Shown: positions 1-64,000 of the stretch, piece by piece
How the letters are laid out: each line of letters begins with the position of its first letter
How positions within the stretch are numbered: the stretch's first letter is position 1
DNA from: Saccostrea cucullata
Lineage: Eukaryota
Reading direction: 5' to 3'
DNA: 64,000 nucleotides
Assembly: GCF_032062105.1 (NCBI RefSeq)
Contig: NW_026923231.1
Coordinates: 62,001 to 126,000 of the forward strand
Position numbers and translations under genes: made by a program
Notes under the pieces: generated by a model
Databases searched by the model: none
What the model saw: only the letters and a program-made list of their open reading frames with translations
What the model was told of the DNA's origin: nothing

Positions 1-247
1 CAAATAAAATATTTTCTAAAATATAACACCCAAAGGCACTTGTGACGTAACAAAAATATAACACCATCGCCTTATAAGTTATAGATAGTATGTTTAATGT
101 CAAGTGCTTGTGGAGATTGTATTTCATTAACTATTTTTCCCCTTCAATACTAGCACTTGCAAAGATCTAGGGCAAACGCGTATTTTTTTAAAGTAGAAAA
201 AGGGGCGGTGTCTATCTTCTATTATGGTTTTAGCAATGTATTAAGTA

Positions 248-620
248 GTTATATAAATATTGCATGTAGTTGAGTGTAACATTGAAAATTTTCACCCCAA
301 GAAAATCATTGTCAATCCGAGGCGCAGCCGAGGTTGACAATGGTTTTCGAGGGGTGAAAATTTTCAATGTTACACTCAACTACATGCAATATTTATTATA
401 TTATACTGAATGTTTTATACAAATACATATTACAGTGAACCGTGCGCGCATAAATTCCGCCGAGTTGCTATTTTTTATAATACCACCCGTCGTCAAGCAA
501 TGTTGACTGTTGTTCCGCAGGAGGACGTGACTTCATTATTCAGCGGGTAGTAGTGTTTTTTATCAAATGTTTCTGGACGAATCAGATTCAAGTAATCTAC
601 ATGAAAGTATAACATTAAAT
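248..620. mobile_element. Non-autonomous element with a ~145-bp internal palindrome; second copy at ~59935-60293
   Basis: Arms ATAAATATTGCATGTAGTTGAGTGTAACATTGAAAATTTTCACCCC... (253-) and their reverse complement (-396) flank a CCGAGGCGCAGCCGAGG loop. The whole ~370 bp recurs in intron 3 of gene D. Confidence 0.75.
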
Positions 621-2375
621 ATTATTCCATGGCTCCTTTCTAAACGTTATACAAAGAGTGAGCCCTTTTATTTTATCGTTTTCAATAAGTTTTCTGTTGT
701 CATGCCCCCCCCCCCCCCCATTCTCCACAATGTGCAAAATGAAGTTTTTTGGTCGTCAATTCAGTATCTTTATCACTGCTTCCATTTTAAAAATGATGGA
801 AAATTAAAAGCTTGTCCTGTATAGATATAGTGGGATTCAAAATATTTAAAGCACTTCATTGCAGTTAGATGACAATACATATACTGATTTTTCATTGTTT
901 ATTGTACATGTATTATGACTAGAATATTAAGTATAAATTCCACCTTTGAGTTCTCTAAATTAAAAATAATAAATATAATGCCGTTCAATTAATTTTCTGT
1001 ATTCTCCAATCATGAAAGTTTGCATTCATATACGTGTACGTATAACTGAAACATATTATTGACGTTGATGTCAAGTATAACGTGTACGTCAAAGTTACGC
1101 ATACACGTAGTTACGTCACTTGTAACTTAACCTCTTTATTATTTGTTTATATTTTTAGATTAAAGAACTTATATATTTTTTTACATAATTTTCTAAAGTT
1201 ACAAATTAACTTAAAACTTTTGCTGAATTGATAAGAGAACATTGTATTATCTGATTGACTTAACATATGTCTACATGAACTTTATTTAAAAAAAATGTTT
1301 CTCTGTACATTTTTTTTCTCACAATACGACTTCTTTCATGGTTTTTGATTCATTTCGGTTATATTTCTTATGTTAGTAAATTATACGAAGATAGTGTGCT
1401 TATGTTTAAAATACATGTAGTTCATTAGTATTTTGAAAGACTTATTGTGTGAACAAGAGATTTATCAGAAAAGCCTGTGTCGCCTCCATTTGAACGTCAT
1501 TATATCTCAGAGTGATCAGCTATAATTGTAAATCATCATAGTACATGCTGTGAGGCACAACATTGTTCTTTAGGATTTTGAGTGATTATTTGGGATAACA
1601 AGAATGTTCTGAGGAAAGATTGTGTTGCTTGTTTTTTTTTTACCAGTATTAAGTTTTTACAGTATTTAAAACATATTGTATTAACACAATTACGCCTTGT
1701 AGTTCACAATACGTTCTTTTTATTTATTAATGAACTCTTCAAGTTAGATGTGCGTTGGAAATTTTGCGGAAAAAGGAAAGAAAAATTCTTTATTTTTGCG
1801 AAAGTTGCTTTTTACGATCCTTGTATTTGATCAATTTCATTAAAACATGGTGTGTACATCGAATACGAAAAGGAATGTTTAGTTGAATACCTAAATTGTT
1901 GTCGTGGTTATTGAGACAGGTTTGCTGATGTCTTTCTAAAGAATTCAGTTTTACTAGCTTTGACGTCTTTGCATAAAAAATCAAAATGTAGGAAGTATTT
2001 AGATTCAGAACTACATGAATGTTAAATTGAAAAAAAAGGCAAAAGACAAACATGAATATTTTTCTCTACAAAAATTACTTTTTATCTTTTTGTTTGATGC
2101 TTATTAATTAACATTTTCCATTGTTTTTGTTTACTTCTTACTTGTGTGTGGTGGTAGTTTTGCGGTTGCTGTGATGGTGTTGGTGGTGGTGGAAGGATTA
2201 TTCAAACTAATAAACTAATGCCGCTTTTATTTATTGACTTTAAGATATTCAGTAAAACAGTTATTTGTACCATTGGGTTAAGACTAAGACGTTATAGAAA
2301 GGATGTTTAGTATATTTGTTTTTTTTCTCTTTGCTAGACGTTCATATAATACTTTTTATTTAATTGAATCAACAG

Positions 2376-3528
2376 GAATGCAAGAGAGTTTATGATGATT
2401 TACTGGAATGCTTGAAATTTGAACCCGAGCTTCAGAATCATTTGGACAGAGATCACTTTTTGGACCTTGCATTAACCGAGGACGATAACGAAGCAACACT
2501 ACTGAGAGTCGAAAAATGTCTTGCCTCTATTGCCTTGATGGACCGATGGAAAATAAATATACCAGATACTTGGGTTTACTGCGAGAACGCCCTTAGAAAA
2601 GTGAGAAAAAGAAAAATTCTTACTTTTTCAGAATTTTCTGAACAACTTTCAAATGGAAAATTTGACAAAGAAAATATCTTTGATTTGTTGCGCTTTTGCA
2701 CGGAAATAGGAACGATTTTGAATTTTAGAAAGGAACCTCTGACAGACCATATTATACCAAACGTTCAATGTTTTGCAGAAAGCTTCAGTAAAATGATAAC
2801 AAATCCAAAGTGTGCTCCAGACGAAATGAAAATCAATGAAAATTGCCAATACTCAATCGATGGGGGTTATATATCATACGACTTTTTAAATCGAATTTTG
2901 GAAAAGGAGATGGACGTTGAAGAAATAAAATCAACTTTAAGGTATATGCAACACCTAGGATTGATAGTAGTAGGTGACACGGCTCATTATGTCCCTTGTT
3001 TAAACAAACTAGATTTTGGAGAAGACGTAAAACAAAGTATCTCGTCTTTGAGCGATAGAACATCTGTTTTGGTTTTTAATTTTAAATTGTCGCCACACTG
3101 CTTTTATTATCGGCTGATTGCTGCTTGTATGGCAGATCCAAGATGGTCTGTTGTTCAGGATAGTGGATTGAAATATCTCTTCAAAAATCTAGCATGTTTC
3201 AAATTCAAAGATCATATTATTGTCCTTACTCTCACACGAACCACTATTCAAGCTCAGATATTTAGGGAAGGCAATCCGCTGTGTCCAAAGAGAACACAGA
3301 TAATACGAAATCATATAGAAGAATGCCTGAAAACAAAAGAATGCTCTCAAAAGAAGTTTTATACAGTTGGCTATCAGTGTTCAGAACAGGACGTTTTTGA
3401 AGAAAAACTATCGTGTTTTCTTTTGGAAAGCTACATTGATGGAAAAGGCAAGTTCGATTGCCCCCAACATGAGACGGAGGGCCACCATTTTATACATGAA
3501 AACGATCTGCTTCGTTTTTGGAAAGTCA
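2376..3528 (+). CDS. Large internal exon of a ROCO-family protein (end of Roc plus COR domain and Cys/His-rich C-terminal segment); 5' exons not seen in the window
   Basis: The 390-codon ORF is the only long ORF in the window. Acceptor aacag|GAA at 2376. COR-type motifs 'W..IP..W...E..L' and 'LRF..EIG.IL.F....L...II...Q.F...F..MI', then 'FYYRLIAAC' and 'YQC...CPQH...H....LLRFW'. Donor is A|gtaagt after 3528 (phase 1), or AAA|gtcagt after 3524. Confidence 0.8.
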
Positions 3529-4880
3529 GTAAGTAACTTTTATAAGAAAGAGATTTAGAAACAAGCGTACCAGAGATGACTACTTAATGTAAATATACAT
3601 CTGTTGATTTTTTTTATAAAGAAAAACATCGTGAAGATTGAAATTAAAAAAACCCTCAAGAAATCGCCGACAATAGACTGATCTCCACGGGATAATCAAA
3701 TGATTGTTTACCTCTTTTGAATTATAATTCCGTAATCATCTAGAGTTTACCTTTGTTTTGGTATAATATGTTAATGGACTAATCCCTGTGTGTTAGTCAA
3801 GCCGACAAATCTCCGCTGCTTAATATTATCCGTAGTCCTCTATTTCTAATACTTTTGTATCGATATTCTAAAACGTAAAAGTATATCATTGCATAAGGCA
3901 GTTCATGAAACTATTTCTGTCGACAACACCTCCGGAAATAGTCTTAGGCTTGGTGAACTGGAGACTTTTTCACTCCCTCAATGTTATACTTTAACTGTAA
4001 AATAATAAATCAATTGAAACACATGCAGCATAGTTCAGTTCTTACACTGGAGAATGGGTAATATATATAGGTAATAGGTAATATTTATAGACTTTTTCCT
4101 GTAATCATTAGGTAAAATTTAATGTATTTTGGAAATATCTGTCATTTTCTGATTTACATGTATTAGTAAAATTGCATTATTCTACTATTATTATAACCTC
4201 ATGTTATTATATCAATAAAACGAATAAATTATATTACATGATGCCAGATCGCGTTTCGCTGAGATTTCTTCGTCAGCTTATGGTCTTTCTTGCTGACCTT
4301 CCAAGAGGTTAGAATTTTTAATAAGATATAAATAAGATTTTCTTAAAAGTATGTTTACACTGTATAGAAGTGAACGCAGAGTGAGACCATATACCTTACC
4401 CATGAAGATGGAATAAAAAATGACCCCAATCCTGAAAATCTGACAAGCCAAAAACTTTTACGAAAGTAATAAACATAAAACAAAAAATAGAGAATCTCAA
4501 AATGAAAAGAATAGAAAAAATATCAATGATAGTCAAAATCCTGGAATTCGACATTACAGCAGTAAAAGTTCCTCACCAGCACGTTCTACGAGCTTTAATC
4601 CTTGTAGTGCACTTCTTTCTTTGCTGTCATGGAGCATTTTACAAAAGAATCTTTTTACAATTCTAGTTTTTCTAATATATTTTATTTTAAATGCAGAAAT
4701 CATCTTTTCCCTTGAATAAATGCATGCGTAATAAATGTCATGGATTGTCAATACGAATAAAACATTCTCGAAAACAAAATAATAAACAGCCAAAAAATGT
4801 TAAGTTCTATGTTAAACTGATAACACTTCAAACATGATAAAATTCGGGATTTATGTATTATTAGAAGGCAAAGCTGTTAT

Positions 4881-5009
4881 NNNNNNNNNNNNNNNNNNNN
4901 NNNNNNNNNNNNNNNNNNNNNNNNNNNNNNNNNNNNNNNNNNNNNNNNNNNNNNNNNNNNNNNNNNNNNNNNNNNNNNNNNNNNNNNNNNNNNNNNNNNN
5001 NNNNNNNNN
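4881..5009. other. Assembly gap (129 N) inside a ROCO intron
   Basis: Run of N. Confidence 0.99.
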
Positions 5010-5931
5010 AAGAACTTACATGACAAATTTTTATATAAAGTTCAATCTCAAATCTCTAGAAAGAAAAAAAATTATTTTTCTCAAATTGCGTTTCGTGAAA
5101 CAGTATACATGTTTTACCGTTACAAGCCTGGTCACTCAATGTAATGTCTTTCTTTCTCTCAAGCCGTGTAGAACGAATGCCACAAATTATTCTGAAATAT
5201 ATCCCCTTCGAAAGTAAGCAATATTATTGTAAGATTGCCTAGGTATCTCTCCGTTGTCTGTCTGCTGTTTTGTCCGTCTGTAATAATTTTGTTTCCATAC
5301 GATATCTCCGAAAGCCTTTGAGCTCTTGCAATTAAATTTCGCATGACTAATTTCTCTGGGCTATAGAAAACATCTATTGATCTTTGGATCAAAATATTCA
5401 GTAAAGGCTAGACTAGATTAGAAAATTCGTTGTGTAAACTTTTGACTTTGTAGAACGTAATGCAAACATCTTTATTTGACTACGAATAAGCTATCAAATC
5501 TTTATACCGTATAAGCAATATTTTTAACGAGGATTCTGAGATCGCTAAAATTAAATATGGCTAAAAATAAACTGTGTTTAATTTGTATTAGCTTCATTAT
5601 TGAGCATCTTAAAATCGCAAAAAATTACTTTAATTTTAACATTTTTTTTTATTTTAAAAGTTTAAACATTCAATTATACTGAAATCACCCCCTTCCAGTC
5701 AGCGCATGCTACTCTTTCTTTCCTGAGGTAGAGTACAAGGATTCCCTGGATTATTTCGTTTAATTTACTTTTAATTGTCCAAATTTTAAGATAAAACTAA
5801 ATTGTCATTTACATATTATAAAGACACGAAGTTAATTAATTAATTCTCTTTTATTCGAAATAAATCTATGAACACAGAAATTTGGTGCATTTACTTAAAA
5901 AAAAAAAAGAATGGTTATTCTTTTTTGGCAG

Positions 5932-5991
5932 ATACTTCAATGGACGAAGATGGTGGGAAAGGATCAAAAGAAGCAAGAAAACAATCCCTAG
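5932..5991 (+). CDS. 60-bp symmetric (phase 1-1) exon of the ROCO gene, xTSMDEDGGKGSKEARKQSL
   Basis: tcttttttggcag|ATACTTC...CCCTAG|gtaaaa. The frame is open and the phase fits the donor after 3528 and both downstream acceptors. Confidence 0.65.
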   Translation: MLQWTKMVGKDQKKQENNP

Positions 5992-6074
5992 GTAAAATTA
6001 TTTATCAAAAATAATCCGTTTTTCAATTAAACTGTAAGAAATCTTAATTTTAAGTTATTTTTTTTATTTTCTAG

Positions 6075-6103
6075 AAGATGAAGACTGTAATATCATTCCT
6101 TAA
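6075..6103 (+). CDS. Candidate short alternative terminal exon of ROCO gene (EDEDCNIIP*)
   Basis: Strong polypyrimidine acceptor ttttttattttctag|AAG, phase 1. The paralogous copy at 53426-53454 reads EDQDCNIIP* with a synonymous AAT/AAC change. Confidence 0.45.
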
Positions 6104-6426
6104 TAGTTAAGAAATAATTTTGTTACTTGATGACCTAGTTCATAGATACATGTAACAAAGTGTCCCAGTGTTGATTGTAGTGAGTTATATGCAAGTAATG
6201 GTTCACTTAAGCTTACGTGTTTCAATGGGACCTCAGTGTATTATTTAAAGTTGTAGGAGTAATAAAGGGGAGGGGAGGTGTGTAAATATAGCACCAAATA
6301 TAATATTTCAAGGGCTAAGATTAGTAAGGCTAGTTTTGCATGGGCTTCATCAATTATATACTATCTGAATGAATATTATTAATTATCTTTGCTTGATTTA
6401 AAGGAGTTAATAATACATGCATTTAG

Positions 6427-6617
6427 AAGTCTGTAGTTTAGAAGAAAATCCAGAAGAAATGATATATAAACTCATTATAGGTGGGTACGTCGTTCAGAAT
6501 GCCATTCCAGAATCCATGGTGGATCTACTAGCCAATCTAGAGTCGCAGATTGATAAAGTTAACTTGACCATAAAGGCCATAAGAAAGCATTACCCGGAGG
6601 ACGATTCAGCCTGTTAA
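6427..6617 (+). CDS. Candidate long terminal exon of ROCO gene (EVCSLEE...DDSAC*), with a coiled-coil-like segment
   Basis: catttag|AAGTCTGT, phase 1. The ORF track shows the frame open. The paralogue at 53783-53976 keeps the frame across a 3-bp indel and stops at the same position. Confidence 0.6.
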
Positions 6618-7592
6618 GGAAATTTTTTTCAACGATATAATTTCCTGCGCTGTGTCTAAAATAGTTGTGCTATTTTAGATGCTTTCTTGTTTAAGTTGTT
6701 GGAAACAAGCCTCTTGTGATGTGATGTTTTTTACTAGATTATAAGATAAATTGCCAAAAATCGACATACAAAAAATCTGATACCGACAATTTATTTCATG
6801 TGTTTGTTCATATTTCAATTTCAATAATAATTAACAGAATTGAAATACTGATGTAGAATATTTTGTACATAGGAAAAATATATTGGAACTATAAGAAATC
6901 ATTGTTGTTCTGAAATTTCGACAAATGCGAAGTAGTTTTTCAATTTTTGATTAAGTTTGTTATGGATGTAGTCAAAACTGATTTTTTGTGACCTTTTATC
7001 CACCGGGTAAATCAAAAGATTTGTGTTCACATCTCTCATAATTTATGTATATTTACCATGTTTACATTCTGAAATAATGTATGTTATGCTGATTGCCCCA
7101 AGAATGCTTAAAAGTGTTTAATTACCGAGTTTCAGAAGAAAATGTAAATTGTTTTTAAAAATGATAGAAAAATTTTTTACTGTAAATTGTGTAAGACAGT
7201 TCCTTTGAAGGCAGAGACTTTTTTTTTTATTTAAATGACTTTTTCATTCAATAGTTGCAAACATGCAAAATGTAAATGGCTTAAATTTTCCTTTTTTTCA
7301 CTTTTACCGAATGCTATTGATCTTGATTGAAAGGCATTTCTGATTTATTTCCTTTGGAGAAAATATGTACTAATATCAGCATTGGTCTCTTCTTCAGTTT
7401 ATAAATAGTGCATTAATTGAAATATCAGATTAGACATGAATTTAGGAGATATCAAAGGAAATTGCGTTTCTTTTCGTCCAGTGATGCTAGTATTAAAAAG
7501 TTGTTAAATTTAAGCTAATGCCATCCATGTATGATGTCATAGGCTTTTGCAAAAATGTATTAGTAAAGTCTAATAGAACAATATCTTTTGAA

Positions 7593-7650
7593 TTGATTGA
7601 TTTTGTTGATTATCACCAAGTCTGCAATATTTCAGCCATATTTCGGCGGA
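7593..7650 (-). mobile_element. 5'-truncated retroposon 3' end with 12-bp TSD
   Basis: AATATCTTTTGA occurs on both sides, with a (GATT)n-like tail. The insert is absent from the paralogous site near 54625. Confidence 0.6.
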
Positions 7651-7684
7651 AATATCTTTTGATACATGTAGAATGCTTGGGATA

Positions 7685-8010
7685 AATTGATTAATTGTAT
7701 ATTGTTTTACGTCCCATGCGAGAATTTTTCACTCATGTAGAGACTTCACCATATACCAGTGAAGGGCTTCTTATTCTGTTCTTTGCATGGCACTCAGCGC
7801 CATTGAGCAGTGGGAGTTCTTTACCATTCCAACGCCTACCGTGACACGGGAATCGGTTTTTAAGGTCTCATAGGAAGGATCCGCAACTTTCACTTCAAAT
7901 AGCGAGCGCATGGCGAAGGAACAGTTGCTTTCCAAATTTTATCGACTAAGGTCAGTCGCGTCCAAGATTCGAACTCACGACCTACCCATCACTGAGCAAG
8001 CGCTCTACCG
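7685..8010 (-). mobile_element. tRNA-derived SINE (Meta/Deu-domain type); its head is interrupted by the element at 8011-8897
   Basis: Reverse-complement similarity to the SINE at 42130-42395. B-box-like GATTCGAACTC on the opposite strand; (ATTG)n-like tail. Confidence 0.8.
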
Positions 8011-8897
8011 CGCAGTTATGATAAGGCTGTCCGAGGGCTTAAAATGTCCTAAAACATACATTTTATTTTGAGCTAGATTTAAATTTCAATATGTTTTCCT
8101 TGTTGGAAATTGCAGTAAACTTGAGGTAACAGTTTAATCAGATGTTATAATTAAGCATTTCTGTGATGTCAGATGACTGTGTTGATCACGTGACGGACAT
8201 TTTTGATATTCTTAAATGTTGCACAAAATCGCATCGGTACAAGTGCATAAAACAATTATTGTGCAAAGTTTGTTATGTAGATCAATTCATCGTGATCCAT
8301 GGTACTTAAAAAGTGCTGGGGGCGGGTTTTATTTTTTCTTCTTAAGAAAATATTTTACGATAAATTAAAATTACCAACGTAAGAAGGGGTATTTTCCACT
8401 CATCGCGATTTATACAAAAGCGGATAAAATACATACGATCCCCCAGCAAAGTTCAGTTAGAAGACATACTTCTCTTTTAGATTCACGCAAAATAACTTCA
8501 ATTTATCCTCGTCTTTCACTTGTGCCAGTCCAATATAAACACGATTCATAAATTCTAACTCTGTCTACGGAAGTGTAAGGGGAGCGTTTCAAACATAATT
8601 GCTTGAATATATGCATATCGGACAAACAAAAGGAAAAGAGATATTTAAATATCAAATGTTAAACATTATAACAGCACACACAAGCTTAAAAAACAAACCT
8701 TACTCTTGAATTAAACACAAATCCCCATAATAGATCTACATGCCGTATAATAATTATGACACTTTCCCCGTCATGTCAGCTCAAGTATGCAGTTACTTGA
8801 CGTCATATTCTATTATGACGTCAGATCTAGGTAGTTCAGAGAAGTTACTACAGTTTGAACAGTTCGATATTTTACGGGCAGCCTTATCCTAGCTGCG
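8011..8897. mobile_element. Non-autonomous TIR element, CGCAG-terminus family (EnSpm/CMC-like), 2-bp TSD CG
   Basis: Left end CGCAGTTATGATAAGGCTGTCC, right end GGGCAGCCTTATCCTAGCTGCG, CG on both flanks. It splits the SINE head (ctctaccg|...|cgactgag). Confidence 0.75.
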
Positions 8898-10395
8898 CGA
8901 CTGAGGTATGTTTTGGAAGAATGCTTTTAAACAAATCTAATGATAAATGCATGTGTTGTTATAGGTAAAAAAAATTTAAGTATATGTATTTTCGATTTTT
9001 AATCAATTATTCATTTTATGAGAAATTTAATAAAAGGTAAAAACTCCTTCTCATTTCTTTTTTAATCAAGTATTAAAATTTTTTTTTTTTTACTTCTCAT
9101 ATAAAATAGTTACAGTGATATTGACAATTGTATCTCATAAATAGCAAATGTTTAGGAAATTTCAGCATCAGAATTATGCATTAAAACAGCTATTTACATG
9201 ATTTTTTTTAAAGTGGCACAGTAAGGCACAAAGGGGAAAGTTGACAAATGTAGAATTTTCGCAAGACCTCTGTAAATTTTGTTCAATTCCTTAAAGTATT
9301 AAGTTTCAGAAAATTACAGGTTTCAGAACCTAAAAATTTAAATTTTATGGGGAAAAATAAAAGTAAAAATAATTTCTGTCTGCCCCAGAACGAAAATATT
9401 GCAAAATACCCTGGTACTTCTTCCTCCCTATTTTACGCGTGCGCAGAAAAGTGTTGAATAACTTTCCATAGTAACCATGGTCTCAGGTATCCACGAATGA
9501 ATATAAGTAGACCAAAAAATTTGATGTAATCTTTTTAAAAAGTTGTTAGAACATATTTCTCACCTTTGCACACTCCAGTTGAATTTTGTTTGAGGTAAGT
9601 TTGAGGTAAAAATAAGAGTAGCGTGACCCAGACATATACGAAACAACGAAACGGTAGATACAACCTTTGTTTTTCCGGCACTTATATTGTGCAGTCAATT
9701 CTTGCAGTTTAATTGTCATCTCTTCGCCATATACTCATAATTTTCGTAAGTCTTTCTCTGTATGCTACAGATATCTTAAAATTTAGATATGATTTTTACT
9801 CACTGTGCTGCTTTAATGTTATCATATTCGCCTCTTTATCTCAAGAGGGGGTATCTCAAAATACCACAAATTAACAATGTTTCCAAGTTTTTTTTGTACA
9901 ACAGGAAGGACACGAAGGAATGATACAAAAAGTAGTTAAAACAGTGGAGAGACTCTCGAATTTCTGTTTTTAATTCCAAAAGCATATATTTATCATTTTT
10001 TTCTTTTCTAATATTTCTTTAATCCTTCTTTAATTGTTTTACGTTATCCTATTGTATAGAACGCACGTTAATGACGTTATCTACCAATCAAATGAAAAAT
10101 CGTTTTTAAAATCAATATTATAAAAAATAATTTAACTTTTCAGCCGGTAAATTGTAATTGTTGCGTTTTTTTATTCAGTTAAAAAATTGCTTTTAAATCT
10201 AAACACGCTTCATTTTCGACTATTCACGAAATAATACTGCCTTAAAAGCCCTTCAGTCAATCAAATAAATTTCATCATCTGCATATTTAAATTTATGTCC
10301 TGAACTAAAAGCATATACTTAATAGTCGTATTCTATAAATAATTATATGAACTATGCACTTTAGGAAATTGAGCTTTCGTATTCTATTTCAATGT

Positions 10396-10700
10396 GTCGC
10401 CCGCGTGGCGCAGTGATTAGAGCGTCTGCTCTAGAGTCGCGAAGTAAGGAGTCAATCCTTACGTCCTGGGTTTGAATTCCATAGTGGGACGTGGAGACCG
10501 GTCCTTAGGATGAGACCGTATAAACCGAGGTGCCGTGTCACAGTAGGTGCTGGCACGAAAAAGATCCCTCTCTTCTCAAAGGCCCTGAGTGCCTAGTATA
10601 GGACAAATATTTACAGCTCTCCACCGGCGAGTGGTGATGTCTCTATTTGAGTGAAAAATTCTTGCGAGGGACGTTAAACAATAAACATTCAATCAATTAA
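10396..10700 (+). mobile_element. Full-length tRNA-derived SINE with 13-bp TSD
   Basis: A-box GTGGCGCAGTGA, B-box-like GGGTTTGAATTCC, Deu/Nin-like core GGATGAGACCGTATAAACCGAGG, (CAAT)n-like tail. TSD TCTATTTCAATGT at 10383-10395 and 10701-10713. Empty site in the paralogue near 57060. Confidence 0.9.
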
Positions 10701-12894
10701 TCTATTTCAATGTAAGGTGATTCACTGTTGCGTTAATAAGATAAGAGTTACTTGTCTGGTCTTACAGAAACACATGAAATTGATTCCAATTTATTTATAA
10801 TGACATTCGTTTGAAAAAAAACATATTTCATTTATTTGATTTTACTAGGGTAATATTGATAATTTTTTATTTTAAGAGACAATATATGTATTTTAGATAA
10901 AAATTAATTCGATAATGGTTTAGTCTTTTCCTAATAAAGTTTGGAAGTTTGCGGTTGTGTTTATTCTTGGTGAAAACTACACCTTTCCGTCGCATTAGAG
11001 TAAAATAAAGCTAAATATGTAAGTCACGATGATGTGTAAAATCTCAACAAGGAAAATATTTTCTTGATGTGTACATTAATCAGCTGTTCCCCGTTGTTGA
11101 GATACTTTTTATTAGAAATCGTTCAAGGATTAAACTTTCAGAAAGTTACGTACTATGCATACTTCAAAATATCCTAGATAATATTATACGTAAAGTAAAC
11201 ATCTAAAGGTAATTTTAAGTGAAATTGTAGTTAACCTGAACATGTTCTACCTCTTGTTACAACTAAATTTGTTCTTTAAAGTATTAGATACAAAATGCGT
11301 TCGAGAACTAACAGTTTGCATTTTATAATTTGTAAGATATACTATTCGTAGAAATGTTGAACATGTTCATTATTTCATTATTTGAGACGAATAAAAAAAA
11401 ATTAATTATCACAATTAATTTTATCCTTCCTAGTACACAAATCAAGATATAAATGTAAAGTTTCGTTAGATCAGTTTATTGCCTGCCATCACGGCGTCAG
11501 GCTGTATAAGGATTAATATTTCCATAATCAGAAACTATATGATCAAACCTAGAAAGCTGGATTTTGTGCAAACTGATCAACACTTAAATTCTTTCCTTGC
11601 ACTTAAAAAAATTTTTTCAGAAAAAAAATTAATATTTACTAATGTAAAATAATGCAGTGTTTACTTCCTGTAGTCTCTTTGCATGGAACAGATTATTCAG
11701 TATAATTCACCATTTCAACATGTCCATGTATCTTTTTTTTTCTACATTTCAGTACTACTGGACCAGTCCATTAATATTCTACGCAAGGGGTGAATTGCTC
11801 TTTTCGAGCTAAATGTCACTAGTAAGCTACCCTTGCGCCTTTTCCCAGGATTATTCTATTGTGTAAATGGATGTGGTAATATCCATGGAATTAGATGAAG
11901 TTTGTTCTTTTAACTTCCTTTTAATACTTCAGAAAATCTATCTTTAAGTTTTATCTCATTTTTTAAACAGATCTTAGTATATATCAGTTAATGGATATGC
12001 AACACTAAAGAAATGCATTTCAATTTATTTTTCGATCCTGCGGTTGGTTTATTCCATAAATGAACTAGTACAATTATAATAAGCAATAAACGCAGTTCAA
12101 CAAATAATGAACTTCAGATGCATGATTTATCATATGTCTCTGTTCAGATGTACGCAATAAATAAGAAACTATGGATTTTTTCCCCAAGAAGGCCTGAATA
12201 TTGAATTTACTTACTTCATCCTCAATATATGATAGTGGCACCCTTTTTAAAAAAAAAAAAACACCCATTAATGAACACACATTACTGTTGTATATTTCAG
12301 TGGAGAACACACACTCTAGATAATTAATTATATCCATCTTTAAAAATGTTAACAGTGCATATTTTGATAACAGGTTTTATAATAGGTGTATAAAGAAGCA
12401 TTCAATTTAGATCCCAGGACAGATCACTCAATTTCCATAAAAATCCCACAGAATAACAACTCTTTAGTATGCAATATAAAGACGATTTTTCTACAAGTTA
12501 AATAACATTAAGGAATTTACCATCAAGGAATACATTTACACAAGGTTCTGAAAAAATAAAGTAGGAACATATTCAAAAACCACAAACGTTATGCTAAAAA
12601 ATTATAAATCACACCTCATGCATAATTTCATTATTTCAGATGCAATTATATTGGGGTCCATTGCTCAAAAGGACAAAGTCTGAAAGTCTATTAAGAAAAG
12701 ACAGATAAGGGTAAATACTGCTAAGTATGCACATTTTGAAATTACTCCTTCTGATATTTTGATATCGTATATCTAGCATTAAGCATAAATATAAATCATA
12801 AAAAGACCTGTAGGGTAGCTCTCGAAAAGAAGAAAAATGATAAAAATACAAAAAGAGTCCTGTCTTTAAAGTAAATATATAATGTTTGTGAATT

Positions 12895-14665
12895 CTACCA
12901 AATTTTCACCATTTCTAGACTTTTTCTCGTACTAAGATTCTTATCCTCTATTGTCTGATAAGTGTCCTGCTCGATAACTTGGTCGATTGTTGCTTTTTTC
13001 AATCGTTTTAACTTTTTCTTCGCCTTTAAGCTTCCATAAACTGCCAAGGCAATGATGACACACAATGAAAGACTAAGCACAATTAGCGACATATGGGATG
13101 GCATTCGGCTCTCCTTGTTTGCAAGGACTGTCGTGAAGTCACCTGCATACTGGGTTTGATTTGTAATGTTGAGATCTGTAAAGAATTTACGTACAAATTA
13201 ATAGCTATAGAAGGAAGATATAAAGAGTTTTTGACTTTGGAATATTATTATATCCATTTTAATCGTAACTGAAAAGTGAGCCCAGCTGAATTCGTTCTAT
13301 CAGATGAGCAGTTAAGTTGGTAAAGAGCCACTTTTTTACTGAATATTTATTATTATATGAAATATTGTATGTTTATCTGAAAGAGTCGCCAGTAAAAATA
13401 AAAAAAAACATTAACAAACATTAAAACCAGCACCAACCATTCTTAAGAGTACTTCAACTTATCATCATTTTGTTTGTCCTTTAATTTGAAATTTTCCCCT
13501 CACTATAATTTAACAATGCTTATTTACTGAGTATATCTCATAAGGAACGGGATTCAGAATGTTAAAATCAAGTTACATATACATGTAGAAAAAACACATT
13601 TTTTTCAATATTGTCGTCGATTTCCTTAACACTTTTCCACCAAATTTAATTTGTCATTAAGGAGATGTTTTTTTTTTCTTACGTGTGTTGTAAAATAACT
13701 TACCTTGTAGACTAATGGACTGGTATGATCACAAAAAGAATAAGGTGGCTATCTCTTAAGGTTCACAAAAACCCGTATTCTTTAACTATTTCTCTCTTTT
13801 TTTATGTTGAGATACATGTAGATTTTGGCAAAATTCTCAAATTTAATTTACTCATTCCTCAGCTCTTCACCAGTTTACATTATATTATTTTTGAACAGAC
13901 TCAATTCAATTTGGTTTTTGTAACTTATCAATAACTTAAACATGTTTAGATCAACATAATAAGTAAAATAATAAATTCAGTACTTACGGTCAATACTGCT
14001 TATTGTTTGTAATGTCAAGGTTGAGCTTTCATTACAGCCTGATATAAAATCACAGGTATCATTGGAACAATTACACACATCTTGACACCTCAATCCATAA
14101 CTAGGATACACACACTTTTTCGTGCAGTTGATTCCCGAGAAACCGGCTTCACATACTACAGAAGTATGTTTTAAATTGCCAAAATTATATTTAAGAAGAT
14201 ACGAGCTGCTGTATCAGGGCAATTAAAGTATATTGAGACATTAAAAAAAATATTTTCTCCGTTATGAATTCGCAGCAGCTTATGAAAATTAACATTTTTA
14301 GTAGAAAAAAGCTTTATAGACATCATGTTAAGCTTGAAAACATTAGGCATGCAAAAAGAAACTGCTTCCTTGCTTGAAAATTAACCTGTACAGTTTTCTA
14401 TATTGTTATTCCATTGATAACCAGGACAACAACCACCCGGAAAGCTGCAGAAAAAAAAAATTATAGCATTTTTATCGATATGGACAAAAAAATCCTTTGA
14501 GTTAAGAATGTATACAATTATTTTCCTTTATTCCCTAACGTTTGGAAATCTTTTATGGATGAAATGAATAATATCTTACCCTTTACACATGGACTGACTC
14601 CAAATAGATCCAGTCTTTAAGAAGCAGATAAGAAATAATTTCATTGGAGTTATTTTTGTTGTCAT
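12895..14665 (-). CDS. Receptor gene A: MEGF10/Nimrod-like single-EGF type I membrane protein, 197 aa; exons 14665-14580, 14444-14386, 14155-13988, 13175-12895
   Basis: All introns are GT-AG, phases 2,1,1 are consistent, and the 594-nt frame is open: MTTKITPMKLFLICFLKTGSIWS (signal) QSMCKGFPGGCCPGYQWNNNIENCTVCEAGFSGINCTKKCVYPSYGLRCQDVCNCSNDTCDFISGC, then stalk, TM (SLIVLSLSLCVIIALAVYGSL), KAKKKLKRLKK, and DTYQTI in the tail. Confidence 0.85.
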
Positions 14666-15269
14666 TCTTAAAAAATCGATTAAATAGAATAAGCAAATAC
14701 TTTATTGCAAGAACAAGGAAGAATGAGAATATTTTTATTCATGAATTTCCTCAATATATCGTACAAGTAGGTGCTATATTTGTGCTCTATACGTACATCA
14801 ATCTAAAATACATACGAATACATGATTGTGCTAACTATATAGAATTAAGGAAACGTGCTTTTGATTTGTAATAATTTTATTTTTTTTTTGTATTCTCGCC
14901 TCTCACTGGTTGATTTCCAAAAAGGAACGCAATCTTTTTTCGTAAAATCTGGTTTTGTATGGAGACACACCCCCTTGGCGACCAGCTTTATATGTATCAT
15001 CTTATCCATACAATCCTCTCATTTCCGATGCTCGGAATCCATGGAAAATTCAATATTTAATAAACGTACTTTAACTTCAAACAGTAAGTCAATCTTACCT
15101 CATGTAAACAAACATCATAGCTGCTAGATCAATGTATTAGTTATTACCTACTCGCTTCTCATCCCTTCCATTACTACGGTAACGTTGTATCATTGCGCGG
15201 TAAATTTGAACTCATAAAAAGCAACATAATTTTACATTCAAAGTTGTTTAATTATTTTAAAAGTAAGTA

Positions 15270-15440
15270 ATAAGGAATGATTCTAATTCTTGGCCAATTT
15301 ATCGAGTATAATCTGGTTTGGGTCAGTTTACACTTTTTTATAATCCGCTTCAGTTTACGCTTTTTTTTAATCCGCTTCGTAAACTTACCCAAACCAGATT
15401 ATACTCAATAATTTGGCCAAGAATTAGAGTCATTCCTTAA
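15270..15440. mobile_element. Short fold-back (palindromic) element, TAAGGAATGA...TCATTCCTTA
   Basis: About 60-bp inverted arms with an internal duplicated AATCCGCTTC unit. Confidence 0.75.
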
Positions 15441-16386
15441 AAGCATTAAAGAAAACAAATTGTTAACAAACTATTCTTAGAAAAAAAACAACTACTTTTC
15501 AATTTAAAATCTAAAACAGATACTCTTAGTTAACACATTTTTACAACAACCCCCGACTAGTGGAGTTTCTAATAGCGTTTAATTAAAAACAAAAAGAAAA
15601 TACAACTCAACTTTCTAATCCTTCCGATTCCATGAAGTCATCTGAAAGAAACCCTGAAAAGAAAGAAGCAAACACTGACCTCTAAAACACCAGAGGTGTG
15701 ATAGTGCTTTTGGGAGTAAGAATATAATTGTCAGGCACAGGAAAATCCATCGACACTCAAAAGTAAAAAAATGGCCAAAACGTATGAAAAACTTAAGTTA
15801 GTACTTGACTTAATAAGTGTTTTAATTTACTGTCAGGGACATTGTATTGCCTGAAAATTTACAAATTGATTTCTTTTAACAAGATTGTTCATATTATTGT
15901 TTCATAAACTTGTTTGTCAATAACTTGTATTAAGAAATTGTTCATACGTAGAACATACCCTTGCATTTCAAACATAGAGATATGAACCAGATATGCAATT
16001 TATGATCAATTGCAAATTGCATTAACTTTGAAAAAACTTACACACTCGCTCTGTCAAATCCAAGAGGCTTTATTCTATTTTCGTTTTATTTTATTTCAAG
16101 ATCTAAAGAACATTTTGATGTATTTTGTAAACCTTTTTTCTTAGAAACCCAAATGCTGAAATGGGCAAACGTACAAGCTTTTGAGGCTTCATACCACGGA
16201 TATTGATCAGCAGGAAGTAATAAATGCGCGAGTAAAAATTATTAATCATTTTATATAAAATGTAAAATGTGAACAAGTAATTCAACTTCTGTGGCTTTTT
16301 ACATTTCTTACATAAAATTATTTGCTTCAAAGTATTCTGTCTTCTTGTTCATTTTTAACGTTCATCCTAAAGTTTTTAAAAAACTT

Positions 16387-17486
16387 CGCAGGTACGTTAA
16401 GGCTTCCCAGAGAATACTACAGTGTACTCTGTGCATACACTTCTCTGAACTACAAATGTATGACGTCATAATTGAAAATGACGTCAAGTCACTGCGAAAT
16501 GAGGGAGAGAGTGTCATAAACCTTACATCGTATTTCACTTTGTATACAAAGATGTAGAAATAAACTGTGAAATCACAATTTTTATGGGGGTTTAATTTTC
16601 GTGGTTTTCGTGGTGTAAAGAGACCCATGAATTCATGTCCATCACGAAATGTAAAATGTGACATACATAACTGCTCAACAATTCTTCATCCACGAAATTA
16701 AATCCCCAGGAACCAAGAGTTTTTCTACAAACCACGAAAATTTGACACCATGAAAATATGTGATTTTACAGTAGTTTAAAATAAATATTTTAAAATAATA
16801 TCTTTTAAATATTAATGTATCCGAATAATTCAGATAACTTTGTTTTATTACTTTTGTGCAACAGTCAGAATGTTTAAAATACATACGAAAATAAACGTTT
16901 GAAATATACCTTTTTTTATACTAGTGGATAGAGGCAGAACTCATAAAATGTGCATAAAAGAGTCTGGCGCAGGTCATTATTGAGGATTAATTTGAGATGT
17001 TTTGTTAAAATCTGTAAGAAGAGTCTCCCCTCTATCTGAATCTTGCTTGGGAAAAATGTATGATGAGTTTGTTTTAAAACGATATTGAGCGGAACATATC
17101 CTTAGATATGTCGATAAGTTGAGGTTAATGTAAAATATTTTGTAACAGAGTAATAGTATAACTTTTCCCAAGCATATTTCGGGTTCTCAAGGATGCAATG
17201 AGTTTATTTACATGACAAAAAGTTATAAATAATTGATTTATAGCGCTGCGCCGATGCTATATAATATGTGAAGCATTCTAAAAAGGTAAGAATTACCGTC
17301 ACGTGATCAACGAGGTTATATGATATCGTAACAAATATGTTTATATGTAGGCTAGGGAACTCTCTATATAAATTCGCCGTATTTAGGTACATAACTTAAA
17401 ATTAAAACTTAAAATCGACCTTACAATGCAGTGATACGTTTTAAACGCATTTAAAGCTATATATGGGACACCTTAACAGTACTGCG
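16387..17486. mobile_element. CGCAG-terminus TIR element, 2-bp TSD TT; carries a nested MITE
   Basis: CGCAGGTACGTTAAGG...CCTTAACAGTACTGCG with TT on both flanks. Confidence 0.7.
16565..16771. mobile_element. Tc1/mariner-type MITE (CTGT...ACAG) with CACGAAA subterminal repeats
   Basis: Inverted termini CTGTGAAATCACA / TGTGATTTTACAG, followed by TA. Confidence 0.7.
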
Positions 17487-18403
17487 TTTTTTCATATTTA
17501 ATGTGTTTTATTAAGCTATTATGCTAAATTGCAAAATCGCCTGAGAATATCAATGTATACAATATGCCATAAACAATTCAGTCATTACGCGTTCATTAAA
17601 GGTCATAGCTTTTTCAACAACAATTGAGTGTAAGCTATCACAAGTGTCCATGTCTACAACATGCAATATTTGTCGCCTAGAAATTTTCGATATGATGTTT
17701 TCGTTTAATTTAAGATGTCAGTTTAACATGATAAAATTTGTGTCTCATTTCATACCCTTCCTACTGGAATCTCTCCAACTTTTTTATCAATATTAATTAT
17801 CAGAGGAATTTCCATTGCCATTCACACATCGAACATCGGTTATCACAACTGTAAAAAAAATTCCCGACAAGAACATTGTTACAATGATACTGATAACAAG
17901 TAACCTTTCAGAGAATATACCTTCGAAATAGAAGCCTCTATGTCACAGGGTCAATCGTTTCAGAAAAACGCTGGATTCGGTTATGATGTTTTATTGTGGA
18001 TAACAAAAAAGAAACCAGTTATCCAGTATCATAAAATAATGAATATTATTATAATAGTGATCAAGGCATCGTATAACTAGTTGGCTTCATAAATGGTTGG
18101 ACCTCATTAACCGTGTAGGTAAAAGCTAATGGATATCTTATTTGGTGGGATAAGCGCTTATATAGTGCACGAAGTTAGTATACATGCATATTAATTATCA
18201 GATAGATGTCTGTCATTGTTACACTGGTCGTACTCGTATACCTGGTCGTTTGGGAAGCTAAACATAGAAACATCACGTGACAAACAAAACATTCACACAT
18301 GGCACTCATTCACACAAACAGCGCTACGTTTGATTAGCTAATCAAATATGAATTATTAACAGAGTATATAATTAAATATCAACTCTGACATTTATATCAA
18401 AAT

Positions 18404-18748
18404 AAACTAGAGTTTCTGTGAGCGATGAGCTCACTAAATGATACCCTCCGCCTCCATATAGTTAATATAATTGCAAAGTCCATGTTTTGCTGTGACCGGG
18501 AAACCCAAAATATGTGTCGGATCAAAAAGTAAACAAGAAGGTCCAAAATTGCAGTATGTAATAAAGATTCTGTGAAAGTTTCATCAAATTTCATTCAGTG
18601 GTATGAGAGGAGTTGCAGATAAGAGATGGGTATCCCAAAGCGTAACAGACGGACGTAAGGACGGACTACGGAGGGACGGACAGATGTACAGACGGACGGA
18701 ATTAACGATTACTATATACCCTCCCGCTTTTCAAGCGGGGGGTATTAT
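18404..18748 (+). mobile_element. Helentron-associated non-autonomous element (HINE)
   Basis: AAACTAGAG start, (GACG/GACA)n microsatellite, 3' hairpin CCCGCTTTTCAAGCGGG. Same family as 28534-28878. Confidence 0.8.
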
Positions 18749-19029
18749 TAGGATACATGTTACTATACAATATTAATAGAAAAGATAAATTAATTATTTA
18801 AACGTGTGACATGGCAGAGCTGTAGGATGACAAGGTATTTTTCTGCGAGAGTTTTGTTCCAGTTATATGATTTTCGAATGTGCTATGCAGTGTTGGTTAT
18901 AGATTAAAAGTGTAACATATATATTTTTTCTATCATGCGCCGAATCCTCTTTATTTATCTATTTACTCCTTTGAAACAAAAAAAAAACAAACTTTACAGT
19001 CTCTTATTACAGGCAATGGCGAATGTCAT

Positions 19030-19032
19030 CTC

Positions 19033-19066
<34 letters not shown>
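19030..19066. repeat. (CT)n microsatellite
   Basis: Read directly from the sequence. Confidence 0.95.
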
Positions 19067-19143
19067 TAGTTGACGTTTGATTAAAATGCAAAGGATCGTC
19101 CGGGTAATAAATTAAAATTTCAATGTTTATTGGTTCGTTGTTA

Positions 19144-20364
19144 CAGTGGTCGGAACGTTGTTGTTGACAAACCAATCGTGTAGAATCGTTCGTGTATCGT
19201 GAATGATCGTTCGTGTAACGTGCGAGATCGTTCGTGTATCAGACTCAATCGTCTGCGTTTTTAATTGTGCGAGATCGTGCGTTTAGAATTGTGTAAATTT
19301 CGTTTTGTAAGTTTTTATCGGAATGTTATTTGTAATATAAGCATTTCCCTTGTTTGTTTTTCTAATTTTATTAATTAAAATCCAAATAAAATGAAAAAGC
19401 GCAACTTACATAATAGAATGCAGAACGAACTAATTATCGCCCGTAAACAAGCAATATAGTAATTCGTACAATATTAAGTTCTCGTCAAATAGCGCAATCA
19501 ATATTGTTATAAACCGTACTTAGATCTTTAACGCCTTTTTGAAAAATCTGATTTTAATTATTATTTACTTCTTATTGTGGTCAAGATAATCTTGAAATCA
19601 ATTCATTGAAAATAAATATATTTTTTTTTAGAAAAAAATAAACATTTTGCAATGCATACATAACTAGTTAGTCGACAAATATACATGGACACGGCATGAT
19701 TTTCGGGAGTTTTGATTATCTGTGTTTATCTCTTGAGCCTATTTGTAATTAATTAATTTTAAATTTCTGCAAATAAAAAAGTTGAATAATTGGCAAGTTT
19801 ATCAGACATTGAATCATTGGAAACATAAGGATAAAATTTGTAATATTATAATTTAAGTCATTCCATGCTGCCATTTTTGTTCAATCGTATCCCCCTTTCT
19901 GCATATCATGATATCCAATTCAATCAAATTATACGACCCACATACATGTACATTGTCTAATAGAACGAACAAAATCTGTTTTTTTTTTTTTTTCAGAGAA
20001 TTACCTTAGAAATAATTATTTTATATCTAAAATATTAAGTCTTGCATATATTTAGTTACAGAAATATCATTTTCCGTTTTTTTTTCTTCAAAGTCTATGA
20101 AATAATATTGATAATTCTTTGAAATCTTAAATAAGTATTAAGCCGTATTTCGTTTTGAAAATATCAGATTCCTAAATATTTTGAACTATTTTGGGTGAAG
20201 AATCGTGCGTTTGCGTCAGCAATCGTGTAAGATCGTGTCACGTGTACAATCGTGAACGTGAAAGATCGTTCGTGTAACAGGTTTAATCGTGCGTTTATCG
20301 TGCGGAATCGTTCGTGTAACGTGATCGTTCGTATACGTTGTCAACAATAACCTTCCAGCCACTG
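19144..20364. mobile_element. Non-autonomous TIR element (CAGTGG...CCACTG), TA-flanked, with GATCGTTCGTGT subterminal repeats
   Basis: TA|CAGTGGTCGGAACGTTGTTGTTGACAA ... TTGTCAACAATAACCTTCCAGCCACTG|TA, with ATCGT(T)CGTG arrays near both ends. Confidence 0.8.
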
Positions 20365-20731
20365 TACGTCTACGATAACACAATGTTTAAAGTCAATGAT
20401 CATTCAAGTTCAATAATTTCTTCCAGAAATTGTTTGATTGAAGTATGATTTAGTCCCTAATTGTACAAGGACTTGAGCATGGTTATTAAAAATCAAAATA
20501 GAGGTTTGACCTCATTCATATAAAAAAAATAATTTATCCTGAAATATACTCTTCAAAAAAAAAAAAAAAAAAAAAACAAATAAAAAACGCATAGTAGAAT
20601 TTTATTAACACATTGTACATAAAGATTATTTAGTAAATTGATGCATTGATGAAACAGGAACAGGAATACCATTTAAATGTCATAATTACACAACAATTTT
20701 AAAATTATTGTCAGTTTAAGACCATTAAAGA

Positions 20732-21723
20732 TTAATAAATGGTATGCCCCCTGTAGACACCTATGATAGTCACAAACGGCATCTAATTGAAGCAAACATG
20801 CGTAATAAAAACTGTATAGGAATACTCTACCACTCCAAATGTAGAACTTTGGTCAGCTGTTGAAAAGTCTGGGGATGTGATTGTCTTTGGCAAATCCTGT
20901 CCATCCTTTTTGTGCAATGCTGCTTAATTTGAATTAAATCTACTGATTTAGATGACTGTGATAGAAACAAGTTGCTGTTGCTTTGCAAGAACTGGAGTGG
21001 TAAACGAGCCGTATGTAGCTGTGTATTGTGAGACTGCAATACGGATGTAGGGTGCTGCAAAGTTAAATGGACATGAGTAGGTAGAACATGGTTAGAGCAC
21101 CCTTTTCCATCAAAGTCCATTGAATTCGTACCAAATCAATCTTACTTTCTTATAGTACCGTTTTCCACATCATTACACTACCACCACCAACTGTTTTAAC
21201 ATTTATTACAAGGCAATGGCACTTTTAAATTTATAAGAGGCTTTCAGATAAACATTCTGGACAAGTAGCTAAACCAAAATGTTCAGCAGTGACTCTGTGG
21301 TCATACTCTATTGATCTGAGATATCTGAAATCGATATTTGGGGTGTTATGGGATCAACAATGGCATGAATAATCCTCTTGCAATAATTCGCAGTCAACTG
21401 AAAATGGTCTTTTTATATGATCTGTGAAGTTCAGGGATAGCTAATGCTTTAGATGACGTCATTACATTACATTCATACAATTTACGTAATCCTCTGAAGT
21501 GATGCTGTGCTGCTGATGTCATATGTAGTCTACCATATTTTTTTTGCGAACATTACGTGTTAGATGTTAATGATTTATGTTTTATAGATTAGATATGGCG
21601 CTGTACGTAACATTAAAATTTCTTGCAATAATTATTGTAGATTTCGGTGCCTCTGCTTCCAGTCTGCCATTTTCCTTTTTGTGTTATGCGACATTCAGAT
21701 GCAGCATTTTTAGGAGGCGTCAT
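20732..21723 (-). pseudogene. Decayed near-full-length Tc1-type transposase
   Basis: Minus-strand fragments in the expected order: 'NGRLEA...IARNFNVTYSAISNL' (HTH), 'VKTVGGGSVMMW', 'LQSHNTQLHTARL..QFLQ...SKSVDLIQIK...QRQSHPQTFQQL..VLHLEW' (compare FQQDNARPHTAR...SPDLNPIE), and 'GHTIY*'. Multiple stops and frameshifts. Confidence 0.8.
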
Positions 21724-22211
21724 TGTTCAGATAAAATTTTGCAAAATCAGGTTTTTTTGTCTTTGAGACTTGTAGAATAGCTATAAAGTTAACAATTGCA
21801 CTAAAAAATCACGCATTTCACTCGAATACATCATATCCAATTAAAAGAAAAGGTAAGACAAAACTATCATACATTTTTCAGGGCATTGTTACTATTATGC
21901 GTTTCTTTTTTTGAAGAGTATACAAAAATAGGAATGATGTAGTTGTAATTGCTGCTATATGTAAGAGAGGAAAGAGAACTCTGGGTCAGCGTTATCTACC
22001 TAAGGTTACGTTGAAGCAAAGGAATAATTGGGATTTGTAAGAAATGTTGGTAATTTCTCGTGCAATGGATGGAATATTAAAAATATTAAATTAATTAACG
22101 AAAGAAAATGGGTGAAATAAATTTCTTTTGTTGTAGTTTAGCCTATGGCTATATAAGAATAATATTTGTCATTATTATTATTATTATTATTTAAAGCAAA
22201 GTAAATGCATC

Positions 22212-22327
22212 TCATTTGTTATTAAACTTTTTAGGATATGTATACATAAACCCAACCAAAACGCTTCTCTCAGAGTTACAGGATTTACAACTTTGTGGCA
22301 GCTTAAATCTTAAAATTTCATAACGTT
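22212..22327 (-). CDS. Candidate non-TM terminal exon for gene B (xRYEILRFKLPQSCKSCNSERSVLVGFMYTYPKKFNNK*); frameshifted homologue at 29169-29282
   Basis: Acceptor tattttctacag| is conserved in both copies and only the phase-1 frame is open. The homologue shows synonymous changes and the same stop, but has a 2-bp deletion. Confidence 0.4.
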
Positions 22328-22384
22328 CTGTAGAAAATATTAACATTCAACAACCTGCCTCTAAAATGCATTTAAATAAAAATA

Positions 22385-22589
22385 CTGTAAATGTAGTATA
22401 TTTGGCGTATATGATATTTGGTGGAAATTCATTCAGCAAGTTAGCGTAGATTTGATTTAGCGCTAGCTGAATATGCATCATATAAATGTATGATACATAA
22501 GACATTTGGCGATGTACTTGATTCAGCGGACTCTGCTTTCCGCCAAAATTGCTAGATAGAATACACCGCTATATGTTGTACGTTTACAG
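22385..22589. mobile_element. TA-flanked MITE (CTGTAAA...TTTACAG); partial copy at ~41123-41210
   Basis: Terminal inverted repeats; absent from the paralogous site near 29335. Confidence 0.75.
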
Positions 22590-23443
22590 TATTTTTTTTC
22601 CTAATTTTTCCAATTTGTCTAAAGAAGCAATATGTCAAACTATTATTTAGATTTATAATGATTATATAATAAATCGTATGTTCTTTCAAAAAAAAGGTTT
22701 AGACGATAAATACTTGTATTTTAGCCAAAAAAGGGTCGGTAATCGAATTCCACGAGATTACTTGGGACTCAAAGAAGTGGAAACAGAATCAATACGTTTT
22801 ATTTCGGTAATTGCATTTTCTACTCCTTTACTTCGCCTTCATATATTCCTACCAAATTCCTGTGCCATTAAGATAATCCATTGTTCAATCATTTAAAGTT
22901 CTTTTTCGATACATATTCTTTTTACAACTCGTACCGATAAATTACTTACATGTACCAGCGCCATTATGTTTTCTTTATATTCATGTGAAATATTTATTGT
23001 TGTTGTTGTTTTGTTTACCTATATCACCCTCTAGATTTTTACACTTATATTGAGACGCCACCACTTTTCATTGAAGGCCTTAATTTATAAAAAATACTCG
23101 GACCTTTGACCACTGCTAAACGAGATCTGATTTAGACGATATCAAATAAAAGACCGGTCACTATGTCCCGCAGTGGATTTTAAACCTGCAACTTTAGAAT
23201 TAGCTCCTTTCTCCATTACTTTGGAACAGACGTTCTTTCATGTACCCTGTGCCAAGCTGGTAGCGACTTTATGGTTAAAAATACGAATAACGTTAATGGT
23301 GCAAGAGATTTAAAAAAAAAACAATATTGTCGTTAGTAATATATAAGTCGGATCTTGTTACCACCACCTTTTCAAAAAGTATATAAATTTAAGAATGTAC
23401 CTTTCTCTTTATTGTTTTTAAAAATAAGGTTCTTTGTACTTAC

Positions 23444-24492
23444 AACGGACGCTTCCTTCTTTTGTGTACGCCTTTACTGTTGAACTTTCATTACAGCCTG
23501 ATATAAAATTACATATATCATTGGAACAAGCACACAACTGTTCACACTTCAATCCATAACTTGGATACACACACTTTCTCGAGCATCTTATTCCCGAGAA
23601 CCTGGATTCACATGCTATAGAAATATGTTTTAAATTGCTAAAGTTATGTTTAAGAAGGTACACGCTGCTTTAATAAGGACGATTTTTGCACATTGAAACA
23701 TTTACAAAAATACTTTTCCTTTGTGAATTTTCATCTTCTAAAGAAAATTAACAATTTCAGTTGAAGAAAAATCTCTATATACGTACATCATATTCTCATT
23801 GAAAAAAAAATGCTCATGCAAGAAGAAATTGCTGTTTTTCTTGAAAATTAACCTGTACAGTTTTCTGTATTGTTATTCCATTGAAAACCAGGACAACAAC
23901 TATCAGGAAAGCTGCAGAAAAAAATTATAACATTTTCATCAAAATCGACAAAAAATCCTTAGTTTAGAAAATATATTCTATTACTTTTCATTTTTTTCTT
24001 CAATTTTGGAAATCATGTATTTAAGAAATAAATAAATTCTTACCCTTTACAAATGAGCTGACTCCAAATATATCTAGTCTTAATATCTTATATCCGTTAT
24101 GAATACACATCTTAAGAAAGTAAACAATTTCAGTAAAAGAAAAAAGCTCTATGTACATCATATCATCATTGAATACAATTCTCATACAAGAAAAAAAAAT
24201 GTTTCTTTGCTTGAAAATTAACCTGTACACTTTTTTGTATTGTTATTCCATTGATAACCAGGACAACAACCACCAGGAAAGCTGCAGAAAAAATTATAGC
24301 ACTTTTATCAAAATGGACAAAAGAGTCCTTAAAAATGTACACTATTACTTTTCCTTTCTCCTTCAAATTTGGAAATCATATATTTTAGAAATGAATAATT
24401 TCTTACCCTTTACACATGGATTGACTCCAAATAGATCCAGTCCTTAAGAAGCAGATAAGAACTAATTTCATTGGAGTTATTTTTGTTGTCAT
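23444..24492 (-). CDS. Receptor paralogue B (ectodomain only): exons 24492-24407, 24281-24223 (2a) or 23911-23853 (2b), 23614-23444; no TM exon found
   Basis: Intact signal exon (MTTKITPMKLVLICFLRTGSIWSQSMCKG), two intact 59-bp CCPG[YF]QW exons, intact 171-bp EGF exon with GT-AG sites. A truncated second exon 1 lies at 24044-24083. Confidence 0.7.
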
Positions 24493-25967
24493 TTTCAAAG
24501 TTTCAAATAAATAGATTCAGCAGGTACTAAATTGCAAGTACAAGGAAGGATAAGATCTTGTTTAATAAATTTCCTCAATATATCGTACAAGTATGTGCTA
24601 TATATATGTCTGACATATGTGCACATCCACCTGAAATATATGCGAATATACATGTGTCAACTACTTGAATATAGAAATAAGGCTAAGACAAGTTGTGAAG
24701 TATTTATAAAATTGTCATTGTTATAATGTTGTGAAAAACAAACTGGTCAAATACTGTTCTTAAAACACAACATGTTTTCGTCAAATACAAATCAGGAAAG
24801 GTGTAAACACGGACCTTTAAAGCATCAGAAGTCGGACAATACCACAAATTTATGAAAACATAATCTGCAGGCATAGGCAAATCAATGGACGGATCAACAT
24901 CAAAACAATTGCCAATAATATTAGTTTGGTAAACTTCAGACAGCATTTTACTAGATAAGTTTTTTTTATTTACTGAAATGTCCATTGTATATGACTTTAA
25001 ACAAGATTGATCATATTATTGTTTCATAAACTTGTTTGTCTCTAACTTATATCGCTTAATAATCAGTTTATACATAATTATATCATGCCCTTGGATACCA
25101 AACTGAGAGATATAAACCTTGTTTGCAAGTGATAAGGGAATAATGTTTTATAAGCAAGGGAATCTAACAATTTAAGAGTTTAAGCTTTTACCTGTATATG
25201 TTTCGTAAAGTTTTTAAAAGCTTTTTGTTTAAATAATATACCAAAATATGAATTACATTCGTCAAAGTCTGTACAATGATTTTAACTTCAAGTCCACTGG
25301 TATATATTGTTGACATCTGAATCTAAATCACTCTATACATGTAGTTGTTAATTTATAATACGTCGTCCATATATCTAAATACAATTTAAAATGACATTTT
25401 TAAAAGAAAAAGTATAGTTAGGGGTTCTATTGTACCAATAACATTGATTGTTTTCAAAGCTATGGACTTGGCTCAATATAAATCTGATTATATACATGTA
25501 TATATGAATGTGAAGAACCATGAAAGATTATGGGATGAAGTAGAAACATCCTGAGAATACTAGAAGGCCATAATGATCTTGGCATTTTTCTAAATTTCAA
25601 ACAGAATTAAAATACCTAATATGACTAATTTCAGGGGTAATTTCTCATTAGAAAGCAGTAATCACCGCCTTTGCCCACTTTTCAGATATTTTCACAATTT
25701 TTTAAACATTATTTTTACAATTATTTTTAATTGTGTACGATCCTTTCAAAAAAATCTTAATTTTTAAAATCTTCATGGGCACTGTTTGTGCTCTAAATTA
25801 TCTGAAAGAAAATTCAACTGAAAATTGAAGTCTTCTGGTACATGTAGATTTTTAAAAATACGGGAAAATGAACTAGTCTACTTAATGATGTCACAATTAG
25901 CATATAAGAGGTCTTATAGATATAAAAAAATTGTTTATTCTTAATTAATGGAAATGGGACTTCTATG

Positions 25968-26167
25968 AATAGACCCTTTCACGATAACTGCAGTACTGCT
26001 CTTTTGCAGGGCTACATGTTATATCTTGGTGAAATATGACGTAAAAGTACATGTACATGTAATTGTTTAGAATATGTCATTTAATTATCTATCAACAAAA
26101 ACTTCGCCAAACGTTATTAATTTGCCCTGCAAAAGAGTTGTACCGCAGTTGTCGTGAAGGGACTATT
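25968..26167. mobile_element. MITE with ~45-bp TIRs
   Basis: AATAGACCCTTTCACGATAACTGCAGTAC...CTCTTTTGCAGGGC versus GCCCTGCAAAAGAG...GCAGTTGTCGTGAAGGGACTATT. Confidence 0.75.
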
Positions 26168-26419
26168 AAGAAATTGTGGATTTTTTTACGTTACTTCCAT
26201 CTTATATAAATTACAGGGTCAAATATGTATTGGAACTGCATTTTGTTCCTTAAAATATTTAAGAATGAAAAAAGAAAAAAAAATCTAATGGACAGACAAT
26301 GGAAGGCTCTGCTATACAAGCAGTATTTTTCATTGCCTATGACCTAAAAGTGTGTCATGCTATAGAAATATAAATCTAAGGATAATCGGGGTAATTAAAA
26401 GACATTGGGATAATAATTA

Positions 26420-27439
26420 GGGTGAGTTCACCATCCATCGGATACATACCTTGCTTCAGACAACTTTAGCCCATTTACTCTCTTTCAACTTAAGAGTTCT
26501 GTGTATTTATTTGTTTCTGTCTTAAAGATGAAGATTTAAATTTTTAATGATACCGATTGTGTTTACCATGTTGTGATAAAAATGCCCCAACAATGGCCTT
26601 GAATACGTCATATTTCACATCATCAAAGGGGAATAACCCGAAATTTATGATTTTGCAATTTCTTTTAAATTCGATTTTCACGGAACGAGTCGGACTTTGG
26701 TGAATTTTGTCAGGGATACGTAATTTTACATAAATTATAAAGAAATTCACTGTAATGTTTGTTTAATTCTTATTAGAGCTGGTTTTTACTAGTATGCTAG
26801 TATTTACTAGTATGCTAATTTCACCGTACATCGGACACAAATTAAACATGCATCGGACGCTTTTCGATGCAAAGGTTAGCACTACCATTTTCATACAGAA
26901 CCCAGTTGACAGCTGTTTTTTTCGCGGAAAAAGAAAATAAAAAATTTTCAGTCAAAATACAAGTTATCGATATATGACGTCTGGAATTTGACTCAATTTA
27001 TTTCTACAAACCAGAGTGTGATAAACCATGAGAAAAAGGTGCGAATAACCGCATTATAAGCATTTTAAAGCAGTTCTAAGGCAGAGTGATGTATCTTAAA
27101 CCGTTCTACATTTGTGCAACGATATCTACAATTAAATTTAAGTTGAGGTTTACATCTTAGATAAAATATGAAAATATAATCATATCAAGGATTTTAAAGC
27201 ACTGTGATAAAGGTATGATATTTTTCTGGTCTAAATGTCGTCTGTCCGATGCATGGTGAACAATGTCCGATCCATGGTGAATTCTCGGTTAATCCTAAAA
27301 ACTCCAATTTTGGGGATATTTTCTCAATACAGGGCATATAATTGTGTCCAAAATTGTTATTTTAATCACAAACTAAATGTTAAGCTCCATTTTGAACTTG
27401 TTGAAATACAAGGGTGTCCGATGCATGGTGAATTCACCC
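26420..27439. mobile_element. Non-autonomous TIR element (GGGTGA...TCACCC), TA-flanked
   Basis: GGGTGAGTTCACCATCCATCGGATAC / GTGTCCGATGCATGGTGAATTCACCC, with internal copies of the TCCGATGCATGGTGAA motif. Confidence 0.75.
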
Positions 27440-28533
27440 TAAAATATAACTTGTATGAAGTCTTTCATTTGTAGAAACGTTTTCTGTTTATATTTCATAT
27501 AAGGATTGTTTGTGACATTAGAATAAAATTTGAATTGAAGTTAAGGTCATATACCCACATTTGAACAATATTAAGTACTTCTTAATTACAATCTTTTTCT
27601 ATTAATTGAAAACTTACTGGGTGTCATGACTTCAAACTAAAGTTATTTTACCAGCTGCAATGTCCTTAAAAGAAATGTATGAGTTTACTCATTCCTTTTA
27701 CTTGGGAAAAGTGGTACAGTGAAGTTGTCGATTGTCACAAATATGCATATCCACCAAGGGTACATCATGATTCTCATCAAAGAACATTTTAGAAAGTTCA
27801 AGTGCGACATGTGTTCCCAAATGTAAACTTGCTTTTGAAAAGAAAAAGTTCATTCTGCAGTGAGCAGACAGCAATCCACGATCAATGGCAAATTATAATC
27901 ACAAGCACTCGATGTGTCAAGCCCTTTACTCTCTATTCTATTTTAATTTAAGATGTCAAGGGGTCTTACAAGTATATTGTAAATATTTTTCTTAGAAATC
28001 CAAAAGCTGAAAAGAAAGTCAAACGTTCATGCTTTCGATGCTTCTTACATGTACCACGGGTTCCATCAGTAGGAAGTAATAGATGGGCAAGTAATGATTT
28101 ATTTATTAATTATTTTATTCCAAAAAAGTAAAATGTAAACAAGTTAGTAAAGGTCTGTGGCAATTTTAAACAGATTATATAGAATTATGTGTTGCACAGA
28201 ACTATGCTATCTTGAAGATAATGGAAGTTTATCTTCTTTTTTTTTCTCATTGACATATATTTCATTATTTTTAGGTTTTTCATGAAGCTTAATCTCTGCA
28301 AATTTCCTGGAGCGGAAAAAAATCTCTGGATTCATTAGGTATGCAATAAACATTTCGCCTATTTTGCGTCTATCATCTTGGGCTTCTTTCACAATGTCTA
28401 CAACATTTGCCCTCTTGAATAGTGGCTATGATGTTTTGGTCTAATTTCAATAAGGTAAGTTTGATTTCAAATCTATAGGCTGAGACTATTGTTTTATTTC
28501 TTACCCTTCCAACTAAAAATCCCTCCAACATTC

Positions 28534-28878
28534 ATTATACCCCCGCTTGAAAAGCGGGAGGGTATATAGTTACTGTTATGTCCGTCCGTCTGTCTGTCTG
28601 TCTGTCTGTCTGACTGTCTGTACGTCCGTCCGTCCGTCTGTTACGCTTAGGGGTACCCATCTCTTATCTGCAACCCCTCTCATACCACTAAAGAAAATTA
28701 AATGAAACTTTCACAGAATCTTTATTACATATTGTCATTGGGCACCTCCTATTTTACTTTTTGATCTGACGTATATTTTGGATTTTCCAGAGCAAAACAT
28801 GGACACTGCCATTTTATTCATATAGGAGGCAGGGGTTATCATTTAGTGAGCTCATTGCTCACAGTACCTCTAGTTTTC
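28534..28878 (-). mobile_element. HINE, same family as 18404-18748
   Basis: Reverse-complement similarity, (GTCT/GTCC)n tract and hairpin CCCGCTTGAAAAGCGGG. Confidence 0.8.
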
Positions 28879-31800
28879 TTAATTATCGGACGAGTTTCCT
28901 GTGACATTAGAAAATCGAACATGGCTATTGTTGTGTTAATTATAAGTGCATGTAATATTATGCTTTCATGTTACATACTGGTGCATGCTTGTTGTAATTT
29001 TGGGTCGCCCTTTACTCTTGGCGATCTCTTGCTGCTTAATATATGCAACGACCAACAATTCCCACTATCAAAATAAACGTGCATAAAATCATGTTTGTTT
29101 TACTTTCCTCTGTATGAATAAGTATCAAAAGTGTCCCTTTTTATTATTTAAAGCAATATAAATGCATCTCATTTGATTTCAAACGTTTTAGGAGATTGAT
29201 ACAAAAACCCAACCAAACCTCTATTTTCCGAGTTACAGGCTTTACAACTCTGGCTTCTTCATTCTTATAATTTCATATTTTTCTGTAGAAAATATGTACC
29301 TTCAACAACTTTCCTCTAAAAGCATTTGAATAAAAGCACGTTTTCCAATAGTATCAAAATACACTATAGCAAACTATGAAAAAGATATCATGATTATAAA
29401 ATAATTTTAATCGGAATGTCCTTTAATAAAAAAACGGTTCAGATGATGAATATTTTAGCCAATAAGAGGTGGTTCATGGAATACATTTTATAAATAATTG
29501 AGTTAAAGAATGGTTCATTATTGAATACCACGAGATTACTTGGGACTCAAGTAAGTGGTTAGTGGTGACAGAACTTATACGTTTTGTAATTCGGTAATAG
29601 CATTTTGGTATCCCTTTATATTATCAGCAGGCATAATGAAAAATATGATTTTCCTACAAATGTCAATATAGACTGTGCTTAATGATATATTCACCTCTAA
29701 ATATATCCATATCAAATTATTGATGTAAGTTTTTCTTTTATGACGACCATCCATTGTGAAGCTATTGAAACTTCTCTTTTAATACATATTCGTTTTACAA
29801 CTTCTACTGATAAAGAATGAGTGCACTTAAGCTATGAGAGTTGGAACCTTTTCGGCTACCCATTTTAAGCTTAACATTACAATATATCGCTAAATTAATC
29901 TATGATTAATGTGCAAGCACATGCTTTTAATATTTATTTCTAGAATTTTTTGTCATACATATTTCTATACTTACAGAAAATGTAATTGAAAAGAACATGT
30001 AAAAGCCTTAAATTCCGGAAATTTGAACGGGACCACTTTCGAATCTAAGGTATCAGCAAATAGGCGGAGTCCCCATTTAAACCGCATGGTTGTGGAATGT
30101 AAACATTAGCACATGTGATTTTTTCGCACTACGAATTTAAATGGAGAAGACAGAGCTCTTGTTGATTTTATGGTGCACAATCACTGCATGAAAAGTCGCG
30201 TTTAATATAATTTAATAAATTCGTTTACTCCAGTATATTTCTTGTATTGAATTTAATTTATGTATAACGGTACATTTTACATGAGATATATTGTGATATA
30301 ATTAAATACAGTTTTCAAATAAGTATAATCATATTTAATGCAAAATACGTCGAGAATAATATAGTTTAATTGAGATAATTATACGTCCCGTTTAAGAATA
30401 TCGACATGTAAAAGTAAATATGCTTATACTTAAAGTTTAAGTACATTTTTGGTATTTTGAATATGTCATAAATAATTCTTTATACTTAATGTAAACTTAT
30501 GTTGAAACATTTTTGAAAAAAAATATTTAGGCACCCTATTCATTTTAATTTATTTATTTCTCATTTTTATTTATTTAACCCTTGTGTAGATTTTTCAAAA
30601 CTGTGGAATATAACTTAGTTTTTTCTCTATCGACTACCACTGTAGTACAATTACATCGGGATCGAAGTCGGGCTCGAAAAGCAATTTATTTAAAAACAAC
30701 ACACCGCGCCGAAATTCAATTTTTTGGAGAGTTCCACGCAGCCATGTTGAATTTGATCATGATGTTATACGGGAGGAAGGGGCGAAAGAGAGTTACTCGA
30801 AAAGGAGAAGCATGATAAACTTTGGATGGAATTTATGTTTTAATAGAAGATGAAGACATTTACGACCCTGTTTAGCGGTAGGAACAATGCACAAAATTTT
30901 ATCATGTGTCCTTGAATGAATAATTGCCTCTGCTACTGATAATATTACTGTTCCTTAGTCTGGGCTGTACACATAAAATGCCTGGCAGTAAAAACGTTTG
31001 GACAAGCGCTTTTTACATTTTGTAATAATTATTTAACACTTAACCATCTTACTTAAAGATGGATTTTGGGATTGGTTTCAGAATTTTTGTCACTAATGTG
31101 TTCCTCTGTTCAGCATTTACAGAGAGTGTTGTACAATGTAATAAATTATTTATTTATTTCTTAATGCCTACTCAAGAATATATTGAGCACTTATTTTGAT
31201 TATTTAAATAGTTGCAGTGTGGACTGTGCCTGAGACGATTCCCCATAACGCCGGCTATGTAGACAGCTTGTGAAAATGGTGAGAACCATACCGCTCAAAT
31301 TTTCTATTATCACAAATAAACAATGTTTTATTAACTTGTATCTTTATGCATAAAAGTATAAAAAATATTGCAACAACTTGAAATGCTATATACCAATTGC
31401 AAGTAGACAATGCGAGGTTTATATTCTTATTTTCCTTATCTTAAAAATACAATAGCAATGGATTCTGAGCTATGCATAATTTTTTTACGTTAAATACGTA
31501 AGCATGAATTATTAAAAATAGCTATCACATTCTATGATGCACAATTATGCATGCATTATTTACAGGAATCCAAATGCTCACAAGAAATGACAAAAGCAGT
31601 ATGAAGATTAACACAACGGTAAGATTTCTTAAATTTTCTGATAAGATCAATAAAATCAAATGAATTGATTTATTTTAGCTCACCTAAATGGCTCCAGCCA
31701 TTTTAAGACCTGAGCGAGTTTTCTGTTCTGTGTCTGGTATTCGTCGGTCATCTATAAACTTTTCAAATTTTTACATTCATGAGAATTATTCCTAGTTTGA

Positions 31801-32009
31801 ATAAAAATCCCTGCAAGATACATCTTTTCTTTCAGAAATTGTGCCAGAAAAGTTTGAAGTAGGTATGGGAATGATCAACATTGAACTTGCTGAGGCTCTC
31901 TTCCTGAAAGTGACTTGACCAGATATTTGGCTACCCAGTATGAGGTACAAACTAATCATTTGTTGTATAACTTATTGTGTATGAGATTGCCACCATTTAC
32001 TGGAAGTTT

Positions 32010-32408
32010 CAGGGATTTTACACTACCCCGTGTAGGGCCGAATATGGGCCCCATTCGGATTCCCAATTGCAAATTCCTTCCATTTTTCCCAAATATGGTT
32101 AGCATGAGTTCAATTTTTGAAACTCCACAAAGTCAACTGATAAAATTTCATGTAAAACAAACATGGTCAGGTTGAAATGGATGAAATGAACATAATTTGT
32201 TGGAAACTTGACTAAAACTTAGAATAATTAATCTATTCTCTGAATTATAGTTCTGAATAATGAAGTAAAAATCAATTTTATTGATTATAAGTGTTTATTT
32301 CTTGAAAATTTTCATGCAATAGAAATTCCCCAAAAGTGATAAAATGTCGTTAAATTCCCAATTGCAAGGGCCTGGGCCCCTTTCCCAAAATGGTATGGAA
32401 AATCCCTG
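32010..32408. mobile_element. hAT-like MITE (CAGGGATTTT...AAAATCCCTG) with 5-bp TSD AGTTT
   Basis: TIR and TSD read directly; internal GGGCCCC/TTCCCAA repeats. Confidence 0.75.
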
Positions 32409-32514
32409 AGTTTGCATTTGTTGTCCACTTAAAAAACTCGCTATCTACAGTGTAAGTTGTTAATATATTTTACTTTATGTTAAATCACTTGTTCATTATC
32501 CCAATAACTTGCAT

Positions 32515-33465
32515 GTTAAATGCTGTAGATGCTTACCTTTGCATTTAAGTTTACTCTTAAATTCCATGTGTTCCGAGTATGTACACCCATTTCATATCAT
32601 GTTTTGTCGTCTCTAAATTTAATATAATACATATATGTACTAGATCACAAAGTTTGAGGATTTTATTATTGTATGAATGTTATCTACTTGCTCTATATCA
32701 TAAATACATCTGTTTGTATATTTTTTCTACGAGATGCCATACCTGCTTTTAATTTTTCAGATTTTTTTTATCCATAGTATCTTTCTGCTACATTAAATAA
32801 AATATCGTGGAGGAACACGAAGAAAAGGGCTGCGCACCTCAACATATTCAAGGTCAAGCAGGTAAATACATTGGTAAATTGCTAAAAAAAAGATGGCAAA
32901 AAGTCACCAAACCCCAATTGACATGTACTTCCACAAATTCTGCAGCTTGCTGCTGTGAAACTATATATATGTGTGTCTTAATATGATAAATGCTGTAAAT
33001 GCTATTCTTTGCATTTTCCTAAACTTTGTAAATCTTCAAATTCCATGTGCTCGGACTACGGTACCATTATGTATGTTTCATATCATATCCTATAAATTTG
33101 ATCTATATATATAATTATATGTTTTTTTTTTATGAAATTCACTTAACTAGATGACACAGAGAATTTTTTTCATTGTGTAAAATGATATCTTCTTGCTGTA
33201 GTCATGTTAGTCATAAGTATACCCTGTTTGTATATTTTTTCTCCTTTTTTGTATATTCTTTCTATGGAGAGCCACACCTGTTATTAATTTTTCATATTTT
33301 GTTTCTGACAGCTTTTTACCATATCCATAGTATCTTGCTGCTAAATGAAAGAATTTGTGTGGAGGAGCAGAGAAAAGGTAAAATGCTCCAAACAAAAAGA
33401 TGGTGAAAAAAATCATTAGACCCAAATTAACACGCTTCCAAATCTGTAGCTCGCTGGCCTGAAAT
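32515..33465 (+). repeat. Diverged ~470-bp tandem duplication
   Basis: 32515-32960 resembles 32990-33465 (AAATGCTGTA.ATGC...AAATTCCATGTG...TATCCATAGTATCT...GTGGAGGA). Confidence 0.65.
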
Positions 33466-34243
33466 TATAGATAATTATCTGTCTTTATTACCCAGATTTG
33501 AAAAAATGGCATATCTCTTGTAGTCTTCTGTAAATTTTTAATTAAGCAAAATTGAGCTGTGTTTCCTCTAGGTCAAATGATAATTTTAAAATCAACTCAG
33601 ATTTTGTTTTTACTATTAAATATATGCAATTGCATAAATCCGGAAGCACACATATAATATGTATATATAGGCAAATGGGTATTTATTTTTATGTTTATTG
33701 TAGAAATTAGGAGCTAGGGGTGCTTCTCCAGAGCTGAAAACTTCTTGGCATGAAGAGAAGAAGAAGCAAGAAAAAGCAGTTTTATATATTGATTACATCT
33801 TCATAGTACAAAAAATGATTCTAATGATAATACTATCTATGAAATTAGAAAGCTGAAGTTGTGTTCTGATGAATGTGAGAATGTCTTCAAAGAACAGGAC
33901 ACCAAAAGTGCCATTCTCAAATCAAAGCACTCTAAAAGGCAGAGCATAAGAAGAACTAGGACAAATAAAGAATCTAAAAGAGTCAAACCTATGGATGTAT
34001 TAATTGAACAGAGATGGGCTATTAGAGATGAAATATCTGAGTTGCTACTGTTTTGCACAAATTCAATTTTAGATAAGAAAAATATACCTAGTGTTGTATT
34101 TTTGACAGTGAAAGCTTTTTCTTATGCTTGATTACAGATTAAAACTGTTATGTTTTTTATTGTTTAAACATTTATTGGTCTGCAATCACATACATTTTAA
34201 TCTTGATTTATATATCACATGTATGTACAAGTCTAACTTAAAT

Positions 34244-35185
34244 AATAAGTGCATGGACATTTTTGTGGAAAAAATAAGACAATCATGATTAAGGGTAGTC
34301 TGAAAGAGCTTTGCTGGCAGTAAGTTGCAGATCTTGATACCCAAGTAAGAGAAAGGTGGCGTCTCTGACCGATCCTTTTGCTGTTGCTTGTGGGCGAGTG
34401 AGGCTTCTCTGTCAGTGGCTTAGTGAGTCATAGATGTAAAAAATAGAATAGGCAAATGAGGTAGAGACATTTCTGAGTAAAAAAGGGGTGAATTGTGATT
34501 TTAATAAATATTATAATTGATATTGCAAGAGTAAATAAATGCGAATTGCAAGAGTAAAATATTAATTTGTTTCCTTCCATTTGAAGTAAGAGAGTTTATG
34601 AATTATGAGTTATGGAATTGTAATTAAGGCTTAAAAAATTGTTAAATATACTTTTACATATGTTTATACAGGACTTTTATATGTGCATGTTTCAGAGCTC
34701 ATTTTTGATATTTTAAAGCAAAGTTGAAAATATCACTATTGAAATGTTTTGCATTCCAATGTAACGTTGATTTAATGAGGATATGTTATATTACAATCAT
34801 CAAGCAATAAACCTAGCAGTTGGAACAGAAATGAGCTACATGTATTGTAAACAAATTTAAGCTGCTATTGTTTTGTGGTTTTGTGTAATTGTGATACTTT
34901 TTCCTTATTTTGAATTGACATAACCAAATGATATAAGGGATTTTTTTGGGTCTTGTATTTTTCACAGTCAACATTAAGTATTTTTCAAGTAGAACTTGGA
35001 TAATAAGTGCATGGAATCTATTGTGGAAATACTTGGGAAACAATATAAGGGTGGTCTAAAAGAGCTTTGCTGGCAGTAAGTTGCAGATCTTGATACCCAA
35101 GCAAGAGAAAGGTGGTGTCTCTGACTGATCCTTTTGCTGTTGCTTGTGGGCGAGTGAGGCTTCTCTGTTAGTGGCTTAGTGTGTC
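34244..35185 (+). repeat. Direct repeat pair of ~185 bp (34244-34428 and 35001-35185)
   Basis: Near-identical AAAGAGCTTTGCTGGCAGTAAGTTGCAGATCTTGATACCCAAG...GGGCGAGTGAGGCTTCTCTG. Confidence 0.85.
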
Positions 35186-38100
35186 TTATTAAAATGTACA
35201 TGTAAAAAGAATGGACAACTTTTATTGGCAACTTTTACTCTTTTTATGCAAAGTATGATATAATTTATTGTGGGAAATTGAAAAGCCATTTACAACCCAT
35301 GCAGAAGTTTTAATAGGGGCAGTTTCAGTCAGATTTTGCAGTCTTTTGGAGTCCAGAATGACTACATTTTTTACCTGTTGTGTTTTAATTTATTGCGGAT
35401 TTGAATTTTACATACAATACTATTCTTATATTATTTATAATTACTTCAGTATATTACTTACTACTAGTATGTAGAAATTTACTCCATTATAATTGAGCTA
35501 CAATCATGATTGTAATTTTTTTAATTCTGACTTTTAGGCTTAGATTTGAAATATTTTGTACTTTGTTAGAACTCATTGTTTGTACACTATTGAGATAACA
35601 TCTAATAAAATTGAATGAGAAATGGATTTGTGTAAGATTGTAAAATACTTGCCAAAAAAACCACAAATGTAAACCATACAAATTATTGATGGAATAAATG
35701 TAAAATAAAAATATTATGCAATAATATAATAATGTTAAATTTCATCAAATACAACCTTAAATCTTAATTATATGGGAAGGTTTAATCAGTACATTTTCAT
35801 TACATATACAAGAGATTTAATATTAGTTTATGAAAGAATAAAATTTGCACGTATTAGTAAGTTTACAATTCTCCGTATATAACTTTATTTTTGGAAGTAT
35901 TATAAAGTAAAGTGTGAATTTAACAAAAAATAATGAGGTAAAGATCTACGTTAAATTTTATTAAACGAACAAATTTAATGTGACCGTAAAACTTAATTTT
36001 ATGGCCATGTTTAATAATAATTAAACGTTTTGTATATTAGAGGTATAATAATTGTTTACGGCAGACTAAAATCCGTACGTATTAGTAAGTTTACAATTTT
36101 CCAAACTTTATTAAATTTGTTCTTTTAATTTTTCATTAAACTCGTATTAAATGCTAATTATTTTCTAACATTTACGATCCCACAATATGTTATAATATGC
36201 ATTTAAACATTAAATAATCGCAGCATTTAAATCACATTTAAGGTAAAATTAAACCCGACTTTTCATGCAGTGAATTATGAAATGATTCTGATGATAAGGG
36301 ATGGGGTAGATGTCTCGTTCTACAAACCATAATACAGAGGCGACATAGGCCTATAGATACATGTACTTACTATTGACACTGTCAATACCAGAAATCTTTC
36401 CAAACACCCCTAATGTAAAGCATAAAGTTAAATAAGAGACATATTACATGTATCTTCAAACCCTATTAAAATTTGCGCAAAGATATCCCATAGTTTGAAG
36501 TTGGAAGTACAATAGATACTGTCACAACAGAGACTTACACACAATGAAATGTTCAATGAAAGCATTAGCGTATCGAACAGCAGAATGTCACGTGATTAAG
36601 GTGATTATAATAACAATCGTTATGCACGGTGACTGGTTAATTTAGTAGTTATCTCAACCCTAGCTGGGGACATTTTTTTAAAAATTAGAAATGAGCCGCA
36701 ACTTGGCCAACATTGTCCTTTGGATATGTACAAGTTCAAGTTAAAATACACATTCTGTGCAAAAAAGAAAAATGACCAAGTTGCGGCTCCATGTAAACAA
36801 AGTCGTTGAAAACTGGTATGCATATGAATAATAAAAGAAATGAGACAAAATTATTAGACCCCCGTCTCAAAAGCTGGTGTCGCTCGGCTTTGTTTAATAC
36901 TTTCATGTTATATAATATACCAAAACCTGCTCTTAAGATATTGTTTAATACCTATAAAACATAAATTGAATGAATTTTGGAATTTTATTTTGCGCAAAAC
37001 ATCGGGTTCCAACTTCCATAGCTTAAGTGCAGTCATTCTTTCTTTTCCAGTTCTATTATGTTTTTATTTATTCATGGAGAATAAAAGGTTTTTAGTTTTT
37101 GCTTTTTCATGCCTCTCTCAAGATTTCTCCACTCATATTTTTACTCCACCACAGGCAATTGAAAGGCTGTAAATTTATACAAATATTTGGACCTTTGACT
37201 GCTGCTACGCGAGATCTATGTTAAGATGTCATCAAATAGGCCACTTTCCATGTCCTGCAGTTGGATTTAAACCAGCAACTTAAAGCCGCTCAATCCGAAA
37301 CAGGCACATATGATCTTACACAATAAAAGTACGTCATTACATAGATAAGATATAAAATTAAATTATAAGATTAATTTAATAGATTATTACAACAATCTTT
37401 ACGTGGAAAACATAGATCAAAAACCTTATTGACAAACAGAAGTTCCTGAAAGGAAGTTAAGATCTGTTGTGAAGTCACCTTTGATAAAAATAAATTTATC
37501 GGTTTTATCTAATTATGAAGATAATTCAAACCCGACTATTTTTTTCCATTAGTAGAAGCCTAAGTCATAATCCAATCTAATTAGATTGAATATAATCCAT
37601 AGTAATTTTTATATTATTATGCATATTTAAAGAATTAAAGAAAAATCAGATGTTTTTTAAAGGAAGTTAAGTAACGTCGAAGGATAAAATATTGTCCATG
37701 TACAGATATAAGTACTTTGTTGTAAAAAAATGCTCGGGTTTGTTCTTCATGAGATATACATGTAAGCGATAAATTTAATTTTTCGAAGGTGATTTCACGC
37801 GATATCAACATAGGATTATTTTTTGTGTGACCTAACAAAAATTATTTTTATTAACTTTTGAATTTTGATATCTTTTAAAAGAAAAGGACTTTGGGGATAT
37901 AATTTGACAAAACGTGAAACAATTTATGGACAATTATTTTTCAGGAAGAAAAACAAATATATTTTTTGGCAATTAGAATAGGACCAAGCGGCTTTAAGAA
38001 ATTAATCCTGTCTCTGCGACTTTTTAACAGACTTTCTTTCATGTACCACTGCGACAAGCGGGTGACGACTTTATGGTTAAGATCAACGATTAAAATAATG

Positions 38101-38242
38101 GCGTTGATAAAGACCAAACAACAATATTTCTCTAAGAAATATAAAGTCGTATGTGATAACCACCGTCTAATCAAAAAGTATATCAGTTTAAGAGTTTACC
38201 TTTTTCTTTCTTGTTTTTAAAAATAATTCCCTTTGTACTTAC

Positions 38243-51597: not shown

Positions 51598-52507
51598 CAG
51601 GCTTGGGGTCAATTACTTTGAACTGTAATTAAATATTCATACAAATATAAATACTTTCAAATAAATTGATAATTTTGTCAATTACTTGCAATTACAATTA
51701 CATTGATTTTTTCAAAAGTAATTAATTACTTTCAATTACTTTGACAAATGTAATTAAATACATTTCAATTACTTCGAGTTTTATTTAAAAAAAGAATAAA
51801 GATTTTTTATTTTAAATAAGATTTTTTCTAGAGCAATCGAATTCGAACTTTCATTCAGTGTTTTTGTTCTTGGGTATGCATGATAGGGGTTCACACCTGG
51901 TCAAAATTAGACCTTTACCTTATAATGAGTGTGACACACTATATAAACAAATTTAACATTATGAGACAATTAATTGTTGTACAAACACAAGCCCATGCTA
52001 CACCGTGTGGTGTATGGCAAGATCTTTTTTGTTTCTTTCTCAAATCCATATTTTTGAAGGAAATAAATAATATCCATCACAATTCCATCATTATTTTCTA
52101 TCTTAAAATGAATAGAATACAGGTAAATCTAAAAGGATATGTAGTTAGTTTAATTGCTGTAAAACAAATTTAAACTATTTAAACAATCATTGTGTTTGGC
52201 AGGTGGGAATAGGAAGAACTGAGATTTATAAAACATGGGAATAAGTAGTATAAACCCACCAGTATAAAACTATATATCAGTATAAGACACCTTTTTAAAT
52301 ATATATAAACTTTCATTTTGAAAAAAAGTTATTGAAATGTAATTGAAAAGTAATTAAAAATACATGACCTTTTTTTAAATGTATTTAAATACATTAAATT
52401 ACTTGTAATTGAAGGCTCGTTCAAATACAAATTACTTTCAATTACTTTGAAAAATGTAATTAATTACACTCAATTACAATTACTTTTTTTCAGTTACCCC
52501 ATCTCTG
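51598..52507. mobile_element. hAT-like non-autonomous element with AATTAC subterminal repeats and 8-bp TSD
   Basis: CCTGTTGA|CAGGCTTGGGG ... CCCCATCTCTG|CTTGTTGA (one mismatch in the TSD). Confidence 0.8.
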
Positions 52508-53425
52508 CTTGTTGATCACTATTGTTTGTCCCTACACAATATGTTTCGCGGGTTTGTTAAGGCAGCACATGAACCAGAATTCGGCGAATTAACACTTTTT
52601 TATAACATGTAACACTAATAAATCGGAAAAGTCATGGATAAATCTTTTGCTATCATTATGCATTCTACAGACGTCAATGAGACATACTACAAGAAGCACT
52701 TTACCACGAGGTCACCACGTGATGTTCAAAATTTTAAAATAAGACCAAAATTACAAATACATTTGACAATGCAAATCAGTTAATTAGTCATCTTTTTTAT
52801 TCGAAATACATTCAAAAGCTAAGAACACAGAAATTTGGTACATTTAATTAAAAAGATATTGAAACATTTTTGATAAGCTAGCGTGCCTTATAAAAAATAA
52901 TGCAATGTGTGAACCTAGGGTCAGAGGTTCATGTGTAGTAGGGGTACTGCTGAATATTACTGATTAGTTGAAGTGCATTTTTTGTTTCCCTGCCCTGCCT
53001 ATGGGTATTAAATAACCAAATTACTAGTAAGCAATTGCTAAGTGTATAGTAATGGTTAGCAATGGTGCCTCTTTCAACATTGTGTATAACATAGCATCAA
53101 GTTTAAAACATGAAGCAATTGAATCATTTGAAAGTTGTTGAATGATGCTCAGGTGACCTATAAAGCCCATGGGTCTCTCGTTTTTTAAGAAAGCGGAAGA
53201 CAAAGAGTCTCTGAATTATTTTGTTTTACTTTCAATTTTCAAAATTTTAAAATAAGACCAAAATTACAAATACATATGTCAATGCCACTCAGTTAATAAG
53301 TCATCTCTTTTATTCAAACGCTAAGAACACACTCAGTAATTAGGTATCATTATTTGTCAAAAATCATCCATTTTTCATTTAAACTGTAAGAAATCTTAAT
53401 TTAAAATTAATTTTTAATTTTCTAG

Positions 53426-53976
53426 AAGATCAAGACTGTAACATCATTCCTTAATAGTTAAGAAATAATTTTGTTACTTGATGACCTATATCTAGTTCAA
53501 AGATACATGTAACAAAGTATTCCAATGTTGTTTGTAGTGAGTTCTATCACGCAAGTTATGGTTAGCTTACATATTTCTATGGGACCACAATGTTTGATTT
53601 AGTTTCAGTAGTAATAAATGGGATGGGGAGTTGTGTAAATAAATCAAAAAAAAAAAAAAAGATATCTCAAAGGGCTAAGATTAGTAAGGCTAGTGTTGCA
53701 CGGGCTTCATCAATTATATATTAGCTGAATATTATTCAATATCCCTGCTTGATTTGAAGGAATTAATAAGACACGCATTAAGATGTTTGTAGTTTAGAAG
53801 AAAGTCCAGAAGAAATGAACTCATATAAACTCATTCTAGGTAAAGACGTCATTCAGAATGACATTACAGAATCCATGATGGAGGAACTAGCCAATCTAGA
53901 GTCGCAGATTGATCAAATTAACTTGACCATGAAGGCAATAAAAAGGCATTTCTCAAAGAACGATTCTGCTAGTTAA
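53426..53976 (+). pseudogene. Orphan duplicates of the two ROCO terminal exons (53426-53454 and 53783-53976), frames still open
   Basis: EDQDCNIIP* and DVCSLEESPEEMNSYKLILGKDVIQNDITESMMEELANLESQIDQINLTMKAIKRHFSKNDSAS*. The 60-bp exon is deleted here and no COR exon is visible upstream. Confidence 0.6.
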
Positions 53977-54836
53977 GGAAATATTTTTCAACGAAATAAT
54001 TTCCGGCGCTGTGTCTAAAATTGGTCTGCTATTTTTTATGCTTCCTTGTTTAATTTGTTGGAAACAAACCTCTTGTGACGTGAAGCTATTTCCTGGATTG
54101 GAAGAGAAATTGCCAAAAAACAGTACAAAAATTGTTATACCGACAATTATTTCCATGTGTTTGTTCATATTTCAACTTTAATAACTAACAGAATTGAAAT
54201 ACTGATGTTGAATGTTCGTATACACAGAGAAACTATCTTGAACTATAAGGAATCAGTGTTATTCTGAAATTTCGACAAGTACTAAATAGTATTTCAATTT
54301 TAACAGAGTTACAGAGAATGTATTTTTTATTAAAAGAAAGGAAATAGTTGCAAACATGCAAAAGTACATGTTATTTATCTTGATTGAAAAGCATATTTAC
54401 TTATTCATTTCCTTCTGAAAAGATTATGTACCAATATCGTCATTGTCTATTCTTCAGCTCATCAATAGTGCATTGTTGAAATGTCATATTAGTCATGAAT
54501 ATAGGAGATATCAAAGGAATATGCGTTTCTTTTCGTCCAGAGCTGCTGGTCTCGGTAAAGTTGTATTTAAGGGAATGGCATCCCTGTATGATGTCACAGT
54601 AAAAAAGTCATGCCCAATAGAAGAATGTCTTTTGGAAGAATGCTTTTAAATAAATATAATGATAAATAATGTTAGGCAAAAGAATTGTAAGTATATACTT
54701 TTTTTTTATAAAAATTCAGCATCAGAATTATGCATTTGAAAAACTATTTTCAGGATTTTTTTTTTGGTTTTAATGTTAACATTTCGCTTGTTTAATAAAA
54801 TAAATGTATCTCATATTAATAAATATGACAACCCTT

Positions 54837-56310
54837 TGTTACAACGCGAAATGTAATAACAACGCGAAATGTAATAAACCTGGATTATTACATTTTACGT
54901 TATTACATTTTGCGTCGAAATCAGCGCAGAATGTAATTGCACAAAATGTGATAACACGCTTTTGTGGATTATAACATTTCGCGTTATTCCCAAATTTTGC
55001 AGAAAACAGATCCATTACAGATTTTTCCTATGATTTACATGTACTGATTACATTTTGCATAGAGATCAACACAAAATGTAATAAAACGATTTTTGGATTA
55101 TTACATTTTGCGTTGTTACATTTTGCGTCAAGATTAAGCAAAAGGCAGGGACGCAAAATGTAGTAACACACTTCATTCGTCAGTCAGATTGAGTACAATT
55201 TTCAATATTGTAGTTGCGGATTAATAGAAAATAAAACAAAATGAAAAAAGAATAGATATATGCAATGTCTTTTAATTAACACATTTTATAATATATTTAT
55301 TTTATTAGCTACATGTATTGAGAATCAGCTTAATAAATGTATTCAAATTATAGGTGTTGCAAATTTGAAACCTGCATCTGTGGGTATGGTTCTTGGAGGG
55401 TATTGATCAGTGTGCCTTTGCTTTTTTATAGACAAATGCAATGGATCTTAAAATTAAACTATTCAATATATATATTAATTGCACTGATTATGGCGGGAAG
55501 GAGTGTATTGACAATAATGATACTATATTGTTCCATGCAAATCTCCAGCATTGCAGACGACCAAAAACAAAATTCTATCTCTCTCTTTCTTTCCATCCTA
55601 TAATAAAATGGGTTATTCCTGCATGTCCACAGTAATACAATTATAAACATACGAAGTAAACACCACACCCTTTCCCTGCCCCTCCTCGCTTGGCACACAC
55701 ATACGCTTCTAATTTGTTAACCAATGTATACATGCCAAACATGCATATCAAGAGCTTTTAATGAACCTATCTTTGTTAATTAAATATGTGTTATTGTTTA
55801 GAAATTTAAATAAATATGCCAATCAAAGTTACATTAATAATGTATAATTAAGTACAGTGTAAGCAATATAACTAAAATCAGAGTCAGAAAAACGATACAT
55901 TTAGATGTAATTATGTCCGTAAAAGCCCTAACGTTGGTCTCGATCATTGTTTTAGTTCTAAATATTTTCACAGCATGTTTCCCATGTTGGTTACATGTAT
56001 ATATTAAAATCGATTTTATGATCTTTTTTGTAAAACGCAATAAATATTTTTTTTATATTTGTTCTTAGTATTACATTTTGTTTTATTACATTTTGCGTTG
56101 TCTTCAGTGCAAAAATAAAATAACGCAAAATGTAACAACGAAAAAGTATGTTATTACATTTTGCGTTGATCTCGACGCAAAATGTAAAAATGCAAAAAGT
56201 AATAATCTAACAATCATGTTATTACATTTTGCGTTGATCTCGACGCAAAATGTAATAACGCAAAATGGTTTATTACATTTTGCGTTACTATTACATTTCG
56301 TGTTGTAACA
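54837..56310. mobile_element. Unclassified TIR element (TGTTACAAC...GTTGTAACA), 6-bp TSD ACCCTT, with ATTACATTTTGCGT subterminal arrays
   Basis: TIR, TSD (54831-54836 and 56311-56316) and repeats read directly. Confidence 0.85.
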
Positions 56311-57574
56311 ACCCTTACATTTATTTGCAATAACCGATATTTAAATCTACGCTGTATTTCATGAAAATAAAAGCAGTTTTTGTACCGTTTTAATTGCGAT
56401 GCGGAAAGATCTTAATGCCAAAATGTATTCAAATTTCATATTTGTTTATAATATACATGTAGGATGATTAAAATTATATTGTACATTATATGTACGAAAC
56501 ACAAAAACCTACCGTGTTGTTTCAAAAAGGAGTATCTCAAATGCCACAAATTAACAAAGTTTACTGGTTTTAGTAGAACACAATGTGTCGGAAACGAAGG
56601 AATGAAACAAAAAGTAACGAGAATTTCGGAAAGATTCTCAAAAAATCTTATTTAAATTTCAAGAGCATATATTCATTATTTTTTTTCTCTTGTAACATTT
56701 TTATAATCCCTCTTCAATTGTTTTAAGTTATCATAACGTATAAAACGCATGTTTACGACGTCAATCTACCTATCAAATGAAAAATCGTCTTAAAAAAATC
56801 AATTATGTAAAAAGAATTAATTTAATTTTCCAGCCCGTAGTATCCTAATTTTGTGCTTGTTTTAATTCAGTCCAAATTGTTTTTTTAAATGTAAATACGC
56901 CTCATTTTACAACTTTTCGCGAAACAATACTCAAAAACCCCTAAATCAGTCAAAAAAAATTCCTCATTGACGTATATAAATATATGTCCTGTACTTAAAT
57001 AGTCGTATACTATAAATACATATAAACTATGCTTGTTAGGAAATTCAGTTTTTGTATTCAATTTCAAAGGAGTTTCACTGTTTTACGTGTTATATGAAGT
57101 GGATAACAGTTCCTGTTTTGGTTTTAAAATTACTCATGAAATTTATTCCAATTTATTTATAATAGCATTCGTTTGAAGAAATAAATATTTCATTTATTTT
57201 GATTTTCTTTACTAGGGAGATTTTGGTAAATTTTCATTAAACAAGACAGATTTTTTTTCAGATAACATTTAATTTGATAACCCTTTAGTTTTTTCTTATA
57301 AAGTTATAAAGTTTTGTATTTTTTTTTATTTTTTGTGAAAACTACATGTTCATCCTTTCGTCGCACTGGAGTAAATTAAGCTAATGTAAGTCACCGTATT
57401 GTGTAAAATCTCAACGAGGAAATTATTTTCGAGTTGTGTATATTAATCAGCTGTTCTGCTTTGTTGATATCCTTTTATTAGAAATTGTATTAGAGTTAAG
57501 CTTTCAGAAAGTTAAGTACTGTGCATTCTTCAAAATATCCAAGATTATATTACACGTAAAGCAAGTGTCTGAAG

Positions 57575-58448
57575 CACAGGGGCCGGTAACATACTGTATT
57601 TGATTTTACGTAATCACTATATGTATACAAAAAGAGAAAGGGAAACAACATCAGCTCGAATTTACACAGGATCGATCTCAGAAATGACTCGTGTTTTCAA
57701 TAAAATACCTTGCAGTTTGTGAACTAACGTTTGGGATCATTCCGTAATAATCACTCTTTAATGAAAATACCATCGCGGTCATTTAAGAATCGTGTAAGTC
57801 GGGTTTTGCAGATCCGATATCCTGTCATAAAAGTGATGTAGTTTAAGTCGTCCACTAAATTCGCTAAACACTGCATCCAATATTTAACAGGAGATGTGAT
57901 TGGTCAATAGTTCTTTTCTAGAACAGATCTGACCAATCACGCTCCGCCTTTACTAATCATGTTTTTTTTTCCAAAATGTCGTCTTTTCTGGGCTCGAGCC
58001 TCTATGTGAACGAAAAAAGCTACCGTATTTATTCAAATCGGAGATGTTGTACCTTTTAATTGCAATAACAAAAGAAAAGTATGATTTTCGTGAACATTGG
58101 ATCTTAACTTTGTGTTTTCCATCTCCGGAAAAACTGGAGAAAATGTGCAAATTTTGCTTCGTTTTAGTGGACGACATAAATTACATCGACTCGCACAACG
58201 GGATATCGAGTTAGTATTACCCAACTTAAACGCTATAAATAGTAACGAGTTTTCTGTTTATTAAAGAATATTTATTGTGGTATGATTTCTAGTTATAATT
58301 TAATTGGCTACATTCTTTTTTCTATGAAATACGAAACATTTCCGAGATCGACCCTGTGTAAATTCGGGCTGACGTTGTTTCCCTTTCCTTTTTTGTATAT
58401 ATATAGTGATTACGTAAAATCAAAAACAGTATGTTACCGGCCCGTGTA
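57575..58448. mobile_element. TIR element with ~110-bp TIRs and 8-bp TSD GTCTGAAG (hAT- or P-like)
   Basis: Inverted ends GGGCCGGTAACATACTG...GATCGATCTC.GAAATG, TSD on both flanks, empty site near 11200 in the paralogue. Confidence 0.85.
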
Positions 58449-59022
58449 GTCTGAAGGTATTTTTGAGTAAAATTACAGTTTACATGTACATGTTCTCCTT
58501 CTTATGACAACTAAATATGTTCTTCGATGTATTAAATACAAAGTGCGTCACTCGATAACTACATTTGTAACATTGTGTGCTTTATAATTTGTAAGATTTA
58601 AATTTTGTAGAAATTTTGTACATGTGCACTATTTCATTATTTGCGATGAATAAAAAATTTTATCCTTCCTACATTTTTTAGTTCACAAAGCAAGATATAA
58701 ATGTGATGTTTTGTAAGATTTGTTTTTTATCACCTTAAAAATATTCAGGATATTGTCAAAAGTTTATTTTTTCACTATTTCAGATGCTATGAGTTTGGAG
58801 TTCATTGCTCAAAAGAACAATGGTCTGACAGCGTATTTTAAAAAAAACAGAAAATGGTATTTACTCCAATGTATGCACATTTTGAAATTAACCCTTTTAA
58901 AAATCTGACCTCGTATATTGAGCATAAAGAACAAATACGAATAATAAAAAGAGCTGTAAGGTAGTCAAATTAAAATGACTAGCTAAATAGAAATAAATAA
59001 AATGTCCCGGTCTTTGTTACTT

Positions 59023-61120
59023 CTACCACACATTCCTGATTTCTAGACTTTTTCTCGTACTAAGATTCTTATCCTCTATTGTCTGATAAGTATCCTCTTC
59101 AATATCCTCTTGGTCGATCGCTGTTGTTTTCAATCTTTTTAACTTTTTCTTCACCTTTAAGCTTCCATACACTACCAAGGCAATGATGACACACAATGAA
59201 AGACTGAGCACAATTAGAGACATATGGGATGGCATTCGGCTCTCCTTGTTTGTAAAAACTGTCGTAAAGTTAAAGTCATCAGCATACTTGGTTTGATTTG
59301 TAACAACAATATCTGTAAGGTTAAGTAGGAATTAATAGGTATAGAACATGTAGAAGGAAATGTTCTTGACTTCGAAATGTTATTAAGAAAACCTACAGTA
59401 ACTTTAATCGTAACTGAAAAGAATGCCTAACTGAGTTCGTATAAAATGAGCAGTTAAGTTGGTAAAGAGCCAGTTTGTACTAAATATTTATTACTACATG
59501 AAATATCGTATGTTCATCTGAAGGAGCCAGTAAACACAAACAAGTATTAAAACCAGCACCAGCGATTGTTACAAGAGTAAATCCACTTTGTATGTCCTTT
59601 TAAAATTTCCTCTAAAGTCACCTATGCGTACATATTCGTAATCTTGCATAAAGATTGGAGTTCAGTAGGTTATAATCAGGTTGAATATTATACATGTGAA
59701 CACATTTCTTCCCACCAAATTTGTCATTAAGGACGATGTTATTTTTGATGTTGTAAAATAACTTACCTTGTATGCTCAGAATATGATCACAATAACAAGG
59801 AAATGGTGGTTAACTATTAAGGTATATACTTCAATTTAGATTTTCTTGTTCTCTATAAAAATCTTGTGCAAAAATAAATTTTGGCGGAATTCTGCATTCA
59901 ATTGACTCACTCCTCGGATCCCTACCAATTAACTTTATATAAATATTGCATGTAGTTCATTGTAACATTAAAAATCTTCACCCCAAGAAAACCATTCTTA
60001 ATCTGCGCCTCGGTTGACAATGGTTTAATTGGGGTGAGAATTTTCAATGTTACGCTCAACTACATGCAATATTTATTATATAATAGTGAATGTTTTATAC
60101 AACTACACATAACAGTGAACCGTGCGCACAGTAATTCTGCGCAGTCGCTATTTTTTGGAATATCTCCCGTCGTCAAGCAATGTTGACTGTTGCTACGCTG
60201 GAGGGCGTGTCTTCTTTATTCGGCGGGTAATAGTGATTTTAACAAATGTTTCTCGACCAATCAGATTCAACTAATTTACATGAAAGTATAATATTGACTT
60301 TACCATAGATCTAGAACAAGCTCAATTCATTTCAAAACTTCCAGCATAACCATAACTCAAAACATGTGAGGATTAACATAATAAGTACAACGATACATTT
60401 GGTACTTACAGTCAATTTTGCTTTCTGTTGTTTGTAATGTTAGGGTTGAGCTTTCATAACAGCCTGATATAAAATCACAGCTATCATTGGAACAAGCACA
60501 CTTCTGTTTACACTTTAATCCATAACTAGGATACAAGCATTTCCTTATGCAGTTGATTCCCGAGAATCCGGCTTCACATTCTAAGGAAGTATGTTGAAAC
60601 AACTAAATAAGAAACTTAAAGCTACTTTAACCAGGGCTATATAAGCCCACTGATAAAACATTTAAAAAGTGTTTTCTTTATTGGGAATTCGTTTCAGCAT
60701 AATAAAATTACCGATTCCGTAGAACAAAAACTCTCAATTAATTATTATTATCATCATTGAATAAAATAAGAAAAGGAAGAAAGAGAAACAGTACTATTGT
60801 ACAGTTATAAGCATTGCTCAAGCAAGAACAAAACTCCTCTTTTGCTTTAAAGCTCACCTGTACATTTTTCTGTAATGTTATTCCATCGAAAACCAGGACA
60901 ACACCCGTTCGGATATCTGTAAACATATTTTTATAAAAAATTACAAAAGGATTCCTTTAAGTAAATTATGCCACTTATTTTTCCCGTCAAATTTGGAAAT
61001 TATATCCAGGAAAAAAACATGATTAATTTCTCACCCTGTACAGTTGGATTGTCCGCAAATTGGTCCAGTTTTAAAGAACCATATGAAAAGTAATCTTATT
61101 TGAGTTATTTTTGTTGTCAT
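59023..61120 (-). CDS. Receptor gene D: MEGF10/Nimrod-like single-EGF type I membrane protein, 201 aa; exons 61120-61035, 60916-60858, 60580-60410, 59312-59023
   Basis: GT-AG introns with phases 2,1,1 and a 606-nt open frame: MTTKITQIRLLFIWFFKTGPICGQSNCTGYPNGCCPGFRWNNITEKCTECEAGFSGINC...SGC, then stalk, TM, KVKKKLKRLK and IEEDTYQTI. Confidence 0.85.
59935..60293. mobile_element. Second copy of the palindrome-bearing element, in intron 3 of gene D
   Basis: Similar to 248-620; absent from intron 3 of gene A. Confidence 0.75.
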
Positions 61121-61627
61121 TCTTCAACACTCAAATATATAGAATAAGCAGATTCAAAATTGAAAGAACAAGGAAGATTTTTTTCATGAATTTCCTGAAT
61201 AAATTGAGTAATTAGGTGCTTTATATGTAAATCAATATGTGTATCAATGACATATAGAATTTTTTTTGTCATATATCAAGAATTAAATATATTTAAAATG
61301 TTTTAGCTGAAAAGTGTTTAATTGAAAAAAAAATGTACGATAACTTTTTCAGAACTCACAAAATTTTTATTGAAAATCTGAAAATGATAGAGAAAAATAT
61401 AACAAACATGATTCAAAACTCCTTTACTTTTATTTTCGTGACTGTTGGTTGTAGCATATTTAAAAGCAGCAAGGGGTCGCCAAGAGTAAACTCATAATTT
61501 TACATATACTTAATATAATAAGCATAAAAACCGTTCTGTATGTACACTGTACAAACCATTGGTAGTTAACCTTTTATATTTCATGAATTTTAAACATTTT
61601 AAACAAAATTTACATGTTATGTTGATA

Positions 61628-62636
61628 CGCAGGAGGAATAAGGAAGCATACAAAATATTCTCCCTTGGCTAAATCAGTGCTGCATTATGACGTCACAATA
61701 GACAATATGGCATCTATTTTAGAAATCAGGTTTTCGTAATATTGGTATTTAGCGATGTAATTTAACTCTAGAAAATTATTAGAAACGTCTAAACATTAAC
61801 AAACATAAAATATTTTTATTTTGTTATGCTGTCATAGTCATTATGATTGAAATCTACTCCCGATGACGTTATATGTGTACATCAAGTAACTTGGAATTTG
61901 ATCATGTCGTGTAAAGAGAATTTGGCTAAGACGGCATGTTCAAAGATACGTAAAATGGAGTTTAAAAGGAAAAAACGGAAATATTGTGTTAAATTCTTAT
62001 GAAGTTCAACGAATTAAACATGTATGCTGATTTATTTTCATCGCCTATATTCTCTTTAGAAGATAGTAAGCTATATTACGTATCCGGGTCGGCCTATCAT
62101 CCGTCATTCTTTACCAAAAATGCAACAGAACAACAACAAGCTGGATATTTCAAAACATACCATTTGTAGAGATTGAAAGATTGCATTTTCACAAACTATG
62201 AAAGTGCTGCTAGAATCCTGAGTTAAGCATGGTTGTACGAAAAATCTCGATTCCTAATGTATAAAATTCAAAACAAAGGGTAAGGTTTCGTGCAAATGTG
62301 TGGAATAAATATTGTACGGGCATGATAGTGGGATTCTAGTTGCACTTTTTAGACAAAATAGATGTTTTTCAGCTATATTACATACTCAAAGAAATTATGA
62401 AACGGGGTATTGTTGTTCTGTAAGTTTTTTGATTAAGGAAAATTTTGCTATTAATAGAAGTCACGTGATGCCGTGACGGTGATGCACGTCTTTGCGTTAG
62501 ACACGCTTTTATCTGTATGCAATAGTTAATTACAGTCTACGTTTATCAGTGGTTTTTGTTAATTAAATAACTAATTTTCTTCAAAAAGTCTAAATTTCCC
62601 GAGAAATTACTTACATGCTTCCTTAACGTACCTGCG
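61628..62636. mobile_element. CGCAG-terminus TIR element, 2-bp TSD TA
   Basis: TA|CGCAGGAGGAATAAGGAAGCAT ... ATGCTTCCTTAACGTACCTGCG|TA. Confidence 0.75.
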
Positions 62637-63174
62637 TATTGTTCTGGGTAAATTGGGATCGCTGATTGTTTGAACCATCACACATTCTGTACATCAACTG
62701 AGTTTGTTCTCGGCAAGCAAAGCAGAGCAAATCATGAATTTGTGGAAAGCAGCACACATTTTCACAATAAATGAGTTTGATTGTGGCAGCATTGGACAAA
62801 GAATTATATCATCAGTTGAATATTTCGACACATACCGAAACTTGAGATGAAAAGGGGAAAAGCCAATTCAATGGAATTTTATGCTGTCATACTGTTTTAA
62901 CTAAATTTTTGTGTCCCCCTCTCTTTACCATCAAAATGCCCTCTTTTGAAAACAAGATAAATTCCTTGTATAATTCATGTTCTAAAGAAAAATAATTGTG
63001 AAAAAAAAGCCCCAATATCTTTCAGTTTTAACTGCTAAGCCCCACCAACATGTTTTGATATATGTTTTTTTTTTATTTTAAATTGCCCGCTTTTTAAATA
63101 TAAAACAATTATCATTGAGATTCCTACATATACATATGATTGAGTGTATTTTTTAACGTCCCTCTCGTGACTTT

Positions 63175-63706
63175 TTCACTTATCTGATACATTTCTTTTA
63201 TATTTGGATATTTTACTTTCAAAAGAGGTTAAATTTAATATAACAATAATCTAACAACCAAACTCTGTGATAACCTAATGGCTTTAATTTTTCCATTGTC
63301 TCTCCCCATGATTATGCAGCAATATACATTTGGATTTTATGTATCTCAATTGGTTCAAAACGCAAGAGTATTCTTTACTTGTACGTATGTACAGTTTCTA
63401 AAGCTAGGTAGATTATTGACAAGCAAGTTGATGAAACAAGAATATCAGCAGTCCCGTTTAAAGCCATCATTTCTAAAGTTTAATAGTCGATGCAATGGCC
63501 TTGTCAGCAAATACAATTCATCATTGAGTCAAGTGCTGAATGACGTTTTTCATACTTATTGTTTTTACATTATTTTTTCATGTACGCTGAATTTACAATG
63601 GGTTTTTCTGTTTTTTTTTCCTGATTACGACAAGCAAACGCCGGGTGTGAACTGTCGGCAGGGGAGGCTAACTCCTCCATGGCAGTGTAGTCTAAACTAC
63701 AGATGA
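63175..63706 (+). mobile_element. Degenerate Penelope-like retroelement fragment (C-terminal part of RT)
   Basis: 'YLDILL', 'LTTKLCD' and 'FGFYVSQLVQNAR...Y.QFL..GRLLT.KLM.Q.YQQSRLK.SF.KF..R.N.LV.KYN' resemble the PLE RT-thumb consensus. Confidence 0.7.
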
Positions 63707-64000
63707 CTAGATAAGTATGATAGTTGTTTCCTTTATTGATCATTTTAAGCAACGCCTTTCTTAAATACCTGCCATCTGTATTCAGGAGATGTAAACATAA
63801 ACCCGACCCAATCTCTCTTTCCTGGAGATACAGAATTTTCAATTGTCTTTTATTTAAGGCCATGGAGTGTGTCGTGTGTCGTTTGTTCTTGTTTGAAAAT
63901 TTTCAGTTTCTTTTCTGCATCCACTAAACCAAATTTAGCATAAAATCATGTATTGATACATGTAAAAGAAACAGAAATGTGAATTTCATGGTCGGTCCCC

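Follow-up and report, generated by a model that had tools for sequence, protein, structure and literature searches.

A tandem cluster of putative miniature EGF-repeat surface receptor genes, two intact and two apparently decaying, in the oyster Saccostrea cucullata

The window analyzed here, a 64,000-nucleotide stretch of Saccostrea cucullata contig NW_026923231.1, contains four related gene copies, A to D, that probably form a tandem array from a large family of miniature EGF-repeat surface receptors in molluscs, evolving by birth-and-death, with A and D working and B and C decaying. A (12.9–14.7 kb) and D (59.0–61.1 kb) are intact four-exon genes that are already annotated in RefSeq: the proteins built from our coordinates are identical, letter for letter, to Saccostrea cucullata proteins named 'MEGF10'.

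Cluster layout

Copies A to D are all encoded on the minus strand and, as noted in a preliminary description of this DNA, share exon sizes (86, 59 and 168–171 nt) and phases; the exception is exon 3 of C (181 nt). The phases are 2/1/1 and the introns have GT-AG ends. Exon identities of 73–98% together with colinear introns exclude chance resemblance by a wide margin, and a family profile run against the six frames of the window recovered only exons of the A–D cluster at E < 0.01. The membrane/tail exon is restricted to A and D (281 and 290 nt up to the stop, 88% identical), as also proposed earlier; tblastn with both exons turned up no further copy in the window, the remaining matches having E values of at least 2.6. 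Overlooked in the earlier description, B is composed of two pieces, the C-like B1 and B2; B2 has an additional exon 2 and the remnant of an exon 1, which brings the exon 2 copies in the window to five. The features are as follows (minus strand unless stated).

12011..12894, A 3' UTR, approximate end; RNA contigs over 12011–12963
12053 and 12029, AATAAA/ATTAAA hexamers in the A 3' UTR
12895..13175, A exon 4 (coding): encodes stalk, membrane helix, basic stretch and YQTI tail up to the stop
13988..14155, A exon 3, 168 nt: EGF-like cysteines 50–89, stalk start; RNA-covered
14386..14444, A exon 2, 59 nt: CCPGY lobe
14580..14665, A exon 1, 86 nt: ATG, putative signal peptide, Cys27; matches RefSeq XP_062601840.1
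5735..13762, no strand, A 3' flank: blocks ~72–83% homologous to the D 3' flank (53200–59823), a segmental duplication
22181..23443, no strand, B 3' flank: homologous to the C 3' flank (37047–38242 and 29138–29814), not to A/D intron 3
23444..23614, B2 exon 3: frame open, cysteines complete, invariant Gly53 to Arg, donor intact; no membrane exon of its own found
23853..23911, B2 exon 2': additional CCxG exon copy
24044..24081, B2 exon 1 remnant: 3' end only, donor intact
24223..24281, B1 exon 2: in RefSeq isoform X3, spliced to A exon 3
24407..24492, B1 exon 1: C-like piece, part of RefSeq isoform X3
38243..38423, C exon 3: +10 nt, frameshift, premature stop; pseudogene
38641..38699, C exon 2: Cys34 to Phe
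38839..38924, C exon 1
59023..59312, D exon 4 (coding): encodes stalk, membrane helix and YQTI tail
60410..60580, D exon 3: matches RefSeq
60858..60916, D exon 2: matches RefSeq
61035..61120, D exon 1: RefSeq XP_062601838.1

Coding exons in the 3' flank common to A and D were considered and rejected, the frames being broken in both translated blocks. An orphan frame at 44.3 kb had no usable match in the Atlas.

Intact copies A and D

A and D encode type I membrane proteins of 197 and 201 residues, respectively, each with a leader (a putative signal peptide), a 12-cysteine CCxGY/EGF-like head, a stalk, a single membrane helix and a YQTI tail. In the head, about 24 residues with four cysteines precede the EGF part, and each protein has ~1.5 repeats in all; the CCxG motif reads CCPGY in A and B and CCPGF in D, and is lost in C. 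Hydropathy peaks at 2.6–2.7 (positions 133/136), and the helix, spanning approximately residues 133–151 in A, is also present in the predicted model, where the Ser/Thr-rich, disordered stalk has a pLDDT of ~50 versus 91–97 for the head. The 46-residue tail carries its single YQTI after acidic residues, and a motif scan found neither NPxY nor a full ITAM in either tail. Between A and D, dN/dS is lower in the membrane block (0.26) than in the head (0.64), with few sites behind both ratios. A and D are EGF-repeat proteins and not EGF receptors, the label under which the cluster was originally described. Pfam searches with single exons and full proteins returned no EGF or EMI match. The top structural match of the modeled head was SCARF1, a weak similarity (Z 3.4, rmsd 3.0 Å over 44 residues), and no match in the fold searches reached E ≤ 0.001 or Z ≥ 5 (Foldseek E at least 0.13), which is no proof of a new fold.

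Decaying copies B and C

B and C appear to be 5'-partial duplicates undergoing decay rather than soluble partners of the membrane forms. Their homology to A and D ends just past the exon 3 donor, beyond which A aligns with D and B with C (scores 263 and 186), whereas A/D versus B/C comparisons score 27–32 against shuffled maxima of 28–36, that is, do not align. In C, as already recognized, the frame is shifted: a 10-nt gain in exon 3 leads to a stop after 75 codons. Cys34 and Gly53 are invariant in 66/66 aligned family members; C carries C34F and B carries G53R, substitutions that each occur in none of these 66. Exon 3 of B is still open with all cysteines, and the A–B dN/dS of this exon is 0.56 (few sites). 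A scan that recovered the membrane exons of A and D found, in the interval between B and A, no hydrophobic exon of compatible phase. Downstream of C, two overlapping membrane-exon candidates near 34.0 kb were judged to be due to chance, as was another candidate at 47.6 kb, inside a simple repeat. No database record covering C was found, and a weak search found no protein record containing B exon 3. Damaged, partial copies beside intact ones fit the birth-and-death turnover that had been suggested for the cluster.

RNA evidence

The RNA comparison drew on four of 24 listed runs, from four studies, and on a stretch that, of the four copies, covers A and B. The joint between A exon 3 and the membrane exon (13988–13175, 812 nt skipped) is present in all four runs and backed by three raw reads in run X19, in which A is weakly expressed (~1–2x depth). 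Because depth in nearby bins of run X1 is zero, the X1 signal at A does not come from genomic DNA. The exon 1–2 and 2–3 joints of A were absent among the 15 of 60 joints listed. RNA contigs cross introns 2 and 3 of A, those over intron 3 in three runs, and in X1 the depth is 4.45 for intron 3 versus 11.3 for the spliced form. The exon 3–4 joint and the separate ATG/leader exon of each copy bear out the description of separate miniature genes and rule out one long multi-EGF gene. For exon 3 of B, depth is zero in X19 and X1 and almost nil in a third run; in X6, the bin with most of this exon has a depth of 9.19, near the 10.6 of A, an ambiguous signal. At position 14084, the RNA of all four runs disagrees with the window, and the donors may simply lack B. 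With B exon 3 uncovered or nearly so in three of four runs, damaging changes in B and C and no database protein with B exon 3 in the weak search, the soluble partners postulated earlier find no support.

Relatives and known systems

Related proteins form 1,300 sequence clusters at 50% identity, and their commonest layout is the one-unit form; novelty had therefore been overstated, the more so since neighboring secreted and membrane CCxGY genes are described for insects in PMC4073527. Mean identity at non-cysteine head positions is 31% (63 relatives). The motif Y[DEQ]x[LIV], chosen with that of A in view, occurs in 24/64 tails versus 7.0 in shuffles (maximum 16), and NPxY in 1/64. The family is almost invisible to Pfam: an EGF-family match at E ≤ 0.05 was obtained for one of 66 members and an EMI match for none, the EGF part being likewise missed. 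The family profile nevertheless matches EGF repeats in the PDB (6u11, E = 5e-13; Tie2, E = 5e-5) with cysteines 50–89 aligned, and the Atlas ranks mollusc clusters first and MEGF10/11 and draper next, in line with the MEGF10/Draper-like cysteine pattern reported before. A metagenome scan yielded 69 pattern matches, none confirmed. A literature search, with most subscription journals and supplements outside its coverage, found no paper on the miniature family.

The three RefSeq 'MEGF10' isoforms are identical to D, A and a join of B1 to A; the name is automatic, and D and A represent two distinct copies of the gene. A and D resemble MEGF10/CED-1/Draper in the type I single-pass topology, in a CCxG[YF] motif ahead of MEGF10/SCARF/Tie-type EGF cysteine spacing and in a tyrosine motif in the tail. 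They differ in having no full N-terminal EMI domain, a module of ~75 residues, and ~1.5 instead of many tandem EGF-like repeats, with a single head and exon 3 spliced straight to the membrane exon. They also carry one YQTI, similar to the single YxxL of CED-1, in place of the ITAM of MEGF10/Draper, and no cytoplasmic NPxY, as that motif is defined in PMC8092387. The insect Nimrods (NimA, NimB, NimC and Eater) share the CCxGY motif and the clustering of anchored and anchorless paralogs, and include a short member, NimA, like the short A and D. However, the strict NIM consensus, as quoted from PMC4073527, is absent from A and D (1 of 149 matches carries it), and the anchorless oyster copies appear damaged, not functional. 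By membership criteria applied to the sequences, A and D would thus be placed outside both MEGF10/Draper and Nimrod. SCARF1, according to PMC11563577, binds its ligand further along a long ectodomain that A and D lack. For C. virginica, PMC13070813 reports dozens of hemocyte-enriched draper-like/MEGF-like genes, an expansion that would parallel the A/D family if it includes the miniature form.

Possible functions and alternative explanations

An immune role of A and D is plausible, and we lean slightly toward a hemocyte or epithelial receptor. The protein would sit on hemocytes or epithelia, its variable head binding a microbial or altered-self surface; clustering would allow a Src-family kinase to phosphorylate YQTI, which could then recruit Syk or, alternatively, act as a YxxPhi uptake signal. 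With one motif per chain, dimers or clusters would be required for Syk recruitment; oyster Syk is described as binding an ITAM receptor (PMC6994640). A and D would then function as a reduced version of a Draper/SCARF receptor while lying outside those families. The short Drosophila NimA, adhesive and not phagocytic according to PMC13076899, counts against a phagocytic reading and lends weight to a different possibility, to which we give about one chance in four: that A and D act in adhesion or development outside immunity, or are membrane-tethered EGF-like ligands shed from the stalk. The missing NPxY and full ITAM fit this, as does the presence of A in all four runs without a known challenge. 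Yet NimA adhesion needs the EMI domain that A and D lack, and the large expansion with divergent heads, the pseudogenized neighbors and the tail tyrosine motifs favor recognition receptors.

We consider it improbable that B and retained-intron forms of A and D are secreted heads that serve the membrane forms as opsonins or decoys, as NimB beside Eater. Read through its exon 3 donor, B would keep an open frame for 113 residues, including the leader and the full set of 12 cysteines, the RNA signals in X6 and over A intron 3 would accord with such products, and secreted AgNimB2 adjoins AgEater (PMC4073527); 22/53 single-unit relatives are without a membrane helix, but such database entries may be truncated predictions. 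The mosaic structure of B, its substitution at an invariant glycine, the empty exon 3 bins in X19 and X1 and the missing protein record all speak against it, and a downstream terminal-exon candidate does not keep the same frame in B and C. Somewhat less doubtful, yet still unlikely, is a cassette locus in which B1 exons 1–2 provide an alternative promoter and 5' module spliced over ~10 kb onto A exons 3–4. RefSeq XP_062601841.1 (isoform X3) equals exactly this combination, letter for letter, and does not match C or the exon 2' versions; the phases of B1 exon 2 and A exon 3 are compatible; and in X19 the bin of B1 exons 1–2 has a depth of 0.48 where the B exon 3 bins have 0. The swap would alter three residues of the CCxGY lobe (I44T, E45K, N46K), with a gain in basic character and a shift of an N-glycan site from residue 46 to 42. 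D, A and the B/A form are isoforms X1–X3 of one product with near-consecutive accessions, but the grouping of D with A suggests merging of paralogs in the annotation, for which two neighboring Anopheles Nimrod genes, wrongly merged, offer a precedent (PMC4073527). Moreover, only 7 of 145 nt distinguish A from B1, which means that reads of another A allele, or of C, could land on B1. The splice would have to skip intact B2 acceptors, no B-to-A joint appears among the 15 of 60 joints listed, and no independent X3-type protein was found. Isoform X3 thus reflects either a genuine alternative 5' cassette or mis-mapped reads. There is only a small chance that partial duplicates such as B1 provide variable leader/CCxGY-lobe exons for the constant EGF, membrane and tail exons of A; such cassettes would diversify a Pfam-invisible family of mollusc miniature receptors with tyrosine-based tails, numbering over a thousand sequence clusters, into a possibly major and so far unrecognized innate-recognition repertoire acting via Syk.

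Under the preferred reading of a birth-and-death receptor cluster, the A–D locus is ordinary oyster gene duplication and decay, already annotated automatically. The miniature CCxGY-EGF-membrane-YxxI layout is abundant, and because it is nearly invisible to Pfam and labeled 'MEGF10', it would be missed by domain-count surveys and misread by disease-resistance studies. If B1 is indeed spliced to A, damaged duplicates would serve as alternative exons and offer a simple way to diversify receptors.

Gene models

The preliminary description reported four co-oriented EGF paralogues with common exon sizes and phases. In this AT-rich, animal DNA (GC 28-34%), a six-frame motif scan placed minus-strand exons with CCxG[YF] at 14431, 23898, 24268 and 60903 and minus-strand exons of EGF type at 14153, 38421 and 60578, and splice-site mapping confirmed the shared layout in all four copies, A to D (exons 1-3 of 86, 59 and 168-171 nt; phases 2/1/1). 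The reported restriction of the TM exon to A and D also holds: tblastn across the window with both membrane exons as queries matched these two copies and found no others, and a family profile (E<0.01; six frames, whole window) recovered exon 2 five times, exon 3 four times and the membrane exon twice. The frameshift noted in C is present, its exon 3 measuring 181 nt with a stop after 75 codons.

Exons of the two copies with a membrane exon
14665-14580, 14444-14386, 14155-13988, 13175-12895, minus strand: copy A, 197 residues
61120-61035, 60916-60858, 60580-60410, 59312-59023, minus strand: copy D, 201 residues

Intron 3 of A and D contains a conserved stretch ending AG|GTAAG (13700-13760 and 59760-59825, minus strand), a possible cryptic micro-exon, for which no in-frame version fitting both copies was found by eye.

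Other features of the window
2364-3533, plus strand: open frame of 390 codons in which Pfam recognises a COR-A domain (E=4.7e-9, above cut-off); probably the terminal part of a ROCO-type gene that converges on copy A
4881-5009: gap in the assembly, 129 N long
33793-34128, plus strand: open frame of 112 codons with a YEI motif
42733-43059 and 43939-44265: inverted repeat of 327 nt, perfect, its arms 879 nt apart, adjoining the next feature; a recent inversion or an assembly artefact
44249-44521, plus strand: orphan frame that looks like an exon for a stalk, a membrane segment and a short tail; neither Pfam nor the Atlas gave an assignment
46876-47447: 146-nt unit repeated 3.9 times in tandem, with a short-unit repeat after it

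Relations among the copies

The downstream flanks of A and D match in blocks over about 8 kb; the two copies therefore arose by segmental duplication. The flank downstream of B and C is a different one, common to both. Beyond the exon 3 donor, local alignment gave scores of 263 (A-D) and 186 (B-C), against 27-32 when A or D was paired with B or C (shuffled maxima 28-36). Introns 1-2 of A are 77-81% identical to those of B/C versus 70-75% to those of D; a membrane exon inherited with these introns should remain visible, so that B and C most likely never acquired one or lost it, judging from these alignments.

B is a mosaic of two pieces: 24606-24082 shows 94% identity to C, and 24081-23444, which is older and truncated at its 5' end, has an exon 2' of its own. 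An alignment of A, D, the RefSeq isoform X3 and 63 relatives (hand-picked from 149 matches for a short, single-head layout) shows no variation at Cys34 and Gly53; these residues are replaced by Phe34 in C and Arg53 in B. Counting against decay, B exon 3 is open and retains all cysteines, and its dN/dS relative to A is 0.56, on few sites. A protein search with B exon 3 gave two candidates, of which only the protein of A matched, which is weak evidence. The earlier interpretation as an innate-recognition family with possible soluble partners is partly supported: A and D are intact miniature receptor genes, and B and C appear to be decaying partial copies rather than soluble partners. Just upstream of C exon 1 lies a ~0.9-kb element with ~30-nt terminal inverted repeats (39060-39975), presumably mariner-like, which may have separated C from its promoter.

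Expression and RefSeq models

Four of the 24 listed RNA runs (X19, X1, X5 and X6) were compared with 11600-31400 at 92% likeness, a region containing A and B. The predicted joint of A exon 3 to the membrane exon (13988-13175; 812 nt, CT..AC) was found spliced in all four, supported by three raw reads in X19 and by a single contig in each of X1, X5 and X6; zero depth in several nearby bins of X1 indicates that its signal is not genomic DNA. Neither the exon 1-2 nor the exon 2-3 joint of A is among the 15 joints listed (there are 45 further). RNA contigs reach ~0.9 kb beyond the stop of A, cross intron 3 (depth 4.45 versus 11.3 spliced, X1) and enter intron 2, so splicing is incomplete. Gene A is spliced and weakly expressed, and its product is a small type I membrane protein. 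Depth over the two bins of B exon 3 was 0 in X19 and X1, 0.38/0.25 in X5 and 0.54/9.19 in X6, the last value being near that of the A exon 3 bin (10.6). The base at 14084 differs from the window in all four runs, and hence the RNA animals are not the sequenced one; they might lack B. Between C and B, 30591-31279 (plus strand) yields a spliced transcript (GT-AG joint 30876-31211 in X19, five reads, and in X5 and X6) with no long frame seen: a lncRNA, UTR or repeat-derived sequence.

Protein searches matched A and D to RefSeq proteins labelled Saccostrea cucullata. XP_062601838.1 (isoform X1) is D and XP_062601840.1 (isoform X2) is A, letter for letter; XP_062601841.1 (isoform X3) equals, letter for letter, exons 1-2 of B1, the C-like piece of B, followed by A exons 3-4. 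Names and accessions suggest a single gene record. Five residues separate X3 from A, and three of these lie in the mature head. Cassette splicing of B1 exons 1-2 to A exons 3-4 in real transcripts appears unlikely: because B1 and A differ at only 7 of 145 nt, mis-mapped reads from another allele easily explain X3. Run X19, in which the B1 bin has a few reads' depth and B exon 3 has none, is compatible with either reading. A and D were the only matches to X3 among 73 search candidates.

Protein architecture and family

AlphaFold modelled residues 31-90 with pLDDT 91-97, a stalk at ~50 and a helix from residue 132; the head alone scored 87.9. Fold searches gave weak matches to SCARF1 (Z 3.4, rmsd 3.0 A, 44 residues) and Tie2 (E=0.13), and in the family profile, cysteines 50-89 align with the EGF repeats in 6u11 (E=5e-13) and in Tie2 (E=5e-5). 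The head would thus comprise a CCxGY lobe with four cysteines, the remainder of one eight-cysteine repeat and the opening half of another, its 12 cysteines forming six predicted bonds, paired from the profile alignment and the standard EGF bonding pattern, not from the model. The tail carries a single YQTI preceded by acidic residues, and no NPxY. Between A and D, the membrane block has a dN/dS of 0.26 and the head one of 0.64.

Copies A-D belong to a large, auto-annotated mollusc family. phmmer relatives form 1,300 clusters (E<=0.001; 271 at 1e-10), none of them named; in the Atlas, the closest clusters consist of mollusc 'hypothetical proteins' 189-273 residues long (scores 0.92-0.96), followed by MEGF10/11 and draper. 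Among the best 150 relatives, A included, 133 have at most 300 residues, 85 have a membrane helix and 53 pair a single CCxG with a single EGF unit (31 of these with a helix), the single-unit count relying on crude patterns that undercount repeats. Of their 64 tails of at least 20 residues, 42 contain Yxx[LIVM] and 24 contain Y[DEQ]x[LIV], versus 7.0 in shuffles (maximum 16 in 500), although the latter pattern was picked with the tail of A in view and relatives do not count as independent samples. Of 66 aligned members, only one has an EGF-family Pfam match at E<=0.05.

The miniature family is nowhere described in the papers searched, and a term search found no 'EGF' in the main text of the Saccostrea genome paper (PMC6289776). 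MEGF10, Draper and CED-1 combine EMI with EGF-like repeats, NPxY and either an ITAM or YxxL (PMC8092387), whereas A/D-type proteins lack a full EMI domain and NPxY and have too few repeats; they also lack the NIM repeats that accompany CCxGY in Nimrods, whose secreted and membrane members adjoin and were once merged in annotation (PMC4073527). Tandem expansion is the norm for oyster immune genes (PMC4346834). The literature compared also included PMC9334734, PMC12021676 and PMC11563577.

Proposed function

C. virginica agranulocytes are enriched in the products of dozens of draper-like and MEGF genes, which may or may not be miniature forms (PMC13070813), and oyster Syk is reported to bind an ITAM receptor (PMC6994640). 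A non-immune role of A/D is possible, the short Drosophila NimA being adhesive (PMC13076899).

For the immune role, we propose that the variable, disulphide-rich head, on a glycosylated stalk, would bind foreign or altered surfaces. The proposal for the tail draws on the hemITAM and YxxPhi concepts: receptor clustering would lead to phosphorylation of its single tyrosine and recruitment of Syk or, alternatively, the tyrosine motif may act as an uptake signal.
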